Assembly (NCBI GenBank): GCA_964595645.1 | Contig: CAZQQT010000009.1 | Location: 36,619-100,618 of the forward strand | Source of the DNA: an uncultured Thermococci archaeon | Lineage (GTDB): Archaea > Methanobacteriota_B > Thermococci > Methanofastidiosales > B48-G16 | DNA length: 64,000 bases | Reading direction: 5' to 3' | In this document: positions 1 through 64,000 of the stretch, one piece after another | Layout of the letters: each line of letters opens with the position of its first letter | Position numbering within the stretch: position 1 is the stretch's first letter | The notes under the pieces: generated by a model | The model's input: the letters and a program-made list of their open reading frames with translations, nothing else | Told to the model about the DNA's origin: nothing | The model's database searches: none | Made by a program: the position numbers and the translations under genes

Positions 1-135
1 ACACTGCGGAGTCTCTCTCGCTCTGTGGAGTTGAGTATCCGATCAGACATGATACGAATCTCGCCTCATATCTATAACACTGAAGAGGATATCCTCTATG
101 CAGTGGACAGTCTCAAAGAGATTCTCGGTGTCTAA
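1..135 (+). CDS. 3' end of class V PLP aminotransferase / cysteine desulfurase-like protein (partial)
   Basis: Manual frame-1 translation ...IRSDMIRISPHIYNTEEDILYAVDSLKEILGV*; the RxSxHxYNTxEDI tail is typical of SufS/class V enzymes. Confidence 0.7.
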   Translation, partial: TLRSLSRSVELSIRSDMIRISPHIYNTEEDILYAVDSLKEILGV

Positions 136-943
136 CAATCTTCAGCCCGTCGCATAACTAAGGACACATACACATTTTGCGGTTTCCGTGGCCCTCCATA
201 GACCATCTGTGTACACCGTGAGAGTTCTGTTGCTGTACGCGGTATAACGGACCCGATATAATGCGGAACATAGACTGTTTTTGCTCCGTGGGTGGACGCA
301 TACGCGAGGATCTCACGAGCAGTACTCTCCTTTTTCGCGACAATGGGTCCTATTCTCCCTCCCCAGTGTATACCGTACCCTTCCTCCTCGAGGAGTATCA
401 CCTTTCCCCCCATGCTGAGGAGGAGACACAGTAGTGCACGTCTATCACCGCCAAAGAATTCTCTATCCATTTCCTCTGCCCATGAGGGCAATGTCTGAGA
501 TGCAGAAAGAGATCTATTGCAAGTGAATGAACAGTGTGACAGATCATAATTCACCACCGGACATATCTCATGACCCCCATACTTTGTATAGAGCGGTTTT
601 CCTTCTGTCGTCGCGTTCAGTGTTATCACGGGGATGTTCTTTTCCTCACCGCGGGAGAGTAATTCCTCAGCCAGCATGCTCCCTACACCTCGCCGTTGAA
701 AAGAGGGATCCACCGCCATATAGCCGATCCACGCCAGTGTGTAGTAGGGAAACAATGCTCGCACCCAAGTACTGTCCCTTGTCGTGTTGCGACAACGAAC
801 TCTCCAACGTGTTGTGCGTATAATTTCTGCCAAAACGATACCATAGACTTTGTATAAGAAATATCAAGATTAAATGCCTGTAAAAAGACATGTACCGCCT
901 TTACGAGCTCTGTCTTTTCTGGTGTTCTCATCATCGCATCCAT
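132..943 (-). pseudogene. GNAT acetyltransferase (YitH-like, two-domain), frameshifted near 759-760
   Basis: N-terminal part in ORF 683..1048 (...VVATRQGTVLGC) continues in ORF 132..833 (ALFPYYTLAWIGYMAVDPSFQRRGVG, acetyl-CoA motif; GGDRRALL, IGPIVA). May be a sequencing indel; start uncertain. Confidence 0.7.
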
Positions 944-1012
944 GCGATCCATTGCAACAATATGGAACGGGACGTAAATAAATTTATAGCGATAAGAAAA
1001 AAACTGCAGAAC

Positions 1013-1038
1013 CAAAAGAGAAAGAAAAGAAAAAAAAA
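1013..1038 (-). terminator. Oligo-T terminator-like tract
   Basis: A-rich run on + (T-rich on -) directly after the stop of 1039..3516. Confidence 0.5.
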
Positions 1039-3516
1039 TTAAAGACACTCAATACCGAGTTTCTCTTGGATCTCTTCAGCACACTCTAGTGCTTTCAACA
1101 GCTCGTTGTTCGCGTAGATGGTATTCTGTGTCGTGTTCGCGTTGTCGAGGTGCATCTGCATCTCATCTAAGAGATCCTGCACATCATTCGGGACTTCCTC
1201 CGGAAGGTACTTCTCGATACATCCCAGACATGTATTCACCTGCCACAGATGGAACAGTGCAACAGGTTCAAACTCCACGACTGGATTTATCGCTGATGCA
1301 ATCGCCAGCTCTAGTGTGAAGGTATCTACCCCACCGTCGTCGTCCGTGACCTGCAGTGTGACCTGATGATCTCCAACAGCTGAGTAGTAGTGTGTTGTTG
1401 TCATTCCTGTAGAATCAAAGGTACCATCGCTGGTCCAATCCCATTCGTATACGGCAATTGTTCCGTCCGAATCGAAGGACGCCGACGCATCGAACGCGAT
1501 GGTCTGGCCTGTCCGAGGAGCTGCCGGACTGTAGCTGAAACTGGCGGTGGGTGGATCGTTCACATCGGCTACAGAAATAGTCACCGTAGCCTCATTGGAG
1601 GTGGATCCGTCATCGTCATCAACGGTGTACGTAAAGCTATCCGTACCGTGGTAGTTCGGATCTGGCGTGTACGTAATCTCACCGGTGCTCGTGTTCACAC
1701 TCGTCGATCCGTGAGAGGGTCCACCAGTGACAGTAACTGTCGAGGGATCCAGTGTGCCGTCGCTGTCCGTATCGTTGGCCAGCACATCGATCGTGACGGC
1801 AGTATCTTCGTCCGTGCCGACGCTCTCATCGTTAGCGGTGGGTGGATCGTTCACATCGGCTACAGAAATAGTCACCGTAGCCTCATTGGAGGTGGATCCG
1901 TCATCGTCATCAACGGTGTACGTAAAGCTATCCGTACCGTGGTAGTTCGGATCTGGCGTGTACGTAATCTCACCGGTGCTCGTGTTCACACTCGTCGATC
2001 CGTGAGAGGGTCCACCAGTGACAGTAACTGTCGAGGGATCCAGTGTGCCGTCGCTGTCCGTATCGTTGGCCAGCACATCGATCGTGACGGCAGTATCTTC
2101 GTCCGTGCCGACGCTCTCATCGTTAGCGGTGGGTGGATCGTTCACATCGACCGTTGCCGTGGTGGTATCGGTCGCACCGTCATCGTCCGTGACTTCGAGA
2201 CCGATTGTGTGCGTCCCTGCAGTACTCCAGGAATGGGTCGGTTGTGAGCCAGTCGCATCATCGTAGCTTCCGTCGTTGTCCAAGTCCCAAGCATAGCTCG
2301 CGATCGAGCCGTCAGGATCCGAAGAGCCGGTACCGTCGAGCGTAATACTCTCTCCCACATTGCCGGAATACGGGCCATTGGCATCGGCAGTGGGCAGAGC
2401 GTTAGCTTCGGTGGTGACAGAATCATCATTGGTTACCGTTGAGTCCGACTGCGACGTCGCAGTTAACGTTGTCATATCAGTACCAGCCGATGTTGCAGTA
2501 ACTTGAACCTGAACTGTCGCAGATGAGCCGGCGCCGATAGTCACGGTATTACCACCGGGAAGAGAGACATCCCACCCTTGACTGGAACTGACGGAGAGGT
2601 CAAAGGTGTCCGAAGAGCTCTGCAGATTCTGCACAGTGAAATCATAAGTGAACGTATCACCAACATTGCCGCTCTGTCCTGCTGGAGCCATGACCTGCAC
2701 ATCGCCAGATTCGGTCCATTTCTCGATGGCCTTAATCTCCCAAGTCTCTCCAGGAGAGAGTGTGGCTCTGTCCCACTCCACAGCGTAGCCAGCGTCAACG
2801 TAATTTGGATCAACGGTGTCGGGAAGATTACTCCCACTATTCATTGCGTTTGTGACACTGGAGTAGGTGTCCTCGTAATAGTGGTCTATCGGTGAGGTGG
2901 TGGTACCCAGCAGCCCCATGATGCCGGTAACACCACTGTTGGTGAGATACACCATGTCCAAGCTGGAATCATAGTGGCCGTTCGAACTGTCTAAACCGCC
3001 AAAATAGGTGTCGCCTCCACGTATGAAGTAAAGGTCGGTATACGTTGTACTCCCCGTGTTCTCGATGACCCATTCCATGTTGTAATACTTGGCGCCATCA
3101 GTGTACGTAACCGTCTGTGTAATCCGAATCCCCGTACTACCAGCCTCGTAGACGGTTACAATGGTCCACGCGTCGGGTTTGCTGTTAGAAATAGGGGTGA
3201 AATCAGTGCACGAGCTACAGTCTGCCGTGCTGGCACCGGAGCAGTCAAACCCCATGCTCCCGCTGTTCAGCCATAAGACGTTGTTACAGGCATCGGCGCT
3301 ATAATACTGATAACCGGATGCCCAGTTGTCATAGTAAGGTTCAATCCGACCGGTATCGTGTACGTCGATATCAATTGGATCGCCACTGATGCTCTGAGTT
3401 GCCGCTCTGACAGGCATAGCACCCAGGACAAGAAGTATGCTGACTACCATACCTACTGCAATTCCCTGTCGAATAAGTGTAGAAACTGTAGTGCTTCTTA
3501 GTTTACGTTTCTTCAT
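1039..3516 (-). CDS. Secreted PKD-domain / cadherin-like (tandem-95, Big_9-type) repeat protein
   Basis: Basic plus hydrophobic signal peptide ending AMPVRAA; PKD motifs (DGTGSSDPDGSIASYAWD, DASASFDSDGTIAVYEWDW); two NDPPTANDE...DVLANDTDSDG...YTPDPNYHGTDSFTYTV repeats. Confidence 0.85.
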   Translation of the reverse strand: MKKRKLRSTTVSTLIRQGIAVGMVVSILLVLGAMPVRAATQSISGDPIDIDVHDTGRIEPYYDNWASGYQYYSADACNNVLWLNSGSMGFDCSGASTADCSSCTDFTPISNSKPDAWTIVTVYEAGSTGIRITQTVTYTDGAKYYNMEWVIENTGSTTYTDLYFIRGGDTYFGGLDSSNGHYDSSLDMVYLTNSGVTGIMGLLGTTTSPIDHYYEDTYSSVTNAMNSGSNLPDTVDPNYVDAGYAVEWDRATLSPGETWEIKAIEKWTESGDVQVMAPAGQSGNVGDTFTYDFTVQNLQSSSDTFDLSVSSSQGWDVSLPGGNTVTIGAGSSATVQVQVTATSAGTDMTTLTATSQSDSTVTNDDSVTTEANALPTADANGPYSGNVGESITLDGTGSSDPDGSIASYAWDLDNDGSYDDATGSQPTHSWSTAGTHTIGLEVTDDDGATDTTTATVDVNDPPTANDESVGTDEDTAVTIDVLANDTDSDGTLDPSTVTVTGGPSHGSTSVNTSTGEITYTPDPNYHGTDSFTYTVDDDDGSTSNEATVTISVADVNDPPTANDESVGTDEDTAVTIDVLANDTDSDGTLDPSTVTVTGGPSHGSTSVNTSTGEITYTPDPNYHGTDSFTYTVDDDDGSTSNEATVTISVADVNDPPTASFSYSPAAPRTGQTIAFDASASFDSDGTIAVYEWDWTSDGTFDSTGMTTTHYYSAVGDHQVTLQVTDDDGGVDTFTLELAIASAINPVVEFEPVALFHLWQVNTCLGCIEKYLPEEVPNDVQDLLDEMQMHLDNANTTQNTIYANNELLKALECAEEIQEKLGIECL
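1544..2149. repeat. Intragenic tandem duplication, 291-bp period (about 2.1 copies)
   Basis: gcggtgggtggatcgttcacatcg recurs at 1544, 1835 and 2126; the intervening sequence looks identical. Confidence 0.95.
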
Positions 3517-3552
3517 ACTATTACCTCCTTCAATTTTTCTTTCACGCTATTC

Positions 3553-3616
3553 ACTCCTAACTTTCGTATACTTCTATAACTTCTTATACTTCTATTTATA
3601 AGGTTTGGGGGGGGGG
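3553..3616 (-). promoter_or_regulatory. Putative promoter of the PKD gene: TATA, short direct repeats and a G10/C10 tract
   Basis: Minus strand cccccccccc-aaacc-ttataaat; ACTTCT-like units at 3560, 3570, 3579, 3588. Confidence 0.5.
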
Positions 3617-3794
3617 ATTGCGTCTCTAAACTGCCTATTTAAGAAAATTTTAGATGTTTCTATTTCTCTGCCATCACACAGAAATATGAAGAATGAGTAT
3701 TTTGATAATCTTAAGGGGCAGTATTTTATTAAATAAGTTAGCAAGAACAAAGAATCCAGAAATGAACTTTAATTTAGAAAAGCAGCTAAAAGTA

Positions 3795-3879
3795 TGCGGG
3801 GGACGGGAGTTGAACCCGCGGATCCCTACGGAACTAGGCCCTCAACCTAGCGCCTTTGGCCAGGCTCGGCAACCCCCGC
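3795..3879 (-). tRNA. tRNA-Leu (GAG), CCA not encoded
   Basis: GCGGGGG/CCCCCGC acceptor stem; anticodon arm CTAGG-TT-GAG-GG-CCTAG; long variable arm; GTTCAA T-loop. Confidence 0.95.
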
Positions 3880-4608
3880 AAGTGCATCAATAAACCTGTC
3901 ACATTTTTCTTCTATCACTTCTGTGGCGACCCTTATTAAATCCTTTGTGCTCATGTTCCCGTAATTCTCAATGGTGAAAATAAACTTTCGTGGATCGTGA
4001 TCTATAGAGATAGCTGCAAGATCGCATGCCTCTTCGCACGCTTTGCAGAGTGTACACTCCTCAATGTGCTCGACCTCCACCGTATCGTCGACGAGGTTAA
4101 GAATATCTTTTGGACACGCCTCAATACATGCCTCACAGAGATCACATTTCTCATCGATGGTAATGATGGGAAATGCCTTGTAAAATGCCAGACAGGACTG
4201 ATATTTTGCATGATCTTGCGCTGTTCCCACAGTGGCGATGCAGTTCACGCTTATCTTCTGATTTTCTCCAAGTTTGGCAATGGGGATCTCTCCTACTGTC
4301 GGTTTTACAAGATCATCCTCAGAGATCATGTCCTGTGAGTAGACGATTCCTGGGCCCTCCTTTTCAATACTGAGTGTTACCTCTCTCGTAACGCCTGGAG
4401 GTGTGTGGAGCGGAACAAGTCCGATCCGGTGGGCAAGAACTTCGTCGTAGAGGATAGACGTGTTTTCATACACAATGAGATGATCCACTGCATAAAGCGG
4501 AATCTCTGAGAGAAGAACCCTTCTCAAAGCGTTCACAACCCCTACATCGACATCCTCTATCATGAACTGTGCCTTTGAATCCGTTGTGGACAGCAGTGTG
4601 ATATTCAT
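3847..4608 (-). CDS. rpoD: RNA polymerase subunit D (Rpo3) with ferredoxin-like domain
   Basis: [29 protein letters not shown]; two CxxCxxCxxxC motifs; follows S11. Confidence 0.95.
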
Positions 4609-4997
4609 ATCCTTCGTCCTCGTTTCCCACCTTTAGGTCGTGTACCATCATGGGGTATTGGAGTCACATCCTCAATTCGTCCTATTCGTAACCGCGCCCG
4701 GGATAATGCTCGGATCGCAGCCTGTGCTCCTGGACCCGGATTCTTGTTTTGATTCCCGCCGGGAGCTCTCACTTTGATATGTACAGCTGAAATCCCTCGT
4801 TCCTGTGCCTGTTCGGCTGCAATTGCTGCTGCCTTCATAGCTGCGTAGGGAGAAGACTCCTCCCTATCTGTCTTCACAACCATTCCTCCAGACACCCGTG
4901 CAATCGTCTCTGCACCGCTGAGATCTGTAATATGAATAATTGTGTTGTTGAACGACGCGTAGATATGGGCAACGCCCCATTTCTCATTTTTTGCCAT
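4605..4997 (-). CDS. rps11: 30S ribosomal protein uS11
   Basis: [37 protein letters not shown]. Confidence 0.98.
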
Positions 4998-5001
4998 ATT
5001 A

Positions 5002-5472
5002 TCACTCCCTCCTTCCTATTGTTCCTTCTTTTCTCTCGCTCACAAGCATACTCGGACAGGTCGCGACTTGTTCATCGAGCATGATGTGACGATGAGCAAT
5101 TAACTGTCGAGCCTCCCTCGGTGTACGTGCCAGACCTTTTCTAAATACCACCGACTGAAGTCTCCTGTCCAAGATATCTTGGAGATCCAGTTCTAGGATA
5201 TTATCGAGGTTTGCGTCTTCCTTCAGGATCCCAAGTCTCTGAAGTTTTTGGATCAGTTCTCGTTCTTCTTTTTTTGCTTCTTCGCCTGTCGATGCCAGAA
5301 GAAGCCTCGCCTGTCGTCGATACTTCCTCAACCTCGACTCAGCCTTCCAGAGCTCCTTTTTGTTTTTCAGGCCATATTTTCGTAAAAGCTCATCTTCACG
5401 ATCCATTCTGTCTTTCTGCCATGGATGAGGAGGTGTCTCATACTTTTTTCTTGATTTCTTTGGATGCCCCAT
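5002..5472 (-). CDS. rps4: 30S ribosomal protein uS4
   Basis: [33 protein letters not shown]. Confidence 0.97.
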
Positions 5473-5476
5473 TCAA

Positions 5477-5965
5477 TCACCCCTCTTCTTCCTCGCGGCG
5501 CCGTCGCTCTCTTCTTCGTTCTATTCTCTTACGGCTTACACCGATTGCACCACCAGTTCTAAAGCTTGACTTGGTCTTCTGTCCTCTCACAGGGAGACCC
5601 AACCCGTGCCTGATACCTCTGTACGAGTTTATTCTCTTGAGTCTATTGATATCCTCTCTTTGTGCCATGGTAAGATCTGCTTCGATTACGTGCTTATCCT
5701 CACCTGTCTCGTAATCTTTCCTCCTGTTTAACATCCATGATGGAATACCAATCTCTTTTGGATCCTCTAACGCATTCTTTATCTCTTCGACCGTTGTATC
5801 ATCGAGTTCACCAAACTTTGTCTCGGGATCGATATCCAAGGCCCGAACAATACCTCGCGATACATTTATTCCAATTCCTTGCAATTTGGTTAACGCTAAC
5901 GCTACCTTCTTATTTCCGTCTAAATCGACGCCTGCTACACGTATTATGTGTTTGAATTCGCTCAT
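5477..5965 (-). CDS. rps13: 30S ribosomal protein uS13
   Basis: PSWMLNRRKD, SYRGIRH, GLPVRGQKTK. Confidence 0.98.
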   Translation of the reverse strand: MSEFKHIIRVAGVDLDGNKKVALALTKLQGIGINVSRGIVRALDIDPETKFGELDDTTVEEIKNALEDPKEIGIPSWMLNRRKDYETGEDKHVIEADLTMAQREDINRLKRINSYRGIRHGLGLPVRGQKTKSSFRTGGAIGVSRKRIERRRERRRREEEEG

Positions 5966-5998
5966 TATGAATCAACTCCGTATATATTCCAATTATAA

Positions 5999-6083
5999 CG
6001 CCGGGGAGGGGATTTGAACCCCCGTTCTCCAGAGGAGAACGAGCTCTCCAGGCTCGCGCCTTTCCGGTCTCGGCAACCCCGGC
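5999..6083 (-). tRNA. tRNA-Ser (GGA), CCA not encoded
   Basis: GCCGGGG/CCCCGGC stem; anticodon arm CGAGC-CT-GGA-GA-GCTCG; long variable arm; GTTCAAATCC. Confidence 0.95.
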
Positions 6084-6107
6084 ACACCTTGTATGTGATC
6101 TCTCAAG

Positions 6108-6124
6108 ATTTATATATCTTTTTA
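6108..6124 (-). promoter_or_regulatory. BRE/TATA promoter for tRNA-Ser and the alpha operon
   Basis: Minus strand aaaaag-atatataaat about 25 nt upstream of the tRNA 5' end. Confidence 0.55.
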
Positions 6125-7042
6125 TGAATTTACCTTCCATACACGAGGATAGGTACCCCGTTCCATGAGCACCCGGTCAGTGACCACAGCCACATCGTCC
6201 TTCTCCATTATCTCGCTAGAGCTCATTGCAGCGGTTCCCAATGCAACCAGCTCATCTTTGCATGTCATGATAGCAACACGTTGATCCGGCTCAATACTCT
6301 CACATCTCTCAACGCCAACTGTCATCAGATTCGCGCCGTGACAGATCGCGTCGACAGCTGTACTCTTAATCCATACCCTCGGGATATTTATACCTTCTTC
6401 TATTGGACGCACACATCGACGGATCTCGTCCTCTATACCCTGCTCCTTCCAGAATGTGTACGCATCGAGGAGTTCGTGGAGTGTCACTCCCTTGTCCTCT
6501 GTGAACATTCCAACACTGGTTCTCCTAAGATCCTCCATATTTGCTCCTGTGCCAAGGGCTTCGCCGATATCGTAGCATAATTTTCGAATGTAGGTCCCTG
6601 CCTCACATCTCACTCTCATGAGGACGTTATTCTCTTTTATCTCCAATATGGATATGTCTTTGATCTCTTTCACCCGAACTCTTCGTTTTACAGCTGATTT
6701 CACCGGAGGTTTCTGATATATTTTTCCAGTGAACTCTTCACAGATTGCATGGATCCTCTCCTCTGGTGCCGTGGAGTGGAGACGCATTGCACACACATAC
6801 TCTTTATCCGAGGTGAGCAGGAGATTCATCACCCGTGTCGCCTTCTGTGTTCCAACGACAAGTACCCCTGTCACACTGGGATCGAGTGTTCCTGAGTGTC
6901 CTGCCTTCTCTATCTCCAGTATCCTCTTCACCCAGGCTACAACCTCGTGGGCTGTAGGGCCTGCGGGTTTATCAAGGATTATCATTCCCCTTTCTATCAG
7001 TTCATCCACTGTTCTCTCTTCTGGAGGTGATCCATACTTCAT
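6122..7042 (-). CDS. cbf5: H/ACA / tRNA pseudouridine synthase Cbf5
   Basis: LDKPAGPT, GHSGTLDP (catalytic Asp), GTYIRKLC, C-terminal PUA domain. Confidence 0.96.
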   Translation of the reverse strand: MKYGSPPEERTVDELIERGMIILDKPAGPTAHEVVAWVKRILEIEKAGHSGTLDPSVTGVLVVGTQKATRVMNLLLTSDKEYVCAMRLHSTAPEERIHAICEEFTGKIYQKPPVKSAVKRRVRVKEIKDISILEIKENNVLMRVRCEAGTYIRKLCYDIGEALGTGANMEDLRRTSVGMFTEDKGVTLHELLDAYTFWKEQGIEDEIRRCVRPIEEGINIPRVWIKSTAVDAICHGANLMTVGVERCESIEPDQRVAIMTCKDELVALGTAAMSSSEIMEKDDVAVVTDRVLMERGTYPRVWKVNS

Positions 7043-7047
7043 AACGC

Positions 7048-7263
7048 TTACCCTAGTGCGCGTCTGATTTGTTCATCTGATGCGTCTTCTCCTATATCCT
7101 TCACTTCCGGATGAAGCTCGAGATGTTTTATGTTACATCTTTTTCTTTTTACGTGGGGACCTGAAACAACAACGTAATTTTCATCGATGACATCTACAAT
7201 GATACATTTATTTCCTGCTTCTCTTCCCGCGAGTTTTGTACATACTCTTCCGATTTCTACCAT
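7048..7263 (-). CDS. rpl14e: 50S ribosomal protein eL14
   Basis: EIGRVCTKLAGREAG, KRKRCNIKHLE. Confidence 0.95.
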   Translation of the reverse strand: MVEIGRVCTKLAGREAGNKCIIVDVIDENYVVVSGPHVKRKRCNIKHLELHPEVKDIGEDASDEQIRRALG

Positions 7264-7781
7264 TCTCTCACCTCAATTGCCTTCTCGATTATTTTGTACA
7301 CTCCTGCAGGCACCCATTTGCCTGTGTTGATTATCAGATCATATATGGAAAGATCGTCGAGATCCACCCCATAGAACTTCTTGTATCTCTTTTTCTCACT
7401 TTTTTCTCTTTTTTTTATCTCTTTTTTACTTTTTCCATGATCCTTTTTCTCTCTGCCCCCCACCCTCCTTGCTCGGATTTCGAAGGGGGCTGTGAGCCAT
7501 ATTTTCAGATCGGCATTGACAAAATGTGCCGCCATTCTCCCTTCCACAACACAGTCGTGATGCTGTTCCGCAAGTTCCTTCTGTTTCTCATCGACTATCT
7601 TATCTATCTCATCATTTTTTTCGGCATGCTCACTAAACTCTTCTAAACTCATATTCTGCTCTTTGGCAAGCTCCCGGAAGATCATTCCTGCGTATATGTG
7701 TTTATACCCTAAATTTCGCTCTATCAGCCGTGCTGAGGTGGTTGTACCACTTCCTGGGAGTCCACCAATTGTGATCTTCAT
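7257..7781 (-). CDS. cmk: Cytidylate kinase (archaeal type)
   Basis: ITIGGLPGSGTTT P-loop, VVEGR, conserved context. Confidence 0.93.
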   Translation of the reverse strand: MKITIGGLPGSGTTTSARLIERNLGYKHIYAGMIFRELAKEQNMSLEEFSEHAEKNDEIDKIVDEKQKELAEQHHDCVVEGRMAAHFVNADLKIWLTAPFEIRARRVGGREKKDHGKSKKEIKKREKSEKKRYKKFYGVDLDDLSIYDLIINTGKWVPAGVYKIIEKAIEVREW

Positions 7782-8047
7782 AGTTCGTCTCTAACCCTCT
7801 TCCTAATCATTTTTCTCATGCAGTTGGAGCACAGGTAGCCGCCGTAGGGTCGTGTTGGGCTCTTTTTACTTTTATTCGATTTTTTTATTTCATTTGTAGT
7901 CCCTCGGGGCACACCATGAAGCTCCGCTCCACAGTGTGCACATTTAGACTTTCCGTGTGCTCTTTTCTCGTAGTGAACGGCTTCTTTGCCACCTGGAGTC
8001 TTCACCTTCTTCTTTTTTAATGATCGCGATCGATACATTCCTCTCAT
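7778..8047 (-). CDS. rpl34e: 50S ribosomal protein eL34
   Basis: KTPGG, CAHCG, RPYGGYLCSNC; ATG at 8047 follows a GGTGA RBS. Confidence 0.95.
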   Translation of the reverse strand: MRGMYRSRSLKKKKVKTPGGKEAVHYEKRAHGKSKCAHCGAELHGVPRGTTNEIKKSNKSKKSPTRPYGGYLCSNCMRKMIRKRVRDEL

Positions 8048-8058
8048 ACTATCACCTT

Positions 8059-8670
8059 TTATACCATGTTCAACAACTTTCTCCACGTCTGACCAAATAC
8101 CATGGCGCAGAGGAAGTAGAGACCGTACGCACCAAGGAGGTTCGCTGCCATCTCACCGTGGAAATATCCGAAGAACCATCCTATCACAGGAAGATCGAAC
8201 AATGGGAAGGGCAGTTCAAGGATTGGTACGCCATACGCTGCAGTATGTCTGAACCATGCGAAAAGGATAAATATTGGTGCCATTGTAATGAGCAGCGGCT
8301 TCATCGTCATTCCCGTCATTTTTGCATTCAGTTCGTTGATGCGTTTCTTCTGACCCTCCAATTTTCTTATTTCTTTTTTGTTGCCCTTCTTCTTGGCCTT
8401 CATGAGCCTGCTTCTATAGTCTGAGACTTCTTCTCGGATCTCTTTTACCTCGTCGTAATCGACCATCCAGTAGTTTACCAAGGTGATGAATATAGAGATC
8501 AGTAAGGCAACGAGTATCACTCCCAAAATGTACTCTGTGTACACCTGTACAGGCTCTCCTTTTACCATCGCCTCAACGTAGCTAGCATTTTCTCGAACGG
8601 GAAAAAAACTCCCGAAGATCGAATCGAAAAATCCGTAAAACACATTCATTATTGAATCTAATACACTCAT
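8059..8670 (-). CDS. DUF106 / EMC3-TMCO1 (Oxa1 superfamily) membrane protein
   Basis: TM helix, coiled coil, MKPLLITMAPI, further TM helices; conserved position after secY. Confidence 0.88.
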   Translation of the reverse strand: MSVLDSIMNVFYGFFDSIFGSFFPVRENASYVEAMVKGEPVQVYTEYILGVILVALLISIFITLVNYWMVDYDEVKEIREEVSDYRSRLMKAKKKGNKKEIRKLEGQKKRINELNAKMTGMTMKPLLITMAPIFILFAWFRHTAAYGVPILELPFPLFDLPVIGWFFGYFHGEMAANLLGAYGLYFLCAMVFGQTWRKLLNMV

Positions 8671-8671
8671 T

Positions 8672-10036
8672 CTACTCACCTATAAATCTTCTAAGTGCGG
8701 GGAACATCTCGCTCATCTGTTCCTTCATGAGCTCTTCGTACAGTCTGTACACAATACCAACGGTCAACAAAATTCCCGTTCCTGTACCTACTGCACCTGT
8801 AAAATCAGCCATCGTTGCTATCAGTCCAACGGTGGCCCCGCCCATTACCGTGACCTGTGGTATATATCTAGAAAGAACCTTTTTAAGAATTCTGGGATCC
8901 TTCCTGAACCCCGGGATCTGCATTCCCGAACGCTGCAGTTTTTTAGCCACAGCCTCCGGTCCCATCTGTGTCAGTTCAACCCAGAGTACTGCAAAAAAAA
9001 TGCAGAGAGCCACCACTATCAAAAGATACACTATCGCCTCAAATGGTGTCTGCGTGAGACTCTCGATTCCCCGCGGCGGTTGCAGATACTTCACAAGCCC
9101 TGACACAGCGTTATCACCTTGAAACGTCCCGAGCCATGTAATTCCTCTACTGCTCAAAACTCTAGCCATGAGCACTACGTTTGAAAACATTGCCCATGTC
9201 AGAATCATCGGAATATTCGAGGCATAAATAAATCTGATAGGGTATCTACCTCGAATACCCTTGTACTTTCCATACGAAAGTGGTATTTCTACTCTGATAG
9301 ATTCCATATACACAACAATGAGGAATATCACCACGGTGAAGGCAATCTGATCCATCCCTACGAGGGAACTTCCAGTTCTCCTCCAGACCGGATTCCCCTC
9401 AATGAATGATTTGATAAACTGAGGAATTCCACCTATCAGCTGGCCAGGAACTGCCTCGCTCCCGAGAAAGCTGAAAGACCTCCAGATTATCTGTGCGGAG
9501 ACTCTTCCTGCAATGAACAACGAAATTCCTGATCCGAATCCCCATTTCGTCACAACCTCATCCATTATCAGAACTAAAATTCCACCAAGTGCCATTTGGA
9601 AAACAACGATGGCAAAGAATCCTTCTTGTGCCAGTCCTTGTCCCCGAACCATGGCAAAAGCTTCAAAAACACAGAGAGCAATCGCTAACAGTTTCTGTGT
9701 ACCCTGGAATATTTCTTTACCCTGATGTGATGTAATATCCAGATCGATGAGATCAGAACCAACAAGGAGCTGCATTACAATTCCCGCTGTCACTACGGGA
9801 CCGATACCGAGATGAAGAATGCTCCCACTATTTCCTGCCAGTACCGTTCTTAGACTGGCAAGCCAGTCTGTTGCCTGCGCACTCAGACCGTAAAGAGGTA
9901 TCTGTGCCAGAGCAAAGTAGACACTCAATACAACGATGCTCCACAACAACTTCTCTCTAAATGAGACGTGTCTTTTCGGCCCTGATACTTCAGGGAGAAA
10001 CCGAAATAACGGGGAAAGCACTTCTAATTTAGACAT
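8672..10036 (-). CDS. secY: Preprotein translocase SecY
   Basis: LGIGPVVTAGIVMQLL, GSGISLFIA, YASNIPMI, GMQIPGFR, GTGILLTVGI. Confidence 0.98.
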   Translation of the reverse strand: MSKLEVLSPLFRFLPEVSGPKRHVSFREKLLWSIVVLSVYFALAQIPLYGLSAQATDWLASLRTVLAGNSGSILHLGIGPVVTAGIVMQLLVGSDLIDLDITSHQGKEIFQGTQKLLAIALCVFEAFAMVRGQGLAQEGFFAIVVFQMALGGILVLIMDEVVTKWGFGSGISLFIAGRVSAQIIWRSFSFLGSEAVPGQLIGGIPQFIKSFIEGNPVWRRTGSSLVGMDQIAFTVVIFLIVVYMESIRVEIPLSYGKYKGIRGRYPIRFIYASNIPMILTWAMFSNVVLMARVLSSRGITWLGTFQGDNAVSGLVKYLQPPRGIESLTQTPFEAIVYLLIVVALCIFFAVLWVELTQMGPEAVAKKLQRSGMQIPGFRKDPRILKKVLSRYIPQVTVMGGATVGLIATMADFTGAVGTGTGILLTVGIVYRLYEELMKEQMSEMFPALRRFIGE

Positions 10037-10469
10037 TCGTGTCACCTATAATTGTCTCTCCACCCATCTCTTCTATCTTTGTTTTTGCGCTCTCTGAAAA
10101 ATTTTCTGCCTTCACAGAGAACTTTCGTGTGAGATGTCCTTTTCCGAGAACCTTCGATGCACCGAGTTTTGACACATCCACAAGTATCGTATTCTTTTTC
10201 TTCACGGCAATATCTTTTTCCAGCAGTTTGTCAATATTATCATTGAGATATCGGAGGTTGACGATGGATTCATCTTTTTTCAGTTTTGGAGGTCGTGTGA
10301 ATCCGCGTTTACCGAGGTGTCCGGGTGTGTATTTATGTCTCGCTCTCTTCCCTGATCCAGCATTGCCGCGTCCACCTCTGTTGCCTGCACCTTTTCTATT
10401 TTTCGAAGAACCTCCTCCGCAACGTCGTGAACCTCGTTTCTTGTAGGTCTTTTTTCTCTTTCTTCTCAT
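10029..10469 (-). CDS. rpl15: 50S ribosomal protein uL15
   Basis: GNRGGRGNAG, KVLGKG, FSESAKTKIEEMGG. Confidence 0.96.
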   Translation of the reverse strand: MRRKRKKTYKKRGSRRCGGGSSKNRKGAGNRGGRGNAGSGKRARHKYTPGHLGKRGFTRPPKLKKDESIVNLRYLNDNIDKLLEKDIAVKKKNTILVDVSKLGASKVLGKGHLTRKFSVKAENFSESAKTKIEEMGGETIIGDTNV

Positions 10470-10477
10470 ACGATCAC

Positions 10478-10939
10478 CTAAATAATCCTTTTGAGTAAAG
10501 AATTAATTTCTTTTCCTCTATATCCTGAAGATCCTCCTTGTGCATAATTCAAACTCACGTTTTTATACCCTTTACTAGGAGGATGTAATCTGAAGATTTT
10601 TTTTATTCCGAGATCGTCAAGATCTGCTCTTGACTCAAAAAAATCATCCACGTACTCTTCTACTGTTTTTCCTGTCTTCTCTTGTATATATTCTTCATCT
10701 ATTCGTCTATCGCCTGGAAGCCTCCCCCACTTCAATAAAAGCGGGGTGAAGATTTCTTTATCAATTTCTCCAAAAGTCACATGATCCTTTACCTTCTGCA
10801 ACATTCCTTTATACGATGCTCTATCATCAATAACTATACAGTGATGGGGTTTTTCGAGTCGAAGCATGTGCAACGTATCTCGTGTTTCTTTCTCTACGTT
10901 TACCGTTCCTCTAAGTCGTAGCACTGCAAGTTTACTCAT
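10478..10939 (-). CDS. rpl30: 50S ribosomal protein uL30 (archaeal long form)
   Basis: [32 protein letters not shown]. Confidence 0.95.
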
Positions 10940-11666
10940 TAGATTCACCCTCCTCTCCATTCGACGATTTTTCGGACGTGTCTTTAGTGGGTTCTTCCTC
11001 TGATTTGTCTTTCACTACACCACTGGTTATTCCAATCCTCTTTACGTGTCGGTCCTGATAACTCATTTTATTGAGATTTCTCAAAGAGTTAAACACCGCT
11101 TTTGCTAAGTTAAGTGTCGTTTGTGTCTGTCCAAAGGCCTGTGACCAGATATCGGTAATTCCAGCGAGACTGAGCACCTTTCTTCCTACTTCACCTATCG
11201 CAAGACCCAGTCCACGAGGCGCAGGTAAAAGTGTGACCTCTACTGTTGAAGATTTGCCTGTGACCTTAAAAGGAATAGAGTGTGGCGTTCCACAGCCGCA
11301 CTCCCATGAGCCGCATCCTCGTTTTATACTTATCAGATTCAGTTTCGCGATATCCATTGATTTCCTAATGGCGGTCCCCACCTCTCCAGCCTTGGCCTGT
11401 CCAAGGCCAACAATACCATTTTTGTTTCCTATAGCTGAGATTACATTAAACTTTACTCGTCTTCCTGAGTCGGTCATCCGCTGGACCATATTTATATCAA
11501 GAATTTCTTGGTTATCTCTGCTTGTAAGCTCAGGGAGCAGTTTGTCCACAATTTCTGATTCTTTGATATCGTATCCTCCTGAAATAATCTCTTCGATGCT
11601 TGTAATCTCACCCGCCTTTACCTTCCTTCCAAGGCTCGTCTTTGGTCTCCATTCACCATTGCTCAT
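10932..11666 (-). CDS. rps5: 30S ribosomal protein uS5
   Basis: [36 protein letters not shown]. Confidence 0.98.
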
Positions 11667-12226
11667 ACAATCTCCTCGATTTTACTTTTAATCTCATCAA
11701 AATGATCGGGCAGCTCTTCAGGTTTTAATCCTCTTTCAAGGTACCCACCGAACTGCTGTGAGTACTTCTCCTCATCAAGATTTGATGCATACTCGGCGAT
11801 ATGTTCTCCACGCACTCTCGTATCATCGGGAAGTACCTTTTTATTATGTGGTACTTCAACTCCTGCATCTATCACTCCCTTGAGGGATGCAAAAATATTT
11901 GCTCCTTTGGTAGCAGAATTAAGTCCAATGTCCGGTACGATACCGTCCACCTCCTCCTTCTTCATCCTATATCCACAAAGAAGACCTGTCAAATAGGCAG
12001 CAGTACTATTCCCACAGTATCCCTTGTACCCAAACTTCTCAAGCTCCTTAGAGTGTGCGGAGACCACCACATGATCTCCCTCCTTTCTCGCTTCCACTAC
12101 CTGAACACTCATATGACTCAGTGAGGGTCTGATTACTAGCCTATCCTTTCCTGACTTTATTAGCTTGTACCGTTGATCATAATCCGTGATTCCCTTTCTT
12201 CTCCTTTTAAATACTTTTCTTCTCAT
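11663..12226 (-). CDS. rpl18: 50S ribosomal protein uL18
   Basis: [31 protein letters not shown]. Confidence 0.96.
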
Positions 12227-12230
12227 TCGA

Positions 12231-12677
12231 TCACCGTTTCATATCATGTTCATTTATATAAGATTTCATATGGGCCACGCTTCTAAACGCCCCACTGCTT
12301 GCCATATTGTAAAGTTTTCGATAATTTCGACTATCAAGTTTTTCCTCTTTTTTTAATTCTTTAAGTTTTTTTCTCAAGGGTCTTATTTTATTTATCCACG
12401 CCCTTTTTTTGTTTAATCGAGCAGTTTTCTTTCCCTTTCTTTTTCCTTGACCTCTTCTTCTTCCCTTCTTTTTCTTTTCATGAAGAGTTCTTGCTCTTCC
12501 TCTACTCGTGGACTTTTTCGGCTTTTTCTTTATCACGTCGTCCTTTATCAGCCTTCTCACATCCCCTCGCGTGATTGCCATGGAGACTCTCTCCTCTTCT
12601 TTTGGGTCTATCCAAATCCTATTCTTTCCACATTCGAGGATGTCTGCTGCAAGTCTCTTCTGTACTTTTACGTCCAT
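12231..12677 (-). CDS. rpl19e: 50S ribosomal protein eL19
   Basis: QKRLAADIL, RIWIDP, SRGRAR, GKRKG. Confidence 0.97.
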   Translation of the reverse strand: MDVKVQKRLAADILECGKNRIWIDPKEEERVSMAITRGDVRRLIKDDVIKKKPKKSTSRGRARTLHEKKKKGRRRGQGKRKGKKTARLNKKRAWINKIRPLRKKLKELKKEEKLDSRNYRKLYNMASSGAFRSVAHMKSYINEHDMKR

Positions 12678-12682
12678 AAATA

Positions 12683-13213
12683 TCACTCCTGAAGATCGAT
12701 TTCTAGCTCTTCTGCTTTTTCCAGTACTTCTTCTCTCTCCTCATCTATTAATTTCTTTGAGATGATGAAACGTTCAATGTAATCCCTAATTTCTAAGTTA
12801 TCTTCCATGTCTTCAACATTACTTACCTTAACAAACTTTATTTTTGGATTTAATACTTTCAATCCCTTTTCCAGCGCCTTTTTGAGGACCTCAATTTTCT
12901 TTTTTGTTCCAATACTCCCTATTCTCACAACGACATCTTCGTCAATATCTTCAAGATCCTTCGGGGCGTGAACAAGCGCCTCCGGTGCACCACAGGGATG
13001 GTAATCTCGTACGTCCTTTGGTCCCCTGTAGCCTACTTTCACCACAGGAAGTCTCCCCTTAAGTTCTTTTCTCGTCTTTGAAGAATGTCCGCGGGGTCTT
13101 TTCCATTTTGCATTGCGTCCCAATCGTATATGCTTCCATGACTCCTGGCTCACAAAATTCGGTTTTTTTCTTTTTTTCTTCTCTCTGGCTCTCAATGAAT
13201 CTTCCTTTGACAT
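12683..13213 (-). CDS. rpl32e: 50S ribosomal protein eL32 with about 50-aa acidic C-terminal extension
   Basis: KPNFVSQE, WKRPRG, VGYRGP, HPCG; extra sequence after KVLNP. Confidence 0.93.
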   Translation of the reverse strand: MSKEDSLRAREKKKRKKPNFVSQESWKHIRLGRNAKWKRPRGHSSKTRKELKGRLPVVKVGYRGPKDVRDYHPCGAPEALVHAPKDLEDIDEDVVVRIGSIGTKKKIEVLKKALEKGLKVLNPKIKFVKVSNVEDMEDNLEIRDYIERFIISKKLIDEEREEVLEKAEELEIDLQE

Positions 13214-13215
13214 TT

Positions 13216-13743
13216 TTATGCACCCTCAACGAGATAAATACCGTCCTGAAATACCCGTACATCTCTTTTGTTAATTCGGGTAGCCTGTTCTATATTTGCA
13301 GCTGTTTGACCTACTTCTTCTTTTTTTATCCCTTCTACGAGTATTGTATCTTTTTTCACTTTTACTGTCGTATCTCCAACAATTTTTGCGTGTCGTGGAT
13401 GGTTCTCACCCAAAAAGTTATTGATCACAACCCTATTTCCATCGACCTTCACATTCATTGGAAAGTGAGCATACACAATCTTTAATGTATATGTAAATCC
13501 CTCTGTTACTCCTGTGATCATATTGGCTATATGTGCTTTTGTCGTTCGTATCATCGCCATATCCCTCTTTCTCGTGGAAGAAGATGAGATTTCAAGTTTT
13601 CCATTTTTTTCTTTAATTTGTAGGGTTGGATGATTAAAGAGACGCCGCAATTCCCCGTTCTCACCCTTGACAATGATGGAATCTCCTTCCCGTGTGAGTG
13701 TCACATTTTCTGGAATTTCAATTACTTCTATACTTACCGCCAT
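13216..13743 (-). CDS. rpl6: 50S ribosomal protein uL6
   Basis: [29 protein letters not shown]. Confidence 0.97.
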
Positions 13744-13752
13744 CGATATCAC

Positions 13753-14139
13753 CTAGTATACATATGCTAACAGTCTCCCGCCAGTGCCGTCTTCATACGC
13801 ATCCTTATGGCTCATGACGCCCCGCTGTGTCGATACGAGCAAGATACCAAAATCTCTTGCTGGCAAGAACCGTTTTTCCCAGTCTTCATACTCATCTTTT
13901 TTCACAGCTTGTCGCGGTTTTATCACGCCACATTTATTTATGTTTCCTACAAGTTCTATCTTAAACTTTCCAGATTTCCCATCATCGATGAACTCAAAGG
14001 AACCAATATATCCATAATCCTGCATTATTTTCAGTATATTTCCAATCAATTTTGATGCCGGAACTGTAATTTCACTTTTTCTGGCGTCTTCATAATTTGT
14101 TATGCTGGATAACACATCTGCAAGTGGATCGCTTGACAT
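13753..14139 (-). CDS. rps8: 30S ribosomal protein uS8
   Basis: [28 protein letters not shown]. Confidence 0.97.
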
Positions 14140-14149
14140 TCTCAACACC

Positions 14150-14287
14150 TCACGTATATTTTTTGAACCCTAGCTTCGGTGCCACTTCTCTAAAGCAGCG
14201 CCGGCAGAGATATAATCCGTATTTTCGTATCACAGCCTCATGGCTGCCACATCTCCTGCATTTTACGTTATGTTTCTTTTCACTCAT
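14150..14287 (-). CDS. rps14: 30S ribosomal protein uS14 (Zn ribbon; absent from ORF track)
   Basis: Manual translation [45 protein letters not shown], between L5 and S8. Confidence 0.95.
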
Positions 14288-14789
14288 TAATCTTCACCTT
14301 AAACTTTTTTTTGACGAAATTTATTCCCTCTTGTTTTGTTATTCTGTGATTTGGAGAAATTTTTCTCTGCTGGATCCTTCTTCTCTTGATTCTATATCCG
14401 GGCCTTTCAAGTGCCACGCAGACATCCATGCCAAAAATACCTACTTTGGGGTCGTAGGTTACACCAGGAAGATCAATATGTTCATTAATGCCGAATGAGA
14501 AATTACCATACTCATCAAAATTACGTGAGTTTATCTCACTCTCTACCGCCTCAAAAGCATCTTCTAAAAATTTATGAGCTTTTTTACCACGCAACGTCAC
14601 CTTTGCTGCAATGGGGAGATCTTTTCTAATGTTGAAGTCCTTGTTAGTCTGTTTCGCCTTCCGCTTCATTGGTTTTTGGTTTGTGAGTTCTTCTAGGAGA
14701 GAAATCGCTTTAGTGAGTCGTTCTCCCGACTCTCCCAAACACATATTCACGACTACCTTGTGAATTCTCGGCTCTTCCATCTCATGCAT
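14280..14789 (-). CDS. rpl5: 50S ribosomal protein uL5
   Basis: KVVVNM, KVTLRG, GNFSFGI, GIFGMDV. Confidence 0.97.
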
Positions 14790-15512
14790 TTATATCTCCT
14801 CCGGTAGTGAAATGAGAGGGCTTTTTTTGCCAACAACGTAAACGTAATCTCTCAATGTTTTAAACTTCTCGTGTTCGCTCTGCAGGATAACTGTTGTCTC
14901 TTTTCCCTCTTCTACTTCAATTTCAACGATTTTTCCAGTTTTGGAAACATTATTCCCATCTATTGCTAGGCCCAGCACGCCCTTTTTGAACGGGACATGC
15001 TCTTTTATCTTCTTTTTACTTAGATCATACAGTACAGTATCGTGAACGTTATACGTATTATCTGCCAGTATATTTGTCCCATCGTGGAGGTTCAACTGAA
15101 TCGATCCTCCTTTTAAGATTTGTTTGCCAGCGATGTTGAAAAGTTTGAGATCCTTTTCCTTCTTCTTTATCCCATAAGGGTAAAGTTCTCCTTTTCTATT
15201 GGGAAGGATCCTATAGTACTCTTCTGTTTTTGGTATTTCTACAATATCCATCACGCCAAGGGGAATCCTTTCTTCCTTTATTGTTTTTCCGTCTACAAGA
15301 ACCAATCCATTATTTAAGATCATTTTTGCCTCTTTTCTCGTCTTTGCGTATCCAAGATAGTCTCGTAGGATAAAAAGTAACGGAATCGATGTTGTACCTG
15401 AATGTGGGCCTGGTTTTGGCTTTATTGTCCACGTCTTTTCCTTCCTAGGTATTCCCCATGTCTTTGGGGCCTTTGATCGTTTCATGCTCTTACTTTCTCC
15501 ATACTTGGTCAT
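14790..15512 (-). CDS. rps4e: 30S ribosomal protein eS4
   Basis: PKPGPH, LRDYLGYA, QLNLHDG. Confidence 0.96.
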   Translation of the reverse strand: MTKYGESKSMKRSKAPKTWGIPRKEKTWTIKPKPGPHSGTTSIPLLFILRDYLGYAKTRKEAKMILNNGLVLVDGKTIKEERIPLGVMDIVEIPKTEEYYRILPNRKGELYPYGIKKKEKDLKLFNIAGKQILKGGSIQLNLHDGTNILADNTYNVHDTVLYDLSKKKIKEHVPFKKGVLGLAIDGNNVSKTGKIVEIEVEEGKETTVILQSEHEKFKTLRDYVYVVGKKSPLISLPEEI

Positions 15513-15865
15513 AGTCCTCTCCTCTCTACGAGTTCTCTTCTTTCGTCATCCCCAAGATCCATTTCAATTATCTCGAGATTGGATGGGTGGAACGGTATGT
15601 TTACCTCTGAACCATCTGTCTTCTCTGCTGTTACATCTTCAATGAATACTCTACTATTCTTTAGGTCTACTTTCATGACCTCACCTTCTGAGTAAATATA
15701 ATCTCCTCTCAGCACCCTTACCTTGTCTCCTTTTCGTATCGGTACATTTCTTATACCATATTCTTCTCGCAGATCAGCTGAGAGATGTGCTGACATAAAT
15801 TTTTGTTTTTTATGTAAAGGTGCACCAAGTTGTCTCTTCCTCTGCTTTTTTTTCTTCTTTGTCAT
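15509..15865 (-). CDS. rpl24: 50S ribosomal protein uL24
   Basis: APLH, KOW motif RKGDKVRVLRG, HPSN. Confidence 0.96.
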   Translation of the reverse strand: MTKKKKKQRKRQLGAPLHKKQKFMSAHLSADLREEYGIRNVPIRKGDKVRVLRGDYIYSEGEVMKVDLKNSRVFIEDVTAEKTDGSEVNIPFHPSNLEIIEMDLGDDERRELVERRGL

Positions 15866-15875
15866 ATAATCATCC

Positions 15876-16301
15876 TCATAGTATCATGCTTGCGATTCCA
15901 GATAGTCGTACCCACCGTTCAGCGGCCTCCTTGGCCATTGGGCCTTTTATTTCCGAGCCCCTAGGCATCCCATCGGGTGTGACCAGAACGGCTGCATTGT
16001 CCTCAAATTTCACTCGCATTCCATCGAGTCTCTTGTACTCTTTCCTTTGTCGTATAATAATGGCATTGACAACTGTCTTTCGGACATCCGGTTTTCCTTT
16101 TTTTACCGATGCCATTACCATGTCCCCAATCCCAGCGGACGCATGTCTTCGTAGTGTCCCTTTGTATCGCGAGACAGAAATAATCTCAAGTTCTTTCGCA
16201 CCTGTATTGTCTGCACAGATCAGTCTGGAGCCTGTAGATAGTGACCGTGTCGGTCGTACAGGAGATTTGCCTCGTGTCGCTCCTGCTCCTTTCTTTGGCA
16301 T
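15876..16301 (-). CDS. rpl14: 50S ribosomal protein uL14
   Basis: [21 protein letters not shown]. Confidence 0.98.
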
Positions 16302-16582
16302 TAGATCACCTCAACTACAACGAAACTTTTTGTTTTGCTTATTGGTCTACATTCTGCAATTCTCACACTGTCACCTACCTTCGCACCGACACATGGTGGG
16401 TTATGAGCAGTGATCTTTGAAGTCTTCTTCGCGAACCTCTCATACTTCGGGAAAGGTTCTAAAAACTCTCTTTCTACCACTATGCTTTTGCGCATTTTGT
16501 CGCTTACCACAATGCCTTTGAATATTCTTCCACGAGTTTTAAGTGTCCCGTGGAAAGGACAATTTTTATCATCGCATTCCAT
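16301..16582 (-). CDS. rps17: 30S ribosomal protein uS17
   Basis: [24 protein letters not shown]. Confidence 0.96.
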
Positions 16583-16587
16583 TCATT

Positions 16588-16809
16588 TCACCCTTTTATT
16601 CTATTTTCAGGTCTTCCGATTATATCTTCTCCATCTACTACAGTTCCATCATCCAGCTTAATGATAACATCCTTTTTTATGAGTTTTTTTCCAGTATCGA
16701 GGATCAGCATATTTTTTGTTTCATCGATCACGGTACCAGCAATGCCGAGGCATGCCCTATTCGAACTCTTTATTACCTGGATCTTCCTGCCGATGAGCTC
16801 TCTCCTCAT
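16588..16809 (-). CDS. rnp1: RNase P protein Rpp29 (component 1)
   Basis: [22 protein letters not shown]; between SUI1 and S17. Confidence 0.9.
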
Positions 16810-17108
16810 GTGATCATGTCTTCACTGTATCCCATGTCAATGAGTATTTTTTTCACTTTTTCAGTGTGATCTCCCTGTAACTCAATTTTTCCATCTTTTA
16901 CCGTTCCGCCGCAAGCACATTTCGATTTCAGCGTTGTTGACAGCTCGTCAAGCTCTATATCATCGCTACTAATGCCTTTGATGACAGTCATCGTCTTCCC
17001 AAATCGGCGGCGGGAGGTATAGATTTCTATTTTTTGTTCCGGCTTCGCAATGTCCTCGCACACACAGAGCTCCTTCGGCAATCCACATTTTGGACATATC
17101 TCTGGCAT
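16806..17108 (-). CDS. sui1: Translation initiation factor aIF1 (SUI1)
   Basis: [34 protein letters not shown]. Confidence 0.95.
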
Positions 17109-17314
17109 TACTCCATCCTCTCTTTTTCGTCTAGTAGTGTGTTTATTCGTGCGATAGTTCTCCGTAGTTCTCCAATCCTTCCAGGATTTTCGGGCGCACT
17201 GCCCAGGGCACACATCGCCTTCTCTCTAGAGAACTCAGATTTCAGTTCGCCGAGTTTCTCGTACATCTCCTCGACACTCATCTCTCTGATTTCTTCCTTT
17301 CTTAATATAGCCAT
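17108..17314 (-). CDS. rpl29: 50S ribosomal protein uL29
   Basis: [31 protein letters not shown]. Confidence 0.95.
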
Positions 17315-17315
17315 T

Positions 17316-18002
17316 CTACTCCTCCTTGGCTTTTTCATTCTCTTCCTCATTCTCACTCTTTTCTTCTTTTATTTCTTTTTTAACTTCCTTTTCTTCCTTA
17401 TCTTCTTTCTTATTAAAGATCGTGATTTCATCAGGTAATGTAACATCTGGAGGCATGACTTTCACAGTGACACCCAGCACGCCAAGCTTAACCTTCGCTG
17501 CTGCATATCCTTCGTCCACAAGTTTCTGAGCCGGCTCTCCACATTTTTTGAGATATCCTGTGGTGAATCTCACGGTTCGAGATCGCTGTCCTGTGAGTTT
17601 ACCAGAGATGACTATTTCAGCTCCCTTGGCACCCGCGTCCATGATCCTTCTCAGTACCTTGTATGCCGTCCTTCTATAATGGTATCCTCTCTCAAGATCG
17701 GACGCGGTCCTGTGAGCCATCACATGCGCATTCAATTCCGGTCTTTCTATCTCCTCTACTTCAATCTGGGGATTCTCAAGGGAGAACTTTTCTTCGAGTT
17801 CATCTGTGAGTTGTCGTACTGCTCTGCCTCTTCTTCCGATCGCAAGACCAGGAGTCTCTACATTTACTATTATTCTTGTCCCAAGCGGACCTCTTTTTAT
17901 TTCCGCTCCTCCAAATCCTGCTCTCTCCAATTTATCAGCTAAAAACTCTTCAATGGATGTGTTTTTAAGATTTTCCTCTATGATCTTCCGTTCAAGCACC
18001 AT
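17316..18002 (-). CDS. rps3: 30S ribosomal protein uS3
   Basis: PGLAIGRRG KH motif, GAKGAEIVISGKL. Confidence 0.97.
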   Translation of the reverse strand: MVLERKIIEENLKNTSIEEFLADKLERAGFGGAEIKRGPLGTRIIVNVETPGLAIGRRGRAVRQLTDELEEKFSLENPQIEVEEIERPELNAHVMAHRTASDLERGYHYRRTAYKVLRRIMDAGAKGAEIVISGKLTGQRSRTVRFTTGYLKKCGEPAQKLVDEGYAAAKVKLGVLGVTVKVMPPDVTLPDEITIFNKKEDKEEKEVKKEIKEEKSENEEENEKAKEE

Positions 18003-18454
18003 TATGACTCCTCCACTACAAGTTCTATATTTGTCGTATTTTTGTTAAAATCCGTTGCTCTACCGTATGCTCTGGGGATTATTCCGGGAATTGTAATGCC
18101 TTTATACGCAGAAAGATGAACTATCCTCAATTTCCCTGGATCGAGTCCTTTATACTCTGCATTTGCCTCAACTTCCTCCAAAAGTTTTAGAATTCTTTTG
18201 GAAGCTTTTACTGGATATCTCCCTGTATCCCACTTATCAACATTTTTTCTATGCCCTATTTTTTTCCTGTGCTTTTTGAAAGGTATGGCTTTTTTCTTTT
18301 CGATCACTTCATCTAGGTAGTTCTTGGCCTTGCTCAGCTTTTTCCCTCTAAGTTCTCTGCAGATTTCTACTGAGTGTTTTGGAGAGATTCTGAGATTCCT
18401 TCCAAATGCCTTCGCAATCTTCATTTCATCCTCAAACTCGACAGAAAACCCCAT
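18002..18454 (-). CDS. rpl22: 50S ribosomal protein uL22
   Basis: ISPKHSVEIC, GRYPVK, PRAYGRA. Confidence 0.97.
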   Translation of the reverse strand: MGFSVEFEDEMKIAKAFGRNLRISPKHSVEICRELRGKKLSKAKNYLDEVIEKKKAIPFKKHRKKIGHRKNVDKWDTGRYPVKASKRILKLLEEVEANAEYKGLDPGKLRIVHLSAYKGITIPGIIPRAYGRATDFNKNTTNIELVVEES

Positions 18455-18458
18455 CAGA

Positions 18459-18857
18459 TCACCTCAGTGGTACGTACAGTGATGTCTTCGTTGCCCCAAC
18501 TCCTGGAGCCGAATGTTTCACTCTCTGTCTCGTCAGTGCAAACTCACCGATATAATGGCCTATCATCTCGGGTTTTATTTCCAGTGTTTTAAACCCGTTG
18601 CCCTTGTAAATACCGATCTTCAGACCTACCATCTCAGGTAAAACTATCATGTCCCTGCAGTGGGTTTTCAAGATCTCGTCATTTGATGATTTTTTCATTT
18701 CTCGTACCCGTTCCAAAAACTTCTTTTGTTGCTCTGTGAAACCTCTCTTCAGTGATCGTCGTTTTCTGGAAGGAAGTAACGACATAAAGTCATCTATCGA
18801 CATTTTTTCAAGCTCGTTCATTGAATAACCACGATACGTAAAGTCTTTTTTTGCCAT
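18459..18857 (-). CDS. rps19: 30S ribosomal protein uS19
   Basis: FTYRG, KTHCRDMIVLPEMVG, EMIGHYIGEF. Confidence 0.97.
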   Translation of the reverse strand: MAKKDFTYRGYSMNELEKMSIDDFMSLLPSRKRRSLKRGFTEQQKKFLERVREMKKSSNDEILKTHCRDMIVLPEMVGLKIGIYKGNGFKTLEIKPEMIGHYIGEFALTRQRVKHSAPGVGATKTSLYVPLR

Positions 18858-18858
18858 A

Positions 18859-19566
18859 TTATTTCCTCCTTCCAGTTCTTCGTGCAGCGATAAGACCTAC
18901 TTTTCTTCCAGGCGGTGTATTTCTAGAGACAGTGGCAGGTCTTCCAATATGCTGATGACCTCCTCCACCAAAGGGATGATCAACAGCGTTCATCGCCACG
19001 CCTGAAACTCTCAGATGTTTCCCTGCTTTACTCTTATACATATAATATTTCTTTCCTGATTTTATAATGGGTTTCTCTTTTCGCCCGCCACCTGCGACAA
19101 TGCCAATTGTGGCCTTACAATTTGATTTGAAAGGTCTTATTATACCTGAAGGCATTTGAATGACGCACTTATCCTCCTCTTTGGAGAGTAGCACAGCAAA
19201 TGCTCCGGAAGATCGTATAAGTTTGCCTCCATCTCCGGGGACCGTTTCAAGGTTGTGAATATAAGTACCTTCAGGGATATTTTTTAAAGGAAGCCTATTT
19301 CCTATCTTCAACGGCACATCTTCACCTATATATATCTCTTGTCCAGTTTTTATAGACTCAGGAGCAAGTATAAATCTTCCTTCTCCATTTTCAAACAGTA
19401 CCTTTGCAAGAGGAGCAGATCTTGCGGGATCGAAGAGTATATCAACAACCTCACCTTTGAGCACGCCCTCCGTTTTTGGATATTTAGCCTTGTATTTGTA
19501 TCTATGAGAGGGTGCCTTGTATATATCACTTCGGCCTTTTCGTTGAGCTCGTATTCGTTTCCCCAT
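18859..19566 (-). CDS. rpl2: 50S ribosomal protein uL2
   Basis: DPARSAP, PGDGGK, GVAMNAVDHPFGGG. Confidence 0.98.
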   Translation of the reverse strand: MGKRIRAQRKGRSDIYKAPSHRYKYKAKYPKTEGVLKGEVVDILFDPARSAPLAKVLFENGEGRFILAPESIKTGQEIYIGEDVPLKIGNRLPLKNIPEGTYIHNLETVPGDGGKLIRSSGAFAVLLSKEEDKCVIQMPSGIIRPFKSNCKATIGIVAGGGRKEKPIIKSGKKYYMYKSKAGKHLRVSGVAMNAVDHPFGGGGHQHIGRPATVSRNTPPGRKVGLIAARRTGRRK

Positions 19567-19827
19567 TTAGAACACCCCTATCTTTGTTGCAACTTCATCT
19601 GCAAGATACTCTTCCTTCAATCTCACATAGACCTTTTTTCGTCCATCTGGAAGAATAAGAGTATTTATATCAGCTATTTCTACTTCGTACAACTCTTCTA
19701 TCGCCCTTTTTATTTCCTGTTTTTCTGCTGTTCTTCTCACTATAAATGTAAGTTTGTTCTCCTCTTCCATTATTGTCACATTCTTTTCTGTGATAAGAGG
19801 ATACATGATCACATCGTACGGATCCAT
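19567..19827 (-). CDS. rpl23: 50S ribosomal protein uL23
   Basis: PLITEK, NKLTFIV, KKVYVRL. Confidence 0.96.
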   Translation of the reverse strand: MDPYDVIMYPLITEKNVTIMEEENKLTFIVRRTAEKQEIKRAIEELYEVEIADINTLILPDGRKKVYVRLKEEYLADEVATKIGVF

Positions 19828-19829
19828 CG

Positions 19830-20603
19830 TTATACACCTCCAAACAGAGAGTCTAATTCTTCAATGGCGGATCGTGTCCAGATCACAAGACGTCCAGGAT
19901 GTGCTCCCGGCGCAAGATCTTCCGCTCCGAGATTTTTGACTTGGACAATATCCACGCCTGGATGATTTCGTGCTCCATACACAATTCCCAAATTCTTAGA
20001 TATTACAATTAAAAGGCTTTTTTTCTTTTTGTATTTCCTTCCCCTCATCGTTCCTTTGCCTGCACGGATTTTTTTCTTCTTAGCTCGTAAAATATCATCC
20101 CATACACCCAAAGATTTGAATATCTCTCTCGTTTCTGCTGTTTTCTTTATCTCTTCGAACTCATCCTCCACCACAAGTGGAAGTTCTTTTACACCATTTA
20201 CCCGGTGACCTCGGGAAGTTACTGCCTCCTTATCTGAGGTAAAGGCAATGGCAGAAGCAATAGCACGTTTTCTCTCCTTCTTGTTTATCTTCTCTTTGTA
20301 GTTTTTATCTGCCTGGGGAGGGAACGCTCTCCTTCCACCAACGACGTTTGTGGCGAAGGCTGCCCGTCGAGGGCCAGATTTCATTCGGGGTACCCGGGAG
20401 ATACCTCTGTTTTTTCCAGGTGATTCGGCAGAAGTTCGTTTCCCGGCACCCACATACGTTCCATATGGCTGGACTCTATGGGTAATACTCGCTAATACAG
20501 CTCTTTTTATTAAATCTTCCCTCTTTATTGTATTAAAAACTTTTGGAAGCTCAATATGATCGGCGATCTCGCCCTCTAATGAATACACGTTAACTTCAGA
20601 CAT
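19830..20603 (-). CDS. rpl4: 50S ribosomal protein uL4
   Basis: [34 protein letters not shown]. Confidence 0.97.
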
Positions 20604-21575
20604 TTAGACACCTTGTTGAGATTTTGTAGAAACGTAAGTGACTTGAGGAGCGCCCTCGGGGGCATGCGTAGGTTTTCGTATGCCTTCTCTCATTCTCACC
20701 AATCGTTTTTTACTGCCCGGTACACTTCCCTTCACCATGGCATAATCATTCTTCAACACCCCATAGTTCACGAACCCCCCTTCTGGTGTAATATCCTCAG
20801 AATCGATCTTTAAAATCCGTTTATTGTACTCCGTCCGTTTCTGATAGCCCATCTGCCCAGCCATAGGCACGGTCCACATTGTTCTCCTCGGTTTCCATGG
20901 ACCGATGCTTCCCACATGCCGTCGTGCATCGTTCGTTTTTCGACTCTGGATCTTGATGCCCCATCGTTTTACCTGTCCTTGGAATCCCTTTCCTTTCGTC
21001 ACAGCGATCACATCGATATAATCTCCGTCCTCAAAAACGTCTCTGATCCCAATTTCTTTTCCGAAAATATCCATGCAATACTCGATTTTCTCATCCGTTG
21101 TTTTTCCACCTACACCTATTTCCAGTATCTCCGGTTTTTTCTTGATACCTGCTCTTCGCGGTATACTCACTGCAATAACTCTCACATCGTCTGGTTCCAG
21201 TGCATCGATATCAACATCTTCTTTGTTCTTTGGAATACAGAGTTTTCTTTCCATATCTTCTTTTGGTTCTGCCCATATCTCCGTCAGCGGTTGTCCGTCC
21301 TTATAAAAACGAACACCTGTGATATATACGGGAGGAGTCTCTATTATTGTCACCGGGACCTGTAGTTCCTTCCCCTTTGTGATCGCATGCGTTCTATCAT
21401 CTACCTTAAACACGTGTGTCATTCCAGCTTTGTATCCTGGGAAGTCCAGGAGCTTGCACTCGTCAATCTTTGGCCAACTCCGTACACTAGGATAGATTCT
21501 CTTTGCCCTTTTTCTGGGACTGTAAGCGAGTGATCCTCTTCGAGGCCGATGGCCTTTTCCACTAGATGTACCCAT
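20604..21575 (-). CDS. rpl3: 50S ribosomal protein uL3
   Basis: PRRGSL, GYKAGMTH, TKGKGFQG, GQMGY, KGSVPG. Confidence 0.98.
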   Translation of the reverse strand: MGTSSGKGHRPRRGSLAYSPRKRAKRIYPSVRSWPKIDECKLLDFPGYKAGMTHVFKVDDRTHAITKGKELQVPVTIIETPPVYITGVRFYKDGQPLTEIWAEPKEDMERKLCIPKNKEDVDIDALEPDDVRVIAVSIPRRAGIKKKPEILEIGVGGKTTDEKIEYCMDIFGKEIGIRDVFEDGDYIDVIAVTKGKGFQGQVKRWGIKIQSRKTNDARRHVGSIGPWKPRRTMWTVPMAGQMGYQKRTEYNKRILKIDSEDITPEGGFVNYGVLKNDYAMVKGSVPGSKKRLVRMREGIRKPTHAPEGAPQVTYVSTKSQQGV

Positions 21576-21699
21576 AACGCTAACCTCCATTAAGTTGGAA
21601 AAATGGTGAATGATGCCTCTCTTGCATCATTCTTCTATAATCTTATGTATTAGCTTCATATGCTTCTTATTACTCAGCCATTTTACCCTTTCCATAGGG

Positions 21700-21716
21700 G
21701 CTTTAAATACCTTTCG
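21700..21716 (-). promoter_or_regulatory. BRE/TATA promoter of the L3 operon
   Basis: Minus strand cgaaagg-tatttaaag about 125 nt upstream of the rpl3 ATG. Confidence 0.55.
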
Positions 21717-21735
21717 TTTGCATCTCTTTATAAAT

Positions 21736-23451
21736 CTATTGCTCTAAGTGTTTCCTGATCTTAACGATCTTCACTGTATAAATAAGTGTCTCACCAGCCA
21801 GGGGATGGTTGGTGTCCACTACTATCTCCTCATCAGTGATTTTGCGTATCTTTCCTTCCCCATACTCTGTCTGTATTCTGTCTCCAAGTGTGTATTCCTC
21901 TACATCCAACGTGAGGATGTATTTTCCATCGTGTTCCTTCACAGTAGCAGTACCATTTTTTGTATTCACAGATTCCTTAAATATTCGTTTAAGTGTGATA
22001 GATTCTTCAGTTTCATCAACAATCTCTGCTTCAAAGTACTCCAAAGAGATTTTTTCGTTAATTTGTCTCTTTATCCTCACATCTCCTTCCTCAGTTATCT
22101 CTACAATCTCAGCCGGGCCATACTCTGTAATAATCGTCTTTCCTTCCAATGGCTGTCCATATTTCTCTGCATACTCTTCCAGAGGGATAATTTCTTCTTT
22201 TTTAATTGTTTCTTTTATGGGAACTTCATCTTTGATTGGTATGGATTTTATCTTTTCTTCTTTGTGCTCCCCATACGCTTCCTTTGGGCTGAGCGTGATG
22301 GTTTTTTCCTCTCCTGTTTTCATCCCTATAAGTTTTTCTTCAAAAACTTTGAAAAGCTCTATTTCTCCATGGTTAACTGATTCTATTTTAAAGGGAGCGT
22401 AATTATATTTCTTCTCGAAACTGTCTGTCTTCTCTGTAGAATTATCCTCTGCAATGTCTTTATGTGTCGTATCAAATACTTTTCCATTCTCGAGCTTACC
22501 TGTGTAGTCAATGAGAACCTGATCTCCTTTTTCAATTGCCCATTCACCTTCGAATTTTTTTGTGATATCCTCTATTTTTGCTTGCATTCGAATATATTTC
22601 AATAATTCAAACGTTATTTTTTCCTCCGTCACATCAACAACCTTTACAGGAAGATACTGCATATTACCCTGGAATCCACTAAACTGGTTCATGATCACGG
22701 ACCCCTTTTCCGGTATGTGTTTGATGTAGATTTTGTTCTCCTTTTCGTTTATCTCTTCAACAACAGCTCTCCCATAGATTGAGCTGATTTCTTCTCCTTC
22801 CCCCGATACGAACTCAATAGTCACCATACCTTGATCGACTTTGGCTACTACCGCTTTTCCAAAGAGGGTATCTATTTGCTGGCCTTCCTCTGGTTCTCCA
22901 AACTGTTGGGTAAACTGTGTTGTAGGAAGAGTCGCATTCAACGATCTGCTCTGTACTCTCTCAACCTCTGCAGTAGGTGGGAGATAGTAGTAAAGGCTGG
23001 GATCACCCTGTATAAAAATATCTTCACTTCGTATATAAAACTCAACGGTATCCCCAATTTTTTTCCCTAAAAACTTTTCATCTACTTTTGCCAATGCTCT
23101 CCCAAGCCCCTGATTATAGATATATCCTATTCTAAACTGCTCAGAATTGTATTGATGTGAATCATCCAATTTTGTTTCCCAGGTGGCGTTTTCATCTACT
23201 ATACTCGTTAAAAACGGTTGTTGTTGTTCCTGGTAGCCACCTATATAATTGATTTCTATCGTGTCTCCAATACCTACGGTATGTTTCCATTCCTTCTTTA
23301 TCTGTGTGTAATTATAGAATAAAAAAACACTCAGAACAATTATTACAATAAGTAATCCTGTGTAAATGATCTTTCTATTCTGATAGAGAAAGCTCTTTCG
23401 ACGCTTTTTTCTTTTCAGCTTTCTTTCCAATTTTTTACTTTTCTTTGCCAC
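21736..23451 (-). CDS. Membrane-anchored tandem FKBP-type peptidyl-prolyl isomerase
   Basis: Basic N-terminus plus TM helix; degenerate FKBP (GDTIEINYIG); intact FKBP (KGDQVLIDYTGKLENGKVFDTT, SPKEAYG, DTNHPLAGETL). Confidence 0.85.
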   Translation of the reverse strand: MAKKSKKLERKLKRKKRRKSFLYQNRKIIYTGLLIVIIVLSVFLFYNYTQIKKEWKHTVGIGDTIEINYIGGYQEQQQPFLTSIVDENATWETKLDDSHQYNSEQFRIGYIYNQGLGRALAKVDEKFLGKKIGDTVEFYIRSEDIFIQGDPSLYYYLPPTAEVERVQSRSLNATLPTTQFTQQFGEPEEGQQIDTLFGKAVVAKVDQGMVTIEFVSGEGEEISSIYGRAVVEEINEKENKIYIKHIPEKGSVIMNQFSGFQGNMQYLPVKVVDVTEEKITFELLKYIRMQAKIEDITKKFEGEWAIEKGDQVLIDYTGKLENGKVFDTTHKDIAEDNSTEKTDSFEKKYNYAPFKIESVNHGEIELFKVFEEKLIGMKTGEEKTITLSPKEAYGEHKEEKIKSIPIKDEVPIKETIKKEEIIPLEEYAEKYGQPLEGKTIITEYGPAEIVEITEEGDVRIKRQINEKISLEYFEAEIVDETEESITLKRIFKESVNTKNGTATVKEHDGKYILTLDVEEYTLGDRIQTEYGEGKIRKITDEEIVVDTNHPLAGETLIYTVKIVKIRKHLEQ

Positions 23452-23556
23452 ATCATCACCTGCTTACAAAAATTTATATTCGTGCAATAAAAAGGTTGGT
23501 CCCTCACCTTAAAAATTGTTAATGGCCACTACTCTTCTTACAAAATCCTCTTATTA

Positions 23557-24543
23557 TCACCTCTCTTTGCTTGCAACGAGAACACACCATTCTAAAACAG
23601 TCTCCTCAACAGGGAGACCATCGATACGTGCACCTTCAATAATCTCACTCTCCGGTGTTGGCCGTGCCTCTGCTTTGCACAGATTGGCTATCTCCACCCT
23701 CCAGTCAGCATCTTTGAAGGCTTTAAGAGCTGAATCACGGAATAACAACTTATCCAATCCAGCTTCATTGATCAAAGAAGCATTTGTTTCATCTTTTTCT
23801 GAGTAAAACTGTGAAACTACCAAAAACTCCCCTGACACAATCCGTTGAAGCTCATGGAGTAGTTTCCCTGGATTTTCAGTATTGGGAAGCCCCATATTTG
23901 TCGTCATAGTTGACACGGTTCCATCTCTAAACGGCGTACGCCTAGCATCAACGGCAAGTAAACTAACACGGTCATAAAAATCGAAGAATTCAAACCGCTG
24001 ACGATCTCGTCGGAGTACCTGTGGGCTAAAATCAGTGACAACAATAGGCCTTTCAGTGGAAGATACGAGCTTTTCCACAAGATGCCCTCGTCCAGATGCC
24101 AGATCCACAACTGGTTCTTCTGATAATGAAAGCATTCCGAGAAGGTACGCAACTTGACTCTCCCAGCAGTCCAAATACGCCTGTGTGTACAATCTTTTTG
24201 TCGCTATCTCCTCTACTTCCTTTGCTTCTGAGTACTTTCCCTCTTTTTCTAGTAACTGCGCCCGAAAAAATTGATCCGCAGGATTGAGCGCCTTCAATGG
24301 TGTTTCCATCAGCTGTTTTTTAGCTTTTGGATAACAACGGAAGTACTGCGTGAGATGATCCTCTGTCTCCTCCCAAAGGTCATTTCTTGGTAGATCCGAA
24401 GCGAGAAATATGCCGATTCCATCACGGACTAAATAAACAACTTCACATCTACTACAATGAGCCTCAGCTGTTTCAATATGGCCTTTTTTCCTTTTGATAA
24501 TATCCCAGTCCAGTGTGCCGTGACAGTCCGGACATTCCAACAT
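23557..24543 (-). CDS. Class I SAM methyltransferase with N-terminal Trm112-like Zn knuckle
   Basis: CPDC...CSRC..YLVRDGI; motif I VVDLASGRG; DARRTPF. Confidence 0.8.
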   Translation of the reverse strand: MLECPDCHGTLDWDIIKRKKGHIETAEAHCSRCEVVYLVRDGIGIFLASDLPRNDLWEETEDHLTQYFRCYPKAKKQLMETPLKALNPADQFFRAQLLEKEGKYSEAKEVEEIATKRLYTQAYLDCWESQVAYLLGMLSLSEEPVVDLASGRGHLVEKLVSSTERPIVVTDFSPQVLRRDRQRFEFFDFYDRVSLLAVDARRTPFRDGTVSTMTTNMGLPNTENPGKLLHELQRIVSGEFLVVSQFYSEKDETNASLINEAGLDKLLFRDSALKAFKDADWRVEIANLCKAEARPTPESEIIEGARIDGLPVEETVLEWCVLVASKER

Positions 24544-24600
24544 CTCAAGTAAATAGGTATGTATAGTACCGATAGGGGCTTCAGAGGTTTTTAAGCTATT

Positions 24601-25692
24601 TCAATGAATGGAATAGTGCTTTTCACAATGCCGTGCAACGTAAAGAGACAACAGGTCGTCCTTATTCGTGTATAATCGTTCACTGTGCGGATCACCAAAT
24701 GTCTCCGCCAACTGTTTTGGAGAAACATTGAAAATCGTGTGAAATCCGAGAGGTGTATTGTGCTCAAATCGATCAAACATTGTTTTCACAGGATCCTCTT
24801 TTAAATTGCCAAGATTCCACCACGGCTCGAGTGTCCCCATGTTTGAAAAGACATTCCACGTACTTGTCACGTAGAATCCGAAAATTTCTAGATGAGAATA
24901 TCCATATGGGAAGGAATCTTCTTCCTCCATGATCTCTGCGATCAGTTCGGCCTCCGTCTGCCATACGTTCGGTGTATCGTAATGTCTCTGAGAGGCCTTA
25001 ATAAGTTCTGCTGGTACAGAATCGGCGTCATCGAGAGTGGGACGGAGGTGTTCAATATTCCTCGCCTCGCCATCAGGACCCGGTGGGTGCATGAAGAGCT
25101 CGAACTCACCATCCAGTGACCTCACTCGATTCCGTAGATCCATTCTATCAACAAGATCGAGCAGATCCTCAAGTTCGGGAAGTATTTTCTTTGTGAAGAA
25201 AAACTGCCATCGAGGCTTCATCCCTACCTTCAACAATCGTTCAGTTGCTTTCACACAGTCCCGAAATGCTCCTTCACGTCTGTAAAACCAATCAGTAGTC
25301 TCCTCCATACCAAAAAATGTGATCTGACAGGTGTCAGGACCGACTTCTTTGGCCCATTCCGCATACTCCTCATCTCTCGCAAGTCTCCACACACTCAGCA
25401 GCTCAAACCGATGAGGGTCACCATCACTGAGTTCTCTCTCCAGTGCGTAGAGTTCTTGGTAGTTATCGGGAAAGTCAGGTTCCCAGACCCACGACATGAT
25501 TTTGAGAGTGTCGATGAACGGTTTTGTCTCTCCCTTCCGAGTATAGCCGCGAAACTGTGCAGCAATTCTCCGCAGATCATCTTTTGTAATTCTTCCTCCA
25601 GGAGGCGGACCGAGCCAACAGTGACGACATCTGTTTGGACAGCCGTACATGTCCACAGCAACTGTAACATTTCGTGAAGGAATCTTTGGCAT
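24601..25692 (-). CDS. Radical SAM protein
   Basis: CPNRCRHC (CxxxCxxC) near the N-terminus; ATG at 25692 follows a GAGGT RBS. Confidence 0.85.
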   Translation of the reverse strand: MPKIPSRNVTVAVDMYGCPNRCRHCWLGPPPGGRITKDDLRRIAAQFRGYTRKGETKPFIDTLKIMSWVWEPDFPDNYQELYALERELSDGDPHRFELLSVWRLARDEEYAEWAKEVGPDTCQITFFGMEETTDWFYRREGAFRDCVKATERLLKVGMKPRWQFFFTKKILPELEDLLDLVDRMDLRNRVRSLDGEFELFMHPPGPDGEARNIEHLRPTLDDADSVPAELIKASQRHYDTPNVWQTEAELIAEIMEEEDSFPYGYSHLEIFGFYVTSTWNVFSNMGTLEPWWNLGNLKEDPVKTMFDRFEHNTPLGFHTIFNVSPKQLAETFGDPHSERLYTNKDDLLSLYVARHCEKHYSIH

Positions 25693-25723
25693 GCAATACC
25701 TCTCTATCCAATTGTTGCCATGA

Positions 25724-26812
25724 TTATAAAATCTTCTGTAGACCGGTACCATCGAGCTGAAAATACTCCTCTCCCGCGCACGGAATACAGAGCATTTTTC
25801 TTTTCTTCTCCACAATTCTCAGCGCCATCACTTTTTCACCACAATATTCACATGTTAAACTTTCATATATGGGTGCATACTTTGGGAGATCCACCGTTAC
25901 CCGCTCTACAGCAAAGAGCTCGTGGACGTTCTTTTTCAGGAGTGAAAATGCCTCGTCGGTAGAGAGCTTTCTAAATCGCGCCTTTTGCTTATCGGTGCCT
26001 CCTCTCTCCTTTACCACCTTCTCAAATAAGGCAGTATACTCGCTGTTTTCATTTTCATCTGTTGATGTTACTGCCACACGTATCCCCTTTCCATCTCGTT
26101 TCGTGAGTGTAAAGGCTGTTTTTCCATAGTCTCGATAGATAAGTGCATTGTTACCAAAGGTACAGCCGGTGATATACTGAATTCCATCAGCAAAACAGTT
26201 ATTTGTCTCCACAATTGCAAGAATGTCCTCCATTCCTTCGGAGACTACGCCAAGCTCTTTCATGGCATAGGTAGCTGCTCGTACACCCAACGCGAGTCCT
26301 GGACAGTAATGGCCGTGAAGCTCCCCAACACGTAATAACAGGGCCTCTTCATCTCCAGCTCGGAGATTTCGCCTGATCTCTATGCGAGGATGTTTTTGTA
26401 CATGCCCCCTTTTTACATTTTTCTGCTCTTTCTCATCTAAAAAGACAGAATATGGCTTTATATCCAGTACTGGTGTGCCATCCACCGCATCTAATCCCTT
26501 CACTCTCAGTTTTCTCCCATCTTTTTCGAGAAGTTTCACTGTGGTCACGCCGATGGCACTTGGCCTTCTTGGACTTCGAGACGCAAACACTCCTTTAAAA
26601 CTTCCACTATACGTGGTGCACTGCAATGAGTACTCCTCAGAAAGGTGGAAATGAAACACGATCTGGAGATACTCATTCTCTTCTATCTTATAAAGACCGT
26701 CCTCATAGTTCTGATCTATATAGATAGTACTTTCATGGTTTCTCATCTCGTGTGGATCCGCAGGCTCCTTAAATTTACTCCGTACCACACCAATTCTTGT
26801 GATTCCTTGCAT
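25724..26812 (-). CDS. trmO: TrmO/TsaA-family methyltransferase fused to an FmdE domain
   Basis: GVFASRSPRRPSAIG and GLDAVDGTPVLDIKPY (TsaA); HGHYCPGLALG, CFADGIQYITGCTFG and CxxC...CxxC (FmdE). Confidence 0.88.
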   Translation of the reverse strand: MQGITRIGVVRSKFKEPADPHEMRNHESTIYIDQNYEDGLYKIEENEYLQIVFHFHLSEEYSLQCTTYSGSFKGVFASRSPRRPSAIGVTTVKLLEKDGRKLRVKGLDAVDGTPVLDIKPYSVFLDEKEQKNVKRGHVQKHPRIEIRRNLRAGDEEALLLRVGELHGHYCPGLALGVRAATYAMKELGVVSEGMEDILAIVETNNCFADGIQYITGCTFGNNALIYRDYGKTAFTLTKRDGKGIRVAVTSTDENENSEYTALFEKVVKERGGTDKQKARFRKLSTDEAFSLLKKNVHELFAVERVTVDLPKYAPIYESLTCEYCGEKVMALRIVEKKRKMLCIPCAGEEYFQLDGTGLQKIL

Positions 26813-26822
26813 TATTCTCACC

Positions 26823-28823
<2,001 letters not shown>

Positions 28824-28902
28824 TTTCCCTTTATTTTTTTTCATTATTTTGACGATGGCTCACCATACCTATAAATTATAATACGTTAATAGAAGGATTA
28901 TC

Positions 28903-29874
28903 ATGCTCCAGATCGATAAGAAAAAACTCTTGCAAAAGTTAGAACCTCTTCATCCTAAAAAAGTAGGTCTCCAGTTCCCCGAAGGACTGAAATCACGGGC
29001 TGCCGAGATAGCGGATCTCCTCGAGTATGACGTGTATATCTATGGTGGGAATACATACGGTGCCTGTGACATCGCCGATGAGGAAATGGGATTTTGTGAC
29101 TGTCTCGTTCATTTTGGTCATGCAGAGATTCCACTCGAAACGGAAATTCCAGTAATATTTATGGAAGTATTTGATGATATTGATCTTATTCCCGCTCTTA
29201 AAAAAAATATTCGATATCTGAGAGAGAAAGGCACTAATATCGGACTGGCAACAACTGTGCAGCATATTCCACAGCTGCAGGAGGCAGAAAACTTTCTAAG
29301 GGAGAAGGGATTTAATGTGTATCGAGAAAAGGGTACAAGTAGAGTAAGGTACAGGGGGCAGGTGCTGGGCTGTAATTTCTCGACATGTACCAGTGTTGAG
29401 AATAAGGTCGATTACTTCCTCTATGTTGGGACAGGATACTTCCATCCTCTTGGTATAGGGTTGAACACGAAGAAAAGAGTTTTTCTTATAGATCCCTACA
29501 CTCAAAGAATTGAGGATCTCGAGCAGAAAAAAACAAACCTTTTAAAAAAGAGATATGCAGTTATAGAAAAGGCGAAAAGTGCAGAAAAATTTGGTCTCAT
29601 TGTTTCAACAAGAAAAGGACAGTTCAGGATGAAAGAAGCTCTAGAAATCAAGAAGCAACTGAAAAAAGAAAATAAAAGGGCGTACATCTTTCTTACCAGG
29701 GAAATAACTCCTGAAAGTCTGGAAGGATTTGACATCGACGCGTATGTCATCTGTGCCTGTCCTAGAATAGCAATCGATGATCAATCGAGATACAAAAAAC
29801 CTGCACTCACAGTACGTGAGGTAAGCTTAATAAACAAATCGAACGAGTATACGTTTGATGAAATAGGAGGTTAG
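28903..29874 (+). CDS. dph2: Diphthamide biosynthesis protein Dph2
   Basis: LQFPEGLK, YGACD, HFGH, GQVLGC, ACPRIAIDD. Confidence 0.95.
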   Translation: MLQIDKKKLLQKLEPLHPKKVGLQFPEGLKSRAAEIADLLEYDVYIYGGNTYGACDIADEEMGFCDCLVHFGHAEIPLETEIPVIFMEVFDDIDLIPALKKNIRYLREKGTNIGLATTVQHIPQLQEAENFLREKGFNVYREKGTSRVRYRGQVLGCNFSTCTSVENKVDYFLYVGTGYFHPLGIGLNTKKRVFLIDPYTQRIEDLEQKKTNLLKKRYAVIEKAKSAEKFGLIVSTRKGQFRMKEALEIKKQLKKENKRAYIFLTREITPESLEGFDIDAYVICACPRIAIDDQSRYKKPALTVREVSLINKSNEYTFDEIGG

Positions 29875-29878
29875 ATAG

Positions 29879-30454
29879 ATGGAAAATAAAGATGGAACCT
29901 TTGTACTCCCAGGTGATCTTCTGGGGGTGAGTGAAGAGTTTATTCCAGGGTATGGTGCGTTTGAAGAGGAAGGTAGTGTGTATTCATCGATAACAGGAAT
30001 CGCACATCTAGATTTCAAAGGGAAAAAGGCGTATGTTGATCCTCTCACAGATGTCCCCCCCATCCCTGAAAATGGAGATCTGGTAATTTGTGAGGTTACT
30101 GGTATTAGAGATAAGATCGCAATGGTGGAGATTATCGCATTGAAGAAGAATCCTCAGAGAGCAATGGCTGCGTCCCCGAAGGCGCGGATATACATCTCCC
30201 AGACAAGCAAACGGTATGTGAAGGATCTCTCACGCGAATTCCAAACTGGTGATCTTATAAGAGCCAAAGTGGCAAACGCGGAGAAAAAACCGTTGGAACT
30301 CTCCACAGTTGATGAAAATCTCGGTGTGGTGAAAGCATACTGTTCCGAGTGCAACCATCCTTTGGAAAAAAAGAACAAAAAGTTGGAATGTCCACACTGT
30401 GGCAACAAAGAATACAGGAAAACTGCATCAGATTACAGAAAAGAAGTATTCTAA
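29879..30454 (+). CDS. csl4: Exosome component Csl4
   Basis: VLPGDLLG..EE..PG.G, S1 domain, LGVVKAYC Zn ribbon. Confidence 0.93.
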   Translation: MENKDGTFVLPGDLLGVSEEFIPGYGAFEEEGSVYSSITGIAHLDFKGKKAYVDPLTDVPPIPENGDLVICEVTGIRDKIAMVEIIALKKNPQRAMAASPKARIYISQTSKRYVKDLSREFQTGDLIRAKVANAEKKPLELSTVDENLGVVKAYCSECNHPLEKKNKKLECPHCGNKEYRKTASDYRKEVF

Positions 30455-30463
30455 GGTGAAATA

Positions 30464-30745
30464 ATGGAAATAGAGATAGTAAATTCCTCAGAAAATGAGT
30501 TGGAGTTCAAAATTATTGGAGAGGAAGATACTTTTGCAAATTTACTGCGAAAAACGCTCCACGAGGACAGTCATGTGACTTTTGCAGCATATCGAGTGAA
30601 CCACCCATTAACAGAAAGAAAAAAACCAATATTCAAAGTAAGAACAAATGGAAACAAGCCACCGAAACAAGCTCTTGAAGAAGCAGTGAAAAGAGTGAAG
30701 AAGACAGTAGAAGAGTTTAAAGAGAGCACCATAGATAAGGTATGA
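30464..30745 (+). CDS. rpoL: RNA polymerase subunit L (Rpo11)
   Basis: GEEDTFANLLR, FAAYRVNHPL; follows csl4. Confidence 0.93.
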   Translation: MEIEIVNSSENELEFKIIGEEDTFANLLRKTLHEDSHVTFAAYRVNHPLTERKKPIFKVRTNGNKPPKQALEEAVKRVKKTVEEFKESTIDKV

Positions 30746-31098
30746 GAATGGGGCTAGAGAAATTTGGAGATGTTTTTGTAAATTTTATCTACTCTCTCGC
30801 AAAATCCCGTACATTGGAGGAGTACGATGGAGTGAAAGTACCAAATTCCTGTCTTGCTGAGGCGCTGACACTTTCGGACATTGAGTCTCCCCGACGAAGC
30901 GACAAACACGCTAAAGGAGACTTTGTAGAAAAAACTATTGCCAGATCATGGACAGAAGGGAGAATCACAGAAGAAGAATGTGTGGATATTCTTTGTTCCA
31001 CACTTATAAAATTTGACTTGAAGACACGCGATGAAGAAAAAAGAGCGATAGTTGAGGCGTTTAAAAATCTTTTAAACGAAATAAAAAAGAAAAATTAA
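30742..31098 (+). CDS. Hypothetical protein
   Basis: 118-aa ORF overlapping the rpoL stop (ATGA); no motif recognised. Confidence 0.65.
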   Translation: MRMGLEKFGDVFVNFIYSLAKSRTLEEYDGVKVPNSCLAEALTLSDIESPRRSDKHAKGDFVEKTIARSWTEGRITEEECVDILCSTLIKFDLKTRDEEKRAIVEAFKNLLNEIKKKN

Positions 31099-34000
31099 GT
31101 CTTAGGCTTCTTTGGAAGACCTCCAGGTCTCTTCCGTCTCTGTGGTTCTCTCTTCTCTTCTTCCTCTTCTTCAAAGGGTTTTTTTCTCCTTGGAATTTTT
31201 GGTGTTATTTTCTTTATTCTAAAGACGTAGAAAAGCACTATTCCAATCACTATTAAAGCCACTACTGCGTACTTCCACCGCCACATACCCGAAGGTTCTT
31301 CTCCTTCCTCTGTCATAGTGGCAGGTTCCTCAACAGTCTGACCTGCAACCACATCCTTTGTAAAGGATTTATCAATATAGTCTGCCTTCGTAAGTTTTAT
31401 CTGGTGGCTGCCCTCTTCGACGTCCTCGGCCAGTAGCACACCCTCTTCATCTGTTTTTCCTTTCATCTCATTGTCCACAAAGACATTCACATCGGGGATA
31501 GGGTTCCCCTCGTTGTCCTTCACAGTTACCTTCAAACTGCCAGTAGGAGATGGAGCTGGTGTTGTAGTCGGGGGACCAGTGGGTGAAAGAACGATGTTCT
31601 TTGAGACTGTTTTTCCATCGGCAACTTCAGCTTCTGCAGTGCCTTTTTGATATCCCTCAAGACTCGCTTCAATGGTATAGGTGCCACCTTGTAGCTGGAA
31701 TGATGCCTCACCATTCTCTGCAGTTTTCTCTGCTACTGTCTCACCGTTGGATATCACTGTGACGGTGGCGTTCACATTGTTTCCATCTTGATCCTGTACT
31801 ACAACATTAAGCACTCCTTTCTGCGCCTCTATCTGGAGTGTTTCCATATTATATCGTTCTTTAGCTTTGACAGAAAATACACTAGATTTAAAGTCTTTGT
31901 ACCCTTCTAGTTTTATCTCTATATAGTAACTACCTGGAGACACATTCTCAATAGTAAATCCTTTCTTGGTAGAAGATACACTGGTGACTAGTTCACCTTC
32001 CTGTGTATAGAGCTCTACTGTGGCTCCAACCAATACATTTCCAATCTCATTTGCAACGATACCGTAGATAGAACCTGATCTATTGATTGTAATTGGGTTC
32101 TTCTTGGGAGATGCAAGCGTCTGGCTGAGAACTACCTTTACCTTCTGATCCTCGTATCCTACAACTCCCACTTCGTACTCATGTCCTGTTTCTACCTCCA
32201 TCTTAAACTCTCCGCTCTCTTGATCGGGGCTGGCAGTTTTGTATGTTGATGTCTTTCCATCCTGGTACGCAACAACCTGGTACGGCACAGTGCCATCACC
32301 AAAATGAACTGTTCCTACAATAAGATCGTATCCTTTCTTATAGAGTCTTATCACCTTTTCCATATCCGAACCCATGGTAATAATCTCTGTATATCCGGCG
32401 CCCGTGCCATCGTCGTATCCTTCCTTTTCCACACGAACATTGTACGTCCCAGACTGGAGCGTGAACGATGTCTTCCCCTGTGCATCAGTTGTCTTTTCTG
32501 GTAGCTCCTCTATCTTCACCTTTGCCCCTTCAAGAGGTGAATCTGCAAATGCGTCTATCACAGTGAATGTGAGGCTGTACCGTGATTTTATAGTGGCAGT
32601 AAACGTTTGATCTCTTGACACATCGATACTGTCCGTATAAGTGGAAAATCCAGATTTCTCTACCTTTAGTGTATAGGTTCCGCTTTTTACTGCTGTAAAC
32701 ACGGCATTACCTTGGGAATTTGTCGTTTTGCTCATGGGGGAGCCAGTGGTGGGAGTCAGCGTGACCTCGGCATCCTCTATCATGTTATTGTTGGCATCCT
32801 TCACCGCAATAGTCACTTCGTTCTCTTCTGTGGAAGTGAGCGTGATCGGGATCGTGGTGTTCCCCGTGATATCGTACACATCGGTGTAGGTAGTGTACTC
32901 TTCCTTGCTCACGGTAAGATTATAAGTGCCGTCGGGAACGTTTTCGAACACTGCTCGTCCATTAGAGTTTGTCGTTGTAGAGTATTTCCCAAGCTCTACC
33001 GACGCATCGGCGATTTCATCTCCCGTCGAGGATTTTACGACGATAGTGACAGTGTTCTGACCAGGCACATTTATAATGACAATCATTGCCTCAGAAAATT
33101 CGCTTTCATTTCCTGCCTTGTCAACTGCTTTGACCCGCCAGAAATACGTATCGTTATCTAAACTTACTGTAGGAGTATAATACGATACGTAAAGATTTTC
33201 TTTGGTAGTTGCATCGGAGAATGTGTTCTCCGTGGCATACTGCATCGTATATTTCTCCACGCCAGAGCCTCCATCTGTAGCGGCTGGCCACTCAAACTTC
33301 GGAGTGTTGTCTTCGACTACGCCGCCATTCGGAGGCGACCATCCAGTCGTACCCGGACTCGCTATCTGGGGAGGTGTCTTATCTATAATAACTGACCAGA
33401 CATCGGACCACGCACTTTCTATATCCTTCGGGTTTCTGCATTTCACCCTCCATTCATACACTGCTTCTTCGAGTGCTGAGCCCACGGTAAAGCTCGTGTT
33501 CGTATTTCCAATAAGAGTTCTTTCTGCAGCATCCTCCCAAGTTTGTGTTGTTTTCTTATATTGGAGAGTGTACACAGAAGCATCTGAGACAGTTTGCCAG
33601 CTAAACGTGGGTGTAGTGTCCTGTATTGCCGAGCCATCGGTGGGAGAGAGTAGTACTGGCGTTTCCGGTGCTACTGCTCCGATTGTAAATTTATAGTAGC
33701 TTGAATAGGGACCTCCATCCGCAGCTACCTTCCAGTAGTATGTACCGTCCTCGAGATCTGAGGTCATTTCATAGGTGACCGTTGTCCCACCAGTGTTGAA
33801 TCCAGAGGATATCGTAAGCGTATCCGAGGGTGAGAAGGAAGAGGATGGTGATATCTTCAAAGTGTAGGAACTCGCATCCTCAATTTTTGTGAACTCGAAC
33901 GTTGGTCGCGAATCCGTTATCTCCACATTATCGGGTGGTGAGATAAGGTTCGGGATGTTTTTGTTAACTTCGAGCGTATAGTAATCCGAGTATCCTGTAG

Positions 34001-34991
34001 AGAGATCCGTTTTTATCCGCCAGTAGTACGTGCCATTGGAGAGACTTTCACTGAGTTGAAGTTCGTACTGTGTAGTAGTTACGGTTTTCTCGAGTGTGAT
34101 GGTTCCAAACGTAGACTCCTCTGATATCTGTATCGTATAGGTACTCGCATAGGGTACAGAACTCCACTTAAAAAGCGGTGTGGCGTCATTTGTTGTGGTG
34201 TTATTAGATGGTGATATAAGGTCGGGAACAGGGGATACCTCAAAACTCCGTATGGTAGATGAAAGACTTATATTTCCCGCATTATCCACTGCATACACTC
34301 GCCAGTAATACGTACCTTCTGTCAGCCCCTCACTCGCTTTTATAGTATATGAGGTACTGGTAAGGTTTGCCTTTGTTACCGTGCCTGTTCCAACAAAATC
34401 ATCATTCGGTGACCATTGTAGAGTATATCCTTTAATACCCGAGTCCCCATCCGACGCGGCGTTCCAATCAAGGGTGGGTCTAATATTATTTATTGTTGCA
34501 CCATTAGCGGGAGTGCTCAAAGTTGGGGCAGAGGGTTTCTGGGTATCGTACATAATGGAGAACTGTTTTGAGTCCGTAGCCCCTATAGAATCTGTTGTCA
34601 CGATTCTCATGATGGTTATCTGTCCGGAAGAGCTTAAATTACTTGCTTTTGCCCTTACTGTGATCGTAAGGGACTCTCCCACCTCTATTCTGTATCCTGC
34701 TGTATTTGGAGTTCCTGTCGCAGATAAATCATCATTTGCAATGTTAAAATTCCAGTTGGACGCAGAGATGGTATCATAAAGGAACTGTCTGTTGCTGTCA
34801 CCTGAGGTATTTTGGAACTGTATCTTGTTGATCGGGTCACCAGAAGTATTGTACACGACAATAGAGTAGTTCACGTATCCTGTCGTATTGATAGCTTCTG
34901 GATTTATCGTTATATTGCTTAGGTGGCTAGCATTAAGGATAGGAAGGGATGCAAAGAGTATAAAAACTAAGAAAAGAGCTTTTTTCTTCAT
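31095..34991 (-). CDS. Large cell-surface protein with Ig/FN3-like and carboxypeptidase-regulatory/PEGA-like repeats and a C-terminal TM anchor
   Basis: Signal peptide; repeated PxLxSP...PTFxW...GTYYWRV modules; repeated GxYxLxVxKxGY modules; PT linker, TM helix and charged tail. Confidence 0.85.
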   Translation of the reverse strand: MKKKALFLVFILFASLPILNASHLSNITINPEAINTTGYVNYSIVVYNTSGDPINKIQFQNTSGDSNRQFLYDTISASNWNFNIANDDLSATGTPNTAGYRIEVGESLTITVRAKASNLSSSGQITIMRIVTTDSIGATDSKQFSIMYDTQKPSAPTLSTPANGATINNIRPTLDWNAASDGDSGIKGYTLQWSPNDDFVGTGTVTKANLTSTSYTIKASEGLTEGTYYWRVYAVDNAGNISLSSTIRSFEVSPVPDLISPSNNTTTNDATPLFKWSSVPYASTYTIQISEESTFGTITLEKTVTTTQYELQLSESLSNGTYYWRIKTDLSTGYSDYYTLEVNKNIPNLISPPDNVEITDSRPTFEFTKIEDASSYTLKISPSSSFSPSDTLTISSGFNTGGTTVTYEMTSDLEDGTYYWKVAADGGPYSSYYKFTIGAVAPETPVLLSPTDGSAIQDTTPTFSWQTVSDASVYTLQYKKTTQTWEDAAERTLIGNTNTSFTVGSALEEAVYEWRVKCRNPKDIESAWSDVWSVIIDKTPPQIASPGTTGWSPPNGGVVEDNTPKFEWPAATDGGSGVEKYTMQYATENTFSDATTKENLYVSYYTPTVSLDNDTYFWRVKAVDKAGNESEFSEAMIVIINVPGQNTVTIVVKSSTGDEIADASVELGKYSTTTNSNGRAVFENVPDGTYNLTVSKEEYTTYTDVYDITGNTTIPITLTSTEENEVTIAVKDANNNMIEDAEVTLTPTTGSPMSKTTNSQGNAVFTAVKSGTYTLKVEKSGFSTYTDSIDVSRDQTFTATIKSRYSLTFTVIDAFADSPLEGAKVKIEELPEKTTDAQGKTSFTLQSGTYNVRVEKEGYDDGTGAGYTEIITMGSDMEKVIRLYKKGYDLIVGTVHFGDGTVPYQVVAYQDGKTSTYKTASPDQESGEFKMEVETGHEYEVGVVGYEDQKVKVVLSQTLASPKKNPITINRSGSIYGIVANEIGNVLVGATVELYTQEGELVTSVSSTKKGFTIENVSPGSYYIEIKLEGYKDFKSSVFSVKAKERYNMETLQIEAQKGVLNVVVQDQDGNNVNATVTVISNGETVAEKTAENGEASFQLQGGTYTIEASLEGYQKGTAEAEVADGKTVSKNIVLSPTGPPTTTPAPSPTGSLKVTVKDNEGNPIPDVNVFVDNEMKGKTDEEGVLLAEDVEEGSHQIKLTKADYIDKSFTKDVVAGQTVEEPATMTEEGEEPSGMWRWKYAVVALIVIGIVLFYVFRIKKITPKIPRRKKPFEEEEEEKREPQRRKRPGGLPKKPKT

Positions 34992-35128
34992 AACTCCTCA
35001 GCCTCCTCCATTCTCTCAATGATCTTCTCCAGGAACTCCTGCCAGTTCTTGGCATGGAGTTTACCTTTGAGTTCCACTGCTTTAAAGTATAACTCATCCG
35101 GAATATTTTTGAACGTGATGTTTTTCAT
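34988..35128 (-). CDS. 46-aa ribbon-helix-helix-like microprotein (absent from ORF track)
   Basis: MKNITFKNIPDELYFKAVELKVKLHAKNWQEFLEKIIERMEEAEEL*; AGGTGG RBS; stop overlaps the surface-protein ATG. Confidence 0.7.
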   Translation of the reverse strand: MKNITFKNIPDELYFKAVELKGKLHAKNWQEFLEKIIERMEEAEEL

Positions 35129-35180
35129 ATCATGCCACCTTTGCTTTAAATACTGTATATGATAATAACAATGTTTATCC

Positions 35181-35218
35181 TTTAAATAGTTTTCGGTCGT
35201 CAGTATTGATTATCAATA
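35181..35218 (-). promoter_or_regulatory. BRE/TATA with upstream 7-1-7 palindrome
   Basis: Minus strand cgaaaac-tatttaaa; TATTGAT-T-ATCAATA at 35204-35218. Confidence 0.5.
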
Positions 35219-35227
35219 ATAATTAGA

Positions 35228-35683
35228 CTAAGGTTCAAAACTCTGTATCACTATATGGGCCGATGTATCCTCAATACCCTCTATTGAGTTTATTTCATTG
35301 AGTGTTCTATCAAGCTTGGATTCATCCACACTTACAATTACGTCTACCTCCCCTGTAACTCGGAAGATCTTCACTGATTCTATCTTTTTTAAATGTTCAA
35401 ATACTTCCTTTCTGTAATTAGGTTTTATTTTAATAAAAATATATGATTTTCCACTGTAGCTTTCTAAAAAATTCACAGCGCCTTCTGTAAGATCAATAAA
35501 TTTTCTTCCTGTTCTAATAAAATCGAGCCTTTTAAGTTCCCTTAAATGATTGTTCAGCGCCTGCCTCGTGATTCCTAGCTCGTCTGATATCTCTTCTTGC
35601 GATTTTTTCACGGTGTGTACCCGTACTCTTTCACTCTCTTCATATAGCTTTTTCAGTATCTCCTGCTGCCTCTTCGTCAACAT
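35228..35683 (-). CDS. Lrp/AsnC-family transcription regulator
   Basis: HTH SQEEISDELGITRQALNNHLREL; C-terminal RAM domain FRVTGEVD. Confidence 0.88.
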   Translation of the reverse strand: MLTKRQQEILKKLYEESERVRVHTVKKSQEEISDELGITRQALNNHLRELKRLDFIRTGRKFIDLTEGAVNFLESYSGKSYIFIKIKPNYRKEVFEHLKKIESVKIFRVTGEVDVIVSVDESKLDRTLNEINSIEGIEDTSAHIVIQSFEP

Positions 35684-36028
35684 AGTTCCACCTTTATCTT
35701 TATAATGTAAAGATATAGACATTCCTCTTTTTAAATCTTTTGGTTTATCGGTTTAAAAACTTGAAGAATGACAATCCAAAATTTTTCATTTTTATTTTTC
35801 TTACAGCGTTTTATTTCGCTTAAATTTTCTTCTATGGAGAAATATATATAATTCAATCCTTAATTATCGTCTTTTTTCTCTCATCATCGATTACTAAGCA
35901 GGATTTCCCCATGTAGATCATTCCCCAAAGAAAGCTAAGAGAACGTGATGCTACTCCAAAAACTTTTAAGATCGTAAAGTTTTTATACTAGGTACGAGGA
36001 AAAAGATACATCACTTCAAAAAGAAGGG

Positions 36029-36331
36029 ATGTTCATGGGGCATAGCTCTCAAAAATATATAGGAAAAGGGTTGAATCAGAAAACAAAGAAATCGTCAAAG
36101 GGCAAGATTTATCTGATTGAAGATAGATGTAAGGGATGCAATCTCTGTATAGAGTTCTGTCCGAAAGAAGTACTAGTGGAATCGGAAAAATTCAATGAAA
36201 AGGGCTACCATCCACCAGAATTAGAGGAAATCCCTGGTGAAAAAGAATGTGTGGGTTGCGGCTACTGTTCTCTTGTCTGTCCGGAGTTTGCTATATTTTG
36301 TGAAGTAGAAAATGAGGAGGAAGATAAATGA
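36029..36331 (+). CDS. korD: 2-oxoacid:ferredoxin oxidoreductase delta subunit (2x[4Fe-4S])
   Basis: CKGCNLCIEFCP, NEKGYHPP, CVGCGYCSLVCPEFAI. Confidence 0.9.
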   Translation: MFMGHSSQKYIGKGLNQKTKKSSKGKIYLIEDRCKGCNLCIEFCPKEVLVESEKFNEKGYHPPELEEIPGEKECVGCGYCSLVCPEFAIFCEVENEEEDK

Positions 36332-37473
36332 AGGGAGTACTTACTGGAACCTATTTTTTGACTGGAAATGACGCCGTTGCAGAAGGAGCAATCAGTGCAG
36401 GATGCAGATTTTTCGCAGGTTATCCAATTACACCCTCAACAGAGATAGCAGAAAGAATTTCAAGGAGATTTCCACAAGTAGAAGGCTCTTATATCCAAAT
36501 GGAGGATGAATTATCATCTATGGCTGCAATACTCGGAGCCTCCTGGGCAGGTGTAAAGAGTATGACTGCCACTAGCGGTCCGGGCTTCAGCCTTATGCAG
36601 GAAAATATTGGGCTCGGTGTAATGCTGGAAACACCCGTTGTTGTGGTGAACGTCCAACGAGGCTCACCCTCCACAGGACTACCCACACTCGTGGGGCAAG
36701 GTGAAGTAATGCAGAGTAAATGGGGGTCTCATGGAGATTACGAGGTGATCGCACTCTCCCCCAACTCACCGCAAGAATGTTTTGATTTAATGATTGAAGC
36801 ATTCAATTATTCAGAAAAATACCGCGTTCCTACATTTTTACTGATGGATGAGTGTGTATCGCATATGTCCGAAAAGGTAGTCATTCCTGAAGAAGAGGAT
36901 ATTAAAGTAATCAATAGAAAAAAACCAAACGTTTCACCAGAGGACTATACGCCGTTCAAACCTGATGACGATCTGATACCTCCTATGGCAGTGGCGGGAG
37001 AGGGATATAAGATCCACGCCACTGGACTGACCCACGACGAGAGGGGATATCCACTTATTGAAGCGGAATGTCAGGAGACTCTAGTAAGGCGCTTGTGCGA
37101 TAAGATCAGAAATCATAAAGATGATATTATTACCCTAAACGAGTACCATGTAGATGATGCCGACGTTGTTGTGGTCTCATTCGGTACAGTCTCGCGAAGT
37201 GCAAAGATGGCGGTTGATCTGGCCCGTGAACAAGGGATAAAGGCGGGCCTTTTGCGCTTGATTACAGTATGGCCTTTCCCAGAGAAGCGGATAAGAGAGA
37301 TGGCAGATACACTCGATGGGTTTGTTGTGGTAGAAATTAACTATGGCCAAGTAACATTAGAGGTGGAACGATCTGCGAAGGGAGCGACTGAAGTACTTCA
37401 TCTACCGTTAATGGGGGGAAGAATCCATACACCAGAAGAAATTCTCAAAGGAATAAAAGAGGTGAGCAAATGA
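36328..37473 (+). CDS. korA: 2-oxoglutarate:ferredoxin oxidoreductase alpha subunit
   Basis: AGYPITPSTE, QMEDE, ATSGPGFSLMQE, QRGSPSTGLPT; substrate inferred from sucCD context. Confidence 0.9.
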   Translation: MKGVLTGTYFLTGNDAVAEGAISAGCRFFAGYPITPSTEIAERISRRFPQVEGSYIQMEDELSSMAAILGASWAGVKSMTATSGPGFSLMQENIGLGVMLETPVVVVNVQRGSPSTGLPTLVGQGEVMQSKWGSHGDYEVIALSPNSPQECFDLMIEAFNYSEKYRVPTFLLMDECVSHMSEKVVIPEEEDIKVINRKKPNVSPEDYTPFKPDDDLIPPMAVAGEGYKIHATGLTHDERGYPLIEAECQETLVRRLCDKIRNHKDDIITLNEYHVDDADVVVVSFGTVSRSAKMAVDLAREQGIKAGLLRLITVWPFPEKRIREMADTLDGFVVVEINYGQVTLEVERSAKGATEVLHLPLMGGRIHTPEEILKGIKEVSK

Positions 37474-38333
37474 CACGAGAACGTGAAGACAGATGTGTGT
37501 ATATGGCTGAATCGCACCCATTGGATAAGTATCTGCGAAAGGAACGACTCCCACATATCTGGTGCAGTGGATGCGGCTGTGGAGATATTCTCACAGCCTA
37601 CGCGGAGGCAATAAAAGAGCTTGAAATGGATCCGGATAAAGTAGGCGTGGTCTCCGGTATTGGATGTATTGGAAGAGCAGCTGGATACCTCAACTTCGAT
37701 TCATTTCACACCACCCATGGAAGGGCAATCCCCTTTGCTACTGGGCTAAAGATTGCGAATCCAGAGCTTGACGTGGCAGTAATCAGCGGAGACGGTGATC
37801 TGGCAGCCATTGGTGGTAATCACCTAATTCATGCAGCGAGGCGTAATATGGACATTTTGGTCCTCTGCTCAAACAACTACACCTACGGTATGACCGGGGG
37901 ACAGTTTTCTCCTACTACACCTATGGAGTCGTTCACCACAACGACGCCCTACGGAAACTTTGAACGCCCCTTTAACCTTGTCAATCTTGCCGCTTCCTCT
38001 GGTGCTCCCTACGTAGCCCGATGGACTTCTCTCCACGTACGACGCCTCAAAAAATCTATAAAGGAAGCCCTACAGAAAAAGGGATTCAGATTCATTGAGA
38101 TACTGACGCCGTGTCCCGTAGGATTCGGAAGAAAAAATAAGATGGGAACGGCAATCGATACCGCGAAGTTCTATCAGAAACACTCAATCATAAAGAATGG
38201 TGCAGATCCGCGAGAGGTGGGTCTTGAAGATCCTACTGGGAAATTTATTATTGGGAAATTCGTGGATGATGAAGAGAAAGAGACATTCCTAGAAGCTAAA
38301 TCCAGGATGTACTCCCAGGTGGTGGAAGAATGA
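37470..38333 (+). CDS. korB: 2-oxoglutarate:ferredoxin oxidoreductase beta subunit
   Basis: PHIWCSGCG, SGIGC, HTTHGRA, TPP motif GDGD...NN, YGMTGGQ. Confidence 0.9.
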   Translation: MTREREDRCVYMAESHPLDKYLRKERLPHIWCSGCGCGDILTAYAEAIKELEMDPDKVGVVSGIGCIGRAAGYLNFDSFHTTHGRAIPFATGLKIANPELDVAVISGDGDLAAIGGNHLIHAARRNMDILVLCSNNYTYGMTGGQFSPTTPMESFTTTTPYGNFERPFNLVNLAASSGAPYVARWTSLHVRRLKKSIKEALQKKGFRFIEILTPCPVGFGRKNKMGTAIDTAKFYQKHSIIKNGADPREVGLEDPTGKFIIGKFVDDEEKETFLEAKSRMYSQVVEE

Positions 38334-38869
38334 GACAGGAAATACGAATCGCTGGATACGGTGGCCAGGGAATCATACTCGCAACTGTAATTGCAGGAAA
38401 GGCCGCTGCAATCTACGAAGGAAAGGAAGCCACTGTAATGGAGAACTACGGACCTGAAGCACGTGGAGGTGCGTGTTCCGGCACTGCCGTGATCGAGGAT
38501 AATGAAGTTGATTACCCATACCTTATGGCCCCTGATGTCATGGTCATTATGTCCCAAAAGTCGTACGATAAGTTCCGACCTGAGTTAAAAAAGGATGGAC
38601 TTCTCATTATTGACGAAGACCTCGTCACACCCAGTGAGGACGAGGATGCAGAGATATACAGAATACCTGCAACACGGTTTGCAGAAGAGCTTGGAAACAA
38701 GATCGTTGCCAACATCATCATGCTCGGATCCCTCACTGCGATTACAGAGTATGTAAATTACGATGCAATGAAATCGGCGATACTAAACACCGTCAAACCA
38801 AAGTTCAAAGAGATCAACAAAAAAGCCTATATCCGTGGATACGAGTACGGGAAGGAGATGAAGAAGTAG
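38330..38869 (+). CDS. korC: 2-oxoacid:ferredoxin oxidoreductase gamma subunit
   Basis: IRIAGYGGQG, YGPEARGG, ANIIMLG. Confidence 0.9.
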   Translation: MRQEIRIAGYGGQGIILATVIAGKAAAIYEGKEATVMENYGPEARGGACSGTAVIEDNEVDYPYLMAPDVMVIMSQKSYDKFRPELKKDGLLIIDEDLVTPSEDEDAEIYRIPATRFAEELGNKIVANIIMLGSLTAITEYVNYDAMKSAILNTVKPKFKEINKKAYIRGYEYGKEMKK

Positions 38870-38880
38870 GGTGATACCCG

Positions 38881-40827
38881 ATGAAAAAAAAGAATGGTGT
38901 CTTCGTTTGCAAGTGCGGTGTAAACATTGCCGGTACTGTTGATGTCGACAAAGTTATTGAAGAAATCTCTAAGTATCCTACGGTGGAACACTGTGAAACG
39001 TACGATTATATGTGCTCTGAACCCGGACAAAAGAAAATTGAAGAAGCGATTAAAGAAAAGGGATTAACAGGCGTGATAGTGGCAGCTTGTTCTCCTTCTA
39101 TGCACGAGGAAACGTTCAGAAACGTCACCGAGGATGCAGATTTGAACCCTTACCTCTGCGAAATCTCAAATATCAGAGAGCAGTGTAGTTGGGTTCATGA
39201 AGATAAAGACAAAGCTACTGAAAAAGCAATACGCATTATAAAAGGCACTATCGAAAAAGTGAACAAGAATGAAGAACTTCATCCCATAAAAGTGCCTGTA
39301 ACAAAAAGATGTCTCGTGATCGGTGCGGGAATCAGCGGGATCCAAGCTGCATTGGATGTGGCAAATAACGGATACGAGGTGTATCTCATAGAGAAAAGCC
39401 CGTCCATCGGCGGTCATATGGCACAGTTATCGGAAACATTTCCCACTCTCGACTGTTCCCAGTGTATTCTCACGCCTAAAATGGTTGAAGTCTCACGACA
39501 TCCCAATATTCATCTTTTAACATACAGTGAGGTCACGGACGTATCAGGATACGTTGGTAATTTCCACGTGAAAATACAGAAAAAACCGAGATACGTGACA
39601 GATGACTGTAACCTCTGTGGGGACTGTGTTGATGTATGTCCGCAGATTACTGTAGACGAGTTTGACCGAGGTCTAACATTGAGGAAAGCCATTTACATTC
39701 CTTTTCCTCAGGCAGTACCTGCCAAGTACGTACTCGATACCGATGCATGTTTAGGAATTAATCCGCTACGATGTGATAAATGTCAGGAGGCCTGTGATGT
39801 CGACGCGATCGATTTCGATATGCAGCCCGAAACGCTTGAAGTAGATGTCGGATCGATCATTATGGCCACGGGTTACGATCTCTATCCTATCGAAGAGATA
39901 CCCGAGTATGGGTATGGAAAGTATCAAGATGTCATTGATGGCCTCCAATTTGAACGGCTGCTCTCCCCTTCCGGCCCCACAAGGGGCGAAGTACGACGAC
40001 CTTCCGACGGAAAGGTTCCGAAAAAAGTTGTATTCATTCAGTGCGTTGGTTCACGGGATCCTGAGTGCCATCTTCCCTACTGCTCCAAGATTTGCTGTAT
40101 GTACACAGGGAAACATGCGATGCTATACAAACATAACGTCCCCGATGGAGAGGCGTATGTGTTTTACATGGACATCCGTGCCGCTGGAAAAGATTACGAA
40201 GAATTTATTCAGCGTGCCACAGATGAGGACCGCGTTATGTATATCCGGGGCAGAGTCTCCAAAATATTTAGAGAAGGAGATACAATAAAGGTCTGGGGTT
40301 CCGATACACTTTCTGGGAAAAAGATCGAAATCGACGCTGATCTTGTAGTGCTCGCCACTGCTATTGTTCCGCGGGAAGAAACACTAGAACTCGCGAAAAA
40401 GCTCAGAATATCACTCGGACCAAACAACTTCTTAAAAGAGGCTCATCCAAAGTTAAAACCTGTAGAGACACTATCTGCCGGTGTCTTCCTCGGAGGAGCT
40501 GCACAGGCGCCCAAAGATATTCCCGACTCTGTTGCTCAAGGGGGTGGTGCGGGGAGCAAGGCAGCAGGAATCCTCTCGTCGGATGAATTGAGTCACGATC
40601 CAACTGTTATCGAAGTAGACGAAAACAAATGCAATGGATGCGGTATATGTGTCAACGTCTGTCCCTACGAAGCCCTTGAACTCAACGAAGAGAAGGGTGT
40701 CGTTGAGGTAAATGAAGTGTTATGTGAAGGATGTGGTACCTGCTCTGCAGCCTGTCCCTCTGGAGCTACACAGCTAAGAAACCTTACCGATGCCCAGATT
40801 GCAAAGATACTAAAGGTGATGATGTGA
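38881..40827 (+). CDS. hdrA: Heterodisulfide reductase subunit A (bifurcating flavoprotein)
   Basis: GVFVCKCG.NI, AACSP, NIREQCSWVH, IGAGISG, TFPTLDC, QCVGSR, YCSKICCMY, FLKEAHPKL, C-terminal ferredoxin. Confidence 0.97.
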   Translation: MKKKNGVFVCKCGVNIAGTVDVDKVIEEISKYPTVEHCETYDYMCSEPGQKKIEEAIKEKGLTGVIVAACSPSMHEETFRNVTEDADLNPYLCEISNIREQCSWVHEDKDKATEKAIRIIKGTIEKVNKNEELHPIKVPVTKRCLVIGAGISGIQAALDVANNGYEVYLIEKSPSIGGHMAQLSETFPTLDCSQCILTPKMVEVSRHPNIHLLTYSEVTDVSGYVGNFHVKIQKKPRYVTDDCNLCGDCVDVCPQITVDEFDRGLTLRKAIYIPFPQAVPAKYVLDTDACLGINPLRCDKCQEACDVDAIDFDMQPETLEVDVGSIIMATGYDLYPIEEIPEYGYGKYQDVIDGLQFERLLSPSGPTRGEVRRPSDGKVPKKVVFIQCVGSRDPECHLPYCSKICCMYTGKHAMLYKHNVPDGEAYVFYMDIRAAGKDYEEFIQRATDEDRVMYIRGRVSKIFREGDTIKVWGSDTLSGKKIEIDADLVVLATAIVPREETLELAKKLRISLGPNNFLKEAHPKLKPVETLSAGVFLGGAAQAPKDIPDSVAQGGGAGSKAAGILSSDELSHDPTVIEVDENKCNGCGICVNVCPYEALELNEEKGVVEVNEVLCEGCGTCSAACPSGATQLRNLTDAQIAKILKVMM

Positions 40828-41249
40828 GTTTTGAACCGAAAATCGTTGCATTCCTCTGTAAATGGTGTTCCTATGCCGGTGCGGATCTGGCCGGTGTGAG
40901 CAGAATGAAGTACAGTCCCAACGTGATACCAATCCGTGTGAACTGCTCAGGCAATGTCAATCCCTTATTTGTACTGAAGGCATTTAAAGAAGGCGCAGAC
41001 GGCGTGCTCATCTCTGGATGTCATCCGGGAGAGTGCCATTATGTGAAAGGAAATATGTTTGCCCGGCGTCGGATGGTCGTGCTCAAAAACTTACTGGAAT
41101 ACATTGGTATCCATCCGGATCGACTGCATATGTCCTGGGTATCCGCATCAGAGGGTTCGAAGTTCGTGGATGTAATCGAAGAAGTCACAAAAAGTGTCAG
41201 AGAACTAGGACCGCAAGAGAAACTCACGAAGGTGGGATTTGATGAGTGA
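40824..41249 (+). CDS. mvhD: MvhD/FlxD [2Fe-2S] subunit
   Basis: FEPKIVAFLCKWCSYAGAD, GADGVLISGCHPGECHY, WVSASEG; GTG start overlaps the hdrA stop. Confidence 0.93.
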   Translation: MSFEPKIVAFLCKWCSYAGADLAGVSRMKYSPNVIPIRVNCSGNVNPLFVLKAFKEGADGVLISGCHPGECHYVKGNMFARRRMVVLKNLLEYIGIHPDRLHMSWVSASEGSKFVDVIEEVTKSVRELGPQEKLTKVGFDE

Positions 41250-42288
41250 TATTGAGAAAGAAATACGAGAAAAGGCGAAAAAACTCCTCGATGAAGAAAA
41301 AATCAAATACATCATTGGATACGAAGAAGGGAGTGACTCCTTCCACGTGTCGCCGTGTTTTGTGAAAAATCCCGATGACGTCGAGAAAATAGTATGGAAT
41401 CCCCGTTGTGTGAATAACCTTGTTGTATACCTTATAGAAGACAAGAAAAAAACGCTGGAGAGAGGTGAAGAACGGGATACCTGCCCAATAGGGATTCTGG
41501 TGAAGGGATGCGACTCGCGCTCACTAGTACAGCTGATAAGCGAGCACAAAATAGATAGAGATGAAGTAGTAGTTTTTGGTATTCCCTGTAATGGTGTGTT
41601 AGATCCGAAAAAATTAGAGAAAATAGCGAAGCAAAAGAACATCCCCAGAGGAGCACTAGTTGAGATGAAAATTCACGAGGAAAATGGCACGTATGTTGGC
41701 GAATACAACGGTGAACGATACGAGTTCCCGAGAGAGGACGCGATCATGGAAAAATGCCGAGATTGTGCCTATCCAAATCCATTGATCGCAGATGAAATCT
41801 TCGGTGAGGAAATCGAGGCAGCGAAGAAAGATTACACAGAGATCGAGGAGATGGAGGAACTCTCTGTTGAAGAACGGTGGGAGTTCTGGTCCAACCAGTT
41901 CTCCAAATGCATACGATGTTCCGCGTGTAAAAACGTGTGCCCAAGCTGCTACTGCAATGAATGTGCTGTTGATCCCATCAATCTTGTCATAGCCCCAGAC
42001 ACATCGTACAAAGAGAAGGCGGAAAAAATGAGATGGTCGGACAGGACCGTCGATCTCTCTGAAAATTTCCTGTTTCATCTCACGCGAATGATGCATATGG
42101 CAGGACGGTGTGTGGACTGTGGAGAGTGTGAACGTGTGTGCCCCATGGACATACCACTTAGATTACTCACGAAAAAACTCGAAAAAGACGTGAAAAAGAT
42201 GTTCAATTACGAGGCAGGGATAGATACCGACGCAGAGCCACTTCTAACAACATTTGAGGAGGATGATCCTGATGAATTCATCAAATAA
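41242..42288 (+). CDS. flxC: FlxC-like (FrhB/FdhB-related) 4Fe-4S protein
   Basis: KGCDSR, CIRCSACKNVCPSCYC, HMAGRCVDCGECERVCP. Confidence 0.78.
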   Translation: MSDIEKEIREKAKKLLDEEKIKYIIGYEEGSDSFHVSPCFVKNPDDVEKIVWNPRCVNNLVVYLIEDKKKTLERGEERDTCPIGILVKGCDSRSLVQLISEHKIDRDEVVVFGIPCNGVLDPKKLEKIAKQKNIPRGALVEMKIHEENGTYVGEYNGERYEFPREDAIMEKCRDCAYPNPLIADEIFGEEIEAAKKDYTEIEEMEELSVEERWEFWSNQFSKCIRCSACKNVCPSCYCNECAVDPINLVIAPDTSYKEKAEKMRWSDRTVDLSENFLFHLTRMMHMAGRCVDCGECERVCPMDIPLRLLTKKLEKDVKKMFNYEAGIDTDAEPLLTTFEEDDPDEFIK

Positions 42289-43312
42289 TGTAAAAAAGAA
42301 ACTCATGATCTCAAAGGAAAAAATAACACAGTTTCTAGAAGGGCTATCGGATTACACAATCTACGCGCCTCACAAAGATAATGACTCAGTTCTTTTCAAA
42401 GTAACAGAAGATATAGATAATATCACTTTTGAGTTCATGAACTCCGTGAAATCGCCAAAACACGTACTGCTGCCGCAGACCGAAACACTGCTCAGAGCCA
42501 CCAACGAAGGAGAAGGTATGAAAGTAGAAGAGCCTGAGTTGGACGAAAAAAATATTGTGTTTGGTATACGGCCGTGCGATGCCAGAGCGATACGGATCTT
42601 GGAGGATGTGTTTTCTGGAGAGTATGATGACCCCTACTATCTTACACGTCAGAAGAATACGATGCTCATAGGACTCGCCTGCAACGATCCTCATAGGAAT
42701 TGTTTCTGCACCTCCGTCGACGGTGCGCCAAACGCCACTGATGGACTGGATATGCTGTGGACGGATATCGGTGAGAAATACTACGTTGAAGTACTCACAG
42801 AAAAGGGGATGAACCTTATCAGTAGTAAGATCTTTACTGACGCTTCTGAAGAAGACGTCCAAAAGAAGGAAAAGGTGCATGAAGAAGCCATTGAGAAAAT
42901 AACAGAAAAACTCGATGCCAAAACAATGGCTGAGAATCTCAAAGAGCTTTTCGACGACGCATACTGGGAAAAGCAGGCGCTCAAATGCCTAAGCTGTGGC
43001 ATCTGTACATATCTCTGTCCCACCTGTTACTGTTTCGACATCACCGATGTGGATTACGGGGGCAAGGTAAAGAGGGCGCGAACCTGGGACTCATGTCAGT
43101 TTCCGAGCTACACTATTCAAACCTCTGGCCATAATCCTCGACCGAACAGATCAAACCGATTGAGAAACAGGATCTATCACAAATATCGATATCATATAGA
43201 TAACTACGATGAACTCGGATGTGTAGGCTGCGGGCGATGTATTACGTACTGTCCAGCTGATATCAATTTAAAAACGATTATAAAAGAACTGGGAGGGAAG
43301 AAAGATGAATGA
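42272..43312 (+). CDS. flxB: FlxB/AsrA-like 4Fe-4S dicluster protein
   Basis: FGIRPCD, CFC, CLSCGICTYLCPTCYCF, WDSC, CVGCGRCITYCP. Confidence 0.8.
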   Translation: MNSSNNVKKKLMISKEKITQFLEGLSDYTIYAPHKDNDSVLFKVTEDIDNITFEFMNSVKSPKHVLLPQTETLLRATNEGEGMKVEEPELDEKNIVFGIRPCDARAIRILEDVFSGEYDDPYYLTRQKNTMLIGLACNDPHRNCFCTSVDGAPNATDGLDMLWTDIGEKYYVEVLTEKGMNLISSKIFTDASEEDVQKKEKVHEEAIEKITEKLDAKTMAENLKELFDDAYWEKQALKCLSCGICTYLCPTCYCFDITDVDYGGKVKRARTWDSCQFPSYTIQTSGHNPRPNRSNRLRNRIYHKYRYHIDNYDELGCVGCGRCITYCPADINLKTIIKELGGKKDE

Positions 43313-44228
43313 AAACCCCTACAGACCGCATAAAGCTGTAATCGAGGAAATAAGACAGGAAACAACAGGTTCACGTGCAATTAAAACATTTAAAGTTTCC
43401 TTTGTAGATAAAGAAGTAAAGAACAATTTTACATTCAAATCAGGACAGGCAGCAATGCTCTCTCTCTTCGGAAAGGGAGAATCCATGATTTCAATCACCT
43501 CACCCCCCACGCGCGATGAGTATCTAGAGTTCAGTGTGATGCGCCAGGGAAAGGTCACTGCGGCGTTGCACGAGCTGGAAGAAGGAGATATCATTGGCAT
43601 ACGAGGACCCTACGGAAATCACTTCCCTCTAGAGGAATGGAAACAGAAAAATCTAATATTCATTGGGGGAGGAATCGGTCAGGCCCCCCTCCGTTCAGTA
43701 TACTTAAATGTACTTGACAACAGGGAGGATTACGGTGATTTAACCATCATTTACGGTGCGAGAACATCCGATGATCTCTCATATAAAGAAGAACTCTCAG
43801 AATTGGAGAAAAGAGATGATGTAAATCTGTATCTCTCCGTTGACTGGAATACAGGGGAAGAGGGTCTTATTGACGAAGAAGCAGAGGAAGGATGGTATAA
43901 GATCAATATAGACAATCCTGAAAAGACAGAGTATTCAGAAGGCACTACTCGGTTCACCGGATTTGTCCCCCAGATTGTGATGGTCACCAAGCCCTCTCCA
44001 GAAAATACCATCGCGCTTACCTGTGGACCTCCCATCATGATCAAGTTTGTTGTTGAGAACCTCAAAAAACTAGGATTTGAGAGTGAACAGATATACACAA
44101 CGCTAGAAATGCGTATGAAATGCGGTATAGGCAAGTGCGGTCGATGTAATATCGGCGATACGTACGTCTGTAAGGATGGTCCTGTGTTCTCGTACGCACA
44201 ACTAGAGGAAATGCCAAATGAGTATTGA
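43305..44228 (+). CDS. flxA: FlxA/AsrB/PyrK-like FAD- and NAD(P)H-binding [2Fe-2S] subunit
   Basis: RGPYGN, GGGIGQAP, CGPPIM, MKCGIGKCGRC, VCKDGPVF. Confidence 0.85.
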   Translation: MNENPYRPHKAVIEEIRQETTGSRAIKTFKVSFVDKEVKNNFTFKSGQAAMLSLFGKGESMISITSPPTRDEYLEFSVMRQGKVTAALHELEEGDIIGIRGPYGNHFPLEEWKQKNLIFIGGGIGQAPLRSVYLNVLDNREDYGDLTIIYGARTSDDLSYKEELSELEKRDDVNLYLSVDWNTGEEGLIDEEAEEGWYKINIDNPEKTEYSEGTTRFTGFVPQIVMVTKPSPENTIALTCGPPIMIKFVVENLKKLGFESEQIYTTLEMRMKCGIGKCGRCNIGDTYVCKDGPVFSYAQLEEMPNEY

Positions 44229-44234
44229 AGAGGA

Positions 44235-44651
44235 ATGATCAAGATGAGCAACAGTATTATAATATCTGGAGAAAAAAAGAAGGACTTCATTAAAAAGGTG
44301 GAGGAGATCAGCGGACAGAATATTATGAAATGTAACCAGTGCGGCAAATGCTCCGCTGGCTGTCCAGTCATTTCACAGATGGATAGTCTTCCGAATCAAG
44401 TTATCCGACTTGTGCAACTCGGTGATGAAAGTGTACTGGAAGAGAATACCATTTGGCTGTGTGCCTCCTGTTTCACCTGCGCAGTCCGCTGTCCAAAGGG
44501 TGTTGATCTGGCGAAGGTCATGGAAGCGCTCCGCCTCCTCACCCTGAGAAAAGATAAGGACCATATTGAGATAGAGGAAATACCACGAGAGGAGTTGGAT
44601 AAGCTCCCACCTATCGCAGTGGTGAGCAACTTCCGTAAAATGACGAGTTGA
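44235..44651 (+). CDS. hdrC: Heterodisulfide reductase subunit C
   Basis: CNQCGKCSAGCP, IWLCASCFTCAVRCPKGVD. Confidence 0.92.
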   Translation: MIKMSNSIIISGEKKKDFIKKVEEISGQNIMKCNQCGKCSAGCPVISQMDSLPNQVIRLVQLGDESVLEENTIWLCASCFTCAVRCPKGVDLAKVMEALRLLTLRKDKDHIEIEEIPREELDKLPPIAVVSNFRKMTS

Positions 44652-44660
44652 GGTGAGTAG

Positions 44661-45548
44661 ATGAAGATACCATATTACCCGGGCTGCACGTTGAAGGCAC
44701 AAGGATTGGGATTTGAAGAATCTGCAGTAGCGGCAGCCAGTGCACTGGATATAGAGATGGAGGAAATGATAAGATGGAACTGTTGTGGTACAGTATTTTC
44801 TCTGGCCAGCGACGATCTCATCCACCATGCCGCAGCCCTTCGTAATCTTATCCGTGTCCAAGAAACAGGCAATGACCGCGTTGTTACCCTGTGTTCCATG
44901 TGCTACAACACATTGAAACGTGTGAATCTAGAAATAAAAAACAACGAGGAGGATTTAGAGAAACTCAATGGATTTATGTACCGTGAAGAAGATTATCTCG
45001 GTGGTGTTACGGTACTGCATCTCTTGGAAATTCTGAGAGATGAGATAGGATTCGATGCAATCGCAAAGAAAGTAAAAAAGCCACTGAAAGATCTGAAGAT
45101 AACTCCATACTACGGATGCCTGCTCACCCGACCGAAGGAAATAGGACTTGATGATTGGGAGGAGCCCACGGTGATGGAAGAACTACTCCGGGCCCTCGGT
45201 GCCACCGTAGTAGATGATCCCTTCCGGGGCGAGTGCTGCGGTTCCTACCATACCGTTACATCGAAGGATCTCATCGCAGAAAGGACACGGATGATAGTTT
45301 CTTCCGCACGGGAACGAGGAGCAGATGCGATCGTCCTCAGCTGCCCGCTCTGTGAGTTTAATCTTGATGCACGGCAGGAGGACACAACGGAGAGGTACAC
45401 GGATTTTGTCGGTCTCCCTGTGCTTTACTTTACGCAGCTTATGGCTCTCTCCCTCGGATGTGAGGAGGAGGTATGTCGATTTGATCTTCACTACGTGGAT
45501 CCACGTCCACTATTAAAAGAAAAAGGTATATTGGAGGAGAAATCATGA
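44661..45548 (+). CDS. hdrB: Heterodisulfide reductase subunit B (CCG domains)
   Basis: YYPGC, WNCCG, LCSMC, YYGC, ECCG, SCPLC. Confidence 0.93.
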   Translation: MKIPYYPGCTLKAQGLGFEESAVAAASALDIEMEEMIRWNCCGTVFSLASDDLIHHAAALRNLIRVQETGNDRVVTLCSMCYNTLKRVNLEIKNNEEDLEKLNGFMYREEDYLGGVTVLHLLEILRDEIGFDAIAKKVKKPLKDLKITPYYGCLLTRPKEIGLDDWEEPTVMEELLRALGATVVDDPFRGECCGSYHTVTSKDLIAERTRMIVSSARERGADAIVLSCPLCEFNLDARQEDTTERYTDFVGLPVLYFTQLMALSLGCEEEVCRFDLHYVDPRPLLKEKGILEEKS

Positions 45549-46237
45549 CGGAAGAGTCCGAAAAAAGAACGATTAGAATATACATAATGGGGAAAGAACA
45601 CAAAGTGCCCGCCGGACTAACAATAATGAAGGCAATGGAGTATGCTGGGTATCAGTTCGTGCGTGGTGCCGGATGCCGGGCAGGATTCTGTGGTGCGTGC
45701 AGTACCGTGTACAGAAAAAAAGGTGATTATAAACTGCACGCCGATTTAGCCTGTCAGACCCGCGCAGAAGATGGCATGTACCTCACTCAGATACCGTTTG
45801 TTCCGGCCAACAAAGCAACGTACGATATCGACGAGATCAAGTTGAAAGGAAATCCTCTACTAACATTTTATCCGGAGATAGGAAAATGTGTAAGTTGTAA
45901 TACATGTACCAAGGCATGTCCTCAGGATCTTGAGGTCATGGATTTTATTCAAGCCGCCCTCAAAAATGATATTGAAGAGGTGGCCACGCTTTCCTTTGAC
46001 TGTATCCAGTGTGGTCTCTGTGCCATTCGATGCCCCTCAGAGATAGCACAGTACCACGTAGCCCAGCTCGCGAGAAGACTCCATGGAAAACACACGAAGA
46101 AATCTGATCATTTGGACAATCGAATTAAAGAAATAAATGAAGGGATGTATGACAAAGAACTCGAGGAATTAGTGACAGCTGATATTGATACCCTCAAGAA
46201 GAGGTATGAGGAGAGAAAAATAGAGGCAGAAGAATAG
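45545..46237 (+). CDS. Fumarate reductase / succinate dehydrogenase Fe-S subunit-like
   Basis: GCRAGFCGAC...LACQT ([2Fe-2S]); CVSCNTCTKACP and CIQCGLCAIRCP. Confidence 0.8.
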   Translation: MTEESEKRTIRIYIMGKEHKVPAGLTIMKAMEYAGYQFVRGAGCRAGFCGACSTVYRKKGDYKLHADLACQTRAEDGMYLTQIPFVPANKATYDIDEIKLKGNPLLTFYPEIGKCVSCNTCTKACPQDLEVMDFIQAALKNDIEEVATLSFDCIQCGLCAIRCPSEIAQYHVAQLARRLHGKHTKKSDHLDNRIKEINEGMYDKELEELVTADIDTLKKRYEERKIEAEE

Positions 46238-46248
46238 GAGGGAAAAAT

Positions 46249-47895
46249 ATGGAATTAATTGATGGTTATCCAAAATACATGCGAAAATCGATTGAAAAAG
46301 TTGAAAGAACGAGAAAAGAACGGTTGGAAACAACACCAAAATCAATGAGTATGGAAGAACGGGAGGAGGTACTAAACAAGTTTCATCCTGATTATAAAGA
46401 AGAAGAAAAACGGCCACTGGCCTTTGGCCCGAACAAAGGAGATGTCGTGATCAATGAGGTCGCAGATCTACTGGAGGCTCATTCTGTTGTCTCTCCAGAC
46501 GAGGTAGATCTCTCTACCATTGATTACGATGTCGATGTGCTCATCATTGGGGGTGGCGGTGCCGGAACAGTTGCAGCACTCTGGGCCAATGGAGAAGGGA
46601 TTGCCACAGAAGACATCCTCATTACCACGAAACTCAGACATGGTGATGCCAACTCGATGATGGCGCAGGGAGGAATTCAAGCCGCAGACAGGTCGGAAGA
46701 CGATCCCATCCTGCACTATCTCGATGTCTTTGGAGGTGGACATTTCAAAAACAAGCCGGAGCTTGTGAAACGGTTGGTGAAGGAAGCACCGTCGATTATC
46801 AAATGGCATGAAGAACTCGGGGTGATGTACGATCGGGATGAAGAAGGAAACTTTATTGAACTTTCCGGTGGCGGCACATCGAGAAATCGACTTCACGCAG
46901 CAAAGGATTACACGGGTATGGAGATCATGCGAACGATTAGAGACGAGGCGAGGAACAGAGAGATTCCTGTGTTGGAGTTCACCTCCGCAGTAGAACTACT
47001 GACAGATGGGAACAGAGTCACCGGTGCTGTGCTGTACAATATGGACACGGAACAGTACTATGTGGTAAGGGCAAAAGCCACGATACTCGCCACAGGAGGC
47101 TTTGGAAGACTTCACATCCAGCAGTTCGCCACCACCAACCATTACGGTGCCACCGCTGATGGACTCGTCCTCGCCTACCACGTTGGTGCCAAACTCAGAG
47201 ATATGGATACTGCCCAGTACCACCCTACTGGTGCAGCGTATCCGGAACAAATTGTTGGATTGCTGATTACTGAGAAGGTTCGTGGACTAGGGGCTCAACC
47301 GGTAAATAAACATGGTGAAACGTTCGTATTTCCGCTGGAACCCCGGGATGTAGAGGCATCATCCATTATCCGGGAGTGTTACGAGAGAGATAACGGTGTA
47401 GAGACCCCCACTGGTATGAAGGGTGTGTGGCTTGATTCGCCCATGATTGAGATCATCCACGGCGAAGGTACCATCGAGAAAAATCTCGGGGCCATGAACA
47501 GGATGTTCACACGGTTTGGCATTGATATGACGAAGGACCCTGTTCTTGTGTTTCCCACACTCCACTACCAAAACGGCGGTGTAGAGATCGACGCGGACGC
47601 CCAAACAACGATACCTGGACTCTTTGCCGGCGGTGAAGTCGAAGGAGGAGTCCATGGGAAGAACAGGTTGATGGGCAATTCACTACTCGATTACAATGTG
47701 TTTGGTAAGACGGCAGGTATTGCTGCTGCCAACTACGCCAAAAAAAATTCTGCTGGGAAGGTCTCGTTGGCTCACGTGGAAACATACGAAAAAAAGCTCA
47801 AAGATGCGGGAGTGAAAACGGAGAGAGAAGCGCCAATGATACTTCCCGAGTACCGGGGAAAAGAAACACTCTCACGAGCTATTGACATTATATAA
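46249..47895 (+). CDS. Soluble fumarate reductase / succinate dehydrogenase flavoprotein-like
   Basis: IIGGGGAG, AQGG, QYHPTG, LITEKVRG, PRD, HYQNGG, HGKNRLMGNSL (dicarboxylate-site residues). Confidence 0.85.
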   Translation: MELIDGYPKYMRKSIEKVERTRKERLETTPKSMSMEEREEVLNKFHPDYKEEEKRPLAFGPNKGDVVINEVADLLEAHSVVSPDEVDLSTIDYDVDVLIIGGGGAGTVAALWANGEGIATEDILITTKLRHGDANSMMAQGGIQAADRSEDDPILHYLDVFGGGHFKNKPELVKRLVKEAPSIIKWHEELGVMYDRDEEGNFIELSGGGTSRNRLHAAKDYTGMEIMRTIRDEARNREIPVLEFTSAVELLTDGNRVTGAVLYNMDTEQYYVVRAKATILATGGFGRLHIQQFATTNHYGATADGLVLAYHVGAKLRDMDTAQYHPTGAAYPEQIVGLLITEKVRGLGAQPVNKHGETFVFPLEPRDVEASSIIRECYERDNGVETPTGMKGVWLDSPMIEIIHGEGTIEKNLGAMNRMFTRFGIDMTKDPVLVFPTLHYQNGGVEIDADAQTTIPGLFAGGEVEGGVHGKNRLMGNSLLDYNVFGKTAGIAAANYAKKNSAGKVSLAHVETYEKKLKDAGVKTEREAPMILPEYRGKETLSRAIDII

Positions 47896-47907
47896 AAGGG
47901 GATATGC

Positions 47908-49035
47908 ATGAAGCTATACGAGTTTGTCGCGAAAAGCGTGTTCGCGGAGCACGGGATTCCGACCCCTGAAGGAACCGTTGTTTCCAGTGAAGAAGATATT
48001 GGTGACATTCAGATATCATTTCCCGTCGCGGTTAAATCGCAGATTCTCACAGGGGGACGAGGAAAGGCAGGAGGAATCAAGTTTGCAACAAACACCGAAG
48101 AGCTAAAAAAAAGTGTTCGTGAACTCCTCGGTGCAACAATAAAAGGGTATCAGGTGGATCAGGTTCTTGTTGAAGAGAAACTTGATATCGATGAAGAGTT
48201 CTATATCGGTGTGACTATCGATAGATCTTCGCGGTGTCCCGTGGCAATCGCAAGCGCCAGTGGAGGTGTAGACATCGAAGAGGTCGCTGAAAAAACGCCA
48301 GAAAGGGTAGTAAAGAAAAAGGTTGATCCTCTCACAGGGCTGAGGGCACACCAAGCAAATTATATAATGAAGAAAATAGGAATGTCGGGGAAAAAGATGT
48401 TGCATGCATCGCAGCTCTTGCAAAAATTGTATACTATATTCGTCCACTACGACGCCGAACTCACTGAGATCAATCCTCTTGTACTGACAAACGACGGCAA
48501 GTTTATCGCGGCAGACGGTCGGCTCAATATTGATAACGCCTCGCTGTACAGGCATGAACAATTTAAAGAGTATAAGGAGAAAGAACTCACCCCCTTAGAA
48601 GTACGTGCCAAAGAAGCAGGACTGTCGTATGTTGAACTGGACGGCAATATTGGCATCCTCGGAAACGGCGCGGGACTTGTGATGGCTACATTGGACAGCG
48701 TGACACTCCACGGAGGGAGACCCGCAAACTTCTGTGATTTGGGAGGCGGCTCGCCACGAGAACGTGTGGTCGAAGGTATCGATATTCTCTTATCTACCCC
48801 AATGGTAGAGGGTGTATTCATCAACATTCTCGGAGGCATTACACGGTGTGATGACGTCGCTGCGGGCATTGTGGAATATCGAAATGAAAAGGGAATCGAT
48901 GTTCCCTTTGTCGTGAGGTTAGTGGGTACCAACGAGAAAGAGGCAGAAAAAATCTGTAAGAAAGCCGAAATTGATCTCCTACCGAGCATGGATAAGGCAT
49001 CCAAACGAATTATCGAACTTGTGGAGGGAGATTAA
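47908..49035 (+). CDS. sucC: Succinyl-CoA synthetase beta subunit
   Basis: MKLYE, GGRGKAGG, EINPL, GNGAGLVMATLD, NILGGITRCD. Confidence 0.95.
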   Translation: MKLYEFVAKSVFAEHGIPTPEGTVVSSEEDIGDIQISFPVAVKSQILTGGRGKAGGIKFATNTEELKKSVRELLGATIKGYQVDQVLVEEKLDIDEEFYIGVTIDRSSRCPVAIASASGGVDIEEVAEKTPERVVKKKVDPLTGLRAHQANYIMKKIGMSGKKMLHASQLLQKLYTIFVHYDAELTEINPLVLTNDGKFIAADGRLNIDNASLYRHEQFKEYKEKELTPLEVRAKEAGLSYVELDGNIGILGNGAGLVMATLDSVTLHGGRPANFCDLGGGSPRERVVEGIDILLSTPMVEGVFINILGGITRCDDVAAGIVEYRNEKGIDVPFVVRLVGTNEKEAEKICKKAEIDLLPSMDKASKRIIELVEGD

Positions 49036-49902
49036 ATGGGTATTTTAGTCGATAAAGATAGTAAGATAATAGTACAGGGGATCACGGGATATCAAGGGAC
49101 ATTTCACACCAAGGAGATGCGTGAGTACGGAACAAATGTTGTTGCCGGTGTGACACCAGGAAAAGGAGGGAGAGAGGTGCATGGAGTACCTGTATACGAT
49201 ACTATTGCCGAGGCGTGTGAAGAACACGATGCAACAGCATCGATATGCTTTGTTCCCAGTCAATTTGCCAAAGACGCACTGTTGGAGGCGTTAGATCATC
49301 ATTTGGACCCGATCACCGTAATCACAGAACATATTCCTGTCCATGACACGATGAAGGCAGTAAAACTCGCACAGAAAAAGAACATTCATATCGTAGGGCC
49401 GAACACCCCTGGAATTATCACTGTTGGAGAATGTAAACTTGGCATTATGCCGTCAAGCGTATTTAATAAGGGAAATATTGGCATCATATCCAGAAGTGGT
49501 ACGCTCACATACGAAATTGCAGCCAATATCAGTGATGCCGGACTAGGCCAGTCCACCTGTATAGGATTAGGTGGTGATCCGATCACCGGACTCAACTTCA
49601 TTGAACTCCTTGAATTATTTGAAAAAGATGACGATACTGATGCAGTGGTGATGATCGGTGAGATAGGTGGTAGAAGTGAGGAAGATGCAGCGGAGTACAT
49701 CAAAGAGTCCATCAGTAAGCCGATAGTTGCGTATATCGCTGGAAGGACAGCGCCACCAGGCAAGAGGATGGGACACGCAGGTGCAATTATCAGTGGGAGT
49801 ACTGGCACTGCAGAAAGCAAGATCAACGCACTGGAAGATGCCCATGTAGATGTCGCAAAGTTTCCCTATGAAGTACCTGATCTTTTAAAAGAATATGTAT
49901 AG
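49036..49902 (+). CDS. sucD: Succinyl-CoA synthetase alpha subunit
   Basis: [27 protein letters not shown] (phospho-His). Confidence 0.96.
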
Positions 49903-49920
49903 ATATATGGTGAAATCATT

Positions 49921-50790
49921 ATGGTAAAAAGAACTGAAATTGAAAAAAATCTTGTAGAGGCAATTAGAAAGGCAGAGACTGAGCTTCCTCCTGATGTAGT
50001 AAACGCACTAAAAGACGCAAGAAAACGTGAGGAAGAAGGTAGCGTGGCAAAAAGTCAGTTTGACGCTATTTTAAAAGATATTGAGGTATCGAAAAAAGAG
50101 AAATTACCGCTCTGTCAGGATACGGGAACACAAACATTTTTTGTCACGATAGGGACCGAATTTAAAGAAATAGAACTGCTGAAACCCGCAATCACAAATG
50201 CCGTACGAACAGCAACAGACGAGGTCCCGCTGAGACCGAACACCGTTGACCCGTTCGCCGAGACTAATCCTGGAGATAACACAGGACGGTATATCCCCAA
50301 TATCATCTGGGATCTTGAGGAAGGAGATAAGGTAACAATTGACATCCTTCCAAAAGGAGGGGGCGGAGAGAACATGAGTGCACTGAAGATGCTCAATCCC
50401 ACAGAAGGTATTGAAGGTGCGAAGAAATTTATTATTGACCACGTTGCGTGGTGCGGTGGGAAACCGTGTCCTCCTACCGTCTTGGGAGTGTGTATCGGTG
50501 GAGGCGCAGACCTTGCTATGCGACTGGCAAAAAAAGCGCTGATCAGAAAAGTCGGCGAACGACATCCAGATGAAAAAATCGCAACGCTAGAGGAGGAGCT
50601 CCTCGAAACGGTTAACTCAATAGGCATCGGACCCATGGGGCTCGGTGGAAACACTACGGTACTAGACATTCATATTGAATGGGCACACAGACACCCCGCG
50701 TCCTTCCCTCTGGGCATTATCACCCAGTGTTGGGCTGATAGACGCGCACGGCTTACGATTCATAACGACGGTAGTATGGAGGTGTGTTAA
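49921..50790 (+). CDS. Class I Fe-S fumarate hydratase alpha subunit (Fum/Ttd family)
   Basis: PLCQDTG, PLRPN, KGGGGEN, PCPP, GPMGLGG, QCWA; fumarase by context. Confidence 0.88.
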   Translation: MVKRTEIEKNLVEAIRKAETELPPDVVNALKDARKREEEGSVAKSQFDAILKDIEVSKKEKLPLCQDTGTQTFFVTIGTEFKEIELLKPAITNAVRTATDEVPLRPNTVDPFAETNPGDNTGRYIPNIIWDLEEGDKVTIDILPKGGGGENMSALKMLNPTEGIEGAKKFIIDHVAWCGGKPCPPTVLGVCIGGGADLAMRLAKKALIRKVGERHPDEKIATLEEELLETVNSIGIGPMGLGGNTTVLDIHIEWAHRHPASFPLGIITQCWADRRARLTIHNDGSMEVC

Positions 50791-50791
50791 A

Positions 50792-51376
50792 ATGGAACAC
50801 CATATAAAAACACCTATTCAGAAAGAGGAGATACAAAAGCTGGAATTGGGAGATACAGTATATATTTCTGGTAATATATTTACTGCGCGCGATGCAGCGC
50901 ATACAAAAATGCTTGAACTGCACGAAAAAAAGGAACCTATACCATTCAATCCCGGAGAAATGGCAATGTTCCATTGTGGTCCACTGGTAAAAAAAATTGA
51001 TGGATCGTATACTGTGATATCTGCAGGACCAACGACGAGCGCCCGACTCACCTCCATCGAACCACCGTTCATGCGTGCCTTCGGCACGAAAGTGGTAATC
51101 GGGAAGGGAGGAATGGGTACCAAAACAGTTGACGCCATGAAGGAACTTGGCGCCGTGTACCTCTCGTACCCAGGCGGCGTCGGTGCACTTGCTGCAGAGA
51201 GAATAACGAACGTAGAGGATGTATACTGGCTTGACGAACTGGGTATGCCGGAGGCAGTCTGGCTCCTGAACGTCGAACGGTTTGGCCCCATGATTGTCGG
51301 AATAACCAAAGGAAAATCGCTGTACGATGAAGTAGAGAAAGAAGTTAAAAAAAGAATGGCAAAAATACAAAAATAA
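50792..51376 (+). CDS. Class I fumarate hydratase beta subunit
   Basis: TARDAAH, HCGP, AGPTTSAR, IGKGGM, LGMPEA. Confidence 0.88.
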   Translation: MEHHIKTPIQKEEIQKLELGDTVYISGNIFTARDAAHTKMLELHEKKEPIPFNPGEMAMFHCGPLVKKIDGSYTVISAGPTTSARLTSIEPPFMRAFGTKVVIGKGGMGTKTVDAMKELGAVYLSYPGGVGALAAERITNVEDVYWLDELGMPEAVWLLNVERFGPMIVGITKGKSLYDEVEKEVKKRMAKIQK

Positions 51377-51399
51377 ACGTGTAGGTACAGTTCTATGAA

Positions 51400-51423
51400 T
51401 CTTTTTCTTTTTTAATCCTTTTT
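51400..51423 (+). terminator. Oligo-T terminator-like tract after the operon
   Basis: ctttttctttttta...ccttttt after the last stop. Confidence 0.5.
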
Positions 51424-51452
51424 ATGCGAGCGAATAAGCAAAATTAAAGAAA

Positions 51453-51995
51453 TTACTTAGAAAGATCAAGTATCAAATACTGTTTCTCCATAGTAAACGT
51501 ATCGGATTGGTCTGGCGTGACCTTCTCCTCTTTTATTGTTTCAGCCGGTTCGAACCCAAACGATTTGTAGAGGTTCATGGCTGGAATATTGTTCTTTCCC
51601 GTACGAATGAAGAGATAACCATAGCGTTCCCTATCGACATCATTCAGTAACCTGTGCAACAGTCGGGTACCGATACCCTGCCGCCGGTATCCTTCACGGA
51701 TGTGCATCTCGTCAACGTAGAGAGATTGATTCACAGGACACTCCGTTGCAATCCGTTCCGGAAGAAGCGTGTCGGACGACAACGAGGTGACCAGTAAGAA
51801 TCCGACCAACACGTTCTTATGAAAGGCGAAGAGTCCGTATCCTTCTTCAACTACTCTCATGAATCGTGCTTCTTCCTCCTCAGGATTCACATACTGGTTC
51901 AATGCATTTTTACAGGCTTCAACGTATATCTCCATTACCTCGGTTTTATACTTCCTGAATGTATCAACATCCGCTTTCCGTATCTCGATCTTCAT
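51453..51995 (-). CDS. GNAT acetyltransferase
   Basis: YRRQGIGTRLL, NIPAMNLYKSFGF. Confidence 0.9.
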   Translation of the reverse strand: MKIEIRKADVDTFRKYKTEVMEIYVEACKNALNQYVNPEEEEARFMRVVEEGYGLFAFHKNVLVGFLLVTSLSSDTLLPERIATECPVNQSLYVDEMHIREGYRRQGIGTRLLHRLLNDVDRERYGYLFIRTGKNNIPAMNLYKSFGFEPAETIKEEKVTPDQSDTFTMEKQYLILDLSK

Positions 51996-52049
51996 TCTCT
52001 TTTATGTCCGAATCCCAATATTTATATCCTTCCGTGAGGAAAGGATCGT

Positions 52050-52385
52050 ATGAGATCCATTAGTTTTGAAGAATGGAAAAAGATAAAGATGAGAGTTGGA
52101 AAAATTATTGAAGTCGATCGTGTACCACGAACGGACAAACTGTACCGTCTCCAGGTCGACACCGGAAAAGAAACACCAATACAGATTATCACAAGTTTAG
52201 TTCCATACTATTCGGCGGATGAACTTCTGGGACAGAAAATTATCGTGTTGATGAATCTTGAACCTGCAAAATTTTCGGGAGAGGTCTCAGAGGGAATGCT
52301 ACTCTGCGCAGAAAAGAAAGACGGTAGTGAGTGTGTGCTATTAACGGTAGAGAAAAACATTGACGTAGGTACGCCGGTGACATGA
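52050..52385 (+). CDS. Stand-alone tRNA-binding OB-fold protein (Trbp111/CsaA/MetRS C-terminal-like)
   Basis: MRVGKI, DKLY, NLEPAK, SEGMLL. Confidence 0.88.
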   Translation: MRSISFEEWKKIKMRVGKIIEVDRVPRTDKLYRLQVDTGKETPIQIITSLVPYYSADELLGQKIIVLMNLEPAKFSGEVSEGMLLCAEKKDGSECVLLTVEKNIDVGTPVT

Positions 52386-52419
52386 AAACCTTTTTTAAGA
52401 ATCGCGGCAATGTGATCCC

Positions 52420-53337
52420 ATGTTAGATATGAAAGGGAAAAGTTTGGTGAGCGTTCACGATCTAGGCAAGGAAGAAGTTAATCAGATCTTTAAAACTGCT
52501 GAATACTTGAAGATGAGACAGAAGGCTGGAGAGAAAGATAAAATGCTCAAGGACAAAACACTGGCTATGATATTTGAAAAACCGTCTCTCCGGACACGAA
52601 CGACTTTTGAAACAGGGATGACCCAGCTTGGAGGACACGCAATTTATCTTGCTCCCTCCGACATTAAGATGGGGAAACGGGAGCCTGTGTACGATGTTGC
52701 TCGGAACCTCTCACGCTGGGTTGACGGCGTGATGATTCGAACATTCTCCAACGACATCGTTGTGGAGCTGGCAGAGGAAGCTACTATTCCTGTGATTAAC
52801 GGCCTTTCAGACCTGCTCCATCCCTGTCAGAGTCTCACAGACTTTTTCACAATCTACGAAAAAAAAGGAACGTTGCAAGGGCGAAAAATCGCGTACATCG
52901 GCGACGGAAACAACGTGTGCCACTCACTCATGTTTACCGCGGCAAAGACGGGAACTGAGATGAGTATAGCCTGTCCAGAAGGCTACGAGCCGGATGAAGA
53001 AATACAGAAAAGGGCAAAGGAGGACGGGCTTGATGGAGATATAACACGTGATCCAGAAAGGGCAGTAAAGGACGCTGACGTCATTTATACCGACGTATGG
53101 GCCAGTATGGGTCAGGAAGATGAGAGAGAAGAGCGGCTGAAAATATTTAAAGGATATCAGGTGAACATGGAACTCATAAAGAAGGCAAAACCGGATGTTA
53201 TCGTGATGCACTGCCTGCCTGCCCATTACGGCGAGGAGATAACAAAAGAGGTAATAGAGTCTAGCCATGGTGTCGTTTACGATCAGGCCGAAAATAGACT
53301 GCACGCACAAAAGGCCCTCATGGCACTTATCATGTAA
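52420..53337 (+). CDS. argF: Ornithine carbamoyltransferase
   Basis: FEKPSLRTR, HPCQ, DVWASMG, HCLP, DQAENR. Confidence 0.95.
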   Translation: MLDMKGKSLVSVHDLGKEEVNQIFKTAEYLKMRQKAGEKDKMLKDKTLAMIFEKPSLRTRTTFETGMTQLGGHAIYLAPSDIKMGKREPVYDVARNLSRWVDGVMIRTFSNDIVVELAEEATIPVINGLSDLLHPCQSLTDFFTIYEKKGTLQGRKIAYIGDGNNVCHSLMFTAAKTGTEMSIACPEGYEPDEEIQKRAKEDGLDGDITRDPERAVKDADVIYTDVWASMGQEDEREERLKIFKGYQVNMELIKKAKPDVIVMHCLPAHYGEEITKEVIESSHGVVYDQAENRLHAQKALMALIM

Positions 53338-53342
53338 CATTC

Positions 53343-53687
53343 ATGTCTCTTCAGATGGAATGTAGGTTCTGGATTGAGAATGAAGATGGAGACTACGTCC
53401 TTGGAGAGGGAATTTTTTTACTTTTAAAAGAAATAGAAAAGACAGAATCACTGAGTGAAGCAGCCAACAATCTAGGAATGAGCTATTCATACGCGTGGCG
53501 GAAAATAAAGAAGATCGAGGCTGTCGTAGAAAAAAAGGTAGTAGAAAGTTCGAGAGGCGGTAGAAAAAAGGGAGAAACTAATCTCACCAACTACGGAAAA
53601 CATCTTATATCTCTTTACAGAGAATTAGATAGGAAGATAAAAAATTTAAAGAACAACGTGGAGATGAGCGTGAATGAAGGAGATTGA
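53343..53687 (+). CDS. ModE-type winged-helix regulator (no molybdate-binding domain)
   Basis: LGEG..LL..IE...SLSEAA..LGMSYSYAW, RGG...G.T.LT..G. Confidence 0.85.
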   Translation: MSLQMECRFWIENEDGDYVLGEGIFLLLKEIEKTESLSEAANNLGMSYSYAWRKIKKIEAVVEKKVVESSRGGRKKGETNLTNYGKHLISLYRELDRKIKNLKNNVEMSVNEGD

Positions 53688-54105
53688 CGAGATCCGTAAA
53701 GAACTTGAGGAACTTGAAGTTACAGTACAGAAAGACGAATGTCATGAAGAGTATCAACTCATAGAGTTCTCGCTGAGCGAGGTGTACTACAGCTCCCTCA
53801 GGATGATGATATATCCAGATAAAATAGTTCTAGAGGGTCCTGTAATCTACAAAGAAGATTCAAACGCCTCAAAAGGTCTTTTCGATAAATATAGCTCCAA
53901 CTTCGATGAGATAGAAAGAGAGGGAAAGTATCGATATGGAAAAACACTGCCCCGTGACACGCACCAACTAAAGGGATATCTGAAAAAAATTGCAAAAAAC
54001 TCTTCTATTGTAGGATTAAACTACGAATTGAGATACTACGACAAATACAAAGCTGGTGAAGCTGCAGATCTACTGGAAAAATATGGATATCCTGTAGAGT
54101 TCTAG
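53674..54105 (+). CDS. Hypothetical protein
   Basis: 143-aa ORF overlapping the upstream gene; no motif recognised. Confidence 0.65.
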   Translation: MKEIDEIRKELEELEVTVQKDECHEEYQLIEFSLSEVYYSSLRMMIYPDKIVLEGPVIYKEDSNASKGLFDKYSSNFDEIEREGKYRYGKTLPRDTHQLKGYLKKIAKNSSIVGLNYELRYYDKYKAGEAADLLEKYGYPVEF

Positions 54106-54647
54106 TACCGTGAGTAAAGTGTATTTTCTACTCCTAGAATATCCAGCGTCTTTCCTACCACAAAGTTGACCATATCCTCCACTCCCTCAGGTTCGATGTA
54201 AAAAGGTGGTGCTGCAGGGAGTATTATCACGCCTTCCCGTGAAAGTTTCGCCATATTGTCTAGCGCAATAGTGTTAAGTGGCGTTTCTCGTACTGTGAGC
54301 ACTAATTTCCTTTGTTCTTTTAACGCCACACTTGCTACACGTGTAATAAGATTATCACTGATTCCAAAGGCTATTTTTGACATTGTAGAGATACTGCATG
54401 GAGTAACAGCTAATGCATCGAAAAAGTTACTCCCTGATGCTATATCACTCTCCATCTCATTATTAAGGTGAAATTTATCAGCTAAATTCTTTAAATACTC
54501 TAAATTATACGTAGTCTCATCATATATGATCTTCTGTGCCGTGTTCGATACTATCACCACAGTCTCCATCTTCTTCGACAGAAACTCCACGAGTTTCACC
54601 CCATATATGATACCTGAGGCTCCTGTAATACCAACGACGATCTTCAT
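54102..54647 (-). CDS. ubiX: Flavin prenyltransferase UbiX
   Basis: VGITGASG, IASGS, PCS, DNLITR, RETP. Confidence 0.95.
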   Translation of the reverse strand: MKIVVGITGASGIIYGVKLVEFLSKKMETVVIVSNTAQKIIYDETTYNLEYLKNLADKFHLNNEMESDIASGSNFFDALAVTPCSISTMSKIAFGISDNLITRVASVALKEQRKLVLTVRETPLNTIALDNMAKLSREGVIILPAAPPFYIEPEGVEDMVNFVVGKTLDILGVENTLYSRY

Positions 54648-54712
54648 ACCTTCTCAAGAGAGACGGTAAATAAATAATTATCTTTAAAAAGTCTCTATTG
54701 TATGGGGGTAGT

Positions 54713-55075
54713 ATGAAACCAATTCTGAGTAAAAATGCGCCGCAGCCAGTAGGCCCGTACTCGCAGGCCATTAAGGTAGATGGGCTATTGTTTATCTCTG
54801 GACAGCTGGGTATGGATACGGATGGACAGATAAAGGATACAATAGAAAACCAAACACATCAGGCGTTGAAGAATATTAAAGCGATACTCAAGGAAGAGGA
54901 ACTGGGATTGGAACATGTCGTAAAAGTTACCGTGTTTTTGAGCGATATGGACGATTTTGAAAGAATGAACACTGTGTATAAAAAATATCTGGAAACTCCT
55001 GCCAGAGCATGCGTTGGCGTGGATTTGTTTAAGAACTGTAAGATCGAAATAGAGGCTATAGCTGCGTATGATTAA
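54713..55075 (+). CDS. ridA: RidA-family enamine/imine deaminase
   Basis: APQPVGPYSQA, SGQ, PARACV, IEIEAIA. Confidence 0.92.
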   Translation: MKPILSKNAPQPVGPYSQAIKVDGLLFISGQLGMDTDGQIKDTIENQTHQALKNIKAILKEEELGLEHVVKVTVFLSDMDDFERMNTVYKKYLETPARACVGVDLFKNCKIEIEAIAAYD

Positions 55076-56303
55076 GGTGTACATCGAGACGTACGGATGC
55101 ACAATGAACAAGGGGGATACAGAGATAATGAAACACTTCCTCAGCAGCCAGTGTACAGAAAATATAGAAGAAGCTGATATCATCATAGTAAACTCCTGTG
55201 GAGTGAAGGGCCAGACAGAGAAAAAAGTGGTAAGACGGATCAAGGAGCTCTGCGATACAAAGAAAGTTGTTGTCGCAGGCTGTCTCCCATTAATCAACCG
55301 AGAGAGTATCGATGATCGGGTCCGTGGTATACTGGACCCTCAGAGTGTGGATAGAGTGAATGAAGTAGTGGAAAAAGTAGCAGAAGGAGAAAAAATCGAA
55401 ATTTTTTCAGAGAATAAGGATAAAAGTTTCTTTAAAAAGAGAAGAGAGGATATTACAGCAATAATTCCTATATCCGAAGGGTGTATGGGGGGATGTGCGT
55501 ACTGTGGAACGAAACATGCCCGTGGCCCACTTTTAAGCTTCGATTTCGACAATCTCGTCGAAGAGGTAAAAGACGCAGTACACGCCGGATACAAACAGAT
55601 CCTTATCACTTCACAGGATACGGGATGCTACGGGTTCGACACAGATCGAAGACTTCCAGAGCTTCTGGAGAAAATCGCAGCGGTAGATGGAAAGTTTAAA
55701 GTGAGAGTGGGGATGATGAACCCCAATAACGCGTTAAAAATTCTCGACGATCTCGCGAAAGTATACCGATCAGAAAAAATATATAATTTTCTTCATTTGC
55801 CTGTACAGTCCGGGGATAACACTGTGTTGGAAAAGATGAATAGACAGTACACTGTTGAGGACTTTGAGCATATCGTAAAAAAATTCAGAAGAAAGATCGA
55901 CAATCTGTACCTCTGCACGGATATCATCGTGGGATTTCCTGGCGAGACCAACGAAAAATTTGAGAATACAGTGGATCTTATACACCGAACTACCCCCGAT
56001 AAGATCAATGTCACACGATTCTCTACGCGCCCGAACACCGCGGCAGAAAAGATGGAGCAAGTATACGGCTGGGTGAAAAAGGAGCGATCCCGGCGGCTCC
56101 ATGACCTGCGAATGGAAATATCCCATAAAATAAATCTACAGTACGTAGGGAACAAATACGAAGTACTGGTCGTCCGGAAGGGCAAAAAACATATGGTGGG
56201 AAGAATGGAAAATTATAAACCAGTGATAGTGAAGGGGTATGTCGGTGAGTTCAAAAGAGTAAAAATCACAAAGGCAGCCAAAACGTATCTCATGGCAGTT
56301 TAA
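55068..56303 (+). CDS. mtaB: tRNA t6A37 methylthiotransferase (archaeal e-MtaB/CDKAL1 type)
   Basis: ETYGCTMN, NSCGVK, AGC; CMGGCAYCGTKHARG; RVGMMNP; HLPVQSG; TRAM domain. Confidence 0.9.
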   Translation: MIKVYIETYGCTMNKGDTEIMKHFLSSQCTENIEEADIIIVNSCGVKGQTEKKVVRRIKELCDTKKVVVAGCLPLINRESIDDRVRGILDPQSVDRVNEVVEKVAEGEKIEIFSENKDKSFFKKRREDITAIIPISEGCMGGCAYCGTKHARGPLLSFDFDNLVEEVKDAVHAGYKQILITSQDTGCYGFDTDRRLPELLEKIAAVDGKFKVRVGMMNPNNALKILDDLAKVYRSEKIYNFLHLPVQSGDNTVLEKMNRQYTVEDFEHIVKKFRRKIDNLYLCTDIIVGFPGETNEKFENTVDLIHRTTPDKINVTRFSTRPNTAAEKMEQVYGWVKKERSRRLHDLRMEISHKINLQYVGNKYEVLVVRKGKKHMVGRMENYKPVIVKGYVGEFKRVKITKAAKTYLMAV

Positions 56304-57019
56304 TCTAATGAGAGGCGGATCGTATCCCCCGGAATTACATTAAAAGAGTTCGCCGCGTTTTTTTTGTTTCCAGCTATCTCCAGGAATCCGTGACTTCCTA
56401 TAAGTGCTAAAAAATTCTCTGTTTCTGAGTATATACGAAGGAAGGGGATGGTGACACCTCTAAAACGTATTTTGTTGATTGTCGGAACATCTTCTTTTGG
56501 CACATTTGTGATTATATTGCCAAAGTTGTCCACAAAGAGCACGGTGCACAGTATCTGATCTTTTTCTATCCGTGGATCAGGTACACCAAGATCCGTGAGT
56601 TTTTCGAGTTGTTTTCCATGAATGTCCTTCCTTAACGAGATATCTGCTGCTAAAGGAGCATACACATCTCTACCGTGGAATGTATAGGAAATATCTTCTT
56701 TTTCTATCTCCACAATCCTTCGTAGAGAATAACGCCTACACACAAGTGAAAAAAGACCATTGTCAGGTCCAATGAAGTAGTGTTTCTTTGTTTCTACAAC
56801 AATGTTCTTCCTCGATCCTCCCACACCGGGATCAATAACACCCACAATAATAGATCCGGGAAAATAATCGACAACTCTATCTATCGTAAACGCACCGGAG
56901 AGAATATCGTGACGTTCTACAGTAAGATCTAGTATGGAAACATCGGGATTCTTTCTCCATATCACTCCTTTCATCTGTGCCAGGTAGAACTCTTCAAAGT
57001 CCGTGACCAGAAGTATCAT
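56300..57019 (-). CDS. SAM hydroxide adenosyltransferase (DUF62 / chlorinase-fluorinase family)
   Basis: TDF, DPGVG..R, GPDNGL, TFHGRD, DNFGN. Confidence 0.9.
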
Positions 57020-57136
57020 GTACACTATCTCATACCTGATCTATTTAATCCTTTTGATAAGCAACACAAAAGATTTAAATATCATCTTTACTATCGACAA
57101 TTAACAAAAATACAAGAAACTAAGGAGGGAAAATCG

Positions 57137-59110
57137 ATGAAAGGAACGAAATGGGTAAAAAAAGATCCTGAAAGAGAAGATGTTTTCTGGCCTTCTGAGG
57201 AAATGAAGGAAAAAGCATGGCTGAGTGATCCAGAGATATACGAGAAGGCAATGAAAGATCCGGAACAATTCTGGACTGAAAAAGCGAAAGAAGGCCTCGC
57301 CTGGTATAACGACGACTTTAAAAAAGCATATGAGTGGAATCCTCCATACTACAAATGGTTTATAGGGGGAAAGATAAATGCGGCGTACAACTGTCTCGAC
57401 AGACATATGGACACATCGACAAAAGGTAAAAGGGCATTGATATGGGTACCAGAACCACCTGATGAAGATGTACGGACCTTTACCTACGAAGATCTCTATA
57501 AAAAGGTGAACAAATTCGCCAATGTCCTGAAGGATCTGGGTGTGAAAAAGGGCGATAGAGTAGGTATCTACATGCCCATGATTCCAGAGGCACTGGTGGC
57601 GATGCTCGCATGTGCCCGACTCGGTGCTATCCACAGTGTTGTCTTTTCGGCCTTCAGTCCGGACTCTCTAAAAGACAGGCTCAAGGATGCGGATGCAAAG
57701 GTCCTAATTACCTCGGATGGTTACTACCGACGAGGAAAGGCACTAAACCTGAAGGAAAATGCGGACAAAGGAGCAAAGGGCACTTCGGTGAAAAATATTG
57801 TTGTGGTACAACGAATTGGCGACAAAATAGATGTGGGTATGAAGGAAGGAAGAGACATATGGTGGGAAGATGCCATGGAGGACGCAGATGATCACTGCGA
57901 GCCTGAAGTCATGGATAGTGAAGATCCTCTTTTTATTCTGTACACCTCCGGCACCACCGGGAAACCAAAGGGTGTCATCCACGAAACCGGAGGATACTTA
58001 ACTCAAGCTTACTGGACCTCAAAGTGGGATTTCGATCTCCACGATGAGGATATCTTCTGGTGCACCGCCGATATTGGCTGGGTCACAGGACACACCTATA
58101 ACTGTTACGGACCCTTCGCACTTGGGGCAACAATCCTCATCTATGAAGGAGCACCAGACTATCCAGAACCGGACAGATGGTGGGAAATTATCGAAGACCA
58201 CGGTGTTACAGTACTGTACACCGCGCCCACCGCAATCCGGATGTTCATAAAACTCGGAGAAGAGTGGGTAGAAAAACATGACCTCTCCTCTCTAAAGGTC
58301 CTTGGTACTGTGGGAGAACCCATCGACAGAGACTCCTGGTACTGGTACTTCAACAAGATCGGTGGTGGACGATGTCCGATTATTGATACCTGGTGGCAGA
58401 CAGAGACGGGTGGCACACTGATAAACTCACTGCCAGGAATAGGTCCGTTCATGCCGGGAGTTGCCGGGAGGCCACTGCCGGGAATCAAGTTCGGAATCTA
58501 TAACAGCGAGGGCAATGAAATCACAGAGGAGAAGCGGTCCGGCTACCTCGTGCAGCACTCACCCTTCGGTCCGGGAATGCTACGAGGTGTCTGGCAGAGA
58601 CCTGAGAAGTACAAGGAAGAGTACTGGTCTCGATTCGGAGAAAAAGTGTACTTTGCCGGCGATGCCGCAATGATATATGATAAAAACCTCGATGTTATTA
58701 AGATCGCCGGACGAGTAGATGACGTTATGAATGTGGCAGGCCACAGGCTCTCCACTGCGGAACTCGAAGGTGTTTTCACCGAACATGAAGCCGTTGCAGA
58801 AGCAGCTGTAGTCAGTGCACCCCACGATGTAAAGGGAGAAGTTCCCATGGTCTTTGTGGTACTGAAAGGAGGATATGAACCTTCTGAGGAGCTTAAAAAT
58901 GAACTTAACGCTCTCGTAAGGGAAAAAATAGGACCTACTGCAAAACCTGATGGTATATTCTTTGGGGAACTCCCAAAGACCCGAAGTGGAAAGATAATGA
59001 GAAGAATCCTCAGAAATCTCGTCTCAGGGAAACCTGTAGGCAACACTACAACACTACTCAATCCCGAGAGTGTAGAGGTCCTCAAAGAAGAGGTGCAGAA
59101 AAACAAGTGA
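57137..59110 (+). CDS. acs: AMP-forming acetyl-CoA synthetase
   Basis: [44 protein letters not shown]. Confidence 0.95.
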
Positions 59111-59137
59111 CTTTTTTTCTTTTTTTATTTCTCTTTT
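59111..59137 (+). terminator. Oligo-T terminator-like tract
   Basis: ctttttttctttttttatttctctttt directly after the acs stop. Confidence 0.55.
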
Positions 59138-59198
59138 AATTGAAGAATGAGTAAATTTTAAAAAATTATATAAATTATTAGATAGAAAATAGGTAGAT

Positions 59199-59900
59199 AT
59201 GAGAAGAATTTATATTGGAATACTTATATGTGTGCTTGTAGTGAGTGGAACGATAGGAGTTTTTATCCTGAAACGAGACGCGACAACAGAAGAACCTATT
59301 TCAGAAGAAACAATCTCCCTACCCAGCCCCTCCTATGAAAGCGATACATCGGTGGAGGAGGCTCTCAGAGAAAGACGGTCAATTCGGAGCTACAGTGATG
59401 AACCCCTCACACTTCACGAGATGTCGCAGCTTCTCTGGGCTGCACAGGGAGTAACAGACGAACGAGGTTTCAGAACGGCACCATCCGCCGGTGCGTTATA
59501 CCCACTGGAGATCTACGTTGTTGTAGGGAATGTGACAGATCTCTCCGCTGGTATCTATAAGTATTTCCCTGAAACACATAAGCTGCGAAGGATAATAGCT
59601 GGAGATAAACGGAAAGAGCTTGCCGTAGCAGCACTCGGGCAGGCCCACGTAGAAAGAGGTGCGATTGATCTCGTATTCTCTGCCGTCTATGAACGCACGA
59701 CAAGGAAATACGGAGAACGTGGGATTCGCTATGTTCATATGGAGGTAGGTCATGCCGCGCAGAACGTGTATCTCCAGGCGAAATCGTTAAATCTCGGTAC
59801 CGTAGTAATAGGTGCCTTTCACGACGATCGGATGAAAAAACTCATCGGAATGCCGGAGGAGGAAGAGCCACTCTATATCATGCCCATAGGGAACATATGA
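59199..59900 (+). CDS. SagB/ThcOx-like nitroreductase-fold protein with N-terminal TM helix
   Basis: RRSIRSY, RTAPSAGALYP, EVGHAAQN, IGAF. Confidence 0.88.
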   Translation: MRRIYIGILICVLVVSGTIGVFILKRDATTEEPISEETISLPSPSYESDTSVEEALRERRSIRSYSDEPLTLHEMSQLLWAAQGVTDERGFRTAPSAGALYPLEIYVVVGNVTDLSAGIYKYFPETHKLRRIIAGDKRKELAVAALGQAHVERGAIDLVFSAVYERTTRKYGERGIRYVHMEVGHAAQNVYLQAKSLNLGTVVIGAFHDDRMKKLIGMPEEEEPLYIMPIGNI

Positions 59901-59910
59901 GGTGCTGCAG

Positions 59911-60375
59911 ATGGTACGTATCATCCACGCAACAACAGATGAGAAGATAGCGCATGCAAAAAAGTTATGTAGAGAGTATGCCGAGTCACTCGATATCGAT
60001 CTCTCATTCCAGAACTTTGAAAATGAACTTGAGAAGTTTCCTAAAGAATACTCACCCCCTGAAGGACGATTACTTCTCGCTCGCTCTACAAAAAAATACG
60101 TGGGCTGTGTAGCACTGAGGAAGATCACCGATGAAACCTGCGAGATGAAACGGTTGTACGTGAAACCCCCATTCCGCGGGAAAGGTATCGGAAAAACGCT
60201 GGCGAAGGCAGTGATTAAAGAAGCGCGAATAATTGGATACACTCGTATGCGGTTGGACACACTTCCCTGGATGAAAAAAGCAATATCTCTCTATACATCG
60301 CTTGGATTCAAGCCTATTGAACCATATTATCCTAACCCGATTGAAGGATCGGTATTCATGGAATTGAGCCTGTGA
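59911..60375 (+). CDS. GNAT acetyltransferase
   Basis: CEMKRLYV, RGKGIG, RLDTL, LYTSLGF. Confidence 0.9.
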   Translation: MVRIIHATTDEKIAHAKKLCREYAESLDIDLSFQNFENELEKFPKEYSPPEGRLLLARSTKKYVGCVALRKITDETCEMKRLYVKPPFRGKGIGKTLAKAVIKEARIIGYTRMRLDTLPWMKKAISLYTSLGFKPIEPYYPNPIEGSVFMELSL

Positions 60376-60376
60376 T

Positions 60377-61291
60377 TCATCGCATGAAGAGAATTGCAAC
60401 GCCTATCACTGCGATTATCGCTCCAACAATGCCCTGAAGATTTGTTCTCTCCTTATAAAGAATCCAGACAACGGGGATCACCATAATGGGCATAAGCGAC
60501 ATCAATGTAGACGCAACACCAGCTACTGTGTAAGTAACGGCTACCATAGAGAGCCATATTCCGAGAAAAGGACCTGATATAGCACCCCCTATCGTTCTCA
60601 TGACCCCCTTACTATCTTTGTAGGTCTTCAATATTTCTAATGGATCTTTTACAATCGCTACGATGAGCCAGATAATCAGTGTTGCTGTGATCAGCCGTAT
60701 AAATGTAGCTGAGAGTGGATCGAGTGATGTTGAAGCTACAGCAACCATTCCATATTTGGAGATAGTAAGTCCAACGCCCTGGCCTATAGAACCTCCCAGT
60801 CCAAAAATCACTCCTATCGCCTCTTTCTTTCCTGAGAAAATATCCTCCGAATCTTCTTCTCGCTCTATTACGACGATAACTATCCCTAAAAGAGTAACGG
60901 TGATCCCAAGAACTGCCCACATGCTCAACGTCTCATTCAAAATAAAGTATGCTGAAATGGTAGAGAATATGGGTGCCATGGACATGAGAAGAACGCCCTT
61001 TCTCGGCCCTATAAGAACAAGAGCACCCAAATAACCAAAATCTCCGAGTATTAATCCTATAAAGCCACTAAGACTCATAAATGCCCATTGTGAGGTCGTT
61101 GCAGGTGGCACCAATGTACCATACAGGATAAGATGTGTCACTCCTATCATCGACATTGCAACAGGCAGACGCAGAGCATTGACGCTGAGTACACCGATTC
61201 GTTTACCTGCCGATGCAAATAGAACAGAACAGGTTGTCCAGAGTACCGAGGTGCAAAGAGCAGCTATTTCGCCAATAAGGTGAGATTCCAT
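60377..61291 (-). CDS. DMT/EamA-family transporter
   Basis: About 10 TM helices, IGEIAAL, two EamA-like halves. Confidence 0.88.
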   Translation of the reverse strand: MESHLIGEIAALCTSVLWTTCSVLFASAGKRIGVLSVNALRLPVAMSMIGVTHLILYGTLVPPATTSQWAFMSLSGFIGLILGDFGYLGALVLIGPRKGVLLMSMAPIFSTISAYFILNETLSMWAVLGITVTLLGIVIVVIEREEDSEDIFSGKKEAIGVIFGLGGSIGQGVGLTISKYGMVAVASTSLDPLSATFIRLITATLIIWLIVAIVKDPLEILKTYKDSKGVMRTIGGAISGPFLGIWLSMVAVTYTVAGVASTLMSLMPIMVIPVVWILYKERTNLQGIVGAIIAVIGVAILFMR

Positions 61292-61300
61292 GCGTCTCTT

Positions 61301-61810
61301 TTATAGTAACTGTTTAGAGTCCTCAAGGAGTATTTCTACTGTCCATTTCGCCACATTACCAGCCACATCCGGGCATGTATCATCGGTCTTCTGTTCACTA
61401 TACTGTTTTGCTTCTTCTTCATCCCAGAAATCAAACGTCCGTCCGAAAAGTTTTCTTTGTACATCTTCGCAAGTAGGGGAACCATATATCTCTACAAACC
61501 TATCGTACAACTTTTTTGCAAGTACGTAAGATCTCAAACATCGTTTTTTGCCAAAATCCTTCCTTTCACGTCCGTGTACAGTACTGATTGCCACGATACC
61601 GCCTGCGAGTGCACCGCATGTTCCTCCAAGCTGAAGACCTCCTCCACCAGCAAGAGCATGGGCAGCTTGTACAATATCATCGTTTCCTATACCGAGTACG
61701 TCATTCACTGCGGCAAGCACACACTGTGGACATGACCCGTACTTCTTATCGTACTCGGAGGCAAGACGATATGCCTTTTCTTTTTTTTCATGTATCTCTT
61801 CATTTTTCAT
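61301..61810 (-). CDS. C_GCAxxG_C_C family putative redox protein
   Basis: SCPQCV, GTCGALAGG, TCEDV, TCP. Confidence 0.85.
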   Translation of the reverse strand: MKNEEIHEKKEKAYRLASEYDKKYGSCPQCVLAAVNDVLGIGNDDIVQAAHALAGGGGLQLGGTCGALAGGIVAISTVHGRERKDFGKKRCLRSYVLAKKLYDRFVEIYGSPTCEDVQRKLFGRTFDFWDEEEAKQYSEQKTDDTCPDVAGNVAKWTVEILLEDSKQLL

Positions 61811-61903
61811 AGTACCACTTATGCATGGATATGCAGTTTGTTTTTAAAGGTTTGTCCCATGAATCGAGTCCTGTGATTGAGAGCTGAGAAAATAGTAAAA
61901 ACG

Positions 61904-62419
61904 TTATTCGTATTTTGGATTCTCAATCAAGGTAGGGTTACCGTCTTTTTCCACGACAAGTTTCTTAAATCCCTTTCTTTCTATGAACCCATAGTCATGG
62001 CCAGCATCCGTTGGATATATCGCCAAGAAGACAAGTTTTTCATCATTTGTGTTCACACAACGATGGGCGCAGTGCTTGGGGACGTATATCACCTTATTTT
62101 TCTTGATTTCATGTGTAAAAAACTCCTCATCGGTTTGTAAGAGTATCAGCCCACTTCCTCGGATTCCCACGTACACTTCGTCTGCTGCTTTCTCGTGGAG
62201 GTGTCCCTTTGTCATGAAGTATTCATTTTCTACCTTCCCAGGATTCATTACCGTGGTGGCAAAGTTTAGACCTTCGGTATCACGCTCGTACACCTCATAT
62301 ATCGTTGGATCATCCTTCCTCTTTCCCTGATAGAACCCCTTCATGTCAGAATATTTCCTTATTACCTTATTTGTATAGCCTTCAATTGCACCACTCTCTG
62401 TAATTTCATGTGCTTTCAT
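61904..62419 (-). CDS. pgiA: Cupin-type glucose-6-phosphate isomerase
   Basis: PGKV..EYFMTKGHLH, EVY, AHRCVN, YPTDAGHDY. Confidence 0.92.
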   Translation of the reverse strand: MKAHEITESGAIEGYTNKVIRKYSDMKGFYQGKRKDDPTIYEVYERDTEGLNFATTVMNPGKVENEYFMTKGHLHEKAADEVYVGIRGSGLILLQTDEEFFTHEIKKNKVIYVPKHCAHRCVNTNDEKLVFLAIYPTDAGHDYGFIERKGFKKLVVEKDGNPTLIENPKYE

Positions 62420-62454
62420 ACAATGTAACGTGTGATCTTTCTATAAAAAATTTT

Positions 62455-63750
62455 TCATGTGCCCACAAAAGACAGACATGAAACGGTATCTCCCAATCCC
62501 ACTGTAGACTCCGGCGTGTCTATTCTCTTCGTGGGTACTCCTACTAGAAAGTGATCTCCTCTATCCGCTATTCCCGTTTCTGGAAACTCTCTATTCCCAA
62601 CTGCGCGCCCCAACTCCTTTAGTCTTCTATATCCTCTGTCACAGACAGAGATCTCCATTGCTCCCTTTATGCTATTTCTGGAGGAGATATTTCCTTTTTT
62701 TGCCTTTGCACACGCCACCAACGATGCAAAGAGTAAGGCATCCCGCTGTTTCTTCGGATCGTGCTCACGATCTACTACTGAGAGATGGTATCGTGCGTCG
62801 TGGAGATGTATCCTCTTCAATCCCATCTCCTCCTTAACCTGTAGAATGTTCTGATAGATCCCATACAGAGTGTCTTTGCGCGTATATCCCAAACTCTCCA
62901 GTATACTTCCAAGTTCAACACTATTCATGCCGAGTGAGTCGAAAGAAGGAAGATAACTTTTCACTAGGTATGATCGCATTTCAGGATTTTGCATGGAGGT
63001 AAACTCATAGTGTATTTGTATGTTGTTATTCTGGGATCTCATTTTCTTTATATGATTCCTCGACGTTTCTATATTTTTTTTGAAATTTTTCTTTTGGAAA
63101 AGTTGAAATCCAGAAAGAAGTGCATATCCATATGATATGTTCAACGCATCTGCAAACTTCTCGTCGGGAAATTCATGGAGGGGACTCACGATAAACCTAT
63201 CGTCATTCTCCACCACATAGTTATTGATTGTGTGCCCTTTTTTATACTCAAAAATAAAATGAATAACCGGTTCAATGCTTTTGCAAGCATTTTTCGGTGA
63301 TTCCAAGATGAAACTACCATTTTTGACAGAAGGAATTTTTATATTATTAGTATCCCTAAAAAATTTTGCCTGTTTCTCAGATAAACAGCCACAATAGACA
63401 ACTATGGTATCAATATCAAAGAAAGACAGCATGTTAGCCATTATCCCACTCTGTCCTCCCATTCTCTCCTCATCGTAATCAAATTTCCTGAGAGCGGAGT
63501 ATAGATCCCTCTCTGTCCACACTTCGCATCCTCCGTGTGTCATCGCGTGGCACAGTCCAGAAAAAAAATCATCCATAGTTTGTAACTTTTCTTTTAAATA
63601 ACATGTATCTATAGGATTTCTGTCCAAAAATTCCTGAGTTAGATGTTTTACCATGTCTACATCCATGTTATACCCTAAAAACACATTATCAACTGCATCT
63701 ATCTCTTTCATATGGTCAATGCTTTTCTTGTAGAGTTGATCCCAGCTCAT
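62455..63750 (-). CDS. ADP-dependent sugar kinase (glucokinase-leaning)
   Basis: GYNMDVD, RMGGQSGIMAN, IHFIFEY, SLGMNSVE, TVGLGD. Confidence 0.85.
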   Translation of the reverse strand: MSWDQLYKKSIDHMKEIDAVDNVFLGYNMDVDMVKHLTQEFLDRNPIDTCYLKEKLQTMDDFFSGLCHAMTHGGCEVWTERDLYSALRKFDYDEERMGGQSGIMANMLSFFDIDTIVVYCGCLSEKQAKFFRDTNNIKIPSVKNGSFILESPKNACKSIEPVIHFIFEYKKGHTINNYVVENDDRFIVSPLHEFPDEKFADALNISYGYALLSGFQLFQKKNFKKNIETSRNHIKKMRSQNNNIQIHYEFTSMQNPEMRSYLVKSYLPSFDSLGMNSVELGSILESLGYTRKDTLYGIYQNILQVKEEMGLKRIHLHDARYHLSVVDREHDPKKQRDALLFASLVACAKAKKGNISSRNSIKGAMEISVCDRGYRRLKELGRAVGNREFPETGIADRGDHFLVGVPTKRIDTPESTVGLGDTVSCLSFVGT

Positions 63751-63945
63751 CTCTTTTTCCTCCTTAAGATACATATATACTATTTGTATCCTAGAAAAAT
63801 GCTTCGTTTTCCAAGGAGTGTAACATACGAAGCTTGTTCTATGTTATAACTCTTTATTATTTTATCTTTTAAAAAAATTACTATTAGAGACAAATATTTC
63901 CCCAAATTTTTTAAATGAAAAGTCCCTATAACGTTATGTGATATT

Positions 63946-64000
63946 ATGGTCACTGTATCAGTAATCAAGGCAGATGTAGGCGGTGCACCCGGACACTCCA
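63946..64000 (+). CDS. fbp: FBP aldolase/phosphatase (class V FBPase), 5' partial
   Basis: Manual translation MVTVSVIKADVGGAPGHS matches the family N-terminal SVIKADxGG..GH motif. Confidence 0.8.
   Translation, partial: MVTVSVIKADVGGAPGHS

Follow-up and report, generated by a model that had tools for sequence, protein, structure and literature searches.

A ferredoxin-reducing fumarate reductase coupled to Flx-Hdr has been proposed for Pseudoclostridium thermosuccinogenes, in which the operon was induced 4-fold and was assigned a role in fermentative succinate production with ferredoxin reduction. In tubeworm symbionts, Flx-Hdr fumarate reductase genes were described in 2019 as interspersed with korABCD, and transcript data followed in support in 2024. 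In Endoriftia the kor/flx-hdr cluster was co-expressed. The induction and the co-expression favour the reading preferred below, against which it speaks that tfrAB in Endoriftia departed from the expression pattern of the remaining cluster. The bacterial proposal already includes both a link to Kor and the direct passage of electrons (PMC6315080 with Supplemental Note 3; PMC11636981; PMC7282089), its kor-linked cases being located inside reductive TCA clusters, and archaeal Hdr-syntenic 'Tfr' genes were noted earlier (PMC9635834). No purified or characterised enzyme of this type was found in the literature for any domain of life. The initial annotation of the locus studied here was thus right that such coupling had been proposed in bacteria and that no archaeal case had been characterised, but its hint of novelty was too generous. 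The operon is the most complete archaeal example of a design already proposed for bacteria.

The operon lies within a window of 64,000 nucleotides from an uncultured Thermococci archaeon, the whole stretch of DNA that was analysed. Reading of the open reading frames confirmed 17 co-oriented genes on the + strand at positions 36029-51376, in the order korDABC-hdrA-mvhD-flxCBA-hdrCB-frdBA-sucCD-fumAB, and every gene name given by the initial annotation agreed with a Pfam or NCBIfam family (Table 1). With the best start codons taken, all 16 intergenic junctions span −26 to +18 nt and seven are overlaps, including an ATGA overlap between korD and korA and the mvhD start, which overlaps the hdrA stop. 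Four starts were refined (mvhD GTG 40824, flxC ATG 41242, flxB ATG 42263 or 42272, and fumB ATG 50792). A GGAGG/GGTGA-like motif precedes every start codon, that of fumB being GGAGGTG. The spacer upstream of korD, with its TATA-like box, is a putative promoter of the cluster, and the oligo-T runs downstream of fumB, reported beforehand as a T-tract, are likely an archaeal terminator. Tight packing, co-orientation and flanking signals together predict a single transcription unit. As first noted, the operon holds no SdhC/D membrane anchor, hydrogenase or formate dehydrogenase large subunit, or DsrC.

Table 1. Positions of the operon genes and flanking features in the window.
Feature	Position	Strand	Basis or remark
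AT-rich spacer, 306 nt, putatively promoter-bearing	35723-36028	+	Sequence read
TATA-like box TTTTTATACT	35980-35989	+	Sequence read; ~44 nt 5' of korD ATG
korD, 2x[4Fe-4S] delta subunit, 2-oxoacid:ferredoxin oxidoreductase	36029-36331	+	Pfam Fer4_7/Fer4
korA, alpha subunit	36328-37473	+	POR_N, PFOR_II
korB, TPP-binding beta subunit	37470-38333	+	TPP_enzyme_C
korC, gamma subunit	38330-38869	+	Pfam POR
hdrA, bifurcating-type flavoprotein	38881-40827	+	NCBIfam HdrA2, 827 bits, model positions 2-637
mvhD/flxD, [2Fe-2S] adaptor to HdrA	40824-41249	+	FlpD, 181 bits
flxC-like Fe-S protein, FdhB/FrhB relative	41242-42288	+	Fer4 and weak FrhB_FdhB_C
flxB-like Fe-S protein, sulfhydrogenase beta/AsrA relative	42263-43312	+	Fer4_22; ShyB, 210 bits
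flxA-like NAD(P)H-, FAD- and [2Fe-2S]-binding electron-input subunit	43305-44228	+	NAD_binding_1, FAD_binding_6, DHODB_Fe-S_bind
hdrC, 2x CxxCxxCxxxCP	44235-44651	+	Pfam, NCBIfam, motif reading
hdrB, two CCG motifs for two non-cubane [4Fe-4S] clusters	44661-45548	+	Pfam, NCBIfam, motif reading
frdB-like Fe-S subunit, [2Fe-2S] and two [4Fe-4S] motifs	45545-46237	+	Pfam, motif reading
frdA-like flavoprotein	46249-47895	+	Pfam, NCBIfam, alignment, AF2 model
sucC, ADP-forming succinyl-CoA synthetase beta subunit	47908-49035	+	ATP-grasp_2, Ligase_CoA
sucD, succinyl-CoA synthetase alpha subunit	49036-49902	+	CoA_binding, Ligase_CoA
Class I (Fe-S) fumarate hydratase alpha subunit	49921-50790	+	Pfam Fumerase, 327 bits
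fumB, class I fumarate hydratase beta subunit	50792-51376	+	Fumerase_C, 140 bits
Oligo-T runs	51402-51423	+	Sequence read; 26-47 nt 3' of fumB stop
GNAT gene, convergent neighbour	51453-51995	-	Next after fumB

Among the carbon-metabolism genes, KorA scored 578 bits against NCBIfam PRK08659 (cut-off 411) and 413 bits against the 2-oxoglutarate synthase alpha model, which is under that model's cut-off. SucC scored 448 bits against PRK00696 (cut-off 370), and the class I fumarase alpha gene occurs once in the genome. Besides an FAD domain, HdrA has ferredoxin domains, both inserted and C-terminal. Among solved structures, the FlxC-like protein is nearest to the FdhB subunit in the Fdh-MvhD-Hdr-Fmd supercomplex (7bkb_E, E 2e-27). 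FlxA resembles ShyC/HydG/AsrB in NCBIfam and is nearest to the gamma subunits of NADPH-type sulfhydrogenases, so the donor is better written NAD(P)H than NADH. Across 35 homologues the eight HdrC cysteines are invariant and those of HdrB invariant or nearly so. HdrB keeps both CCG motifs, the ones that make up the site of disulfide reduction in the Hdr of methanogens, and it scored 141 bits against the SdhE model of methylmenaquinol:fumarate reductase.

The two Frd subunits were examined by motif reading, alignment and structure prediction. FrdB has 12 cysteines invariant across 35 homologues and contains neither a [3Fe-4S] motif nor a CCG domain (Pfam, motif reading); its second [4Fe-4S] motif occupies the place of the [3Fe-4S] cluster in quinone-linked enzymes. 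It scored only 38.6 bits against the TfrB model, which aligns in pieces to FrdB, HdrC and HdrB, indicating that methanogens have these parts naturally fused. Inside the FrdA subfamily no fusion of FrdB with HdrB was detected, which is weak evidence against the reading preferred below. FrdA retains the dicarboxylate-site residues H325, T341, E342, R345, H439 and R473, carries a conserved 92-aa N-terminal extension and is missing the Succ_DH_flav_C domain. Its AF2 model (pTM 0.81) gave E. coli FrdA as the best structural match (1kf6_A, E 2.8e-27). An invariant Asn135 stands in place of the histidine that is flavinylated in covalent-FAD enzymes. In E. coli FrdA, His44 variants with non-covalent FAD permit fumarate reduction and not succinate oxidation. 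The FrdA of the operon is thus predicted to bind FAD non-covalently, which favours the fumarate-reducing direction.

At least 596 species-representative genomes, archaeal and bacterial, encode a member of the FrdA subfamily, and the linkage proposed in the initial annotation proved to be conserved across phyla. Full flanks were available for 35 loci, of which 31 have a linked hdrB/C, 30 a linked hdrA and 21 a linked kor. Gene orders are permuted: kor lies either immediately upstream of hdrA (20 loci) or immediately downstream of frdA (20 loci). Such joint recurrence in dozens of unrelated genomes indicates linkage far beyond chance. The donor module is FlxAB in 16 loci and the MvhAG hydrogenase in 19, never both in one contiguous cluster, with at least six switches of donor type on the FrdA tree. 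Swappable donors are to be expected of Hdr-FrdAB as an acceptor module that interchangeable donors of mid potential can feed. Within the taxonomic order of the source archaeon three layouts occur (Mvh type, Flx type and the core by itself), and the four-gene core hdrC-hdrB-frdB-frdA occurs alone in Methanofastidiosia and Theionarchaea-named genomes. On the other hand, kor is missing from ~40% of the full-flank loci and a linked donor from 17/35, both of which count against the preferred reading. The operon was not found in any of the five other genomes of the archaeon's family, and the 17-gene arrangement is unique among 85 loci.

We give a probability of about 0.5 to the reading that the operon is one soluble pathway module running reductively from malate to 2-oxoglutarate. 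Fumarase would convert malate to fumarate, and FlxABC would take electron pairs from NAD(P)H and pass them via MvhD to the FAD of HdrA. Each pair would be split there, the downhill electron travelling through HdrC, the HdrB CCG clusters and FrdB to the FAD of FrdA for reduction of fumarate to succinate, and the uphill electron going to ferredoxin. SucCD would then form succinyl-CoA, which KorDABC would carboxylate to 2-oxoglutarate with the newly reduced ferredoxin. One reduced ferredoxin (2 e-) per fumarate reduced would match one per succinyl-CoA carboxylated. All cofactor domains and cysteine motifs for the electron path are present and conserved, and with fumarate as acceptor ferredoxin is a product, so the Kor linkage makes most sense if Kor consumes it. 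Ferredoxin has a potential of about −450 mV. Combined with the published E0' figures +33 and −320 mV (PMC5861303), simple arithmetic gives a net energy of ~−43 kJ per fumarate. The bifurcation first suggested, from two NADH to fumarate and ferredoxin, gains from the hdr-frd linkage and the donor swap, apart from the identity of the donor, and its ferredoxin-driven Kor step gains from the kor linkage; we infer complex formation, bifurcation, electron path, the use of NADH or NADPH, activity, stoichiometry and direction from these gene-level data.

The genome (completeness 99.96%) contains one copy each of HdrA, MvhD, HdrC, HdrB and FrdB (phmmer), and a whole-genome search found no CCG-domain protein other than HdrB. 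The initial annotation had named mcr, CoM synthesis, dsrC, mdh and citrate synthase as informative genes: MCR, ComA and DsrC were not found in the genome, nor were citrate synthase (PF00285) and malate dehydrogenase (both known families). Lack of citrate synthase favours the preferred reading, and lack of malate dehydrogenase weakens it. Malic enzyme is the only link found from malate to central carbon. A glutamate dehydrogenase and a second, separate korABC-sucCD-korD cluster are also present, so 2-oxoglutarate could exchange with amino acids, which likewise weakens it.

That exchange bears on a possible but distinctly less probable account, in which the same Flx-Hdr-FrdAB enzyme serves as a fermentative electron sink. 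Fumarate from malate or aspartate would re-oxidise NAD(P)H and yield extra reduced ferredoxin, while Kor and SucCD would run oxidatively from 2-oxoglutarate through succinyl-CoA to succinate and ATP; succinate from both branches would be excreted and all reduced ferredoxin passed to hydrogenase or Nfn. The glutamate dehydrogenase, the reversible, ADP-forming SucCD and the [NiFe] hydrogenase large subunits in the genome, among them that of a group 3b enzyme whose beta-gamma subunit is a fusion, are consistent with this, as are the role proposed in P. thermosuccinogenes and the interpretation of KOR-SucCD-TfrA-FumAB as a protein-fermentation hub by the Culexarchaeia authors. However, an oxidative Kor leaves the frequent interleaving of kor with hdrA and frdA unexplained, the second kor-sucCD cluster could already cover catabolism, and the published bacterial clusters with kor are reductive. 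Running the whole operon oxidatively, from 2-oxoglutarate to malate or pyruvate, with succinate and Kor-reduced ferredoxin reducing NAD(P)+ through a reversed HdrA, was the initial annotation's own alternative and is the least probable of all. Its stoichiometry also balances at one ferredoxin per succinate and malic enzyme could carry malate to pyruvate, but it reverses the ~−43 kJ/mol reaction (standard conditions) and would need extreme metabolite ratios. Studied succinate-oxidising enzymes need the covalent FAD linkage that FrdA is missing, and Mvh-type homologues would face the still less favourable task of producing H2 from succinate.

Two further alternatives concern how electrons reach FrdA. 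Because HdrB keeps both complete and conserved CCG motifs, a thiol intermediate has to be considered: HdrCB-FrdBA would be a split Tfr-like thiol:fumarate reductase served by a thiol/disulfide pair or carrier protein, much as CoM/CoB connect Tfr with Mvh-Hdr in methanogens. This possibility is among those given by Rubin-Blum et al., a DsrC-like carrier is brought up by Mitchell et al., and the stand-alone four-gene core fits such coupling. We consider it improbable, given the missing MCR, ComA and DsrC and the CCG-free FrdB; with a single HdrB/HdrC pair in the genome, the same site would both make and consume the disulfide. Similarly doubtful is co-location through a shared pathway and promoter, with FrdAB fed by free ferredoxin or some other carrier while Flx-Hdr would serve a different acceptor. 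In four of the 35 full-flank loci frdBA do stand with no hdr gene in the neighbourhood, but hdrB lies directly upstream of frdB in 40/80 loci and hdrC-hdrB are paired in 47/80, Hdr and Frd stay together when the donor swaps, and searches of the genome revealed no alternative acceptor system for Hdr.

With its sole Hdr set and no MCR, ComA or DsrC, the archaeon has fumarate as its only evident high-potential acceptor. It is plausible that the operon encodes a fumarate reductase that is soluble and quinone-free, is coupled to bifurcation at HdrA and supplies Kor with the ferredoxin so reduced.

The operon consisted of 17 consecutive, co-oriented genes within 15.3 kb, and it held all of the predicted pathway enzymes leading from malate to 2-oxoglutarate. 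The ORF listing and the Pfam and NCBIfam scans bore out the co-oriented gene order proposed in the initial annotation. With the most plausible start codons, the 16 junctions measured −26 to +18 nt, and a Shine-Dalgarno-like motif preceded each start. A 306-nt AT-rich spacer containing a TATA-like box lay upstream of korD, while oligo-T runs followed fumB, where the neighboring gene is convergent. This spacing suggests that the genes are co-transcribed. All 17 ORFs were assigned to soluble families by Pfam and NCBIfam, with no membrane anchor subunit among them, and since the gaps were 18 nt or less, there was no space for an anchor or any other extra gene. The GC content of the operon was 46.0%, compared with 43.2 ± 2.4% in equal-sized windows of the genome, and a recent transfer was therefore unsupported by base composition.

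Features of the operon, its surroundings, and related loci (coordinates are those of the window unless a contig or locus is named; G000 is the window's own genome, C numbers denote contigs, and L numbers denote loci)
Feature	Location	Strand	Coordinates	Remarks
17-gene operon	window	+	36029-51376	korD to fumB
korD, korA, korB, korC	operon, first four genes	+		
hdrA, then mvhD (flxD)	operon, genes 5-6	+		mvhD start GTG 40824
FlxC-like Fe-S protein	operon	+	41242-42288	start ATG 41242
FlxB-like protein	operon	+		sulfhydrogenase beta / AsrA type; start ATG 42263 or 42272
FlxA-like protein	operon	+		NAD(P)H, FAD, 2Fe-2S
hdrC, then hdrB	operon	+		hdrB with two CCG domains
FrdB-like Fe-S protein, then FrdA-like flavoprotein	operon	+		
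FrdA residues 1-92	operon	+	46249-46524	N-terminal extension
sucC, sucD	operon	+		
Class I fumarase, two subunits	operon, last two genes	+		fumB start ATG 50792
TATA-like box	upstream of korD		35980-35989	
Divergent Lrp/AsnC-type gene	upstream of operon		35228-35722	
Variable site	window		35228-52420	17-gene operon, GNAT and tRNA-binding genes
AMP-forming acetyl-CoA synthetase	6 kb downstream of operon		57137-59110	ACAS_N, AMP-binding
Corresponding site in family-mate G001	G001:C17 (L122)		4284-8345	Lrp-like and pyrB orthologues
Second, paralogous korABC-sucCD-korD cluster	G000:C3 (L099)	−	196260-200988 (L099:6261-10989)	
Malic enzyme	G000:C3		5177-5575 region	
Group 3b-type [NiFe] hydrogenase cluster	G000:C5		142755-146765	
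Aconitase, CitD-like, citE, citF, IDH-like cluster	G000:C7	+	L100:6094-11976	
Orphan TfrA-like flavoprotein	G000:C6	+	L101:3682-5400	572 aa

The Hdr and Frd subunits were investigated for the motifs that would carry electrons to a dicarboxylate. HdrA contained FAD and ferredoxin domains, HdrC two [4Fe-4S] motifs, and HdrB two complete CCG motifs of the CX31-39CCX35-36CXXC type, which is the motif and domain composition of methanogen-type HdrABC. Scores did not reach the NCBIfam equivalog cut-offs (HdrA2, 827 vs. 1100; HdrB, 168 vs. 345; HdrC, 64.5 vs. 160). FrdB (230 aa) contained one [2Fe-2S] motif and two full [4Fe-4S] motifs (CxxCxxCxxxCP), and the motif and Pfam reading found neither the [3Fe-4S] signature of quinone-linked enzymes nor a CCG domain. 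The motif cysteines of HdrB, HdrC, and FrdB were invariant or nearly so across 35 aligned homologous triplets. A search for longer forms of FrdB found FrdB-HycI and FrdB-FrdA-like fusions and no FrdB-HdrB fusion, the absence of the latter being weak evidence.

FrdA shared 67-77% identity over its full length with proteins of many uncultured archaea and bacteria, and E. coli FrdA was the top Foldseek match to its core. Residues H325, T341, E342, R345, H439, and R473 were invariant in a 20-sequence alignment and align with SdhA motifs; the dicarboxylate-binding His/Arg set and the proton-donor Arg were thus kept, which places the protein in the fumarate reductase/succinate dehydrogenase flavoprotein superfamily. 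Because L-aspartate oxidase has the same dicarboxylate-site residues, the putative assignment of fumarate as the substrate draws on gene context as well. An invariant Asn135 aligns with the flavinylated (8-alpha-histidyl FAD) His of SdhA/FrdA. The protein also carried a conserved 92-residue N-terminal extension with approximately 20 invariant residues, predicted to form a small helical domain (pLDDT ~75-91 in the structure model), and it had no C-terminal Succ_DH_flav_C domain.

These features set the enzyme apart from complex II (quinol:fumarate reductase/succinate:quinone reductase) and from thiol:fumarate reductase. Complex II has an anchor, a covalent 8-alpha-histidyl FAD, and a [3Fe-4S] cluster, and the operon had none of the three. 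Thiol:fumarate reductase (Tfr) of Methanothermobacter (Heim et al. 1998, as cited by later authors) is a soluble, quinone-independent fumarate reductase, as is proposed for the enzyme here. TfrA (NF004900) was the best NCBIfam match to FrdA, at 329 bits vs. a cut-off of 718 with model positions 6-429 matched; TfrA is ~546 aa long and retains the C-terminal domain, whereas FrdA has the 92-aa extension and lacks that domain. The TfrB model gave 38.6 bits on FrdB vs. a cut-off of 385 and aligned piecewise to FrdB, HdrC, and HdrB, so these three proteins together look like a TfrB that has been split and enlarged, not like a TfrB proper. TfrB is one polypeptide with 2Fe-2S/4Fe-4S motifs and two CCG domains, whereas here the CCG domains lie in a separate HdrB, with an additional HdrC. 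The donors also probably differ: TfrAB uses CoM-SH and CoB-SH, and neither MCR_alpha nor ComA was found here.

On the donor side, the Flx module was complete at the level of domains, the level at which it was assigned, as the model libraries held no curated Flx model: FlxA (NAD(P)H, FAD, 2Fe-2S), the Fe-S proteins FlxB and FlxC, and FlxD (MvhD) are encoded together with HdrA, HdrB, and HdrC. The closest solved relative of the FlxC-like protein was FdhB of the methanogen Fdh-MvhD-Hdr-Fmd supercomplex (7bkb_E, E 2e-27), as would be expected of an adaptor that serves MvhD and HdrA on the donor side. An FdhB/FrhB-related protein of this kind also accompanied hdrA-mvhD at loci lacking flxA and flxB (L012, L013, L027, L038, L069, L072, L075, L078, and L079), and it may be either a donor-side adaptor or itself a donor. 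Within the genome, FlxB and FlxA of the operon had their closest paralogue in a ~640-aa ORF of the group 3b-type hydrogenase cluster on contig C5, in which the beta (FlxB-like) and gamma (FlxA-like) subunits are fused. All four Kor subunits (alpha, beta, gamma, delta) of the OFOR family were present. KorA scored above the PRK08659 cut-off and reached 413 bits, with a cut-off of 579, on the 2-oxoglutarate synthase alpha model; the presence of sucCD in the same operon points to 2-oxoglutarate/succinyl-CoA as the likely substrate pair.

We investigated the distribution of FrdA relatives using one genome per GTDB species. They were found in at least 596 species genomes, which span more than 20 phyla across both domains. 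The best 80 of these matches shared 55-73% identity. Their archaeal sources were Theionarchaea, Thermoplasmata, Thermococci, Heimdall-, Thor-, Borr-, Bathy- and Culexarchaeota, and Desulfurococcales, and their bacterial sources included WOR-3, Thermotogae, Chloroflexota, Bipolaricaulota, Aminicenantes, Bacillota, Spirochaetota, and Cloacimonadota. Loci were annotated by phmmer with the window's proteins and the MvhA and MvhG of locus L001 as queries. Since many of the 80 loci were truncated at contig ends, counts are also given for the 35 with full flanks (at least 9 kb upstream and 5 kb downstream).

Linkage of hdr and kor genes to frdA was conserved across phyla. At 78 of the 80 loci frdB was linked to frdA, hdrB or hdrC at 60 (31/35 with full flanks), hdrA at 54 (30/35), and korA with korB at 34 (21/35). 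Linked donors were either FlxAB (16/80; 10/35) or MvhA (19/80; 8/35) and never both (0/80), and 17 of the 35 full-flank loci had no linked donor. Linkage of sucCD (8/80; 3/35) and fumA (11/80; 3/35) was infrequent. Gene order was permuted, with kor immediately upstream of hdrA at 20 loci and immediately downstream of frdA at 20, and hdrB directly preceded frdB at 40 of the 80. Three layouts occurred within the taxonomic order to which the host belongs: hdrCB-frdBA alone, hdrA-mvhDGA-hdrCB-frdBA, and the window's Flx form. In the maximum-likelihood FrdA tree (84 sequences), the donor label (Flx or Mvh) needed at least six changes, at least five of them forced by well-supported branches, and the Archaea/Bacteria label needed at least seven. 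The junctions flxA-hdrC, frdA-sucC, and sucD-fumA occurred at none of the 80 other loci, nor did all of the modules together, and the operon was the most complete single-operon version among the 85 loci examined. At L004, L014, L026, L037, L042, L046, and L070, kor, hdrA(-mvhD), hdrCB, and frdBA were clustered without a Flx or Mvh donor, which is either encoded elsewhere at such loci or is something different.

Within the window's own family, FrdA was absent from all five other genomes, and the genus-mate encoded no CCG protein. In family-mate G001, just 2.6 kb separated the Lrp-like and pyrB orthologues, and the intervening genes were NUDIX and SAICAR-synthetase-like; this marks the operon as a lineage-specific cassette at this position. 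The comparison was made with G001, as the contig of genus-mate G005 ends at the GNAT gene. The divergent Lrp/AsnC-type gene was considered as a dedicated regulator. Its orthologue occupies the same place in the family-mate lacking the operon, and it is probably not dedicated to the operon.

The sequencing runs that contained the whole window were two DNA runs of a microbial-mat metagenome, a possible source, and no RNA run was among them. The host genome (1.97 Mb, 14 contigs, 99.96% complete) was inventoried for possible partners of the operon. Searches of the whole genome did not find MCR (MCR_alpha), the CoM pathway marker ComA, DsrC (PF04358), citrate synthase (PF00285), or malate dehydrogenase of either family (Ldh_1_N and Ldh_2 models); citrate lyase genes were present on contig C7. 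As MCR was not found in the genome searched, the host is a non-methanogenic archaeon of the Theionarchaea-containing order. HdrA, MvhD, HdrC, HdrB, FrdB, and fumarase were each encoded in single copy, and HdrB was the only CCG-domain protein. Among the markers sought (MCR, ComA, DsrC, and CCG proteins), the genome offers no alternative partner for Hdr.

The cluster on C7 represents the "other half" of the TCA cycle, in which a citrate lyase stands where citrate synthase or ATP-citrate lyase would otherwise act. Aconitase (940 bits) and citF (612 bits) scored above their cut-offs, and the 96-aa CitD-like ORF seemingly lacked the usual prosthetic-group serine after the AGT motif. Oxaloacetate from citrate lyase had no evident route to malate because malate dehydrogenase was not found; the sole malate link found was malic enzyme, between malate and pyruvate. 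The acetyl-CoA synthetase downstream of the operon could re-activate the acetate released by citrate lyase. In the second kor-sucCD cluster, KorA scored 460 bits on the 2-oxoacid:acceptor oxidoreductase model also applied to the operon's KorA, while the cut-off for succinate-CoA ligase was exceeded by SucC. Anabolic and catabolic duties may be split between the two Kor-SucCD sets. Two [NiFe] hydrogenase large subunits were encoded, one of them within the group 3b cluster. The orphan TfrA-like flavoprotein on C6 had canonical length, 491 bits on the TfrA model, and a Succ_DH_flav_C domain; it sits between an M24 peptidase and an AMP-binding enzyme, with no Fe-S or CCG partner nearby.

Taken with gene context, the sequences best support bifurcating fumarate reduction in four steps. 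NAD(P)H would be oxidized by FlxABC, with electrons passing via MvhD to the flavin of HdrA, where they would bifurcate. The high-potential electron would travel through HdrC, HdrB, and FrdB, enter FrdA at its non-covalent FAD, and from there reach fumarate, while the low-potential electron would reduce ferredoxin, which Kor would spend on the carboxylation of succinyl-CoA. If fumarate is the acceptor, ferredoxin is a product, and Kor as its consumer is the simplest explanation for how often kor is interleaved. Motifs, gene linkage, and donor swaps lend partial support to the soluble, quinone-free scheme of the initial annotation. Ferredoxin has a potential of about −450 mV. Using this value with E0' of +33 mV for fumarate and −320 mV for NADH (PMC5861303), we computed a net reaction of approximately −43 kJ per fumarate. 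The reverse direction that the annotation had also allowed, confurcating succinate oxidation, is therefore unfavorable.

The intact CCG motifs of HdrB make a thiol intermediate between Hdr and Frd possible. The sequences support a putative direct wire to fumarate rather than a thiol shuttle, because the flavinylated His is absent and the [3Fe-4S] motif is replaced, because the mid-potential donors are interchangeable, and because neither a further Hdr nor a disulfide system was found in the genome. A fermentative, succinate-forming role is likewise possible, given the glutamate dehydrogenase and the second kor-sucCD set in the genome. A further reading, which we consider unlikely, extends bifurcating fumarate reduction by docking Kor on Hdr-Flx-Frd within an archaeal reductive TCA route of the citrate-lyase type. 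Electrons would then pass from HdrA to KorD without free ferredoxin, in the manner of the Fmd arm of the methanogen Fdh-Hdr-Fmd supercomplex (7bkb), which we take to be a precedent for low-potential electrons being passed directly to a CO2-reducing partner. The net reaction would be 2 NAD(P)H + fumarate + succinyl-CoA + CO2 -> succinate + 2-oxoglutarate + CoA, and the separate aconitase-citDEF-IDH cluster, malic enzyme, and the AMP-forming acetyl-CoA synthetase would act as partners, rendering ATP-citrate lyase, malate dehydrogenase, and quinones all dispensable. Direct channeling has already been suggested for bacteria; its archaeal citrate-lyase variant was not found in a literature search.

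The proposed bifurcating fumarate reduction has relatives among described systems. The soluble FrdABCDE of Hydrogenobacter and Aquifex is reported from enzymology to be a five-subunit, NADH-linked enzyme serving the reductive TCA cycle. To our knowledge, it lacks a bifurcating subunit of the HdrA type, and ferredoxin co-reduction has not been reported for it. By description, it is like the enzyme proposed here in being a soluble, NADH-linked fumarate reductase for the reductive TCA cycle (Aquifex subunit list in PMC10052474). In methanogen MvhAGD-HdrABC (5odc) and FdhAB-MvhD-HdrABC-Fmd (7bkb), the HdrA-MvhD-HdrBC core is common and the donors are exchangeable, and many relatives of the operon use an MvhAG donor as the Mvh-Hdr complexes do. 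The high-potential acceptor of methanogen Hdr is CoM-S-S-CoB at HdrB, whereas here the heterodisulfide system was not found and FrdBA adjoins HdrB. Desulfovibrio vulgaris (Ramos et al. 2015, as cited by later authors) encodes the same Flx domain set with HdrABC and has DsrC as proposed acceptor and a linked alcohol dehydrogenase; here DsrC is absent and the gene order differs, with hdrA upstream and hdrCB downstream of flx.

A close likeness by description is the rTCA cluster of the tubeworm symbionts and Thioflavicoccus mobilis, in which korABCD and tfrAB are interspersed with flxABCD-hdrABC (Rubin-Blum et al. 2019, PMC6315080), an arrangement also found here. The clusters of Endoriftia, the Escarpia symbiont, and T. 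mobilis hold the same set on one strand: a Kor of four subunits, Flx-Hdr, and a soluble AB pair resembling Tfr/Frd; the Endoriftia cluster is co-expressed except for tfrAB (Mitchell et al. 2024, PMC11636981). The hypothesis for the symbionts is also the same, namely NADH-driven bifurcation to fumarate reductase and OGOR, either direct or via ferredoxin and thiol (PMC6315080; PMC11636981). The symbiont cluster comes from autotrophic bacteria and has aclAB, acn, idh, mdh, pntAB, and rnf around it, whereas here the host is archaeal, sucCD and a class I fumarase belong to the same operon, there is no ACL or Mdh, and citrate lyase, aconitase, and IDH are encoded elsewhere in the genome. The "succinate operon" of Pseudoclostridium thermosuccinogenes (Koendjbiharie and van Kranenburg, 2019 preprint, as cited in PMC7282089) comprises a fumarate hydratase, seven Flx-Hdr genes, and two fumarate reductase genes. 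A coupling of succinate formation to ferredoxin reduction was proposed for it, and it is regulated as a transcriptional unit, rising ~4-fold under CO2 limitation. It differs in lacking kor and sucCD and in its fermentative role in a Firmicute.

The operon is thus an instance of a known, proposed kind of system. Flx-Hdr-coupled fumarate reduction has already been published as an idea for bacteria, which leaves less novelty than the initial annotation hinted at. A literature search found no biochemical characterization of a bifurcating fumarate reductase, archaeal cases included, as that annotation had said; in papers on archaea, Hdr-syntenic "Tfr" genes or a KOR-SucCD-TfrA-FumAB hub are noted with no reference to this mechanism. 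Given the bacterial precedent, what the window offers is a well-defined construct for biochemical work rather than a discovery, and it is an unusually clean test case, in a genome without a competing Hdr, an Hdr substrate system, or citrate synthase. Many anaerobes that are neither methanogenic nor sulfate-reducing carry "orphan" Hdr complexes for which no acceptor is known. Should fumarate fill that role, these organisms would be using a very widespread enzyme to obtain low-potential ferredoxin from NAD(P)H or H2, with neither membranes nor quinones needed, and that enzyme would also account for how the reverse TCA cycle meets the cost of its two hardest reductive steps.
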